Shown: piece after piece, positions 1 to 32,000 of the stretch | Layout: each line of letters begins with the position of its first letter | Numbering within the stretch: the stretch's first letter is position 1 | DNA from: Marinobacter sp. HL-58 | GTDB lineage: Bacteria > Pseudomonadota > Gammaproteobacteria > Pseudomonadales > Oleiphilaceae | Assembly: GCF_001314605.1 (NCBI RefSeq) | Contig: NZ_LIHP01000012.1 | Location: 24,080-56,079 of the forward strand | DNA: 32,000 nucleotides | Direction: 5' to 3' | The notes under the pieces: model-generated | Seen by the model: only the letters and a program-made list of their open reading frames with translations | The model's database searches: none | Told to the model about the DNA's origin: nothing | Program-made: the position numbers and the translations under genes

Positions 1-484
1 GGCGCCGGATCTGTGCCCGGCGCGCGGAGAAGAACTCGCTGATTACCCGGCTGCACTGGTGCGCAAGGATGCCACTGTGACATTCAACACGCCAGTTCAG
101 ATGGTCCTCGTCCAGCGTCCGCCGGGTGGATGCCACGGCCCCGGCCTTTGGCTCGGCTGCGCCATACACCAGTCGGCTGACCCGGCTATGAACAATAGCG
201 CCAACGCACATGGTGCAAGGCTCAAGGGTGACGTAAAGCGTGGCACCCGGCAACCGGTAATTCCCGACCCGCTTTGCCGCATCCCGCAGGGCCCGGATTT
301 CAGCATGGGCAGTCGGGTCGCAGCTGCTGATCGGCGCATTGAAGCCGGCACCAATCTCCTTGCCATCGAGGACGACCACCGCCCCCACAGGCACCTCACC
401 CGCCCCGGCTGCCTGCTCCGCCAGTTGCAGGGCGCGGCTCATCCAGGCCTCGTCGTCTTCGCAGCTCCCATGCGTCAGTACCAT
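1..484 (-). CDS. tadA: tRNA adenosine(34) deaminase TadA; the 3' end runs off the left edge of the window
   Basis: Absent from the ORF track because it has no stop inside the window. My reverse-strand translation from the ATG (complement of 482-484) reads MVLTHGSCEDDEAWMSRALQLAEQAAGAGEVPVGAVVVLDGKEIGAGFNAPISSCDPTAHAEIRALRDAAKRVGNYRLPGATLYVTLEPCTMCVGAIVHSRVSRLVYGAAEPKAGAV.... It has the deaminase zinc motifs H-A-E and P-C-x-x-C and is colinear with E. coli TadA. Track ORFs 59..601(+) and 97..399(-) are shadows of this gene. Confidence 0.9.
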   Translation of the reverse strand, partial: MVLTHGSCEDDEAWMSRALQLAEQAAGAGEVPVGAVVVLDGKEIGAGFNAPISSCDPTAHAEIRALRDAAKRVGNYRLPGATLYVTLEPCTMCVGAIVHSRVSRLVYGAAEPKAGAVASTRRTLDEDHLNWRVECHSGILAHQCSRVISEFFSARRAQIRR

Positions 485-597
485 CAAAATTACCACGTCA
501 GTGTTTCAAAGGGCGCCAGTTTATCACGCCTCCTGCGTTTCCAAAGGCCACCGCAAAAAACAAACTCCCTCCGAAAACAGGGCAGCCGTTCTTCAGG

Positions 598-611
598 TTG
601 ATGCTTGTCAA
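598..611. promoter_or_regulatory. FNR/ANR-type box 1 (TTGATgcttGTCAA), upstream of phasin-phaC and divergent to tadA
   Basis: 9/10 match to TTGAT-N4-ATCAA. The hexamer CAAAAT (634-639, 4/6 to TATAAT) starts 29.5 bp from the palindrome centre, which is class II (-41.5) geometry. That predicts a TSS near 646, 32 nt before the phasin ATG at 678. Confidence 0.5.
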
Positions 612-677
612 CATTACGTCATGAATCCTGCTGCAAAATAGAAGTTCAAATTCCCTGTATGCAAAGGAGATGTATCA

Positions 678-1019
678 ATGAGCAATGACCTGTTTGAAAA
701 AGCCACCCGCCTTAACGAAACCCTCTTCGAGCAGTTCAACAAGGCAGCGGAAATGCAGATGAACGCGTTTCGCCGCTACGCCGACGTTACCATGGAACAG
801 GCGAAAAAGGTGTCCGAAGTGCGGGACCTGGAAGGACTGAAGGCCGTTACCGGGGACCAGGCAGAAACCCTGAAATCCCTTAGCGAACAGTTCACCGCCG
901 ACTGGAAAGCCTGGCAGGATTACTTCAACGAAACCCGCGAGGAGGTCCAGAAGGTTTTCGAGAAGGCCCCCGAGGCAAAGGAAGAAACGGCAAAACCCGG
1001 CCCGAAGGCCACCAAGTAG
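678..1019 (+). CDS. phasin-like PHA granule-associated protein
   Basis: 113-aa ORF with SD AAGGAG (664-669) 8 nt before the ATG. It is Ala/Glu/Lys/Gln-rich with no Cys and looks all-helical. Its stop lies only 9 nt before the phaC ATG. The assignment rests on composition and position next to phaC, not on a diagnostic motif. Confidence 0.7.
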   Translation: MSNDLFEKATRLNETLFEQFNKAAEMQMNAFRRYADVTMEQAKKVSEVRDLEGLKAVTGDQAETLKSLSEQFTADWKAWQDYFNETREEVQKVFEKAPEAKEETAKPGPKATK

Positions 1020-1028
1020 GGATTGTTT

Positions 1029-2831
1029 ATGTTGGGTATGGATACGCTGGGGAAAACCGTCAGCCAGCTGGTGAATCAGTTTGAAACCAATGTCCGGCAG
1101 GGCCAGCAGAACCTGGAGAAATGGCTTGGGGAGACCGGCGTCATGGATGACGCCAAACTCTCCACCCTGTCCGAGATGTCCGACGCTTATCGGGCCATGG
1201 CAGAGGATCTCCTGCTGCACCCGATCAGGTTTGCGAGCGCCGAACTGGGCCTTGCCCGCAAACACCTGGCGCTGGGTGGCTACACCCTTGCCCAGTTAAC
1301 CGGCAGGGACAGTAACCCGCCCGCGCAACCAGACCCGGATGACCGGCGTTTCCAGGCGGAAGACTGGCACAGGTACCTGCCTTTCGATGTACTCCACCAG
1401 GCTTACCTGATCAACTCCCGGGCATTTCTGGACTGGGTCGGCAACATGGAAGGCCTGCCACCGGCCGGCCGTGACCAGATGCTGTTCTACGCCCGGCAAC
1501 TGACCAGTGCGCTGTCACCCTCGAACTTTCCCGCCTCCAATCCGGAAGTTCTCAGGATTACCTGGGAGCGCAAGGGCATGAACCTGATTGACGGTACCCG
1601 GCAGTTGCTTGAAGACGTGCGGCAGAATCCGTCGCTGTTCAATGTCGGCATGACGGACCGCTCGGCATTTGAAATCGGCCGCAACCTGGCCACCACGCCG
1701 GGAAAAGTGGTTTACCAGAATGAACTGATGCAGCTGATCCAGTACTCACCGTCCACGGAAACGGTCAGTCAGCGCCCTCTTCTGATTGTCCCGCCCTGGA
1801 TCAACAAGTTCTACATACTGGATCTGACGGCACAGAAATCGTTTATCCAGTGGCTCGTTGACCAGGGCCAGACGGTCTTTATCATTTCCTGGCGCAACCC
1901 CGGGCCTGAGCTCCGGGACAAGGGTTGGGAAGATTACATGCAGCTGGGCCCGCTGGCTGCCATGGACGCAATCACCGAAGCCACCGGTGAAGAGCGGATG
2001 AATGTGATCGGCTACTGCATCGGCGGCACCCTGCTGGGGTCTACCCTGGCCTGGCTGAAGAAGAAACAGCGCAATCCGGTGGTCAGCGCTACCTACCTGA
2101 CCACCCTGCTGGATTTTTCGGACCCCGGCGGCATCGGCGTGTTCATCAACGATCACTCCATTCAGGGCATTGAGCGGATGCTGGAACGCAAGGGCTACCT
2201 TGATGGGCGCGCCATGGCGTTTACCTTCAACCTCCTGCGGGAAAACGAGCTGTTCTGGTCCTTCTGGACCAATAATTACCTGAAGGGTGAAAAGCCGGCC
2301 GCCTTCGACATACTTTACTGGAACACCGATGGCACCAACCTGCCAGCGAAGATGCACAGCTTCTATCTTCGTGAAATGTACCTGAACAACCGTCTGGTTC
2401 AGCCGGACTCCCTGACCCTGGCCGGGGAATCCATCAACCTGTCAGAGATTGAGGTGCCTTCGTTCTTCCTGTCGGCCCGGCAGGATCACATCGCCAAATG
2501 GAAAACCACCTATAAAGGTGCGCTGGCCCACGGAGGTGATGTGCGGTTTGTATTGTCCGGCTCCGGCCACATTGCGGGGGTAATCAACCCGCCCTACAAG
2601 GAAAAGTACGGCTTCTGGACCAACGACAGGATGCCGCCGGACGCTGAAGACTGGCTGGCGGATTCCGAGCAGCACCCGGGATCCTGGTGGCCACACTGGC
2701 TGGAATGGATTGCCCCGTACTCCGGTGAGCAGGTGCCGGCCCGCATACCGGGTGAGGGCAAATTGCCAGTAATCGAGGATGCTCCAGGGAGCTACGTGAA
2801 GGTCAAAGCGGCTGAAGCCGCCGCCAGCTAG
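1029..2831 (+). CDS. phaC: class I poly(R)-hydroxyalkanoate synthase PhaC
   Basis: About 600 aa, the single-subunit size. It has the lipase-box G-Y-C-I-G-G (NVIGYCIGGTLLG), PLLIVPPWINKFYILDL, and the C-terminal SGSGHIAGVINPP region. The track ORF starts at TTG 1023; ATG 1029 (chosen) and ATG 1038 are in-frame alternatives. Confidence 0.95.
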   Translation: MLGMDTLGKTVSQLVNQFETNVRQGQQNLEKWLGETGVMDDAKLSTLSEMSDAYRAMAEDLLLHPIRFASAELGLARKHLALGGYTLAQLTGRDSNPPAQPDPDDRRFQAEDWHRYLPFDVLHQAYLINSRAFLDWVGNMEGLPPAGRDQMLFYARQLTSALSPSNFPASNPEVLRITWERKGMNLIDGTRQLLEDVRQNPSLFNVGMTDRSAFEIGRNLATTPGKVVYQNELMQLIQYSPSTETVSQRPLLIVPPWINKFYILDLTAQKSFIQWLVDQGQTVFIISWRNPGPELRDKGWEDYMQLGPLAAMDAITEATGEERMNVIGYCIGGTLLGSTLAWLKKKQRNPVVSATYLTTLLDFSDPGGIGVFINDHSIQGIERMLERKGYLDGRAMAFTFNLLRENELFWSFWTNNYLKGEKPAAFDILYWNTDGTNLPAKMHSFYLREMYLNNRLVQPDSLTLAGESINLSEIEVPSFFLSARQDHIAKWKTTYKGALAHGGDVRFVLSGSGHIAGVINPPYKEKYGFWTNDRMPPDAEDWLADSEQHPGSWWPHWLEWIAPYSGEQVPARIPGEGKLPVIEDAPGSYVKVKAAEAAAS

Positions 2832-2902
2832 AATTCCCAGGGATGGGGCATACCAGGCTTCACAACAGATATCCGGATAGAAATTTGCTTTTGGCTGCGT
2901 TA

Positions 2903-2916
2903 TTGACTGTCGTCAA
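2903..2916. promoter_or_regulatory. FNR/ANR-type box 2 (TTGACtgtcGTCAA), upstream of hsp20
   Basis: 8/10 to TTGAT-N4-ATCAA with both TTGA/TCAA cores intact. It lies in the 266-bp non-coding gap after phaC. GATAGG (2936-2941) is a weak -10 candidate, 26.5 bp from the centre. This implies a ~150-nt hsp20 leader. Confidence 0.4.
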
Positions 2917-3053
2917 CAGTTATCCAGAGGCGTTCGATAGGCTTGAACAGGAAGGTCGCACTGACCAGACATGCGAAGCTGACGGTCGAGAGTGGCGAGA
3001 AAGTAGTGGATACAATGGATCTCGACCTGACCGCAGACAGCCAACATGGTAAA

Positions 3054-3091
3054 GGCGTCCTTTCAAATCAAACATAGCCACTATTGGAGCC
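3054..3091 (+). promoter_or_regulatory. possible SD-sequestering hairpin in the hsp20 leader (RNA-thermometer-like)
   Basis: GGCgUCC (3054-3060) can pair with GGAGCC (3086-3091, containing the SD GGAG), leaving G3057 bulged. The loop is 25 nt. The stem is short and the loop long, so this is speculative. Confidence 0.2.
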
Positions 3092-3097
3092 AAAAGC

Positions 3098-3547
3098 ATG
3101 AGAAACCTGATCAAGAGAGACAAGCCGTCCCTGCCCACCTTTCAACAGGAAATGGAGCGCTTTTTTAACGAACGCCTGTGGCCATTCTCTCTGGACGACA
3201 GGGAGCACGCCGGTGTCGCCCAATGGGCACCGGCTGTGGATGTCAAAGAAGACAAAGACCGTTTCGTGGTCACTGCAGACGTTCCCGGTGTCGATCCCAA
3301 GGACATCGAAGTGAATCTGGAAAACGGGGTACTCACAATACGCGGGGAGCGCGAAGAGGAAAAAGAAGATGACGACAAGGGCTGGCACCGGGTAGAACGA
3401 TTCACCGGCAGCTTTTTCCGCCGCTTTGACCTGCCCGGCGCAGCTGATGCCTCGCAGGTGACAGCAAAATCCGACAAGGGCGTTCTGAAAATTGAAATCC
3501 CCCGGTCAGAGAAGTCGCAAAATTCTCGCATCGAGGTCAAAGGCTGA
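3098..3547 (+). CDS. small heat-shock protein, Hsp20/alpha-crystallin family
   Basis: 149 aa with an alpha-crystallin domain: APAVDVKEDKDRFVVTADVPGVDPKDIEVNLENGVLTIRGER ... GSFFRRFDLPG ... GVLKIEIP. SD GGAG lies 8 nt upstream. Confidence 0.93.
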   Translation: MRNLIKRDKPSLPTFQQEMERFFNERLWPFSLDDREHAGVAQWAPAVDVKEDKDRFVVTADVPGVDPKDIEVNLENGVLTIRGEREEEKEDDDKGWHRVERFTGSFFRRFDLPGAADASQVTAKSDKGVLKIEIPRSEKSQNSRIEVKG

Positions 3548-3591
3548 AGAGAACGCCCTTCAGGATCAAGCATATTGCGGAGGTAGACCTC

Positions 3592-3789
3592 ATGATAAGG
3601 TCAACGCTGTCACAGGAGTCTTATAAAAATCCCTCGAATCTGATCGTTGTTCAGTGCCCGGATTGCCATGAATTATCGATGATATCGAGACTGAACCTGG
3701 CCGCTGGCGAGCAGGTTCGCTGCAACCATTGCAAAACATTTTCCCCTATCGAGGAGTACAAAGGGTACCCACCCGCCAAGTCCGGATAA
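3592..3789 (+). CDS. small zinc-ribbon protein (CxxC-N18-CxxC, MJ0042-type-like)
   Basis: 65-aa ORF with SD GGAGG upstream, starting 44 nt after hsp20. VQCPDCHELSMISRLNLAAGEQVRCNHCKTF resembles the MJ0042-type zinc-finger pattern (CPxC...vrCxxCxxxF). It is short, so coding status is not certain. Confidence 0.5.
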   Translation: MIRSTLSQESYKNPSNLIVVQCPDCHELSMISRLNLAAGEQVRCNHCKTFSPIEEYKGYPPAKSG

Positions 3790-3811
3790 GTACCGCCCGG
3801 GTCCGGGCTGG

Positions 3812-3833
3812 CCCCTCAGGCTTACCGGAGGGG
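3812..3833. terminator. candidate bidirectional hairpin between the convergent zinc-ribbon ORF and glgB
   Basis: CCCCTC (3812-3817) pairs with GAGGGG (3828-3833) around a 10-nt loop. On the + strand it is followed by TTAT. There is no real U-tract on either strand. Confidence 0.3.
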
Positions 3834-6020
3834 TTATGCCCGGCACTCCCACTCGAGTATCACTCCACCCAGAGGCGGCACATCCAGGGCCAGTGAGCAG
3901 GGCTGGTTCATCCAGGGTTGTTGTTCCGCTTCCAGGCCCTGGCCGTTACCCATATCGCTGCCGCCATAGAATCGCGAATCGGAATTGAACAGCTCATGGT
4001 AGTGGCCCGGCCCCGGCACGCCGACCCGATAGCCATAGCGGGGCACCGGCGTAAAGTTGAGCACGATGATCAGAGAACGGTCGTCATCAATGCGGCGGTA
4101 ACAGAGCAGTGACTGAGCCGCATCATGGCAATCAATCCACTCAAATCCCTGGCGCTGGAAATCATACCTGTGCAGTTCAGTACGCTGCGTGTAGAGCCGG
4201 TTCAGATCCGCCACCACCGCCAGCAAACCGGCATGCTCCGGATAGTCCAGAAGCCCCCAGTCCAGGGCGGCGTTGTGATCCCACTCCTGATTGACACCGA
4301 ACTCATCCCCCATGAAAAGCAGCTTTTTGCCGGGAAACGTGTACATGCAGGTGTAGAGCAGTCGCAGATTGGCAAACTGCTGCCAGCGGTCACCCGGCAT
4401 CTTGCTCAGCAAAGAGCGTTTGCCATGCACTACCTCATCGTGAGACAGAGGCAGGATGAAGTTCTCGTCAAAGGCGTAATACAGCGCAAAGGTAATGGCG
4501 TCGTGGTGATAATGACGATGGACAGGCTCCTTCTCGATATAGGAAAGGGTGTCATTCATCCAGCCCATATTCCACTTCATGCTGAAGCCCAGCCCCCCGA
4601 CCCAGACCGGCCGGGTTACCTGTGGCCAGGCGGTGGACTCCTCGGCGATGGTGACAGTGCCGGGACATTCCCGGTGGGTGACGGTATTGAGCTCCCGGAG
4701 AAACTGTATTGCCTCCAGGTTTTCATTACTGCCGTAGCGGTTAGGCAGCCAGTCGTCCTCCCGGCCGTAATCCAGGTAAATCATGGAGGCCACCGCATCC
4801 ACCCGCAATCCGTCGAAGTGAAACTGCTCCAGCCAATAGAGAGCACTGGATATCAGAAAGGAGCGCACTTCATTGCGCCCATAGTTGAATACCAGAGTGC
4901 CCCATTCCTTGTGCTCGCCTAACCGGGCGTCGTGATGCTCGTACAAGGCTGTGCCGTCGAAAAGCGCCAGCGCCTGGTCGTCCTTCGGGAAGTGGCCCGG
5001 CACCCAGTCCACATAGACCCCGATGCCTTGCCGGTGCAGGCAATCCACCAGGTAGCGCAAGTCGTCCTCGTTACCGTGACGGCGAGTGGCGGCAAAATAC
5101 CCGGTGCTCTGGTAACCCCAGGACCCCTCGAATGGGAATTCGGTGACCGGCATTAACTGCACATGGGTGAAACCTGTGCGTTTCAGATGAATCAGCAGGC
5201 GCTCCACCAGCTCGCGATAACCCAGCAGTTCACCGGTATCGCCCCGCTGCCAGGAGCCCAGATGGAGTTCGTAGATGGCAATGGGTGCCTGCTGCCAGTC
5301 CGGCCTCCGGTCCGGCCAGCCGTCATCGCCCCATTGATAGCTGGAGGGCCCGACCACGATGGAGGCTGGATGCGGTGGCGCTTCGAATTCCCGGGCAAAG
5401 GGATCTGCGCGCAGAAAAACCGTGCCGCTCTCACCGTGACGGATTTCGTACTTGTACAGGGCCCCGGGGCCGACACCGGGAATAAACAGCTCCCACACAC
5501 CACTGCCCCCGAGGCAACTCATGGGATGGCGACGGCCATCCCATGCATTGAAGTCACCGACAACGCTGACCCGCTCGGCATTGGGCGCCCACACCGCAAA
5601 ACGGGTACCCTCAACCCCCTCCCTGGCGTAGGGATGAGCGCCCAGCATCTGCCACGCCCGGTGATGGCGGCCCTCGCTGAAGCTCTGCAGGGCGGCTTCA
5701 TCGATATCCGGTGCAAAGGCATAGGCGTCCTGGTGGCTGTGCTCTCCTCCGTGTTCATCCCGGTAGCGTACTGAATAGGGGTGAGGCAAGTCGTTCGCAT
5801 CGCCGGCCCACGTAAACAGACCGCAGCCCTCATTTTTCATGGCGGCACCTGTTTCCTCTAACCAGGCAGTTACCGCCTGGGGCAGCCACACCCTTACAAC
5901 TGCCGTGCCATCCCGGAAATGGGGCCCCAGAATTTTGTGAGGTGCATGGTGGCGTGCGTCTCGCAAGTAGAGCAGGTCATCGCTGGTCGGTTCAACTTGC
6001 TTTATTGAGGGAAAATTCAT
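3834..6020 (-). CDS. glgB: 1,4-alpha-glucan branching enzyme GlgB (GH13)
   Basis: 728 aa, the length of E. coli GlgB. GH13 regions are present: VDWVPGHF, GLRVDAVASM, IAEESTAW, LSHDEVVHGK. Confidence 0.96.
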   Translation of the reverse strand: MNFPSIKQVEPTSDDLLYLRDARHHAPHKILGPHFRDGTAVVRVWLPQAVTAWLEETGAAMKNEGCGLFTWAGDANDLPHPYSVRYRDEHGGEHSHQDAYAFAPDIDEAALQSFSEGRHHRAWQMLGAHPYAREGVEGTRFAVWAPNAERVSVVGDFNAWDGRRHPMSCLGGSGVWELFIPGVGPGALYKYEIRHGESGTVFLRADPFAREFEAPPHPASIVVGPSSYQWGDDGWPDRRPDWQQAPIAIYELHLGSWQRGDTGELLGYRELVERLLIHLKRTGFTHVQLMPVTEFPFEGSWGYQSTGYFAATRRHGNEDDLRYLVDCLHRQGIGVYVDWVPGHFPKDDQALALFDGTALYEHHDARLGEHKEWGTLVFNYGRNEVRSFLISSALYWLEQFHFDGLRVDAVASMIYLDYGREDDWLPNRYGSNENLEAIQFLRELNTVTHRECPGTVTIAEESTAWPQVTRPVWVGGLGFSMKWNMGWMNDTLSYIEKEPVHRHYHHDAITFALYYAFDENFILPLSHDEVVHGKRSLLSKMPGDRWQQFANLRLLYTCMYTFPGKKLLFMGDEFGVNQEWDHNAALDWGLLDYPEHAGLLAVVADLNRLYTQRTELHRYDFQRQGFEWIDCHDAAQSLLCYRRIDDDRSLIIVLNFTPVPRYGYRVGVPGPGHYHELFNSDSRFYGGSDMGNGQGLEAEQQPWMNQPCSLALDVPPLGGVILEWECRA

Positions 6021-6053
6021 GGCAACAGATCGCTCTTGTGAATGGCTGAAATA

Positions 6054-8717
6054 TCACTTCTGCACATAACGTTTTGCTGCCACCTGGATTGCAATCTGGC
6101 CGACCAGAAGCGGAACCAGGCTGCCGGCCAGCACCAGTAGCCAGTGCGAAATGGACGTGAGTGGTACCAGCCCCAGCAGCCCGCTCAACGGAGGAAAGTA
6201 AAGTGCGATCAATAGCAGAATGATGCAGATCACGATCGCTCCCCAGACGAACCGGCTAGTGACCACATTGTTATGCAGCCAATGGCTTTCAGGTGAACGC
6301 ATGTTGAACACATGCCAGAGCCTCGCCATACCGTACGTCAAAAAGGCCACGGTCACGGCACCCTCATAGTCCATGTCAAAAACCGACCGGGCGATAGCGA
6401 ACGTTGCCAGAACAGACGCCCCCATGGTGGCGCCAAAGCCCAGGATCGCCAGCCAACCACTGCGGGTCAGGACTGGTTCCGATGGGTCGCGGGGTTGCCT
6501 CTGCATCACCACTGGCTCGTCATCGCCCACACCCAGCGCCAGCGCAGGAAACACGTCCAGCAGCATGTTCAGGAACAGGATCTGCAACGGCAGCAGTGGC
6601 AGAGGCCATCCGGCCAGCACGGCGCCGGAGACAAGCAGAATCTGGCCAAGATTCCCGGACAAAAGAAAGATAATAAACTTGCGGATATTGTCGAAGATTG
6701 TCCGTCCCTGGCGGACGGCCATCACAATGGTCTCGAATGCATCGTCATGGAGGACTATGTCGCTTGCCTCGCGAGCAACCTCTGTGCCTCGCTTGCCCAT
6801 GGCAATACCGATATCCGCCTTTTTCAGTGCCGGCGCGTCATTGACCCCGTCACCTGTCATGCCCACGATTTCCCCGGCTTTCTGAAAAGCCTCCACCAGG
6901 GTCAGCTTTTGCTCCGGATTGACCCGGGCGAAGATCTCGGTTTCCCTGATTCGTTCAATATCTTCAGGATCAAGGTCCACACCTTCGAGAACGTCCTTTT
7001 CCTGGTCCACCATACCGACTTCCCGCGCGACGTTCAGCCCGGTGGCAGCATGGTCGCCAGTGGCCATCACGATGCGGATACCCGCTTCTCTGCATGCCCT
7101 GATGGCATCCGCCACGGCAACCCGGGGAGGGTCATACAGCCCTGCCAGCCCAAGCATTACCAACTCTTCGTATGCTTCGGAGTCAACGTCCGTCATGGAT
7201 TTCTCAGCCAGAGCCAGCACCCGCAGACCGTCCGCGGCCAATGTTTCATTCCGTTGCTGCCACTGGTCGCGCGCATCGTCATCAAGGCCCTCGTCCGAAT
7301 CGCAGTTGCGGTACCGGGTCGCCGCTGCCAGAACAGCCTCCGGCGCACCTTTGACCGCTGCCAGATAATCGCTGCCGTCACGGTGAATAGTGGCCATCAT
7401 CTTGGTATCCGGATCGAAGCTCACCTCGCGCTCCTCCGGCCAGGTCTCAAGAAGCTCCTTCCGATCCAGTCCTGCCAGTGCACCGGCATCCAGTAACGCA
7501 ACCTCCATCGGATCACCCGAGCCTTCCTCGTCGTTCTCTCCACGCTCCGAGTTGTTGCACAGAACCATGGTGCGGAGGGCCGCCTTCAGATCAGGTCGCT
7601 CTTCCGGATCAACCGGGGAATCATCCGCAAGGAAAGCATCGTCCTGGTTCGAGACATGAATATCACCGCCAGCCAGCGCTATGCGGTTCAGTACCATGCG
7701 GTTTTCGGTGAGTGTGCCGGTCTTGTCGGTGATGATCACCGTCGTCGCGCCCAGGGTTTCCACGGCGGAGAGCCGCTTGACCAATGCGCCGCGTCTGGCC
7801 ATACGCCACATGCCACGTCCCAGTGACAGCGTGGCGACAACAGGCAGGCCCTCCGGTACGGCAGCGATCGCCAGGACGATGGCAGTTTCGACCATCAGAC
7901 CGACCTCCTGGCCGGCAATAATTCCGGATGCGGCCACCACCAGGCCGACGATAATAACCAGGTAGATCAATCGCTTGCCAAGATTTTCGAGCCTGCGCTC
8001 GAGAGGGGCGGCATCTTTGTCCGCGCCTTCAACCAGGGCAGCGATCCGACCGATCTCGGTGTCCTGCCCCGTGCAGACCACCACGCCTTCGGCCGTACCG
8101 CGGGTCACGGCGGTACCCTTGAAAGCCATATTCACACGGTCAGCAAGAGGCGCTTCTCGATCTTCCAGGGCTTCAGTCGTTTTGGAGACTGGCTCGGATT
8201 CGCCAGTAAGAGCAGCTTCATTGCACTGCAGGTTTTCGACCGATGCGAGGCGCAGGTCCGCTGGCACGACCATGCCCTCGCCGAGAATCACAACATCACC
8301 CGGCACCAACTGACCAGCAGGCAGCTCCTGTTCCTTGCCTTCCCGGCGTACCCTAGCGGTGGTCTGTCCCAGACGCCGCAATGCATCCATCGACCGCGTC
8401 GCGGCGTACTCTGTTCCGAAACCAATGGCCCCATTGATCAGAATGGCCACTGCAATGGCCATGGCTTCGATGAACTCCCCGAAAGCCGCTGCTATGGCCG
8501 AGGCCACCACCAGCAGGATGATGACCAGACTTCTGAATTGGTCAAACAGGATGCGCCAGGTCGATTTGCGCCGGCTGGCTTCGAGGCGGTTGGGACCGAA
8601 CTGTGCCAGTCTTTTATCCGATTCCTTTTGGCTCAGGCCCTGTTCCGGGTCTACCGCCCAGTGGTCAAGCACCTCTTCGATGCCCTGAAGAAAAGATTGG
8701 TTCGTCGGCTCTTCCAT
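6054..8717 (-). CDS. cation-transporting P-type ATPase (type II, Ca2+-ATPase-like)
   Basis: Motifs seen: LTGESEPV (actuator), AVPEGLP (M4), DKTGTLT (phosphorylation), MATGDH, TGDGVNDAPALKKADIGIAMG. The track ORF extends to 8846 and would overlap the ppsA 3' end. ATG 8717 has GGGAG 5 nt upstream and gives a normal N-terminus (MEEPTNQSFLQG...). ATG 8729 is an alternative start. Confidence 0.92.
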   Translation of the reverse strand: MEEPTNQSFLQGIEEVLDHWAVDPEQGLSQKESDKRLAQFGPNRLEASRRKSTWRILFDQFRSLVIILLVVASAIAAAFGEFIEAMAIAVAILINGAIGFGTEYAATRSMDALRRLGQTTARVRREGKEQELPAGQLVPGDVVILGEGMVVPADLRLASVENLQCNEAALTGESEPVSKTTEALEDREAPLADRVNMAFKGTAVTRGTAEGVVVCTGQDTEIGRIAALVEGADKDAAPLERRLENLGKRLIYLVIIVGLVVAASGIIAGQEVGLMVETAIVLAIAAVPEGLPVVATLSLGRGMWRMARRGALVKRLSAVETLGATTVIITDKTGTLTENRMVLNRIALAGGDIHVSNQDDAFLADDSPVDPEERPDLKAALRTMVLCNNSERGENDEEGSGDPMEVALLDAGALAGLDRKELLETWPEEREVSFDPDTKMMATIHRDGSDYLAAVKGAPEAVLAAATRYRNCDSDEGLDDDARDQWQQRNETLAADGLRVLALAEKSMTDVDSEAYEELVMLGLAGLYDPPRVAVADAIRACREAGIRIVMATGDHAATGLNVAREVGMVDQEKDVLEGVDLDPEDIERIRETEIFARVNPEQKLTLVEAFQKAGEIVGMTGDGVNDAPALKKADIGIAMGKRGTEVAREASDIVLHDDAFETIVMAVRQGRTIFDNIRKFIIFLLSGNLGQILLVSGAVLAGWPLPLLPLQILFLNMLLDVFPALALGVGDDEPVVMQRQPRDPSEPVLTRSGWLAILGFGATMGASVLATFAIARSVFDMDYEGAVTVAFLTYGMARLWHVFNMRSPESHWLHNNVVTSRFVWGAIVICIILLLIALYFPPLSGLLGLVPLTSISHWLLVLAGSLVPLLVGQIAIQVAAKRYVQK

Positions 8718-8793
8718 GCATGCTCCCATCGCGTAGTCCAGACCGGGCTCTTCAGTCGATCTGTGTCTTTGTAAACGACTATCTTGAATACTC

Positions 8794-11205
8794 TCATGAA
8801 GAATGACTGGGCAGACCTGTGTCAGGTCGTTCTTCCGCCTCTGCAACCTGCTGTTTCACTGCCAGGAAACTGTCGGGCGTCACCGAAATCGAGTTGATTC
8901 CTTGGCCCACCAGAAAACCGGCGAATGCCGGATGGTCGCTGGGGGCCTGACCACAGAATCCAACGGGCGTTCCTGACCGTTGCGCCTTTTCCAGAAGATC
9001 GGCGATTGCAATTTTCACCGCCTCGTCCTGTTCGTCGAACAGGGCCTTGAGCCGGTCGCTGTCGCGGTCAATGCCCAGTACCAGCTGGGTGAGGTCGTTG
9101 GAGCCGATGGAGAAACCATCGAAGCGTTCGGCAAATTCCCGGGCACGAAGGACATTGGCCGGGAGTTCAGCCATCACATAAATATCGAGGCCATACTGTC
9201 CCCTCACAAGACCTTCCTCGGCCAACACGGCGAGCACCTTGTCCGCTTCGGCGGGGGAGCGACAAAATGGAATCATGATGGCGATATTGTCCATCCCGAT
9301 CTGTTCACGGGCGCGCCGCACCGCACGGCACTCCAGGGCAAAACCCTCGCGGTAACCCTCATCGTAATAGCGTGAGGCGCCGCGCCAGCCGAGCATCGGG
9401 TTTTCCTCCTTCGGCTCGAATGCCGCACCGCCGATCAGCCGGGCGTATTCATTGGTTTTGAAATCGCTCATGCGCACGATAACCGGATGCGGGTGGTGCG
9501 CGGCTGCGATCCGGGCCATGCCCCGCGCCAGGGTGTCGACAAAATAGTCGGACTTGTCCTCATAACCCAGGGTCAATTCATCAATCCGGCGCCGGGCCTG
9601 CTTGTCTTCAAGCGTCTTATAATGCACCAGTGCCATCGGGTGAATCTTAATCATGTTGCCGATGATGAACTCCATCCGCGCCAGCCCCACACCATCCGTG
9701 GGCAAGCGCCACCAGCGGTAGGCAGAGGATGGATTCGCAAGGTTGACCATAACCCGGGTGCGGGTTTCAGGAATGTCGTCGAGATTGAGTTCGCGTTCCT
9801 CAAAGGCCAGTTTACCCTCGTAAACCACTCCCTCATCGCCCTCGGCACAGGAAACCGTGACAACCTGTCCGTCCTTGAGATTTGCCATGGCGTTGCCGGC
9901 GCCCACCAATGCGGTGAGGCCCAGTTCGCGGCTGACGATGGCTGCGTGGCTGGTACGACCACCGTGATCGGTAACGATAGCAGACGCCCGCTTCATGATG
10001 GGCACCCAGTCGGGATCGGTCATTCCGGTGACCAGCACCGCGCCTTCCTCGAAGCGGTCTATCTCCTCAGGGCTGTCGAGCTGTTGCACCTTGCCGGTCG
10101 CGATGGAGTCGCCAATGGCCAGGCCGGTCACCAGGCGTTTTCCTTCTTCCATCATCTGGTAGGACCTGAGGGTGGCGGCCTCTTTGCGGGATTGTATGGT
10201 TTCGGGCCGGGCCTGCACGATATACAGCTCGCCTGTTTCACCATCTTTCGCCCACTCCATATCCATGGGCTGCCCGTAGTGTTCCTCGATGGCCCTGGCC
10301 CAGCGCGCCAGCTGCAGGACTTCATCATCATCAAGGACAAAGCTGGCGCGCTCCTGTTTGCTGGTCGCCACCAGTTTTGTCGGGGACTTGCCTGTGCCAT
10401 AAATCATTTTCTGGCCTTTTCCCCCCAGCGTCTTTTCGACGATAGGGCGCACACCGGCCTGTTCCAGCAATGGCTTGAAGACATGGAACTCGTCCGGCTC
10501 AACCATCCCCTGCACCACGGTTTCACCCAGCCCCCAGGCGCCGGTGATCAGGATGATATCGGGGAATCCGGTTTCCGTGTCGATAGAGAACATGACTCCA
10601 GAAGCAGAGAGGTCTGACCGGACCATCTGCTGGACTCCCGCCGACAGGGCCACCTGCATGTGGTCGAAGCCGTTGTTTTCGCGATAGGCAATGGCGCGAT
10701 TGGTAAACAATGAGGCAAAGCAGCGTTTTACGGCGTCGAGCAGTGCTTCCTCACCGCGAATGTTAAGGAAGGTCTCCAGCTGTCCGGCAAAACTCGCTTC
10801 CGGCAAATCCTCGGCGGTTGCGGAACTGCGCACGGCTACGTCGGGTTCATCCCGCTCCAGGTGGGCGGAAAGGTCACGATAATGCTGACACAGGCTTTCG
10901 GCCAGCGGACCGGGGAATTTCCCCCTAAGAATCATTTTACGAACCGAATCACCCACCGCTTCAAGGTTGCTGTGGTCTTTCTTCAGGCCCGCCATTGCCT
11001 CTGTCAGCTTCTCACGGAGCTCATTGTGGTCAATAAACAGCCAGTAGGCAGCTGCTGAAGTGGCAAATCCCGAGGGCACTTTCACCCCCGAGGCCTGCAA
11101 CCGACTGACCATTTCTCCGAGTGAGGCATTCTTGCCACCCACTTTATCGCCATCGCTGCGCCCGAGGTCTGCGAACCATAAAGCGAGGGTCTGTTCATCT
11201 GACAT
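8794..11205 (-). CDS. ppsA: phosphoenolpyruvate synthase (pyruvate, water dikinase)
   Basis: 803 aa. It has VGGKNASLGEM (N-terminal ATP-binding domain), the phospho-His segment GGRTSHAAIVSRELG, and C-terminal FSIGSNDLTQL. SD AGGAG lies upstream. It starts only 24 nt after the GH65 stop. Confidence 0.95.
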   Translation of the reverse strand: MSDEQTLALWFADLGRSDGDKVGGKNASLGEMVSRLQASGVKVPSGFATSAAAYWLFIDHNELREKLTEAMAGLKKDHSNLEAVGDSVRKMILRGKFPGPLAESLCQHYRDLSAHLERDEPDVAVRSSATAEDLPEASFAGQLETFLNIRGEEALLDAVKRCFASLFTNRAIAYRENNGFDHMQVALSAGVQQMVRSDLSASGVMFSIDTETGFPDIILITGAWGLGETVVQGMVEPDEFHVFKPLLEQAGVRPIVEKTLGGKGQKMIYGTGKSPTKLVATSKQERASFVLDDDEVLQLARWARAIEEHYGQPMDMEWAKDGETGELYIVQARPETIQSRKEAATLRSYQMMEEGKRLVTGLAIGDSIATGKVQQLDSPEEIDRFEEGAVLVTGMTDPDWVPIMKRASAIVTDHGGRTSHAAIVSRELGLTALVGAGNAMANLKDGQVVTVSCAEGDEGVVYEGKLAFEERELNLDDIPETRTRVMVNLANPSSAYRWWRLPTDGVGLARMEFIIGNMIKIHPMALVHYKTLEDKQARRRIDELTLGYEDKSDYFVDTLARGMARIAAAHHPHPVIVRMSDFKTNEYARLIGGAAFEPKEENPMLGWRGASRYYDEGYREGFALECRAVRRAREQIGMDNIAIMIPFCRSPAEADKVLAVLAEEGLVRGQYGLDIYVMAELPANVLRAREFAERFDGFSIGSNDLTQLVLGIDRDSDRLKALFDEQDEAVKIAIADLLEKAQRSGTPVGFCGQAPSDHPAFAGFLVGQGINSISVTPDSFLAVKQQVAEAEERPDTGLPSHSS

Positions 11206-11229
11206 GGCGTTGACTCCTTCGTGGACTGT

Positions 11230-13650
11230 TCAGTGTTTGATCAGCCGGAACTGGTAATGTGAGCCGGGGCTGACCGCATGAAACAGGCCCCGGTATGCAA
11301 TGGTGACAGGATCTGCTGTCAACTGGCGGCTGCTGACCCGAAGTCGGTCTTTGGTTACCTCGAGGTCCAGCTTCTGTCTTCTGTACCACAGGCATGTTTT
11401 CAACCGGTGGATCTCGTCCGGCAAGGTGGGATTCAGAAACAGCACATCCCCCTGGACTTCAAGGCCCAGATAGCAGCGCTGAATCAGATCAACGGTACCG
11501 GCCATCGCCCCCAGATGGATGCCTTCCGGTGTCGTGCCCCCCTGGATATCGCTGATGTCGCTGTCCAGTGCGTTCTGAAACAGTTGCCATGAATGCTGTC
11601 GGTCGCTTCGCGCCAGCACCCACGAGTGCAGGACCCAGCTCAGGGTCGAGCCATGGGAGGTTCTGTGGAGATAATAATCCACGTTTCTCGGAATGGTATG
11701 GGGGTCAAACGGATAGCCAAGCTGTTCGAAAATTTGCTTCAGCTCTTCCGCTGTGAACAGATAGAACAGCATCAGGACATCGGCCTGTTTCGAGGCCTTG
11801 TAGCGATTGGTGTCATCACCTTCCGCCTCAAGAATGCGGTCAAGCCGGTGGATATCGCCGTATTTTTTCCGGGCGCCATTCCAGTCGAACTCTTCCAGGT
11901 CTTCATAGCCTTCAAACTGACTGATAATCCCCTCTTCGTTGAGAGGAACAAACAGTTTGCGGCTGACGTCATGCCAGCGTTCAACTTCCTCGCCGGTGAT
12001 ACCCAGTTCTTCACAAAGCTGACGCGCACGGTCCGGTGGCAGAATTTCCAGTACCTGACAGGCGCGAGTGAGCACCCAGGCCGCCATCACATTGGTGTAG
12101 GCATTATTATCCAGGCCACCCTCTGTGGAAGGGTCTGCGCCAGGATAGGCGGTGTGGTACTCATCCGGGCCCATGACCCGGCAAATGTCGTAGCGACCCC
12201 GCTGTGCATTCCAGGAGACGATGCCGGCCCAGAAACGGGCGATCTCCAGCAGCATTTCGGCGCCGTATTCCTCCATGAATTCACAATCGCCACTCACTTC
12301 ATAGTAGTGCCAGAGATTGTAAACAATGGCGGAATTGACATGCCGCTGGCGGTTGCTGTTATCCGGAATCCATCGCCCCGATTCCGGATTCAGGTGCAGA
12401 ACCTGGCTTTCTTCCCGTCCGCTGCTCCCGCTCTGCCACGGGAACATCGCACCACTGAACCCGGCTTCCCGGGCCAGGCTTCTCGCAGCAGGTAATCGGC
12501 GATAGCGATATTGCAAAAGCGCGCGGCAACGGGCGGGGGCATGGGCGACAATAAGAGGAAATATGAACAGTTCATCCCACATGATGTGAGCACGGTAGGC
12601 CTCACCGTTCCAGCCCCGGGGGGGCACACCGACATCCAGATCATTGGTGTGGCGCGTTACGGTCTGCAACAGGTGAAAAACATGGAGGCGCAGTTTCATC
12701 GAGAGGTCGACGCCACCGTCGCTATCGATCTCCAGCTCAAACAATTCCCACAGGTGCTGCCAGGCATTCTCATGACTGGCAAGGAGTGCATCGAAATCAC
12801 CGGCCGGAGGAAGCTTTTCCTTTGCCGCAAGCAGTGGCTCGGAGATGCCCCGATCCCGGGAGGTAAACAGGGAGGCAATCTTCTCCACCCTGGTGGTATC
12901 TCCCGGCGCGACATCCACCGAGACCTCCTGTGCAACCAGGCCCTTGCAAACGTCCGCAGCATGATCCGGGTGAATGACTCTGCCGTTATGATAAAGGCGG
13001 GTTCGCGCGGCCTGCGCTATCTCGATCCGGGATTGCACGGTCCGGCTTCTCAGCCAGATGATCTCATTCCCCATCGCCCCCGCATCCAGAGGCTCGAGAT
13101 GACGTCCTCTCAGACTTTGATAGCGTGCCACGCCCATATTGGTGACCGTTCCGTCCAGGCCGGAACGCACGGTCAGGCAGCCTGACCAGTTTTCCGCAGT
13201 AATGGTTACCTCCAGGCCAGCAAGGTGTGCGTCCACCATGCTGACAAAACGCCGCTCCTCGACTCTTGTGATACGGTCCTGGTCATCGCAAAATCGCAAT
13301 GTGCGGCTCAGCACTCCCCGACGAAGATCGAGCACTTGCCGATAATCCATGAAGGTCAACTGGTCCGGGTTCAGCCAGGGCCCGTCGTCCACGCGAATCA
13401 TCAGCACAAGCCAGTTGGGAATGTTGACCAGATCCTCATTCTCGATCTCACGGCCTTCAATTTCGGTGGTAAGCCGGTTGTAGCCTCCGGCGAGATAGGA
13501 CCCCGGATAATGGAACTTGCCGGCGGTGACATCCGGGGCCGCGCCGCGGGTGCAAAAGTAACCATTGCCAAGCGCGCATAATGTCTCGCGCAGCCCCTCA
13601 TGCTGCGGCTCATAGCCCTCGTACTCAAGCAGCCAGCCCTTGTCGCTCAT
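11230..13650 (-). CDS. glycoside hydrolase family 65 protein (disaccharide phosphorylase type: trehalose/kojibiose/maltose class, substrate not assignable)
   Basis: 806 aa. The N-terminus LRETLCALGNGYFCTRGA and a VMGPDEYH segment are features I associate with GH65 phosphorylases and their catalytic Glu. The start overlaps the upstream gene's stop (ATGA at 13647-13650). Confidence 0.88.
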   Translation of the reverse strand: MSDKGWLLEYEGYEPQHEGLRETLCALGNGYFCTRGAAPDVTAGKFHYPGSYLAGGYNRLTTEIEGREIENEDLVNIPNWLVLMIRVDDGPWLNPDQLTFMDYRQVLDLRRGVLSRTLRFCDDQDRITRVEERRFVSMVDAHLAGLEVTITAENWSGCLTVRSGLDGTVTNMGVARYQSLRGRHLEPLDAGAMGNEIIWLRSRTVQSRIEIAQAARTRLYHNGRVIHPDHAADVCKGLVAQEVSVDVAPGDTTRVEKIASLFTSRDRGISEPLLAAKEKLPPAGDFDALLASHENAWQHLWELFELEIDSDGGVDLSMKLRLHVFHLLQTVTRHTNDLDVGVPPRGWNGEAYRAHIMWDELFIFPLIVAHAPARCRALLQYRYRRLPAARSLAREAGFSGAMFPWQSGSSGREESQVLHLNPESGRWIPDNSNRQRHVNSAIVYNLWHYYEVSGDCEFMEEYGAEMLLEIARFWAGIVSWNAQRGRYDICRVMGPDEYHTAYPGADPSTEGGLDNNAYTNVMAAWVLTRACQVLEILPPDRARQLCEELGITGEEVERWHDVSRKLFVPLNEEGIISQFEGYEDLEEFDWNGARKKYGDIHRLDRILEAEGDDTNRYKASKQADVLMLFYLFTAEELKQIFEQLGYPFDPHTIPRNVDYYLHRTSHGSTLSWVLHSWVLARSDRQHSWQLFQNALDSDISDIQGGTTPEGIHLGAMAGTVDLIQRCYLGLEVQGDVLFLNPTLPDEIHRLKTCLWYRRQKLDLEVTKDRLRVSSRQLTADPVTIAYRGLFHAVSPGSHYQFRLIKH

Positions 13651-15281
13651 GCGTTACCTCCGGTTGCAGTGATCATGGACAGCCACTTCAGGAAATCCGC
13701 CACCTCATCGGTGTCCTCCAGCGCGTAATGGGCAATGGTTTGCCGTTCGCTGTCGTCGCGCACCACTATTCCGATGCCCCCACAGCCCCCTTCTTCCTGC
13801 CTGAGGACACGGAACGCGTCTTCATCCGTAGTATCGTCACCAATATAGATCGGCACCACATCGGGACCTTTCTCATGGCCGAATCGTTCCAGTAGCCACA
13901 ACAGGGCCTGTCCTTTGTTCCAGTCGGTACGGGGCTTCACATCAAACACTTTCTTGCCGGAGGATTTGCGCAGGCGGGGGTGATCGGAAAGTACCCGGTC
14001 CACGACTTTCTCCACTGCAGGCACACGATTGTCTGCTACCTGTCGGTAATGAACAGCGATGGAGAATTTTTTGCGCTCCACAGAGGCGCCGTCGATATCA
14101 GCGAGTTCTTTCATCAAGCTGGCTTCGGCGGAATCCAGATCAGGGAGGAATGCCTTTCCCTGCTGAAGCTCTTCATGCCAGCCCTCGGGCCCGGCGATAT
14201 CGAATCCGTGACTACCCGCATAAAAGATCTGATCCAGGCCTACAAGCCCGCGAACATTTTCCAGGTCGCGTCCGCTGATAACAGCCACTGTGCACGTCTG
14301 AGCGAGTTGGTCGATAACAGTCCGCATTTCCCCGCTCAGTTCGGCCTTGCGATAGTCTTCGACGATCGGGGTCAGGGTGCCGTCATAATCCAGGAACAGG
14401 GCGACATGCTTGCCCTGCAAGCGTTCTTTCACGTCCTTGCGGGCTTTCCACAATGAGGGAATGTCGTGCAGGGGCGCAGCATATACACTGCGTCTCTGGT
14501 GTTCCAGAAGTTCACCCAGTGTGTCGGTTACGACATGCGCTCCACTGGTTTGTAACGCCTGACTGTGGCTCGACTCTCCACGGCTGACCCCCACAACCAG
14601 TGCAAAACCGCCACCGGCGGCGGCTTCCACGCCCGCCACTGCGTCCTCAATAACAACCGCCCGTTCAGGTCGAACCCCAAGGCGGGACGCAGCTTGCAGA
14701 AAGATGGCGGGATCAGGCTTGCCCGGCAGGTTTTGCTCGGCCATGTCGATGCCATCCACCTTGACCGCAAACAAATCCGAGATTCCCGCATTGGCAAGCA
14801 CGGCTTCGCAGTTTCTGCTGGCGGAAATAACCGCAGCGCTGATACCGGCCTCGTTCAGGCTTTGCAGCATCTCCAGGGCATCGGGAAAGATATCCACCCT
14901 ATGGCTTTCAAGCCATTCGCGGAAATACCGGTTCTTGCGATTGCCAAGACCGCAGACTGTTTCCCGGTCAGGGGCGTCGTAAGGATCGCCCCACGGCAAT
15001 CGGATATGCCTGGATTCCAGGAAATCCCGCACGCCGTCATACCGGGGCTTGCCGTCCAGGTATTCACTGTAATCCTCGTGACTGAATGGTGCCAGACCGG
15101 ACTGTCGTGCCGCCCCATACTCTTTCAGGTAGTCATCGAACAGTTGCTTCCACGCGGCTTCATGAGCACGACGGGTGTCCGTAATGACCCCATCGAGATC
15201 GAATATCACCGCATCAATCTTCGCCGGATCCAGCGGAACCAGAGAGGGTCTTGCAGAACAGGTACCTGCGTGTCCATTCAT
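13647..15281 (-). CDS. two-domain HAD protein: beta-phosphoglucomutase-like hydrolase fused to a trehalose-6-phosphate-phosphatase (OtsB)-like domain
   Basis: The N-terminal half has HAD motif I AVIFDLDGVITDT, GKPDPAIFL and VVIEDAVAGVEAA (beta-PGM subfamily style). The C-terminal half has a second motif I LFLDYDGTLTPIV and YIGDDTTDEDAF (OtsB style). Confidence 0.85.
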   Translation of the reverse strand: MNGHAGTCSARPSLVPLDPAKIDAVIFDLDGVITDTRRAHEAAWKQLFDDYLKEYGAARQSGLAPFSHEDYSEYLDGKPRYDGVRDFLESRHIRLPWGDPYDAPDRETVCGLGNRKNRYFREWLESHRVDIFPDALEMLQSLNEAGISAAVISASRNCEAVLANAGISDLFAVKVDGIDMAEQNLPGKPDPAIFLQAASRLGVRPERAVVIEDAVAGVEAAAGGGFALVVGVSRGESSHSQALQTSGAHVVTDTLGELLEHQRRSVYAAPLHDIPSLWKARKDVKERLQGKHVALFLDYDGTLTPIVEDYRKAELSGEMRTVIDQLAQTCTVAVISGRDLENVRGLVGLDQIFYAGSHGFDIAGPEGWHEELQQGKAFLPDLDSAEASLMKELADIDGASVERKKFSIAVHYRQVADNRVPAVEKVVDRVLSDHPRLRKSSGKKVFDVKPRTDWNKGQALLWLLERFGHEKGPDVVPIYIGDDTTDEDAFRVLRQEEGGCGGIGIVVRDDSERQTIAHYALEDTDEVADFLKWLSMITATGGNA

Positions 15282-15325
15282 TTTATAACCTTATTACTCA
15301 GACCTTTCTCAGCATTGCTGTCACC

Positions 15326-16240
15326 TCACATCGTATCGGCACAAGCAATTCGGCGTTCTGCGCGATCAAGACCCTGTGCGTATCGGGCAAGATCTGCCCA
15401 GGGATCATCCGTCTGCCCCAGGCGCCTCAATATATTGCCCATGTGGTATTTACGGGGCGTCAGATTCCCGCAACCCACCTCATCCCATTTCAGCGGTGTC
15501 GCAATCGGAGCACCCTGGAGTGCGCGAACGGCATAGGGTGCAACCGCGGTCTGGCCATAACCGTTGCGCAAATCATCGAGAAAAACCCGTGTACCACGCA
15601 TGTTCCTGCGCTGTTCAATAGTCATTAAATCGGCATGCTGTTCTGCAAGTTTGCGGCAAACGCGATGACTGAAGGCGCGTACCTGCTGGAAATCGGCTTT
15701 TCGGTCCAATGGAACCAGAACGTGAAGGCCACGGGAACCGGTGGTCTGCACGAATGAAACCAGGCCCAGACGGTCCAGCAGCGTCTTGAGGTGAGTGGCA
15801 GTGGTGCGGACCTTGCCAAAGTCATCGTCAGAAGGGTCAAGGTCAAAAATCATCCGGTCGGGGTGGTTGTGTCGGTCCGTCCGGGAAAGGGCAAGGTGGG
15901 GAGTGATGCAGGCCTGATCGGCCAGATAGACGAGAGTGGCGGTATTGTTGGCCACCACGGAGGTCACCTCACCGCCCTCTTTGGGCAGAGTGGCGCGATC
16001 GATCCAATCGGGAAAGTAGTCAGCAATATGCTTCTGGAAAAAGCCACGCTCGCCGATGCCATCGGGATAGCGGTGCATGGTCAAAGCGCGCTTGCGGTAA
16101 TGGGGAAGTGCCACGTCCGCGATCTTCAGGTAGTACTTCGCCAGTTCGAGCTTGCTGATGTTCGGAGACTTGAACATCAGCTTTTCAGGATTGCCGATCG
16201 CAATATCAAGTCCACCCGCTTTCAATACAGCATCCGTCAT
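15326..16240 (-). CDS. stand-alone LigD-type polymerase/primase (AEP) domain protein
   Basis: Motifs seen: RMIFDLDPS, QTTGSRGLHVLVPL, NGYGQTAVAPYAVR. It is colinear with the Pol domain of bacterial LigD. The track ORF extends to 16414, but ATG 16240 has GGGAGG 7 nt upstream and begins MTDAVLKAGGLDI.... Confidence 0.9.
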   Translation of the reverse strand: MTDAVLKAGGLDIAIGNPEKLMFKSPNISKLELAKYYLKIADVALPHYRKRALTMHRYPDGIGERGFFQKHIADYFPDWIDRATLPKEGGEVTSVVANNTATLVYLADQACITPHLALSRTDRHNHPDRMIFDLDPSDDDFGKVRTTATHLKTLLDRLGLVSFVQTTGSRGLHVLVPLDRKADFQQVRAFSHRVCRKLAEQHADLMTIEQRRNMRGTRVFLDDLRNGYGQTAVAPYAVRALQGAPIATPLKWDEVGCGNLTPRKYHMGNILRRLGQTDDPWADLARYAQGLDRAERRIACADTM

Positions 16241-16271
16241 TTTCAAGCCTCCCGGCAACTCGCGCCTCACG

Positions 16272-16871
16272 CTATGAGGCGGCGTCCTCATCTGCATTCG
16301 TCGCGATCTGCCTGATCGTGCGCCCGGTGAGCACCGACTTCGGCTCGGTGGAAACCGGGTTGCGACGAGCATCGGCGTATTGGTCATCCATCTTGACCAA
16401 CAGCCAGCGTGCATCAGCGCCGGAACCGGTGCGTTGCAATGCGTAGCCGCCCTTTAGTTTTTTCCCGAACAGTTGGATCAAGACATGACCCGCCGCTAAT
16501 GCCTCGTCGATTGGCTGTATCTCGCCGTCCTTTTCGGTGATGTTGCGGTAACAACCGCAGTCCCAGACGAGAACAGTCCCTGCACCGTATTTACCTTCGG
16601 GAATCACGCCTTCGAAATCAGCGTATTCCAGCGCATGGTCCTCGGTAGGAATCATGAGGCGCTTTTTACCAGGATCAGTGGAGGGGCCTTTGGGAACAGC
16701 CCAACTCTTGAGCACGTTGCCCACCTCAATGCGAAAATCGTAATGCACAGTGGAAGCATCGTGCTTTTGAACCACGAACCGTGGGCGCTTTGCCGGACCG
16801 CTGCTACGCGACCTGCGGAGCTCGCCGGAGTGGTCGAACGTGTTTTTTGCGGTCGGTACTTTCATTGACAT
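16272..16871 (-). CDS. stand-alone LigD-type 3'-phosphoesterase (PE) domain protein
   Basis: RFVVQKHDASTVHYDFRIE..LKSWAVPKGPS...EDHALEYADFEGVIPEGKYGAGTVLVWD is nearly colinear with the P. aeruginosa LigD PE domain. Starts at ATG 16871 or 16865 (the track uses TTG 16883). The stop is 31 nt before the Pol gene. Confidence 0.9.
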   Translation of the reverse strand: MSMKVPTAKNTFDHSGELRRSRSSGPAKRPRFVVQKHDASTVHYDFRIEVGNVLKSWAVPKGPSTDPGKKRLMIPTEDHALEYADFEGVIPEGKYGAGTVLVWDCGCYRNITEKDGEIQPIDEALAAGHVLIQLFGKKLKGGYALQRTGSGADARWLLVKMDDQYADARRNPVSTEPKSVLTGRTIRQIATNADEDAAS

Positions 16872-16936
16872 AAATCCCAACAACTCACGCTTTTGGCCAG
16901 ATTATGTCAATACACTACTCTCGGCGAATCCGCCTT

Positions 16937-16980
16937 CAGTTGATCCCGGTCAAGTCCGTCCCCGGGCATTTATTCGATAA
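16937..16980 (+). repeat. conserved promoter module, copy A (contains box 3)
   Basis: cagttgatcccggtcaagtccgtccccgggcatttattcgataa matches 36/44 positions of 20966..21009 without gaps. Confidence 0.8.
16940..16953. promoter_or_regulatory. FNR/ANR-type box 3 (TTGATcccgGTCAA) in the divergent PE/ligase intergenic region
   Basis: 9/10 to consensus. GATAAA (16976-16981, 4/6 to TATAAT) starts 29.5 bp from the centre on the + strand. TAGTGT (complement of 16912-16917, 3/6) sits at the mirror distance on the - strand. One site could therefore serve both directions. Confidence 0.5.
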
Positions 16981-17010
16981 ACAAGGTCCATGGTGGGGAG
17001 ATTGAGCAGG

Positions 17011-18837
17011 ATGGACTTCAGGAGCAAGCCGGACACGAACTTCCGGAATATTGATGATCTGACCGAGAAGGAAGCCGCGGAGGAGGCGCGTGCCCTGCGT
17101 GATGGAATCAATTATCACGACCACCTGTACTACGTGAAAAACGCACCAAAGATATCGGATGCCGTCTATGACCAATTGTTTCAGCGCCTTGAGGATCTGG
17201 AGGCCGCTTTTCCCGACCTGAAAACCGAAGATTCGCCGACAGTCCGCATCGGCGCCGAGCCGGTGAGCAAACTGACCAAGATTCGGCATGCGGCACCGCT
17301 GCTTAGCCTGCAGGCGACCCTGGAGTGCAAGGCCGTCGAGTCCTTTCTGAGAACCGCACGCGACAAGTCGGGAACAACATCCGTCCGCTACTGCCTGGAG
17401 CCGAAGTTTGACGGGTTGTCGGTCGAGGTCGTCTACCACGATGGAAGGTTCAAGCATGGCAGCACGCGCGGCGATGGCATGGTGGGCGAGGACATTTCCC
17501 ACAATCTGAAGACCATACGTTCTCTGCCACTTTGCCTGCAGGAGGCTGACGGGGCATCCGGCAGGGTAGCGGTCCGCGCCGAGGTTTACATGTCCAGGGA
17601 AGGATTCGTTGCACTGAACCGACAACGAGTGGAGCGGGGTCAGGATACCTTTGCCAACCCCCGCAATGCTGCGGCCGGAATGATGCGGCAGCTGGAATCG
17701 CGTAACGTCGCCGGCAAGCCCTTCGATATTGTTTTCTACGAGATACTGGCAGCCGACAGCCAGCTCCCCCCCACCCACTGCGAAGTCCTGGATCAGTTGT
17801 CTCGCTGGGGGCTGAGGGTCAGCCCCCTGAACGACTCTGGCAGCTCTCTGGAGGACATTCGGGCCTTTCATCAGGATCTGGCCAAGCGCCGGGACGTCCT
17901 CGATTACGAGATCGACGGGATTGTCGTCAAGGTCGACGATCATGGCCTGCGCGACGAGCTGGGTAACCGGCACCGCAACCCACGCTGGGCTATCGCGTGG
18001 AAGTTTGAGCCGTGCGAGGAAGTCACTACAGTCGCGGACATTGTCGTCCAGGTCGGGCGCACGGGCATACTGACACCTGTCGCGCTGCTGCAGCCGGTGG
18101 ACGTCGGTGGCGTCACGGTCAGCCGTGCAACCCTGCATAACGCCAACGAGGTACGGCGCAAGGATATCCGGGTCGGTGATTGCGTCCGTGTGATACGCGC
18201 CGGTGACGTCATCCCGGAAATCGAAAAGCGCATCGGGCAAAAGGGCAGCAAGCGCGCGGCACCCTTCTCCATGCCCCGTCGCTGCCCAGCATGCGGTTCG
18301 AAGGTCCAGCGCAAAGGCGCCTATTACCTGTGCAACGCAGGCCTTTCCTGCCCCGCACAGTTAGTCACCCGTCTGCAGCACTTCGCTTCCCGCGATGCAA
18401 TGGATATCAAACATCTTGGTGAACACACCGCGGCCCAGTTGGTAGAGCGGGGCCTGGTGCACGATCTTGCCGATCTTTATGGCCTCACCGTTGAGGACCT
18501 TGAGTCTCTGGACGGGTTCGCGGAGCGGTCGGCGAAACAGCTTCATGATGCCATCCAGGGGGCTAAAAAGCCGCCACTGGACCGATTTCTCTATGCCCTC
18601 GGCATTCGTCACGTGGGGCAACGTGTGGCACGTCAGTTGGCCAATGAATACGGTGCCCTGGAAAGCCTGGCCGCAGCCGGACAGCAAGACATCGGGAATA
18701 TTCCGGATATCGGCAAGGAGACGGCAGAGTCGGTGGCGGACTTCTTCGCCGACCACCAGAATCGTGATGTCCTCAACCGTCTTTACAAGGCGGGAATGGA
18801 TGTGCAGCCCATGCCCGGTAAGCACAGACAACCCTAG
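17011..18837 (+). CDS. ligA: NAD+-dependent DNA ligase (LigA family) lacking the C-terminal BRCT domain
   Basis: Domain Ia: INYHDHLYYVKNAPKISDAVYDQLF. Adenylation motif: EPKFDGLSVEV (KxDG). Also TRGDGMVGEDIS, IDGIVVKVD and NPRWAIAWKF. The four-Cys zinc finger is CPACGSKV..YLCNAGLSCPAQ. HhH repeats follow. The protein ends at ...YKAGMDVQPMPGKHRQP, where BRCT would begin. ATG 16990 is the upstream in-frame alternative. I prefer 17011 because the predicted TSS is about 16988 and GGGGAG (16994-16999) precedes it. Confidence 0.92.
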   Translation: MDFRSKPDTNFRNIDDLTEKEAAEEARALRDGINYHDHLYYVKNAPKISDAVYDQLFQRLEDLEAAFPDLKTEDSPTVRIGAEPVSKLTKIRHAAPLLSLQATLECKAVESFLRTARDKSGTTSVRYCLEPKFDGLSVEVVYHDGRFKHGSTRGDGMVGEDISHNLKTIRSLPLCLQEADGASGRVAVRAEVYMSREGFVALNRQRVERGQDTFANPRNAAAGMMRQLESRNVAGKPFDIVFYEILAADSQLPPTHCEVLDQLSRWGLRVSPLNDSGSSLEDIRAFHQDLAKRRDVLDYEIDGIVVKVDDHGLRDELGNRHRNPRWAIAWKFEPCEEVTTVADIVVQVGRTGILTPVALLQPVDVGGVTVSRATLHNANEVRRKDIRVGDCVRVIRAGDVIPEIEKRIGQKGSKRAAPFSMPRRCPACGSKVQRKGAYYLCNAGLSCPAQLVTRLQHFASRDAMDIKHLGEHTAAQLVERGLVHDLADLYGLTVEDLESLDGFAERSAKQLHDAIQGAKKPPLDRFLYALGIRHVGQRVARQLANEYGALESLAAAGQQDIGNIPDIGKETAESVADFFADHQNRDVLNRLYKAGMDVQPMPGKHRQP

Positions 18838-18875
18838 AAATTCAGCGCATGTTGAGGACAACATTCAGCGGCAAG

Positions 18876-18889
18876 TTGATGCTCATCAA
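18876..18889. promoter_or_regulatory. FNR/ANR-type box 4 (TTGATgctcATCAA, perfect consensus), upstream of pcm-ere
   Basis: 10/10 match to TTGAT-N4-ATCAA, within a 16-bp palindrome GTTGATGctCATCAAC. It lies 70 nt before the SD-backed GTG start at 18960. The best -10 candidate, GATAGT (18918-18923), is 6 bp further than class II spacing. Confidence 0.55.
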
Positions 18890-18959
18890 CTTCACCGTGC
18901 GGATTACTGCCACGCTTGATAGTGCATCGCTCAAAACAAGTGTATCGAGGAGGCCCATT

Positions 18960-20954
18960 GTGGATACCGACCTACGCTCCAGCAAAAAACAAGCATTCCT
19001 GGATCTGTTGAAAAAACGTGGTATCCAGGACAAACGGGTGCTGGAAGCCATGGCGACTGTTCCACGGGAGGCATTTGTCGGCCTTGATCTCGCTGAGCTG
19101 GCCTATGATGACTCCCCCTTGCCCATAGAGAATGGCCAAACAATCTCCCAGCCATACATTGTGGCTCTGATGACCGAGGCAATGCAGCTCAGACCGTCAG
19201 ACACTGTGCTGGAGATAGGCACCGGCTCCGGCTACGCAGCGGCTGTTCTTTCCCGGATCGTGAAGCAGGTTTATACCATTGAGCGCCACCGGGGACTGGC
19301 AGAGCAGGCCCGCGAGCGCTTGTCATCATTGGGCTATGACAATGTCTCGGTCAGGTGCGGTGACGGCACTCTTGGCTGGCCGGAGCATGCCCCTTTTGAC
19401 GCCATTGTTGTGACAGCCGGAGGGCCCTCGGTGCCCCTGTCACTTACCAGGCAACTGGTTATTGGTGGCCGCCTGATCATTCCTGTGGGCCAGTCTCTGC
19501 ATGATCAGAAGCTGCAACGTATTACCCGTGTCAGCGAAGATGACATCAGAACCGAGGAACTCGGTGGGGTCAGGTTTGTTCCATTGATCGGTGAAGAGGG
19601 TTGGCGAGATGTGGAAGGCAGGTTGAACAGACCGCCCCCGGGGAAGGTCGAGCCCGCTGCTGCGCTTTCCGAGCAGATCCGGAGCCAGGCGATTCACATT
19701 CCCTCCATAGAGAGTGTCGATCTCGGCGGCCTGCTGTCACGAATCGGAGATTCCCGCCTGGTGCTGCTGGGTGAAGCCAGCCATGGCACCGCGGAGTTCT
19801 ACGAGATGCGTGCGCGCATCACCAGGGAGCTGATTGAGAAAAAAGGCTTCCACTTTGTGGCCGTGGAAGCGGACTGGCCCGATGCCGCCCAGATCGATCA
19901 TTTTGTCCGTGAAACCCGAAAGGAGCCAACACAAGAGCTCACCTTCAGCCGCTTCCCCACGTGGATGTGGGCAAACCGACAGGTTGCGAATTTTGTGCAA
20001 TGGCTACGCCACCATAACCGGCAAGCAGATACCGGGGATCAGGCGGTGGGATTCTTCGGCCTGGATCTTTACAGCCTCTATTCCTCCATCAATGCCATCA
20101 TCGGTTACCTGGAACAGGTGGACACAGAGGCAGCCGCGGTTGCCCGCGAGCGGTATGGCTGCCTGACACCCTGGGAAAAGGATCCGGCAACCTATGGCAG
20201 AGTAGCGCTCACCAGGCAACAGCTGAGTTGCGAACAGGATGTCGTGGCAATGCTGAACATGCTGATGCAGAAACGGCTGGAATATTCAGCCCATGATGGT
20301 CGCAGGTTCCTCGATGCAGTATCCAATGCCCGTCTGGTAAAGAACGCCGAGCATTTTTATCGTTCCATGTACGATGGTTCGGTCAAATCCTGGAACCTGC
20401 GCGACCAGCACATGTTCGATACGCTGGAAAGCCTGCTTGATTTTCATGGCCCTGACAGCAAGGCGATTGTCTGGGCGCATAATTCCCACCTGGGGAACGC
20501 AGAGGCGACAGAAATGGGGTCTCGTGGCGAGATCAACGTGGGTTCTCTATGCCGCCAGCGTTTCGGGGAGACCGCCTATCTCATCGGCTTCGGCACGCAT
20601 CAGGGTACAGTAGCGGCGGCATCTGACTGGGGCGCACCCATGGAAGTCAAAAACATTGTGCCGTCGACGCCTGACAGTTATGAGCGTCTTTGCCATGACG
20701 CTGGCCTGAACGCATTTTTCCTGCCTCTGCGTCATGGCGAAAAGAACCTTGTGAAGGAACTGCAGCGGCCAAGACTGGAGCGGGCCATTGGCGTGATCTA
20801 TCGCCCGGAAACGGAAATAGCCAGTCACTACTTCATCGCATCCCTGTCCAGGCAGTTTGACGAATATATCTGGTTTGACAAAACCCGGGCGGTGGATGCG
20901 CTGGGACCGGAAGCGGGCAAGGGTATGCCGGAGACCTTCCCGTTCGGTCTCTGA
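18960..20954 (+). CDS. pcm: fusion protein: protein-L-isoaspartate O-methyltransferase (Pcm) N-terminal domain + erythromycin-esterase-like (Ere/ChaN-type) C-terminal domain
   Basis: The Pcm part (to about 19605) has VPREAFV, GQTISQPYIVALM, LEIGTGSGYAAAVL, FDAIVVTAG and VRFVPLIGEEGW, colinear with E. coli Pcm. The Ere-like part (from about 19700) has RLVLLGEASHGTAEFY and VAVEADWPDA. The start is assigned to GTG 18960, with AGGAGG (18948-18953) 6 nt upstream. The track's ATG 18849 would add 37 aa with no homology and would cover the FNR box. Confidence 0.85.
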   Translation: MDTDLRSSKKQAFLDLLKKRGIQDKRVLEAMATVPREAFVGLDLAELAYDDSPLPIENGQTISQPYIVALMTEAMQLRPSDTVLEIGTGSGYAAAVLSRIVKQVYTIERHRGLAEQARERLSSLGYDNVSVRCGDGTLGWPEHAPFDAIVVTAGGPSVPLSLTRQLVIGGRLIIPVGQSLHDQKLQRITRVSEDDIRTEELGGVRFVPLIGEEGWRDVEGRLNRPPPGKVEPAAALSEQIRSQAIHIPSIESVDLGGLLSRIGDSRLVLLGEASHGTAEFYEMRARITRELIEKKGFHFVAVEADWPDAAQIDHFVRETRKEPTQELTFSRFPTWMWANRQVANFVQWLRHHNRQADTGDQAVGFFGLDLYSLYSSINAIIGYLEQVDTEAAAVARERYGCLTPWEKDPATYGRVALTRQQLSCEQDVVAMLNMLMQKRLEYSAHDGRRFLDAVSNARLVKNAEHFYRSMYDGSVKSWNLRDQHMFDTLESLLDFHGPDSKAIVWAHNSHLGNAEATEMGSRGEINVGSLCRQRFGETAYLIGFGTHQGTVAAASDWGAPMEVKNIVPSTPDSYERLCHDAGLNAFFLPLRHGEKNLVKELQRPRLERAIGVIYRPETEIASHYFIASLSRQFDEYIWFDKTRAVDALGPEAGKGMPETFPFGL

Positions 20955-20965
20955 TCAAGGCTACC

Positions 20966-21009
20966 CAGTTGACCATGGTCAAGTCGGGACCCGGGCATTT
21001 ATTTGATGA
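20966..21009 (+). repeat. conserved promoter module, copy B (contains box 5)
   Basis: cagttgaccatggtcaagtcgggacccgggcatttatttgatga matches 36/44 positions of 16937..16980. Confidence 0.8.
20969..20982. promoter_or_regulatory. FNR/ANR-type box 5 (TTGACcatgGTCAA), upstream of the GH57-malQ-gap-...-treZ string
   Basis: 8/10 to consensus with both cores intact. GATGAT (21005-21010, 4/6 to TATAAT) starts 29.5 bp from the centre. The predicted TSS near 21017 is 20 nt before ATG 21037. Confidence 0.5.
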
Positions 21010-21036
21010 TGGAAATGCTCAATCAGGAATCTGGCC

Positions 21037-22728
21037 ATGTCTGACAAACCACTTCGGCTCGTATTGTGCTGGCATATGCACCAACCCGACTACTGTGACC
21101 CCGCCAGCGGCCAGTATCTTTCACCATGGGTCTATCTTCACGCCATCAAGGACTATACAGACATGGCGTCTCACCTGGAGGAGGCCCCGGAGGGAACGAA
21201 AGTCGCGGTCAATTTCCCTCCGGTGCTTCTGGAGCAGATCCGGGATTATGGGGGTCGGCTGCAGTCGTTCCTCGATAACGGAACCGCGATCGGCGGCCCA
21301 CTGCTGGACGCCCTGATCACAGAACAACTGCCCCAGGACCAGCAGCAGCGCCACGATCTGCTCACGCGATGTCTGCAAGCCCACCAGGCGCGAATGATCG
21401 AGCCCCTCCCCGCCTTCGACAGACTGGTCATCATGACCCGGGCAGCCCTGGAAACCGGACCCGGCCCCCGCTATCTGTCTGACACCCAACTGGCGGATTT
21501 GCTGGTGTGGTATCACCTGGCCTGGACCGGCGAGACAGTGCGGCGCCAAGAACCTCTGGTAGCCGAACTCATGGAGCAGGAAAGTGACTATTCCCTGGAG
21601 AATCGACGCGACCTGCTGGCGCTGATCAGCAAACTGATGGGTAATCTGATAGAACGCTACCGACTGTTGGCCGAACAGGGCACCGTCGAGCTGAGCGCAA
21701 GTCCCTATTCCCATCCGATGCTGCCCCTGCTGCTGGATCTGCAATCCGCTCGCGAAGCCCAGCCCGACGCCGAGCTACCCGAGTCACCTTGTTATCCCGG
21801 TGGCGAGGAGCGGGCGATCTGGCAATTGGCACGGGCCCGCGAAGCGTTTCAGGATTTTTTTGAACTCGAGCCCGCCGGTTGCTGGCCCTCGGAGGGGGGG
21901 CTGTCGGAGCGCACGGTGGCACTGATTGGAGAGGCCGGTTTCCAGTGGACGGCCAGTGGTCAGGGGGTACTGCGACACAGTCTTGAAGAACCGGAGCCCA
22001 CCGGTGACGACCTGCACCGCCCCCGGCGGCTTCAGGCTGGCGGGCCCCTGTGTTTTTTCCGGGATGACGGTCTGTCTGACCTGATCGGTTTTACTTATCA
22101 GAACTGGCATGCCCGGGATGCGGTTGCCGACCTGATTCATCACCTGCGAACCATTGCCGGCAACAAGAAGGCTCGTCCGGGGCGGGTGGTCAGCATCATT
22201 CTTGATGGTGAAAACCCCTGGGAGCACTATGCCCAGAACGGATTTTACTTTCTCCGGCAGCTGTACACAGACCTTGCGGATTGCCCGGAGGTGCGGCTGG
22301 TACATTTTTCCGATTGCGTGAAGGAGCTTGAGGGACAGGTCGATGAGCTACCAACACTGGTGGCCGGCAGTTGGGTCAATGGCAACTTCGATACCTGGAT
22401 CGGCAATCCCGACAAGAACAGGGCCTGGGACCTGCTCTGCCAGGCCAAGGCTGCCGTCGACAAGACGCTTCCCGACATAGAAGATGAGGAACGGCAGGCG
22501 GCTGTCGAACGACAACTGGCGGTGTGCGAGGGTTCCGACTGGTTCTGGTGGTTCGGGGACTACAACCCCGCCGGGACCGTAACAGAGTTCGATACGCTCT
22601 ACCGTCGCCAACTCGTTGCGCTCTACGAATTGCTGGAACAAACACCGCCGGATAACCTGGACAACCCAATTGGTCACGGCTCCGGGCAACCCGAAGCCGG
22701 TGGCACTATGCGCCGGGGGACACAATGA
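21037..22728 (+). CDS. glycoside hydrolase family 57 protein (alpha-amylase/4-alpha-glucanotransferase-like)
   Basis: GH57 conserved regions are present: CWHMHQPDY, CWPSEGG (nucleophile Glu region), ILDGENPWEHY (acid/base Asp region), GSDWFWWFGD. The HQP type differs from the HxHLP type I associate with GH57 branching enzymes. Confidence 0.87.
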   Translation: MSDKPLRLVLCWHMHQPDYCDPASGQYLSPWVYLHAIKDYTDMASHLEEAPEGTKVAVNFPPVLLEQIRDYGGRLQSFLDNGTAIGGPLLDALITEQLPQDQQQRHDLLTRCLQAHQARMIEPLPAFDRLVIMTRAALETGPGPRYLSDTQLADLLVWYHLAWTGETVRRQEPLVAELMEQESDYSLENRRDLLALISKLMGNLIERYRLLAEQGTVELSASPYSHPMLPLLLDLQSAREAQPDAELPESPCYPGGEERAIWQLARAREAFQDFFELEPAGCWPSEGGLSERTVALIGEAGFQWTASGQGVLRHSLEEPEPTGDDLHRPRRLQAGGPLCFFRDDGLSDLIGFTYQNWHARDAVADLIHHLRTIAGNKKARPGRVVSIILDGENPWEHYAQNGFYFLRQLYTDLADCPEVRLVHFSDCVKELEGQVDELPTLVAGSWVNGNFDTWIGNPDKNRAWDLLCQAKAAVDKTLPDIEDEERQAAVERQLAVCEGSDWFWWFGDYNPAGTVTEFDTLYRRQLVALYELLEQTPPDNLDNPIGHGSGQPEAGGTMRRGTQ

Positions 22729-24209
22729 GCGCCCGCAAAAGCTGGCTGCAGGGCAAGCGAGCCGGCGTGCTTCTGCATATAACGTCGCTACCGGGAACCG
22801 GTGAGCTGGGCAATCTGGGGCCCGATGCCTACCGCTTTGTCGATTTCCTGGCAGCCGCAGGTTTTTCCACCTGGCAGATTTTGCCGGTCGGCCCCGTCAA
22901 GGATGATCTGTCACCCTATAATGCCCAGTCCAGCTTTGCCGGCCACATCGGGCTGCTTAGCCCGCAATTGCTCCAGAAAGACGGGCTACTGCCGGAAACC
23001 ACGGAATTCAAGGGTGGCGATGAGACCAGTCGGCAGGAACTGGTGGAGCACACCTGGCAGACATTCCAGCGCGACGCCAGCCACCGGGACTGGGCCCGGT
23101 ATAAGCAGTTCCGACAGGATCACGCCGGCTGGCTGCCGGATTACGCGCTGTTCCGGGTTCTGCGACGGCAACACGGCGGCCAGCCCTGGTACCGCTGGCC
23201 CGCGCCGCTCCGATGCCGGCAGCCAGCGGCGCTTGATGCCGCCCGCAACGACCACGAGGATGCCCTGCAACAGGAGTGTTTCGGGCAATTCCTGTTCTTT
23301 GACCAGTGGTCGCGGTTATCTGCCTATGCCAAACGCTATGGCATTGAGCTCTTCGGGGATATGCCGATCTATGTGGCTGCCGACAGCGCCGACGTGTGGT
23401 GCTGGCAGGACTATTTCACCTTCGACGACGATGGCCGCCAACTGGCCCAGGCCGGTGTGCCCCCGGACGCCTTCAGCGACACCGGTCAGCTCTGGGGCAA
23501 TCCCCTCTACCGCTGGGACCGAATGGCCAGCGATGGCTACAGCTGGTGGATCGAACGCTTTCGCCTCCAGAGCATGCTGTTCAACATACTGCGGGTCGAC
23601 CACTTCCGCGGTTTCGAATCCTGCTGGGAGGTGCCGGCAGACGCAGATACCGCCGAGCATGGGCACTGGGTACCGGGCCCTGGCCGGGCGCTCTTCGATG
23701 CGGTGTTTGACGCCCTGGGGCCCTTGCAACTGGTTGCGGAGGATCTGGGCAGCATTACCCGGGAAGTGACTGCCCTGCGCAAGGACCTGGGTTTCCCCGG
23801 CATGCGCGTGCTGCAGTTCGCCTTTGAGGGGGATGCAGACAACCCCCACCGCCTTCAACACCATACCCCGGACACGGTGGTTTACACCGGTACCCACGAC
23901 AACGACACCACACTGGGGTGGTGGCTTTCGTTATCCAAAGCACAACAGGCGACTGTACTCGACAGCCTGGATCAGCCGATACAGGCAATGCCGGCCCCCC
24001 TGATCCACGCCACGCTGGATTCCCCGGCCAGGCTGGCCATTATTCCCATGCAAGACCTGCTGAAACTGGGTTCAGAAGCCCGCATGAACACGCCAGGCAC
24101 TGTAAAGGGCAACTGGACCTGGCGTTTCCAGTGGGCCGATATGCCCGGGAATCTGGCCGCTGACTATCGCAGTCTGATAGCGGAATGTGGGCGTTTGCGG
24201 GCTGACTGA
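22725..24209 (+). CDS. malQ: 4-alpha-glucanotransferase (amylomaltase, GH77)
   Basis: Motifs seen: GVLLHITSLPG, GDMPIYVAADSADVW, LRVDHFRGF, VAEDLG, YTGTHDNDT. ATGA overlaps the GH57 stop (22725-22728). Confidence 0.95.
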   Translation: MSARKSWLQGKRAGVLLHITSLPGTGELGNLGPDAYRFVDFLAAAGFSTWQILPVGPVKDDLSPYNAQSSFAGHIGLLSPQLLQKDGLLPETTEFKGGDETSRQELVEHTWQTFQRDASHRDWARYKQFRQDHAGWLPDYALFRVLRRQHGGQPWYRWPAPLRCRQPAALDAARNDHEDALQQECFGQFLFFDQWSRLSAYAKRYGIELFGDMPIYVAADSADVWCWQDYFTFDDDGRQLAQAGVPPDAFSDTGQLWGNPLYRWDRMASDGYSWWIERFRLQSMLFNILRVDHFRGFESCWEVPADADTAEHGHWVPGPGRALFDAVFDALGPLQLVAEDLGSITREVTALRKDLGFPGMRVLQFAFEGDADNPHRLQHHTPDTVVYTGTHDNDTTLGWWLSLSKAQQATVLDSLDQPIQAMPAPLIHATLDSPARLAIIPMQDLLKLGSEARMNTPGTVKGNWTWRFQWADMPGNLAADYRSLIAECGRLRAD

Positions 24210-24238
24210 ACATTGAAATAATGTGGAACGAGGATTAA

Positions 24239-25246
24239 ATGATGAAAAAGATAGCGATCAATGGTCTGGGCCGGATCGGCCGCATGGCACTCCGGATCAT
24301 CATGGACGAGCCAGAACTGGAGGTAGTTGCCGTAAATGACCTGACGCCGCTGGACAATCTGGTCTACCTGCTACGCTATGATTCAGTTTATGGCCGGTAT
24401 CACAAGGAAGTGCGGAGCAGTGACGGATATCTTGAGGTGGACGGGCAGCCTGTTCGTGCCTTTTCAAACGGCGATCCGTCAACCCTGCCCTGGCGCGAAC
24501 TTGATGTTGATCTGGTTCTCGAATGCACCGGCGCCTTTCGCACTCAGAGCGACCTGGAGAAGCATATCAAGGCCGGCGCCCGACGCGTGATTCTGTCCGC
24601 CCCGGGCAAAGGTGGCAATATTCCATCGGTGGTTTACGGAGTCAACGAACTGGAGGATGGAGCGCCGGCCTGCTTTTCAACCGCCAGTTGCACAACCAAC
24701 TGTATCGCTCCGGTGGTGGAAATTCTCCACCGTCATATCGGCATACAGAAGGCGATGCTCACCACTGTCCATGCCTATACCGCCAGCCAGGGTATTGTCG
24801 ATATGCCGGGCAAGAACATGGAAAGAGGCCGCACTGCCGGGCTCAACATAATTGTCACTACAACGGGCGCCGCCTCCGCCACCGGTGATGTCCTGCCGGA
24901 ACACAAAGGACGTTTCGACGGCGCCGCCGTCCGGGTGCCCGTCGCCACCGGGTCCCTTTCTGATCTCACCCTGGTTACCGGGCGCAAAACAACCGTTGAA
25001 GAAGTTAACAATATCTTCATACAGGAAGCACAGACTTCCCGTTATCAGGGAGTGCTTGGCATAGCCGAGGATCCCATCGTGTCATCTGATACTATTGGTG
25101 ATCCCCGTGCAGCCATTGTCGATATCCGTTCTACTCGTGTTGTCGACGGCGACCTGATCAAGGTTTTCGCCTGGTACGATAATGAATGGGGCTATGCTAG
25201 CCAAATGGTCAAGCAGGCCATAAAGACTCTGGCGTCAGGAACTTAA
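24239..25246 (+). CDS. gap: type I glyceraldehyde-3-phosphate dehydrogenase
   Basis: INGLGRIGR (NAD binding), catalytic ASCTTNCIAPVV, and WYDNEWGYA. 335 aa. Confidence 0.95.
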   Translation: MMKKIAINGLGRIGRMALRIIMDEPELEVVAVNDLTPLDNLVYLLRYDSVYGRYHKEVRSSDGYLEVDGQPVRAFSNGDPSTLPWRELDVDLVLECTGAFRTQSDLEKHIKAGARRVILSAPGKGGNIPSVVYGVNELEDGAPACFSTASCTTNCIAPVVEILHRHIGIQKAMLTTVHAYTASQGIVDMPGKNMERGRTAGLNIIVTTTGAASATGDVLPEHKGRFDGAAVRVPVATGSLSDLTLVTGRKTTVEEVNNIFIQEAQTSRYQGVLGIAEDPIVSSDTIGDPRAAIVDIRSTRVVDGDLIKVFAWYDNEWGYASQMVKQAIKTLASGT

Positions 25247-25261
25247 ATAAAGGAGTGTTCA

Positions 25262-26278
25262 ATGACATCATCAGCCTCGATACAACTGCATATAGCCAAT
25301 GCTATCCCGCCGGGAAACGAGAAAGAAACCAGTGATATTATCGCCCTGTGGCAGGAGGTCAGCGGTTTTTTCGCTGACAAGTCTTTTTCAAGCCGCAGCG
25401 ACTTCAGAGGCGACGTCCATGATTATCACGTCACCCTGGATGCCGGGCCATTGCTGAAGGCACTGGAGAACGCAAGAACCGAGTCAGGTTCTTTTACAGA
25501 GCATCAGCAAGCCTTCATCGACGATGCCGGCAAAATCATGGAGGGGGGGCTGATCATTACCATCGCCAGCGAAAAACAGGAACTGGCGGAAGAGGAAAGC
25601 TATCAGGTAGCAACAGCCTTTATTCAGCAACTGGTCATGGCTACCCACATTGCCTGCCCCGGTTCTTTTCAGATCCTAAATGCCCGGTTTCTTGGCGAAA
25701 ACGCGCACCTCTATGAAGCACAGCACTTTGACGCCAGGATATTTTACGGCGCCTACAAGACTGCCATTGAAAACGAGTGGCCAAAACTCCGGAATCTGGC
25801 TTTCGGTGAAGTCTGGAACTGGCTGGAGGGCACTGAAGTCAGCCAGACCTATACTGCGATCAAAAGCATCGACAAGAGCCTTTTCACTCTTCTCAAAGTG
25901 GCCGAGCAACGAAACGAGTACAGCGCCCGGACAGCCCTGCTGGTCATGTATCAGATAGAGGTTCTGCTCGACTGCCGGCAGTTCAACTCACTGGAGGATG
26001 TCCGGAACCGCACCCGGCTGGTGCTGGGCAATATTCCTGAGGCGGCAGACTGTCTCCAGGAATTGCACGAAGTGCGCAATCACCTGTTTACAGCCAATCA
26101 GCCTGTGCATCCACCAATGCTGATTTGCCACACCGCCGAAAGGGCTCTGAGAGAACAGCTGGGCCAGCACAACAGTGCTGTTGAATCCGGCACAGCGCTG
26201 GTATTGAAGCTGTTCCAGGACCTGGTAGCGCATGGCGCCTACCGTTACAGGTTTACCGAGAGCTTTACCCGGGATTGA
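25262..26278 (+). CDS. hypothetical protein, no family recognised
   Basis: 338-aa ORF with SD AAAGGAG 6 nt upstream, starting 15 nt after the gap stop. No convincing ORF on the opposite strand. I recognise no motif. My spot counts of 60-nt lines give about 47-55% GC, versus about 62% for a malQ line. Confidence 0.65.
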   Translation: MTSSASIQLHIANAIPPGNEKETSDIIALWQEVSGFFADKSFSSRSDFRGDVHDYHVTLDAGPLLKALENARTESGSFTEHQQAFIDDAGKIMEGGLIITIASEKQELAEEESYQVATAFIQQLVMATHIACPGSFQILNARFLGENAHLYEAQHFDARIFYGAYKTAIENEWPKLRNLAFGEVWNWLEGTEVSQTYTAIKSIDKSLFTLLKVAEQRNEYSARTALLVMYQIEVLLDCRQFNSLEDVRNRTRLVLGNIPEAADCLQELHEVRNHLFTANQPVHPPMLICHTAERALREQLGQHNSAVESGTALVLKLFQDLVAHGAYRYRFTESFTRD

Positions 26279-26345
26279 GTCTCTGGCATCGCCATTCGGG
26301 ATGCCTGATCTTATAAGAGACCATTGTCGATAAGGAGCAGCTGAT

Positions 26346-27296
26346 ATCAACGCCATCGTTACTCTCTGCATAAAACCCGCAATCGATCTGTTTTGCGAAA
26401 CTGAGCGACTGGTCGACGACAGCAAGAGTCGGTGCCGGATTACGGCCCGCGAGCCCGGCGGTGGCGGTATCAATGTCGCCCGCAACCTCCACGGCATGGG
26501 GGCGGATGTCCTGGCCGTTTTCGCGGCCGGCGGAGAAAACGGCAGACACCTTCGGGAAATCCTGCAGCAGGAGGGAGTTCCCGTTCATTGCTTGGACATC
26601 GCCGACGACACCTGCCAGAACATCGGCCTTACTGAAGCATCCACCGGAAAGATGTACCACCTGGTATTTCCGGGACAGCAACTGAACGAATCCGAATGGC
26701 AAAACTGCCTTGATTTCCTGCATAACATCGATCCGGCGCCGGGTTATCTGGTGCTCAGCGGAAGCCTGCCCGAAGGCGCCCCCGATGATTTTTATGGCCG
26801 TATCGCTTTGGACGCCAGGAAGAGAGGCATCAGGACGATATTGGACACTTCCGGCAGGGCATTGGCTGCCCCACTCAAGACCGGCGTCTATCTGGCCAAG
26901 CTCAATTGTGGTGAGTTTGTTGACAGTGGTTATACCGGCAGCCTCGAGGACTACAAGAGCATGCTTGCCGCCATGGCTGAAATGGTGGCAGACGGCATGG
27001 CCGAGGCACTCATTGTCACCCTGGATGCAGACGGCGCTTTACTGGCAACCCGCGCCGGCGACAGGCTCCATGTGCGGCCGCCAAAAACAGAAGTGGCAAG
27101 CCATGTGGGAGCGGGGGACAGTTTTGTTTCGGTGCTTGTATACAAGTTGCACCGGGGGAAGTCGCTGGTGGAAGCTTATCAATACGGTGTGGCAGCAGCA
27201 GCGGCCAAGGTGCAGATACCGGGCAATCACCTCAGCAACTTGGCGCTGGTTGAGGATATCTATCGACAGATAGAAAGCCAAACCGAAGATGAATGA
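26346..27296 (+). CDS. pfkB: PfkB-family sugar-phosphate kinase (closest by eye to 6-phosphofructokinase II / 1-phosphofructokinase), apparent non-canonical ATC start
   Basis: From 26346 the frame reads (I/M)NAIVTLCIKPAIDLFCETERLVDDSKSRCRITAREPGGGGINVARNLHGMGADVLAVFAAGGENG.... This is colinear with E. coli PfkB (MVRIYTLTLAPSLD...EPGGGGINVAR...FPAGG). Later motifs are LSGSLPEG and VGAGDSFV. An in-frame TAA sits at 26331-26333. There is no ATG/GTG/TTG until ATG 26496, which would delete the first 50 aa. AAGGAG (26332-26337) lies 8 nt before ATC 26346. Confidence 0.8.
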   Translation: MNAIVTLCIKPAIDLFCETERLVDDSKSRCRITAREPGGGGINVARNLHGMGADVLAVFAAGGENGRHLREILQQEGVPVHCLDIADDTCQNIGLTEASTGKMYHLVFPGQQLNESEWQNCLDFLHNIDPAPGYLVLSGSLPEGAPDDFYGRIALDARKRGIRTILDTSGRALAAPLKTGVYLAKLNCGEFVDSGYTGSLEDYKSMLAAMAEMVADGMAEALIVTLDADGALLATRAGDRLHVRPPKTEVASHVGAGDSFVSVLVYKLHRGKSLVEAYQYGVAAAAAKVQIPGNHLSNLALVEDIYRQIESQTEDE

Positions 27297-29966
27297 CATG
27301 AAAAACATGTCAACCGAACTGATTGCCACCTACCGTCTGCAACTTCGTCCCCAGTTCAGACTGAAACACGCCGCCCGGGTTGTACCCTACCTGGCCCGGC
27401 TTGGTATAAGTCACGTCTATCTCTCTCCCTGTCTACAGTCAGTCAGAGGCAGTGAGCACGGATATGATGTAACTGATCCCACTCGGGTAGACGTTGAGCT
27501 CGGCGGAGAGGCGGGTCGCCTGCACCTGTGTTCTGTACTTGAGAAATGGAACATGAACCTGGTGCTGGACATTATTCCCGAGCATATGGCCATTGCCGGT
27601 GACCAGAATCCCTGGTGGTGGGATGTCCTCAAGAACGGCCCCTCAAGCCGCTTTGCCCGGTTCTTTGACGTGGACTGGATGGCATCGGAAGAGCGCTGGC
27701 CCAATAAAGTCATGCTGCCATTACTGGGCGATCACTACGGGCGAATCCTTGAAGCAAAGGAACTGCAGCTGGAACAGCGGAATGGCATGTTCACACTCCA
27801 TTACCATGAACATTCTTTTCCTCTGGACCCTTCGAGCCTGGGGGCGTTGCTGGGCGCCGCCGGCAAGCAGGCCGGCTCGGAACTTCTGGAGTTTATTGCC
27901 GAGTCCTGCAACCGTCTCCCCCGTCCCGACGTCCGTAATCCGGGCCTTGCCCAGCGCCGCTATCGCGACGAGCAGGTCATCATGCAGTTGCTTACCCGCC
28001 TCTGTATCGAGGATATAGATACGACAGCCGCCCTGGATGCCGAGGTGACCCGCTACAATACGGACCCTGACCTGCTGGACGGACTGCTCGACAGACAGAA
28101 TTACCGCCTGGCCTTCTGGCGTGCCGCGCGACATGACCTCGGTTACCGGCGTTTCTTCGATATCAACGAACTCGCCGGTCTGCGGATGGAAGATGAAGAG
28201 GTATTTCAGGCCGTACACACCCTCCCCCTCACCTGGGTGAAACAGGGTACGGTACAGGGCCTTCGTATTGACCATCCCGATGGGCTGCGGGATCCCGGTC
28301 AGTACTTTCATCGCCTGCGGCAGAGCTGTCCGGACACCTGGATCGTGGCGGAAAAATTCTCGGGCGAAGCGAAAGCCTGCCCGCCGACTGGCCGATTGAT
28401 GGCACCACCGGGTATGACTTTCTCAATCTGGTTGGCGGACTGTTTGTAGATCCCCGAGCGGAGCAGCATCTGACCCGGCTGTTCAGGGAAGTAGCCGACG
28501 ACTCCGCTGACTTCCCCGGCCTGGTTCTCGACTGCAAGGAACAGATCCTCCGGGAATCGCTGGCAAGTGAGCTGAATCGGCTTACGTCTCTGTTTACAGA
28601 CATTTGTGAGCGGCACCGTCGCCACCGGGACTATACCCGTGACCAACTCTACCGGGCGCTGCTGGCGGTGGCCACCTGCTTTCCCGTGTACCGCACCTAT
28701 GTGAGCAGTGGAAACGGGAGCGTATCGGATGCAGACCGACGCTATATACTCAAGGCGGTCGAACAAGCACGCGCCCGTCAACCGGAGATAGACCCGGAAC
28801 TTTTTTCCTTCCTCCACGAGCTGCTTCTACTGCAACATTCCGGTGATCTGGAAGCCGAGCTGGCCCTGCGATTCCAGCAACTGACAGGCCCCGCCATGGC
28901 CAAAGGTATGGAAGACACCGCCTTCTACCGGCATTTCCGGCTGGTGAGCCTCAACGAGGTGGGCGGTGACCCGAGCCATTTTGGCGTCACTCCGGCCGAG
29001 TTCCACAATGCCTGCCAGCAGGCACTGAGCAGCCACCCGAGGACAATGCTGGCGACGGCCACCCATGACACCAAACGGAGCGAAGACGTACGCGCCCGCC
29101 TGATGTTGCTGTCGGAGATCCCCGTGCAATGGGGCGAGGCCGTGCACCGCTGGATGCACCACAACCGACGACATCGCCGCCAGGGCCTTCCCGATCCGGC
29201 CATTGAATACCTGATCTACCAGACGCTGGTCGGTGCCTGGCCGATCAGTACCAGCCGCATGTGCCTCTACATGGAAAAGGCCGTACGCGAGGCCAAGAAA
29301 CATACCTCGTGGACCTGCCCGCAGGCGGACTATGAATCGGCGGTGCAGGATTTTGTTGAGTCGATCCTCGCGGACAAGGCCTTTTGTACTGACCTTGAGG
29401 ATTTTCTGGCACCACTGCAAAGCGCCGGGCGGATCAACAGCCTGGCTCAGACCCTGCTCAAATGCACCGCACCCGGGGTACCCGACATCTACCAGGGTAC
29501 CGAGCTGTGGGAGCACAGCCTGGTAGACCCGGACAACCGCCGGCCAGTAGATTTCGAGACTCGCACCGCGCTGCTGTCGGAACTGCCGGACCTGGATTGC
29601 GAACAGATCATGGCCCGCACCGATGTCGGCCTGCCCAAGCTGTGGCTCGTTCACCAGGCACTGCATCTGCGGCACCGGTGTCCGCAGGCTTTCGGTGCCA
29701 ACGGCGAATACACTCCCATTGAGGCTACCGGCAGCAAGGCCAATCATGTCATCGCCTTTTTACGGGGGAACAACGCTCTGACACTGGTACCCCGCCTGGT
29801 TATCGGGCTCGGTAATGACTGGGACAGCACTCATATCCGGGTGCCTGCCGGTCACTGGCGCAATCTGCTGACGGGAGAAACCGTTGAAGGGGGTAGTGTT
29901 CCTGTTGCCAGGCTACTGGCCCGGTTTCCGGTGGCCCTGCTCAGCCAGGCGGAGCCGGAACTGTGA
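27289..29966 (+). pseudogene. treY: malto-oligosyltrehalose synthase TreY (GH13), reading frame broken by a -1 shift at the A5 run 28352-28356 (or a homopolymer sequencing error)
   Basis: Frame 1 (27289..28449) reads ATYRLQL, ISHVYLSP, GYDVTDP, LDIIPEHM, GLRIDHPDGL, ...WIVAEK, then 31 unrelated codons and a stop. In the -1 frame from A28356 the text continues ILGRSESLPADWPIDGTTGYDFLNLVGGLFVDP...CFPVYRTYV...THDTKRSEDVR to 29966. Joined at the A-run, this gives an ~892-aa TreY-sized protein. The track shows the two halves as 27289..28449 and 28668..29966. Confidence 0.88.
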
Positions 29967-31681
29967 ACCTTCGCGTATGGGCGCCCAACGCCCGCCGGGT
30001 CGAGGCGGAACTCGCCGGCATCCGCAAGCCAATGCAACCTGCAAATGGCGGCTGGTGGCAACTGCAAACCACCTTGAGCCACGGCACAGACTATGCCTTC
30101 CTGCTGGACGGTGAAGGGCCTTTTCCGGACCCACGTTCCCCCTGGCAACCTCAGGGCGTGCATGGCCCCTCCCGCCATGTAGACCACCGGCGTTTTGCCT
30201 GGAAGGATAGCGGCTGGCGCGCACCACCACTTGCTGCGGCCGTTATCCAGGAGATCCACATCGGCACCTTTACCCCTGAAGGCACCTTCGATGGTGCCAT
30301 CGGGCGCCTGGATCACCTGATTGACCTGGGCATTACCCACGTCGAGCTGATGCCGGTGGCGGAATTCCCCGGCGATCGCGGCTGGGGCTACGACGGTGTT
30401 GACCTGTACGCTCCCCACCGGGCCTACGGCGGCCCCGAGGGCTTCAAGCGCCTGGTGGACGCCTGTCACCGCAAGGGGCTGGCGGTGCTGCTGGATGTGG
30501 TCTATAACCACCTGGGCCCGGACGGTAATTACCTGGCCCGCTTTGGCCCCTACTTCACCGATGCCTACACGACTCCCTGGGGGGATGCCGTCAACCTGGA
30601 CCGGGCCGGCAGTGATCAGGTCCGCGACTTCCTGATTGACAATGCGCTCATGTGGCTGCGGGACTACCATGTTGACGGGCTGCGCATAGACGCCGTCCAC
30701 GCCATCTTCGACAGGTCGGCTCTGCATTTCCTTGAAGAACTCCAGCAGGCAGTAACGGCACTGGAAGCACAACTGGGACGACACCTGGTATTGATCGCCG
30801 AGAACGACCTCAACGATCCGCGGCTCCTGCACCCGCCCGGTGCCGGTGGCTACGGCCTGGACGCCATGTGGAACGAGGACTTTCACCATGCCCTGCACAG
30901 CCTGCTGACTGGCGAAAGGCACGGCTACTACCAGGATTTCGGCCCCATTGCCGACCTGGCCAGGACACTGTCCGGAGCACTGGTCTACGATGGCCGCTAT
31001 TCCCGATACCGTCAGCTGCGGCACGGGCGACCTGCCACCGGGCTGTCAGGGCGCAGCTTTATCGGCTTCCTGCAGAATCATGACCAGACAGGCAACCGGC
31101 CCCACGGTGAGCGTAGTGCTCACCTTCTTTCAGAGGAGTTGCTCCGTATAGGTGCGGCACTGGTACTGACGGCCCCCTTTGTGCCCCTGTTGTTCCAGGG
31201 AGAGGAGTGGGGCGCAAGTACACCTTTTCAGTACTTTACCGACCACCAGGACGCGGAGCTGGCACAAAAAGTGCAGGAGGGCCGGCGCAAAGATTTTGCG
31301 GCTGCAGGCACCACCAGTATTCCCGATCCCCAGGCCCCGGACACCTTTGCACGTTGCCGCCTGAACTGGCAGGAACAGGAGCATCCGCGCCATGCCGGCC
31401 TGCTCGCCTGGCACAAGGCACTGATTCATTTACGTCGCACCATACCGGCACTGAGCAACGATCGTTTCGACAATATTAAAGTCAGCTTTGATGAGGGTGC
31501 CCGCTGGCTGCTTCTGGAACGGTCAGGGGTCATCATTGCCTGTAACCTGAATCAGGCCGGACAGAGAATCCATCATCGGGGGCTGAAGTCTGCACAGCTG
31601 TTGCTCGCTTCCCGGAACGGAGTGGTAGTAGAGGACGAAGACATTATTCTGCCGGGTGAATCCGTAGCGATTTTGGGATAA
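29963..31681 (+). CDS. treZ: malto-oligosyltrehalose trehalohydrolase TreZ (GH13)
   Basis: 572 aa with GH13 regions DVVYNHLGPDGNY, GLRIDAVHAI, IAENDLNDP, FLQNHDQTGN. The GTG start overlaps the treY stop (GTGA at 29963-29966). Confidence 0.93.
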   Translation: MNLRVWAPNARRVEAELAGIRKPMQPANGGWWQLQTTLSHGTDYAFLLDGEGPFPDPRSPWQPQGVHGPSRHVDHRRFAWKDSGWRAPPLAAAVIQEIHIGTFTPEGTFDGAIGRLDHLIDLGITHVELMPVAEFPGDRGWGYDGVDLYAPHRAYGGPEGFKRLVDACHRKGLAVLLDVVYNHLGPDGNYLARFGPYFTDAYTTPWGDAVNLDRAGSDQVRDFLIDNALMWLRDYHVDGLRIDAVHAIFDRSALHFLEELQQAVTALEAQLGRHLVLIAENDLNDPRLLHPPGAGGYGLDAMWNEDFHHALHSLLTGERHGYYQDFGPIADLARTLSGALVYDGRYSRYRQLRHGRPATGLSGRSFIGFLQNHDQTGNRPHGERSAHLLSEELLRIGAALVLTAPFVPLLFQGEEWGASTPFQYFTDHQDAELAQKVQEGRRKDFAAAGTTSIPDPQAPDTFARCRLNWQEQEHPRHAGLLAWHKALIHLRRTIPALSNDRFDNIKVSFDEGARWLLLERSGVIIACNLNQAGQRIHHRGLKSAQLLLASRNGVVVEDEDIILPGESVAILG

Positions 31682-31711
31682 ACCCATCATAAACCGCACA
31701 GGGAGAGAATC

Positions 31712-32000
31712 ATGATCCGGGAAGCGACCACGACCATGGCACCCTTTATCATCAAGGACTGTGCCCTTATTGCCCTGGCCACGGGGAAGAGGGTGCAGAA
31801 TCTCAAGGAACTGCGGGATCACCTGGAAGTGGTTCCTCATAGCAGCCTCTATTACCATTTCTGGGGCGGCCTTCTGCACCCGGGTTTTGAGGAACGGGAA
31901 TATGGCAACGATCTCGGGGAGTGGGCCAAACATGGCCTCCACGATGCCAGCCTGGCGGAGAGACTCGCCGTCATCGATCCCTCCAGTTTCGACGACACGG
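31712..32000 (+). CDS. small conserved hypothetical protein (5' part; runs off the right edge)
   Basis: Not in the track because it has no stop in the window. My translation from ATG 31712 (GGGAGAG 4 nt upstream) is MIREATTTMAPFIIKDCALIALATGKRVQNLKELRDHLEVVPHSSLYYHFWGGLLHPGFEEREYGNDLGEWAKHGLHDASLAERLAVIDPSSFDDT, open for 96 codons. It resembles small proteins I recall next to alpha-glucan gene clusters (possibly the DUF5752 family), but I cannot verify that here. Confidence 0.55.
   Translation, partial: MIREATTTMAPFIIKDCALIALATGKRVQNLKELRDHLEVVPHSSLYYHFWGGLLHPGFEEREYGNDLGEWAKHGLHDASLAERLAVIDPSSFDDT

What the first reader, a model, noticed from the sequence alone, without database searches (positions are those of the whole stretch)
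598..20982. An FNR/ANR-type palindrome precedes every transcription unit, so the window looks like one oxygen-limitation 'storage + repair' regulon
Seen in sequence: TTGA-N6-TCAA occurs five times. The sites are 598-611 TTGATgcttGTCAA (phasin-phaC, divergent to tadA) and 2903-2916 TTGACtgtcGTCAA (hsp20 + zinc-ribbon ORF). The third, 16940-16953 TTGATcccgGTCAA, lies between the PE-Pol-HAD-GH65-ppsA-ATPase-glgB string and the NAD+ ligase. The last two are 18876-18889 TTGATgctcATCAA (pcm-ere) and 20969-20982 TTGACcatgGTCAA (GH57-malQ-gap-orf-pfkB-treY-treZ). A by-eye scan of every 'ttga' in the window found no further TTGA-N6-TCAA. All five fall in the ~1.2 kb (~4%) I call non-coding. Assuming about 58% GC, my rough expectation is ~0.2 chance hits per 32 kb. 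At three sites (boxes 1, 3, 5) a hexamer with 4/6 match to TATAAT begins exactly 29.5 bp from the palindrome centre. Established knowledge: TTGAT-N4-ATCAA is the FNR/ANR/FixK consensus, and class II FNR promoters carry it centred near -41.5. FNR-family regulators are reported to control PHB synthesis (CydR in Azotobacter vinelandii, Anr in Pseudomonas extremaustralis). Inference: PHA, glycogen/trehalose turnover, an alpha-crystallin Hsp20, isoaspartyl protein repair and DNA end-repair genes are co-induced at low O2. This is functionally analogous to the mycobacterial DosR dormancy regulon, which includes hspX and otsB1. I am not aware of such a clustered regulon being described.
Basis: partly seen in the sequence, partly recalled or inferred. 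Interest (0 to 1): 0.85.

Follow-up and report, generated by a model that had tools for sequence, protein, structure and literature searches.

The report
FNR-box low-oxygen survival gene island
In a salt-lake Marinobacter, a roughly 45-kb cluster of storage-polymer, trehalose, chaperone and protein/DNA-repair genes carries the same FNR-type activator site in front of nearly every operon; this is real, but it is a new example of the 'low-oxygen-activated' gene islands already described in Burkholderia and Bradyrhizobium, not a new kind of regulon.

Summary
TTGA-N6-TCAA occurs exactly five times in the window at the stated positions, against 0.39 expected, and twice more just beyond its right end. 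All seven sites are intergenic, and only the N6 spacing is enriched. Five of eight gene-facing promoters have a -10-like hexamer 21-22 nt after the box, which is class II geometry (box centred at -41.5). The source is Marinobacter sp. HL-58.

A CRP/FNR-family regulator is encoded 1.8 kb beyond the window, inside the same island. It has the FNR-type E--SR recognition helix. It lacks all four [4Fe-4S] cysteines, so it is not a canonical O2-sensing FNR/Anr.

Seventeen of 79 unrelated proteobacterial genomes also carry the box just upstream of their PCMT-Ere gene. Their other box-proximal genes are Usp, Hsp20, CBS, P-type ATPase, nitroreductase and PfkB.

This matches two published systems: the Burkholderia cenocepacia lxa locus and the FixK2-dependent clusters of Bradyrhizobium. 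The lxa locus has the same motif at 17 intergenic points, an embedded Anr-like regulator, PhaC, alpha-crystallin, a cation ATPase and PfkB, and its DosR parallel is already in print.

Verdict: a real regulon and a new member of a known kind. The new content is the alpha-glucan/trehalose and LigD-type repair modules. Low-oxygen induction remains inferred.

The parts
598..611 (.). Box b1, TTGATGCTTGTCAA, 67 nt upstream of the phasin start
   Evidence: intergenic
634..639 (+). -10-like hexamer CAAAAT, 22 nt after b1 (box centre would be at -41.5)
678..1019 (+). Phasin (Phasin_2)
1029..2831 (+). PHA synthase PhaC (PhaC_N + alpha/beta hydrolase; about 600 aa)
2903..2916 (.). Box b2, TTGACTGTCGTCAA, 181 nt upstream of hsp20; atypical geometry (weak GATAGG 19 nt after the box)
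3098..3547 (+). Hsp20/alpha-crystallin small heat-shock protein
3592..3789 (+). 65-aa ORF downstream of hsp20; no family match
3834..6020 (-). Glycogen branching enzyme GlgB; last gene of the leftward operon
6054..8717 (-). Type IIA (Ca2+-type) P-type cation ATPase
8784..8797 (.). One-mismatch box TTGAATACTCTCAT in the PpsA|ATPase gap; possible weak internal site
8794..11205 (-). PEP synthase PpsA
11230..13650 (-). GH65 glycoside hydrolase/phosphorylase
13647..15281 (-). Fusion of a beta-phosphoglucomutase-family HAD domain and trehalose-6-phosphate phosphatase
15326..16414 (-). Stand-alone LigD primase-polymerase domain protein
16272..16883 (-). Stand-alone LigD 3'-phosphoesterase domain protein; first gene of the leftward operon
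16912..16917 (-). TAGTGT (3/6, TA...T), 22 nt after b3 on the minus strand; candidate -10 for the leftward operon
16940..16953 (.). Box b3, TTGATCCCGGTCAA, in the 127-bp divergent region; could serve both directions
16961..16974 (+). CCCGGGCATTTATT, a promoter-core 14-mer shared exactly with the b5 promoter
16976..16981 (+). -10-like GATAAA, 22 nt after b3
17011..18837 (+). NAD+-dependent DNA ligase, LigA-like but without the C-terminal BRCT domain (608 aa)
18876..18889 (.). Box b4, TTGATGCTCATCAA, 70 nt upstream of PCMT-Ere; the nearest -10-like hexamer (GATAGT) is 28 nt after the box
18960..20954 (+). Fusion of protein-L-isoaspartate O-methyltransferase and an erythromycin-esterase-like domain (664 aa)
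20969..20982 (.). Box b5, TTGACCATGGTCAA, 54 nt upstream of GH57
20990..21003 (+). Second exact copy of CCCGGGCATTTATT
21005..21010 (+). -10-like GATGAT, 22 nt after b5
21037..22728 (+). GH57 glycoside hydrolase
22725..24209 (+). 4-alpha-glucanotransferase MalQ
24239..25246 (+). Glyceraldehyde-3-phosphate dehydrogenase
25262..26278 (+). 338-aa ORF; no family match
26346..27296 (+). PfkB-family sugar kinase; the N-terminus extends upstream of the listed ATG and probably starts at an ATC codon
27289..29966 (+). Malto-oligosyltrehalose synthase TreY, split by a frameshift near 28365-28385
29963..31681 (+). Malto-oligosyltrehalose trehalohydrolase TreZ
31712..32000 (+). DUF5752 gene, cut by the window end. 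Beyond the window (window-equivalent coordinates) come TreT, the CRP/FNR regulator (33827-34552, +), a CBS-pair gene (34656-35150, -), boxes b6 (35259) and b7 (35299), and an operon of ATP-grasp, CocE/NonD hydrolase, DedA/VTT, a 751-aa ORF and a GT4 glycosyltransferase

Best explanation
The palindromes are binding sites for a dimeric activator of the FNR/FixK branch of the CRP family. At most promoters the site is centred near -41.5, which is class II geometry: the bound dimer contacts RNA polymerase directly and substitutes for a -35 element.

The sites unite a roughly 45-kb chromosomal island of Marinobacter sp. HL-58 into one regulon. Its content is PHA synthesis, Hsp20, glycogen and trehalose metabolism, PpsA, a Ca-type P-ATPase, PCMT-Ere protein repair, LigD-type DNA-end repair with an NAD+ ligase, and a CBS protein. 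[quoted passage not shown] Its likely role is persistence when respiration is oxygen-limited, for example at night in a phototrophic mat.

The most likely direct activator is the regulator encoded in the island. It derives from FNR and keeps the TTGA-reading E--SR helix, but it has lost the [4Fe-4S] ligands. It therefore cannot sense O2 the way FNR does. It must be controlled upstream, as FixK is by FixLJ, or by another cue. A canonical Anr, if HL-58 has one, would recognise the same boxes and may share control.

Shown: the sites, their non-random placement and geometry, their conservation in other genomes, and the regulator's sequence features.
Inferred: who binds the sites, the transcription start sites, and the inducing signal.
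For: - Site statistics.
- Geometry: four -10-like hexamers exactly 22 nt after the box and one at 21 nt, among 8 gene-facing promoters, against a 1.7% background.
- Regulator: cNMP-binding plus HTH_Crp domains. The recognition helix AETLSR aligns with VETISR of FNR. The nearest solved structure is A. fischeri FNR, E = 5e-23.
- Loss of the cluster: more distant homologs keep C-x2-C-x5-C plus the central Cys, while this clade has lost that segment and has Ser at the fourth ligand position.
- Eight of 9 island units carry a box. The only unit without one is the regulator gene.
- Comparative data: 75 boxes against about 8.6 expected in 80 loci anchored on PCMT-Ere. Seventeen of 79 distinct loci from alpha-, beta- and gammaproteobacteria have a box within about 320 nt upstream of the anchor. 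Fifteen boxes fall in the -500..-1 bin, against 1-4 in every other bin.
- The closest PCMT-Ere homolog (85% identity, a Halomonas MAG) keeps a box in an unrelated gene context.
- Box-proximal genes elsewhere are Usp, Hsp20, CBS, P-type ATPase, nitroreductase, FtsH, a ribosome-hibernation factor and PfkB.
- Published experiments: FixK2 directly activates hspC2, ppsA and phaC2 through TTGA-N6-TCAA boxes, and the PCMT gene bll4651 is microoxia-induced and FixK2-dependent. The lxa locus has the motif at 17 intergenic points, an embedded Anr-related regulator (BCAM0287), a PHA synthase induced 224-fold, alpha-crystallin, a cation ATPase and a phosphofructokinase.
Against: - There is no expression, TSS or binding data for HL-58. 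The one physiological paper I checked has nothing relevant.
- The island regulator scores far below the curated cut-offs for Fnr (96 vs 228 bits) and FixK (79 vs 300 bits). It has only two close relatives. The one relative on a usable contig has no boxes nearby. Its DNA specificity therefore rests on the E--SR helix alone.
- Boxes b2 and b4 do not fit -41.5 geometry.
- In the other 80 genomes the same boxes occur without a local CRP/FNR gene (2 of 80 loci have one). Other Marinobacter genomes have the same motif upstream of a GGDEF/EAL gene followed by ackA-pta. A global Anr-type factor could therefore be sufficient.
- No oxygen sensor (FixL-type or other) was seen in the 51 kb examined.
- The island has no Usp genes, which are the hallmark of lxa, Anr and DosR regulons.
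Confidence: 0.7

Rival explanations
1. One reading: a canonical [4Fe-4S] Anr/FNR encoded elsewhere in the HL-58 genome binds the boxes directly when O2 falls. The island-encoded paralog is then accessory, or it reads other sites.
For: - The boxes match the Anr/FNR consensus.
- A canonical FNR locus used as a positive control shows the same TTGAC...GTCAA variant upstream of fnr and ompW.
- Seventeen other genomes have the box at PCMT-Ere with no local CRP/FNR gene.
- Two other Marinobacter genomes carry TTGATCTG[G/A]GTCAA upstream of a GGDEF/EAL gene followed by ackA-pta, a classic Anr-type target.
Against: - I could not test for an Anr gene in HL-58, because only 51 kb of the genome was reachable.
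- The island carries its own FNR-derived regulator with the right recognition helix, right beside a double box.
- The same arrangement exists in the lxa locus, where the embedded regulator is itself a candidate.
Confidence: 0.35
2. The island is a dormancy or anhydrobiosis module switched on by a cue other than oxygen, such as stationary phase, osmotic or desiccation stress, or energy charge. The cluster-less regulator would sense that cue, and the FNR-type box would be only an inherited DNA-reading specificity.
For: - The regulator lacks all Fe-S ligands.
- It has two clade-specific conserved cysteines, C70 and C121, in the sensor domain.
- Its gene has no box of its own, unlike the canonical fnr in the positive control.
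- The content is dominated by trehalose, alpha-glucan, Hsp20, isoaspartyl repair and DNA-end repair, which suits desiccation and long-term stasis.
- The source is a hypersaline mat isolate.
Against: - The same gene families with the same box are induced by low oxygen in Bradyrhizobium and Burkholderia.
- Only three sequences define the clade, so the conserved cysteines are weak evidence.
- No sensor partner was identified.
Confidence: 0.2
3. The palindromes have no regulatory role. They would be chance matches, remnants of a repeat element, or transcription-terminator hairpins.
For: Two promoters (b3 and b5) share an exact extra 14-mer, which could suggest a duplicated element.
Against: - None of 100 shuffles reaches 5 matches.
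- The enrichment is specific to the N6 spacing.
- All sites are intergenic.
- The central 6 nt vary, the arms are only 4-5 nt, and there is no T-run.
- The sites lie upstream of genes, including in a divergent region.
- Sites at equivalent positions are conserved in 17 distant genomes.
Confidence: 0.02

Closest known systems
Low-oxygen-activated (lxa) locus of Burkholderia cenocepacia J2315 (Sass et al. 2013, PMC3721108)
   Same: - A roughly 50-kb chromosomal cluster with an Anr/FNR-like inverted repeat (4 bp - N6 - 4 bp) at many intergenic points.
- An Anr-related CRP-family regulator embedded in the locus.
- Shared content: class I PHA synthase, alpha-crystallin Hsp20, a cation-transporting P-type ATPase and a phosphofructokinase.
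- Overlap with the DosR regulon, which the authors noted explicitly.
   Different: - HL-58 has no Usp, nitroreductase, ackA/pta, alcohol dehydrogenase or class II RNR genes in the 51 kb seen.
- Instead it carries large alpha-glucan/trehalose modules (GlgB, GH57, MalQ, TreY/TreZ, TreT, GH65, T6PP), PpsA, PCMT-Ere and a LigD-PE/Pol + NAD+-ligase module.
- The host is a gammaproteobacterium from a hypersaline mat.
- Induction by low O2 has not been tested here.
- I did not check whether BCAM0287 also lacks the Fe-S cysteines.
FixK2 regulon of Bradyrhizobium diazoefficiens, especially the clusters bll4634-blr4658 and bll6073/blr6074
   Same: - The regulator is a CRP/FNR protein without an Fe-S cluster.
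- The box is TTGA/C-N6-T/GCAA.
- Validated or listed targets include hspC2 (Hsp20), ppsA, phaC2, CBS-domain proteins and a PCMT (bll4651).
- The genes are physically clustered and are induced at 0.5% O2.
- Bradyrhizobium MAGs in my set carry the box upstream of PCMT-Ere (L017 and L028).
   Different: - The HL-58 regulator is not a FixK ortholog (79 vs 300 bits).
- It has Ala where FixK2 has the redox-sensitive Cys183. I placed this position by counting residues back from the E--SR motif, using residue numbers recalled from memory; I did not make an alignment.
- No FixLJ was seen nearby.
- Trehalose/glycogen genes and DNA ligases do not appear in the two FixK2 papers I searched.
E. coli FNR / Pseudomonas Anr class II promoters
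   Same: The TTGAT-N4-ATCAA-type palindrome centred about 41.5 bp upstream of the TSS, and the E--SR recognition helix in the regulator.
   Different: The local regulator has none of the four cluster-ligating cysteines. Start sites are inferred from -10-like hexamers only.
DosR (DevR) dormancy regulon of Mycobacterium tuberculosis
   Same: Functional analogy and shared gene families: hspX/Hsp20, ctpF/Ca-type P-ATPase, pfkB, otsB1 (a trehalose-6-phosphate phosphatase that the cited paper also annotates as a glycosyl hydrolase), hrp1/Rv2626c CBS-pair protein (E = 4e-12 to the island CBS protein), and a storage-compound synthase (tgs1 versus PhaC).
   Different: The regulator is unrelated (a NarL-type response regulator), as are the DNA motif and the phylum. 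This is analogy, not membership.

Membership tests
CRP/FNR superfamily (the island regulator) | N-terminal cNMP-binding-like beta-roll domain plus a C-terminal HTH_Crp domain | tested here: met
   Precomputed Pfam hits PF00027, PF13545 and PF00325. Fifty-two PDB relatives, all CRP/FNR proteins.
FNR/Anr oxygen sensors | Four [4Fe-4S]-ligating cysteines: N-terminal C-x2-C-x5-C plus a central Cys (Cys122 in E. coli numbering) | tested here: not met
   There is no Cys in residues 1-69. The alignment to A. fischeri FNR starts after the N-terminal cluster, and the central Cys aligns with Ser. Homologs P0006, P0011 and P0021 keep the motif, while P0001-P0003 have lost that segment.
FNR/Anr oxygen sensors | Score above the curated family cut-off (NCBIfam NF008365, Fnr) | tested here: not met
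   95.9 bits against a cut-off of 228.
FNR/FixK DNA-specificity group | E--SR motif in the recognition helix, which reads TTGA half-sites | tested here: met
   AETLSR (E203, S206, R207) aligns with VETISR of FNR. E, S and R are invariant in alignment A3.
FixK-type regulators | Ortholog-level similarity to FixK and control by FixLJ | tested here: not met
   79.4 bits against a cut-off of 300 for the FixK equivalog. No two-component system was found in the 51 kb examined.
FNR/FixK-type binding site | TTGA-N6-TCAA palindrome enriched upstream of genes | tested here: met
   with cross-genome conservation. A canonical FNR locus serves as a positive control.
Class II FNR-dependent promoter | Site centred at about -41.5 relative to the transcription start | tested here: inconclusive
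   A -10-like hexamer lies 21-22 nt after the box at 5 of 8 gene-facing promoters, and a 3/6 TAGTGT lies at 22 nt for the leftward b3 promoter. Boxes b2 and b4 do not fit. Start sites cannot be mapped with these tools.
lxa-type low-oxygen-activated locus | A large gene cluster with the Anr-like motif at many intergenic points and an embedded Anr-related regulator | tested here: met
   Seven boxes, 8 of 9 units and an embedded regulator, compared with the description in PMC3721108.
lxa-type low-oxygen-activated locus | Characteristic content: multiple Usp genes, alpha-crystallin, PHA synthase, cation ATPase, phosphofructokinase | tested here: inconclusive
   Hsp20, PhaC, a P-type ATPase and PfkB are present. 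No Usp gene was found in the 51 kb.
lxa-type low-oxygen-activated locus | Strong induction under low oxygen and a survival defect when the locus is deleted | not testable with these tools
   No expression or genetic data for HL-58 were found.
DosR regulon | A NarL-family DosR regulator and the DosR box | not tested
   No response regulator appears among the called genes. I did not search for a DosR box. The resemblance is in gene content only.

The most novel reading that the evidence does not exclude
The island is a self-contained persistence module. Its dedicated regulator derives from FNR, has lost its iron-sulfur cluster, and would have been rewired to a non-oxygen cue. One possible sensor is a clade-specific Cys70/Cys121 pair.

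Under this reading the module newly couples alpha-glucan/trehalose accumulation, isoaspartyl protein repair and a Ku-less DNA-end repair set to an inherited hypoxia-type promoter code. The repair set is a stand-alone LigD phosphoesterase and polymerase working with a BRCT-less NAD+-dependent ligase.
Probability: 0.2. Interest if true: 0.6.

Novelty: new member of a known kind. Interest (0 to 1): 0.38.

Why it matters
- It extends the lxa/FixK2-type 'low-oxygen survival island' from beta- and alphaproteobacteria to a marine/hypersaline gammaproteobacterium.
- It shows that the PCMT-Ere fusion is a recurrent member of FNR-box regulons across Proteobacteria.
- It adds compatible-solute, glycogen and DNA-end-repair modules to the set of functions wired to this promoter code. 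That supports the idea of a widely shared hypoxia/dormancy toolkit placed under different regulators (FNR-type, FixK, DosR).
- It gives a testable case of an FNR-derived regulator that has lost its oxygen-sensing cluster.
- It does not open a new category of regulation.

Tried and rejected
1. An exact look-up of the 602-aa PhaC ORF failed because the called gene uses a later start. I used Hsp20 and TreZ to fetch the flanks instead.
2. Context of the regulator's closest usable homolog (P0003, L007): no boxes and unrelated genes, so it gives no comparative support for the regulator-box pairing.
3. I looked for CRP/FNR genes in the 80 comparative loci and found them in only 2, neither with boxes. 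An embedded regulator is therefore not a general feature of these loci.
4. Synteny of the island in the closest PCMT-Ere relatives (a Halomonas MAG and two Marinobacter genomes): none. Orthologous-promoter footprinting was therefore possible only for PCMT-Ere.
5. Two 217-218-bp 'gaps' without boxes looked like exceptions. They are coding: the PfkB N-terminus and a frameshifted TreY.
6. Rfam found nothing in the window, including in the long hsp20 leader.
7. The consensus promoter/terminator scan around the regulator gene was uninformative, with counts at shuffle level.
8. I tried to find a canonical Anr of HL-58 through P0006. It belongs to another organism, so I used it as a positive control instead.
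9. The TTGAC versus TTGAT half-site preference (9:5 in HL-58) does not discriminate between regulators, because a canonical FNR locus shows TTGAC as well.
10. The HL-58 co-culture physiology paper contains nothing on oxygen, storage compounds or these genes.

Full report
**Observation**

Dinucleotide-preserving shuffles give a mean of 0.39 matches, and none of 100 shuffles reaches five. Reading the sequence around each site confirms that every one lies just upstream of a gene start.

**Genes**

- Rightward from b1 and b2: phasin-PhaC, then Hsp20 plus a 65-aa ORF.
- Leftward from b3: LigD phosphoesterase, LigD polymerase, a beta-PGM/trehalose-6-P phosphatase fusion, GH65, PpsA, a type IIA P-type ATPase and GlgB.
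- Rightward from b3 and b4: a BRCT-less NAD+ ligase, then a PCMT-erythromycin-esterase fusion.
- Rightward from b5: GH57, MalQ, GAPDH, orf338, PfkB, TreY and TreZ.

Two apparent 217-218-bp gaps inside the last string are in fact coding. One is the N-terminus of PfkB and the other is a frameshifted TreY.

**Source and flanks**

The window comes from a 354-kb contig of Marinobacter sp. HL-58, an isolate from a hypersaline phototrophic mat.
- Left: housekeeping genes (ruvC, yebC, aspS, a tadA-like deaminase and others) with no box.
- Right: the island continues with DUF5752 and TreT. Then come a 241-aa CRP/FNR-family regulator, a divergent CBS-pair gene, and two more boxes 40 bp apart. An operon of ATP-grasp, CocE/NonD hydrolase, DedA, a 751-aa ORF and a glycosyltransferase follows.

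In the joined 48.6-kb super-locus all seven boxes fall in the 5.8% of sequence that is intergenic (P about 2e-9). Only the N6 spacing is enriched: 7 hits, against 0-2 for N2-N10. Eight of the nine inferred transcription units carry a box. The exception is the regulator gene.

**Promoter geometry**

- A hexamer with at least 4/6 matches to TATAAT starts exactly 22 nt after the box at b1, b3, b5 and b7. This places it 29.5 bp from the box centre, so the box would be centred at -41.5.
- At b6, facing the CBS gene, the hexamer starts at 21 nt.
- The leftward b3 promoter has TAGTGT at 22 nt.
- Such hexamers have a background frequency of 1.7%.
- Boxes b2 (181 nt from hsp20) and b4 do not fit this geometry.
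- The b3 and b5 promoters also share an exact 14-mer, CCCGGGCATTTATT. A CCCGG element lies in the spacer of 4 of the 8 promoters (post hoc P about 0.002). I cannot explain this element.

**The regulator**

- Its closest solved relative is Aliivibrio fischeri FNR (E = 5e-23). The recognition helix AETLSR aligns with FNR's VETISR, the E--SR motif that reads TTGA.
- The alignment begins after FNR's N-terminal cysteine cluster, and the fourth ligand aligns with Ser.
- In a multiple alignment, more distant homologs retain C-x2-C-x5-C plus the central Cys. This protein and its only two close relatives (63-64% identity) have lost that whole segment.
- It scores far below the curated Fnr and FixK cut-offs.

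It is therefore an FNR-derived protein with no iron-sulfur ligands, and it cannot sense O2 by the FNR mechanism. Two cysteines, C70 and C121, are conserved within the three-member clade only. This is a lead, not evidence.

**Comparative test**

The PCMT-Ere fusion is widespread. I fetched 80 genomic loci anchored on it.
- They hold 75 boxes, against about 8.6 expected from composition. The enrichment is again specific to N6: 72 hits, against 6-25 for other spacings.
- Seventeen of 79 distinct loci have a box within about 320 nt upstream of the anchor gene. They are alphaproteobacteria including Bradyrhizobium, one betaproteobacterium and three gammaproteobacteria. Several loci have double boxes.
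- Fifteen boxes fall in the 500 bp before the gene, against 1-4 in every other 500-bp bin.
- The closest homolog (85% identity, a Halomonas MAG) keeps a box 80 nt upstream in a completely different neighbourhood.
- Two other Marinobacter genomes lack that box. They do have the motif upstream of a GGDEF/EAL gene followed by ackA-pta.
- Other box-proximal ORFs in these genomes encode Usp, Hsp20, CBS, FtsH, a P-type cation ATPase, nitroreductase, cytochrome c, a ribosome-hibernation factor, PfkB and phosphoketolase. My gene calling here was crude.
- Homologs of the island's CBS, P-ATPase, Hsp20, PhaC, PpsA, LigD and NAD-ligase genes recur near the anchor.
- CRP/FNR genes are rare in these loci, 2 of 80. 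The embedded regulator therefore distinguishes HL-58 from these 80 loci.

**Literature**

- In B. diazoefficiens, FixK2 is a CRP/FNR protein without an Fe-S cluster. It binds TTGA/C-N6-T/GCAA and directly activates hspC2 (Hsp20), ppsA and phaC2. Boxed targets also include usp, nitroreductase and CBS genes (PMC9104804).
- The PCMT gene bll4651 is induced 28.7-fold under microoxia and depends on FixK2. It sits in a cluster with hspC2, usp, CBS, nitroreductase, ppsA and glk (PMC6515984).
- The B. cenocepacia lxa locus is a 50-gene, 50.7-kb cluster induced up to 240-fold at low O2 and needed for anoxic survival. A 4-N6-4 Anr/FNR-like motif occurs at 17 of its intergenic points, and an Anr-related CRP regulator (BCAM0287) is embedded in it. 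Its genes include a class I PHA synthase, alpha-crystallin, a cation ATPase, a phosphofructokinase and an FtsH-type protease. The authors already note the overlap with the DosR regulon (PMC3721108 and PMC12071387).
- DosR-related genes include ctpF, pfkB, otsB1, hrp1/Rv2626c and tgs1 (PMC7753917). The island's CBS protein matches Rv2626c over its full length (E = 4e-12).

**Interpretation**

The boxes are real activator sites of the FNR/FixK type, and the island is a Marinobacter counterpart of lxa/FixK2-type low-oxygen clusters. Which protein binds the boxes is open. It could be the embedded cluster-less regulator, a canonical Anr, or both in a cascade. I could reach only 51 kb of the genome and could not test for an Anr (one search was a failed attempt). 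A canonical FNR locus served as a positive control for the scan. It also shows that the TTGAC half-site preference does not discriminate between regulators. Low-oxygen induction is inferred from the experimentally characterised homologous regulons. It fits a mat organism that faces nightly anoxia, which is my inference. A non-oxygen cue is not excluded, because the local regulator has no O2-sensing cluster.

**Novelty**

This is a new member of a known kind. The new elements are:
- the gammaproteobacterial host;
- the alpha-glucan/trehalose and LigD-PE/Pol + NAD+-ligase content, neither of which appears in the FixK2 and lxa papers I searched for those terms;
- the regulator that has lost its Fe-S cluster;
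- the cross-phylum conservation of a box at PCMT-Ere.

Noticed in passing
window 27289-29966: TreY is split into a 386-aa ORF (TreY profile positions 2-292) and a 432-aa ORF (profile positions 398-837). The two reading frames overlap between 28272 and 28449, and the shift lies near 28365-28385. This is a real frameshift/pseudogene or an assembly error; two independent assemblies give the same gene calls.
   Followed up: partly
window 26334-26496: The PfkB reading frame is open from 26334 and encodes the family's N-terminus (INAIVTLCIKPAIDL...GGGGINVA) upstream of the first ATG. A good Shine-Dalgarno sequence (AAGGAG) lies 8 nt before an ATC codon at 26346, which suggests a non-canonical start.
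   Followed up: partly
window 15326-18837: Stand-alone LigD phosphoesterase and polymerase genes sit divergent to an NAD+-dependent, LigA-like ligase. The ligase matches LigA models only to about position 600 of 664-692, so it has no BRCT domain. No Ku and no ATP-dependent ligase were seen in 51 kb. A 56%-identical ligase lies directly downstream of PCMT-Ere in a Roseovarius genome (L061) and on the same contig in a Desulfobacteraceae MAG (L034). This may be an unusual end-repair module.
   Followed up: partly
window 16961-16974 and 20990-21003: The exact 14-mer CCCGGGCATTTATT lies 7 nt after boxes b3 and b5. A CCCGG(G) element also lies in the spacer at b6 and b7, so 4 of 8 promoters have one (post hoc P about 0.002). 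This could be a second factor's site, a promoter duplication or a spacer constraint; it is unexplained.
   Followed up: partly
window 2936-2975: Downstream of b2, CTTGAA (2942-2947), a 17-nt spacer and CCAGACAT resemble a sigma-32 heat-shock promoter. If this promoter is used, b2 would be centred near -70, a class I-type position. Rfam finds no RNA thermometer in the roughly 150-nt hsp20 leader. I judged this by eye only.
   Followed up: no
window 8784-8797: A one-mismatch box (TTGAATACTCTCAT) lies in the 76-bp gap between ppsA and the P-type ATPase gene. It is the only near-match in the super-locus that is intergenic, and it may mark an internal promoter.
   Followed up: no
L001 13865-14590 (window-equivalent 33827-34552): The island regulator and its two relatives share Cys70 (G-C-[LF]-K-E) and Cys121 (I-P-C-P). 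Both are absent from Cys-cluster-bearing FNR homologs. Cys121 lies 4 residues after the position of FNR's fourth cluster ligand. This could be an alternative redox or cofactor site.
   Followed up: no
L008 14658 and L092 16114: Marinobacter vulgaris and another Marinobacter genome carry the conserved box TTGATCTG[G/A]GTCAA about 165 nt upstream of a CHASE5-PAS-GGDEF-EAL gene. In L092 that gene is followed by ackA-pta. This suggests an Anr-type regulon in the genus that links low oxygen to c-di-GMP turnover.
   Followed up: partly
L040, L072, L031 (about 60-135 nt upstream of PCMT-Ere): Several genomes have two boxes 61-68 bp apart in front of PCMT-Ere. HL-58 has a pair 40 bp apart between the CBS and ATP-grasp genes. 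These are tandem or divergent site arrangements that I did not analyse.
   Followed up: no
L090 9908-12000: The HL-58 PCMT-Ere is closer to a Halomonas MAG protein (85% identity) than to those of other Marinobacter genomes (76-77%). The box travels with the gene into a different neighbourhood (SelO, katG). This hints at horizontal transfer of gene and promoter together.
   Followed up: partly
L001 13700-13730 (upstream of the regulator gene): An inverted repeat, GCACTC-N7-GAGTGC, and a second TGCACTCA copy lie in the 197-bp region upstream of the regulator gene, which has no FNR-type box. This may be an operator for whatever controls the regulator.
   Followed up: no

What the first reader, a model, noticed from the sequence alone, without database searches (positions are those of the whole stretch)
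15326..18837. Stand-alone LigD PE and Pol genes with no ATP-ligase domain or Ku, head-to-head with a BRCT-less NAD+ ligase: a candidate non-canonical end-repair module
Seen: a PE-domain gene (16272-16871) and a Pol/AEP-domain gene (15326-16240) are separated by only 31 nt, leaving no room for a ligase domain. No Ku-like ORF is in the window. Divergent from them, sharing one ~140-bp control region with an FNR-type box, is a LigA-family ligase. It retains domain Ia, KxDG, OB, a four-Cys zinc finger and HhH, but stops where BRCT should begin. Established: Pseudomonas LigD has domain order PE-LIG-POL. Mycobacterial Prim-PolC with LigC forms a Ku-independent short-gap/BER repair pair. LigD Pol prefers rNTPs, and PE trims 3'-ribonucleotides and 3'-phosphates. 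Inference: the NAD+ ligase paralog takes the place of the ATP-dependent ligase domain, giving a three-gene PE/Pol/NAD+-ligase system for non-growing, low-dNTP (hypoxic) cells. Using NAD+ rather than ATP to seal would be a notable energetic twist. I do not know of a described PE+Pol+NAD-ligase module.
Basis: partly seen in the sequence, partly recalled or inferred. Interest (0 to 1): 0.72.

Follow-up and report, generated by a model that had tools for sequence, protein, structure and literature searches.

The report
Repair-type NAD+ ligase beside ligase-less LigD genes
In one Marinobacter strain, a horizontally spread, repair-associated copy of the NAD+-dependent DNA ligase (shortened by a local deletion) lies back-to-back with stand-alone LigD end-trimming and gap-filling genes inside an oxygen-regulator-marked stress island; this is a plausible but strain-specific three-enzyme DNA-break repair kit, not a conserved new system.

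Summary
The window (Marinobacter sp. HL-58) carries intact stand-alone LigD-type PE (16272-16871) and Pol (15326-16240) genes. They diverge from a LigA-family ligase (17011-18837) that ends exactly where BRCT should begin, and an FNR-type box lies in the 139-bp spacer. No Ku, ATP-ligase or PolX is in the window.

In favour:
- The ligase is not of the gammaproteobacterial zipA-ligA housekeeping lineage (41-42% identity).
- It belongs to a clade whose members usually sit next to PolX(PHP) and/or Fpg/Nei (19 of 27 loci), so it looks like a repair ligase.
- One relative has Pol-PolX-LigA in one operon.
- The PE-Pol pair descends from three-gene PE-LIG-Pol operons that lost LIG.

Against:
- The two closest ligase relatives (75-76%) have BRCT and no PE/Pol.
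- The BRCT loss is a ~0.9-kb deletion that also removed a Usp gene.
- A LIG-less PE-Pol pair also exists elsewhere with no ligase nearby.
- I could not check for a second ligA in the genome.

Verdict: a strain-specific juxtaposition that may act as a Ku-independent 3'-end-healing, gap-filling and NAD+-sealing kit in non-growing cells. New variant of a known kind; moderate interest.

The parts
15326..16240 (-). Stand-alone LigD-type primase-polymerase (Pol, AEP), 304 aa
   Evidence: PF21686 at 1e-83; TIGR02778 above cut-off. The DxD and third Asp align with P. aeruginosa LigD POL; best solved relative is 5DMU at 2e-87. All top-120 homologs are stand-alone proteins of ~300 aa.
16272..16871 (-). 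Stand-alone LigD 3'-phosphoesterase (PE), 199 aa
   Evidence: PF13298 at 5e-40; TIGR02777 above cut-off. The QKHDAS..HYDFR.E and EDH.LEY active-site motifs are invariant. Best solved relative is 5DMP at 3e-54.
16872..17010 (.). 139-bp divergent control region between PE and the ligase
   Evidence: Read directly from the sequence. It is partly alignable with the region upstream of the ligase in L001.
16940..16953 (.). FNR/FixK-type box TTGATCCCGGTCAA (1 mismatch)
   Evidence: 4 boxes in the window against 0.8 expected; 4 of 100 shuffles reach 4. Relatives L035 and L001 also have boxes upstream of the ligase.
17011..18837 (+). LigA-family NAD+-dependent DNA ligase lacking BRCT (608 aa; ORF opens at 16990)
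   Evidence: NF005932 scores 689 bits against a cut-off of 369. Catalytic and NAD+-binding residues and the four-Cys finger are intact. Nested in the PolX/Fpg-linked clade.
18834..18863 (.). Deletion scar: 30 nt that replace ~0.9 kb (BRCT coding sequence plus a Usp gene) present in relative L001
   Evidence: blastn of window against L001. No BRCT remnant anywhere in the window.
18876..18889 (.). Perfect FNR-type box TTGATGCTCATCAA, ~70 nt upstream of the likely GTG start (18960) of the PCMT-esterase gene
   Evidence: A perfect box sits at the homologous position in L001.
11230..15281 (-). Trehalose genes (GH65 phosphorylase-like; HAD/trehalose-phosphatase) directly downstream of Pol on the same strand (44-nt gap), possibly co-transcribed
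   Evidence: No terminator-like site between Pol and the phosphatase gene.
18960..20954 (+). Protein-isoaspartate methyltransferase fused to an erythromycin-esterase-like domain, downstream of the ligase
   Evidence: Called as 664 aa in another assembly.

Best explanation
Shown. The ligase belongs to a distinct, patchily distributed LigA clade that I call LigA2. In most relatives, LigA2 is encoded next to PolX (a polymerase with a PHP 3'-end-processing domain) and/or an Fpg/Nei glycosylase. That makes it a base-excision or single-strand-break repair ligase rather than the zipA-linked replicative ligA.

In the Marinobacter sub-lineage, LigA2 has separated from PolX. It sits in a trehalose/glycogen/PHA/Hsp20/PIMT stress island that carries FNR/FixK-type boxes and its own Crp/Fnr regulator.

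In strain HL-58 two further events occurred:
1. A ~0.9-kb deletion removed the BRCT coding region and a neighbouring Usp gene.
2. A two-gene PE-Pol cassette now lies divergently next to the ligase. It derives from a three-gene PE-LIG-Pol split-LigD operon of the kind seen in Wenzhouxiangellaceae, without the LIG gene.

Inferred. PE removes 3'-phosphates and 3'-ribonucleotides, and Pol fills short gaps. Together they provide the same chemistry that PolX-PHP provides in sister lineages. LigA2-deltaBRCT then seals the nick using NAD+. This would give a Ku-independent repair kit for short gaps and 3'-blocked breaks, expressed with the stress island in oxygen-limited, non-growing cells. The arrangement is a recent, strain-specific assembly, not a conserved module.
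For: - Identity and domains.
- The clade is repair-linked. tblastn neighbourhoods and an NJ tree give PolX within 10 kb in 15 of 27 clade loci (at least 53% identity). Another 4 loci, with truncated flanks, show Fpg only. The sisters of the window sub-clade (L002, L003, L116) carry PolX plus Fpg.
- M. salinus and M. szutsaonensis have LigA2 and PolX; in M. salinus they are four accession numbers apart.
- L006 has Pol-PolX-LigA2 co-directional, with 66- and 40-nt gaps.
- The ligase is not of the housekeeping lineage. It is 41-42% identical to E. coli and Acinetobacter LigA, which sit next to zipA. Apart from HL-58 itself, only one Marinobacter cluster (P0014, three species/MAGs) is among the 120 best hits, all at least 57% identical.
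- Origin of PE-Pol: L032 and L034 have overlapping PE-LIG-Pol genes; L030 has PE-Pol without LIG.
- Active sites are intact.
- BRCT-deleted LigAs still seal nicks, and do so in vivo in E. coli (PMC10504179).
- Regulation: boxes; island regulator with an ETLSR recognition helix.
- No HL-58 PolX appears among the 120 best PolX hits, all at least 66% identical.
Against: - The nearest ligase relatives (L001 76%, L115 75%) have no PE/Pol next door; a P-type ATPase is there instead.
- Among 27 clade loci, PE is never adjacent and Pol is adjacent once.
- L030 keeps a LIG-less PE-Pol pair with no ligase nearby, so such pairs need no adjacent ligase.
- The genes here are divergent, not an operon.
- The BRCT loss is collateral to a deletion that also removed Usp. 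It lowers DNA affinity in other LigAs.
- No LigA fusion with PE, Pol or PolX was found.
- Presence of Ku, an ATP-ligase, PolX or the canonical ligA elsewhere in HL-58 could not be checked.
- The enrichment of FNR boxes is modest (4 of 100 shuffles reach it).
Confidence: 0.5

Rival explanations
1. The adjacency is coincidental. PE-Pol landed in a variable stress island and works with another ligase elsewhere in the genome: an ATP-dependent LigC/LigD-LIG with or without Ku, or the housekeeping LigA. LigA2 acts independently, for example with other base-excision repair enzymes.
For: - The adjacency is missing in the closest relatives.
- L030 has PE-Pol with no ligase nearby.
- The island is rearranged between relatives: L001, L005 and the window differ in gene order.
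- The orientation is divergent.
- Only 1 of 27 clade loci has a LigD-type Pol nearby.
Against: - LigA2 is otherwise a repair-operon ligase whose usual partner, PolX, provides the same two activities as PE+Pol.
- L006 shows Pol in the same operon as PolX-LigA2.
- The pair shares a 139-bp spacer with an FNR-type box.
- The PE-Pol cassette has lost its cognate ligase.
Confidence: 0.33
2. Decay. The truncated ligase, and perhaps PE-Pol, are non-functional remnants of horizontally acquired genes in a region undergoing deletions.
For: - The BRCT loss comes from a 0.9-kb deletion that also removed Usp.
- A neighbouring PfkB homolog has an in-frame stop near its 5' end.
- Reciprocal deletions are seen in L001, where PCMT-esterase is reduced to a 61-aa fragment.
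- BRCT is disrupted in two other clade members, P0062 and P0038.
Against: - All three ORFs are full-length up to the domain boundary, with every catalytic residue conserved.
- The deletion ends cleanly in the linker and creates a stop 1 codon later.
- BRCT-less LigAs are active in vitro and in vivo.
- Identical sequence is found in independent assemblies.
Confidence: 0.12
3. This is the only ligA of the strain, i.e. the replicative ligase, and its position next to PE/Pol is irrelevant.
For: A second ligA could not be searched for: the genome-contig scan did not return the HL-58 genome. BRCT is dispensable for E. coli viability when the truncated enzyme is over-expressed.
Against: - It is 41-42% identical to zipA-linked gammaproteobacterial LigAs, but 58-69% identical to LigAs from unrelated taxa.
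- There is no zipA or smc context (against 47, 48).
- Apart from HL-58 itself, only one Marinobacter cluster appears among the 120 best hits, so the genus-typical LigA is a different protein.
- The gene sits in a variable island, downstream of an FNR-type box.
Confidence: 0.05

Closest known systems
Stand-alone archaeal NHEJ proteins (PDB 5DMU 'NHEJ Polymerase' and 5DMP; from memory these are Methanocella paludicola Pol and PE, which work with separate Ku and ATP-dependent Lig)
   Same: Pol and PE are separate polypeptides. They are the best solved-structure matches, at 2e-87 and 3e-54, with the same catalytic motifs.
   Different: That system has Ku and an ATP-dependent ligase. Here neither is in the window, and the neighbouring ligase is NAD+-dependent.
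Bacterial LigD (e.g. Pseudomonas aeruginosa PE-LIG-POL; Agrobacterium LigD1/D2, PMC1920237) with Ku
   Same: Homologous PE and POL modules in the same PE-to-POL order. Relatives L032 and L034 keep PE-LIG-Pol as three overlapping genes.
   Different: There is no LIG module and no Ku nearby, and the modules are separate genes. Whole-LigD models score far below their cut-offs.
Mycobacterial Prim-PolC/LigC short-gap BER pair (from memory; PDB 5OP0/6SA0 are matched at 7e-41)
   Same: The concept is the same: an AEP polymerase plus a dedicated ligase for Ku-independent repair of short gaps.
   Different: LigC is ATP-dependent and is in an operon with Prim-PolC. Here the ligase is a LigA-type NAD+ enzyme, transcribed divergently, and a PE gene is present.
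E. coli LigB (a BRCT-less NAD+-dependent ligase paralog)
   Same: It is an NAD+ ligase without BRCT, and most likely a second, non-replicative copy.
   Different: It is not a LigB. NF005987 scores 221 bits against a cut-off of 498, while LigA models pass. All four Zn cysteines are kept. The BRCT loss here is a recent deletion.
Bacterial PolX with a PHP domain in base-excision repair (PMC2566882, PMC9226535)
   Same: PolX supplies gap filling plus 3'-end processing. These are the two activities that PE+Pol supply, and PolX is the usual neighbour of this ligase clade.
   Different: PolX is absent from the window. No HL-58 PolX was seen among the 120 best PolX hits. PE and Pol are unrelated folds.

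Membership tests
LigD 3'-phosphoesterase (PE) family | Match to PF13298 / TIGR02777 above the curated cut-off | tested here: met
   PF13298 scores 136.4 bits (cut-off 31.1). TIGR02777 scores 177.3 bits (cut-off 144).
LigD 3'-phosphoesterase (PE) family | Active-site His/Asp/Arg/His/Tyr (QKH..HYDFR, EDH..Y) | tested here: met
   These residues are invariant in the alignment with relatives and aligned to P. aeruginosa PE 3N9B.
LigD 3'-phosphoesterase (PE) family | 3'-phosphatase and 3'-ribonuclease activity | not testable with these tools
   This needs an enzyme assay.
LigD-type AEP primase-polymerase (Pol) | Match to PF21686 / TIGR02778 above the cut-off | tested here: met
   PF21686 scores 281.3 bits (cut-off 27.4). 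TIGR02778 scores 242.7 bits (cut-off 214.7).
LigD-type AEP primase-polymerase (Pol) | Metal-binding Asp triad (DxD plus a third Asp) | tested here: met
   FDLDP and FLDDLRN align with LDLDP and FVDYLRN of P. aeruginosa LigD POL 2FAO.
NAD+-dependent DNA ligase LigA | Whole-protein match to LigA equivalog models | tested here: met
   NF005932 scores 689 bits (cut-off 369). TIGR00575 scores 657 bits (cut-off 444).
NAD+-dependent DNA ligase LigA | Domain Ia NAD+-binding residues, KxDG lysine, OB, C4 zinc finger, HhH | tested here: met
   Alignment with E. coli LigA. In 608-aa numbering: Y40, D50, Y53, D54, K132, D134, G135, R153, E191, K307, K331, C425, C428, C441, C447. Pfam domains.
NAD+-dependent DNA ligase LigA | C-terminal BRCT domain | tested here: not met
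   The protein ends 1 residue before the BRCT of its homologs. There is no BRCT remnant in the window. The loss is due to a ~0.9-kb deletion.
NAD+-dependent DNA ligase LigA | Housekeeping context (smc-zipA-ligA in Gammaproteobacteria) | tested here: not met
   The neighbours are PE/Pol and PCMT-esterase. E. coli and Acinetobacter ligA sit next to zipA.
LigB (enterobacterial NAD+ ligase paralog) | Match to NF005987 above the cut-off; only two Zn cysteines | tested here: not met
   221 bits against a cut-off of 498. Four cysteines are present.
Canonical bacterial NHEJ (Ku + LigD) | Ku gene and an ATP-dependent ligase module linked to Pol/PE | tested here: not met
   None was found in the 32-kb window or in the 10 kb downstream. 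The rest of the genome is not testable with these tools.
PolX/Fpg-linked LigA clade (defined here, not a curated family) | Phylogenetic nesting among ligases adjacent to PolX and/or Fpg | tested here: met
   NJ tree. The window groups with L001 and L115, inside the clade that contains L002, L003, L116 and L005.
PolX/Fpg-linked LigA clade (defined here, not a curated family) | PolX or Fpg gene within 10 kb | tested here: not met
   No PolX or Fpg in the window. PE/Pol occupy the neighbouring position.

The most novel reading that the evidence does not exclude
LigA2 would be a dedicated repair ligase that forms a three-enzyme BER/single-strand-break operon with PolX-PHP and Fpg/Nei across halophilic and marine Gammaproteobacteria, and in similar form in other phyla. 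I found no description of this operon. In HL-58 the PolX partner would have been functionally displaced by LigD-type PE + Pol. That would create a Ku-independent, NAD+-powered analogue of LigD that operates in oxygen-limited dormancy.
Probability: 0.3. Interest if true: 0.65.

Novelty: new variant of a known kind. Interest (0 to 1): 0.42.

Why it matters
If the three proteins do cooperate, LigD-type end-healing and gap-filling modules would not be tied to ATP-dependent ligases or to Ku. They could instead be plugged into an NAD+-dependent ligase. This would be a non-orthologous swap for PolX-PHP in a base-excision or single-strand-break repair pathway.

More broadly, the data point to a widespread LigA-PolX-Fpg gene linkage. 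They also point to a second, horizontally mobile LigA lineage in marine Gammaproteobacteria. That lineage would be a natural target for studies of DNA maintenance during desiccation, hypersalinity and anoxia.

If the adjacency is coincidental, the locus is simply an example of island shuffling.

Tried and rejected
- The genome-contig scan with the ligase used exact 8-mer peptide patterns. It returned only distant LigAs (33-45% identity) and not the HL-58 genome, so it could neither find a second ligA nor support a census in named genomes.
- Supplements of two HL-58 omics papers contain no ligase entries.
- Literature searches for a described PE+Pol+NAD-ligase module, a LigA-PolX operon or 'LigA2' found nothing relevant. 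The PolX neighbourhood paper PMC9226535 reports LigD and ATP-ligase neighbours but not LigA.
- Fusion search: the long proteins among the 150 best representatives are LigAs with duplicated HhH or extra linkers, plus one radical-SAM fusion. None is fused to PE, Pol or PolX.
- Plasmid collection: no member of this ligase clade (all hits below 60% identity, best ~43%). A Streptomyces plasmid with the nearest plasmid-borne stand-alone Pol has no LigA nearby. A Paraburkholderia ligD locus was fetched to obtain a Ku sequence but had none annotated.
- No flanking repeats suggest a mobile element around PE-Pol.
- The sigma-70 promoter and terminator scan gave nothing above background.
- The look-up of the leftmost window gene, meant to extend the view upstream, failed because the called start differs.
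- The LigB assignment was rejected on model score and cysteine count.

Full report
**What is there**

The window is from Marinobacter sp. HL-58: the ligase and the Pol are 100% identical to proteins named from that strain.

- On the minus strand, a 199-aa PE gene (16272-16871) is followed after 31 nt by a 304-aa Pol gene (15326-16240). A GGGAGG ribosome-binding site precedes the Pol ATG.
- Both genes pass the curated domain models for LigD PE and LigD Pol.
- Both keep the catalytic residues seen in solved structures of P. aeruginosa LigD domains. Their best solved relatives are stand-alone proteins: 5DMU at 2e-87 and 5DMP at 3e-54.
- Diverging from PE across 139 bp is a LigA-family gene. Homologs start MDFK..., and the database protein has 608 aa, so the start is most likely ATG 17011, not 16990.
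- The ligase has domain Ia, the adenylation domain, OB, a four-Cys finger and HhH. All residues known to matter in E. coli LigA are conserved.
- It ends at ...MPGKHRQP*, where eight relatives continue into BRCT.
- No Ku, ATP-dependent ligase, PolX or Fpg is encoded in the window or in the 10 kb downstream.

**What kind of ligase it is**

- It is only 41-42% identical to E. coli and Acinetobacter LigA, both of which lie in the classical (smc-)zipA-ligA context.
- It is 58-76% identical to LigAs from a scatter of taxa: Microbulbifer, Methylohalobius, Kineobactrum, Candidatus Tenderia, and MAGs labelled Deltaproteobacteria and Chloroflexota.
- Apart from HL-58 itself, only one Marinobacter cluster appears among the 120 best hits, all at least 57% identical. 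It covers M. salinus, M. szutsaonensis and a MAG. The LigA typical of this well-sequenced genus must therefore be a different protein.
- It is not a LigB. The model scores 221 bits against a cut-off of 498, and all four cysteines are kept.

I could not verify directly that HL-58 also has the canonical ligA. On the indirect evidence I put the chance of a second, canonical ligA at about 0.9.

**What the ligase clade is linked to**

I collected contexts through exact-protein look-ups and 80 metagenome loci. I then scored neighbours by tblastn and placed the ligases in a neighbour-joining tree.

- The window ligase sits in a clade of ligases at least 53% identical to it.
- In 15 of 27 non-window loci, a PolX gene with a PHP domain lies within 10 kb, usually less than 700 nt away.
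- Four more loci, whose upstream flank is cut off, show an adjacent Fpg/Nei gene only.
- The immediate sisters of the window's sub-clade (Methylohalobius L002, Microbulbifer L003, L116) have ligase-PolX-Fpg.
- More distant LigAs (42-51% identical, unknown taxa, and one haloarchaeal MAG) also often have PolX immediately downstream.
- The taxa that carry this ligase also carry the matching PolX. In M. salinus the two genes are four accession numbers apart.

I found no description of this linkage. The main PolX neighbourhood study lists LigD and archaeal ATP-ligases as neighbours, not LigA.

The clade therefore looks like a repair ligase that partners with a gap-filling polymerase carrying its own 3'-end-cleaning domain, and with a glycosylase/lyase that leaves 3'-phosphate ends.

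**How the HL-58 arrangement arose**

- The two nearest relatives (L001 76%, L115 75%) keep BRCT. They have neither PolX nor PE/Pol next to the ligase; a P-type cation ATPase is there instead.
- L001 is otherwise syntenic with the window: GH65, trehalose phosphatase, then the ligase, then PCMT, GH57, GH77, GAPDH, a conserved 338-aa ORF, PfkB and an amylase.
- At the DNA level, window 18508-18833 matches L001 9525-9850, and window 18864-19179 matches L001 10753-11073. About 0.9 kb of L001, comprising the BRCT coding sequence and a Usp gene, is replaced in HL-58 by 30 unmatched bases.
- No BRCT remnant exists anywhere in the window.

BRCT-lessness is thus a by-product of a recent local deletion, not a design feature of a paralog family.

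Published work shows that BRCT-deleted LigAs from Deinococcus, E. coli and Thermus still seal nicks, and in E. coli they do so in vivo. Their DNA affinity is lower (PMC10504179). In M. tuberculosis the BRCT domain mediates the contact with XthA (PMC7530888).

**Where PE-Pol came from**

- All 120 best Pol homologs are stand-alone proteins of ~300 aa, many from Wenzhouxiangellaceae.
- In L032 and L034 the locus is PE-LIG-Pol: three overlapping genes with a 335-353-aa ATP-dependent ligase in the middle.
- In L030, the closest relative (73%), it is PE-Pol with no LIG. There is no ligase of any kind within the flanks available, about 1.3 kb upstream and 7 kb downstream.
- PE proteins from all four loci are colinear, with no ligase remnant.

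The HL-58 cassette is therefore a LIG-less derivative of a split LigD operon, most likely acquired horizontally. A LIG-less pair can persist without an adjacent ligase.

The only other case of a LigD-type Pol next to this ligase clade is L006. There an intact 276-aa Pol, PolX and the ligase are co-directional, with 66- and 40-nt gaps. PE is never adjacent in the 27 loci.

**Regulatory and genomic setting**

The locus lies in an island of storage and stress genes:
- PhaC, Hsp20, GlgB, a P-type ATPase and PEP synthase;
- GH65 and trehalose phosphatase;
- PCMT fused to an erythromycin-esterase-like domain;
- GH57, GH77, GAPDH, PfkB and amylases;
- just past the window, TreT and a Crp/Fnr-family regulator.

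PE and Pol head a minus-strand array with short or negative gaps down to GlgB. The ligase heads the plus-strand array.

TTGAT-N4-ATCAA boxes with at most one mismatch occur 4 times against 0.8 expected; 4 of 100 shuffles reach this. Three of them are in promoter-like positions:
- 598;
- 16940, which is 71 nt before the ligase ATG;
- a perfect box at 18876, ~70 nt before the likely GTG start of the PCMT-esterase gene.

The perfect box is conserved at the homologous position in L001. L001 and L035 also have boxes upstream of the ligase.

The island regulator lacks the FNR N-terminal cysteine cluster but has an ETLSR recognition helix. Its best match is the Fnr subfamily model, below cut-off. Relating that helix to TTGAT boxes rests on my knowledge of the Crp/Fnr family.

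This fits co-expression with a low-oxygen or dormancy programme, but the statistics are modest and no expression data were found.

**Most likely mechanism**

The following steps are inferred, not shown.
1. Oxidative or desiccation damage, or glycosylase/lyase action, leaves short gaps with 3'-phosphate or other blocked ends.
2. PE heals the 3' end. LigD PE is an established 3'-phosphatase and 3'-ribonuclease (PMC1920237).
3. Pol fills the gap, possibly with rNTPs (PMC7072297).
4. The BRCT-less NAD+ ligase seals the nick.

This is the same chemistry that PolX-PHP plus this ligase would provide in sister lineages (PMC2566882, PMC9226535). PE+Pol may therefore substitute for PolX in HL-58. No HL-58 PolX was seen among the 120 best PolX hits, which is weak negative evidence.

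I give this reading about 0.5. The main rival, at about 0.33, is chance juxtaposition in a shuffled island, with PE/Pol served by another ligase. Decay gets about 0.12 and sole replicative ligase about 0.05.

**Comparison with known systems**

- The parts are ordinary members of known families: LigD PE, LigD Pol and LigA minus BRCT.
- The system works like LigD or like mycobacterial Prim-PolC/LigC. It fails the membership tests for canonical NHEJ because Ku and the ATP-ligase module are not linked to it.
- It also fails the test for LigB.

The combination of a LigA-type ligase with LigD PE/Pol is, as far as my searches show, undescribed. Here it is a single-strain arrangement.

**Verdict**

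- Observation confirmed.
- Interpretation partly supported.
- Novelty: new variant of a known kind.
- Interest: moderate (0.42).
- The more general and better-supported by-product is the LigA-PolX-Fpg linkage and the existence of a mobile, repair-type LigA lineage.

Noticed in passing
window 18849/18960-20954 (+): A protein-L-isoaspartate O-methyltransferase is fused to an erythromycin-esterase-like domain (664-701 aa), preceded by a perfect FNR-type box. In relative L001 only a 61-aa PCMT fragment remains.
   Followed up: partly
L119:13865-14590 (about 2 kb beyond the window's right end): The island encodes a Crp/Fnr-family regulator of 241 aa. It has no N-terminal Cys cluster and carries an ETLSR recognition helix. 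A similar regulator sits beside GH65 in the Marinobacter MAG locus L005. It is a candidate reader of the TTGAT-N4-ATCAA boxes.
   Followed up: partly
L065, L068-L070, L074, L079, L080, L085, L090, L091, L098 and L007: LigA genes only 42-51% identical to the window ligase, from unknown taxa and one Halobacteria MAG, also have PolX within about 250-1000 nt. The LigA-PolX linkage therefore extends well beyond the gammaproteobacterial clade.
   Followed up: partly
window 26292-27296 (+): The PfkB-family kinase aligns with its L001 ortholog from 26292, but there is an in-frame stop 13 codons in. The open frame starts only at 26496 (266 aa against 331 aa). This is either a pseudogene or a shortened start.
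   Followed up: partly
window 25262-26278 (+): A 338-aa ORF has no Pfam match. It is conserved at 79% identity and in the same position in L001, between GAPDH and PfkB.
   Followed up: no
window 3098-3547 (+): An ORF of 149 aa looks like a small heat-shock protein (alpha-crystallin type). It lies between PhaC and GlgB and adds to the stress-island character. This was judged from the sequence only, not scanned against a family library.
   Followed up: no
L006:4555-6603: The ligase of this Pol-PolX-LigA locus is split: a 630-aa ORF is followed by a separate 51-aa BRCT ORF. P0038 (624 aa) also lacks BRCT. BRCT is therefore disrupted repeatedly in this clade, or these are assembly errors.
   Followed up: no
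L032:6430-9291: In a Wenzhouxiangellaceae-like contig, DnaB carries an intein with a LAGLIDADG endonuclease. The ortholog in L030 has none.
   Followed up: no
cluster of P0014 / P0266: In the original GenBank record of Marinobacter salinus, the clade ligase is labelled 'hypothetical protein BKP64_04185' and the nearby PolX is labelled 'DNA polymerase III'. These are annotation errors that hide the linkage.
   Followed up: no
P0415: A 1015-aa protein joins a complete LigA (with BRCT) to an RlmN-like radical-SAM domain. It is either a real fusion or a merged gene call.
   Followed up: no
L034:2183-4319: Upstream of a PE-LIG-Pol operon lie a RecA_N/MT3502_N-like gene and a 476-aa ORF with no Pfam hit. 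They resemble an imuA-imuB-type mutagenesis cassette.
   Followed up: no
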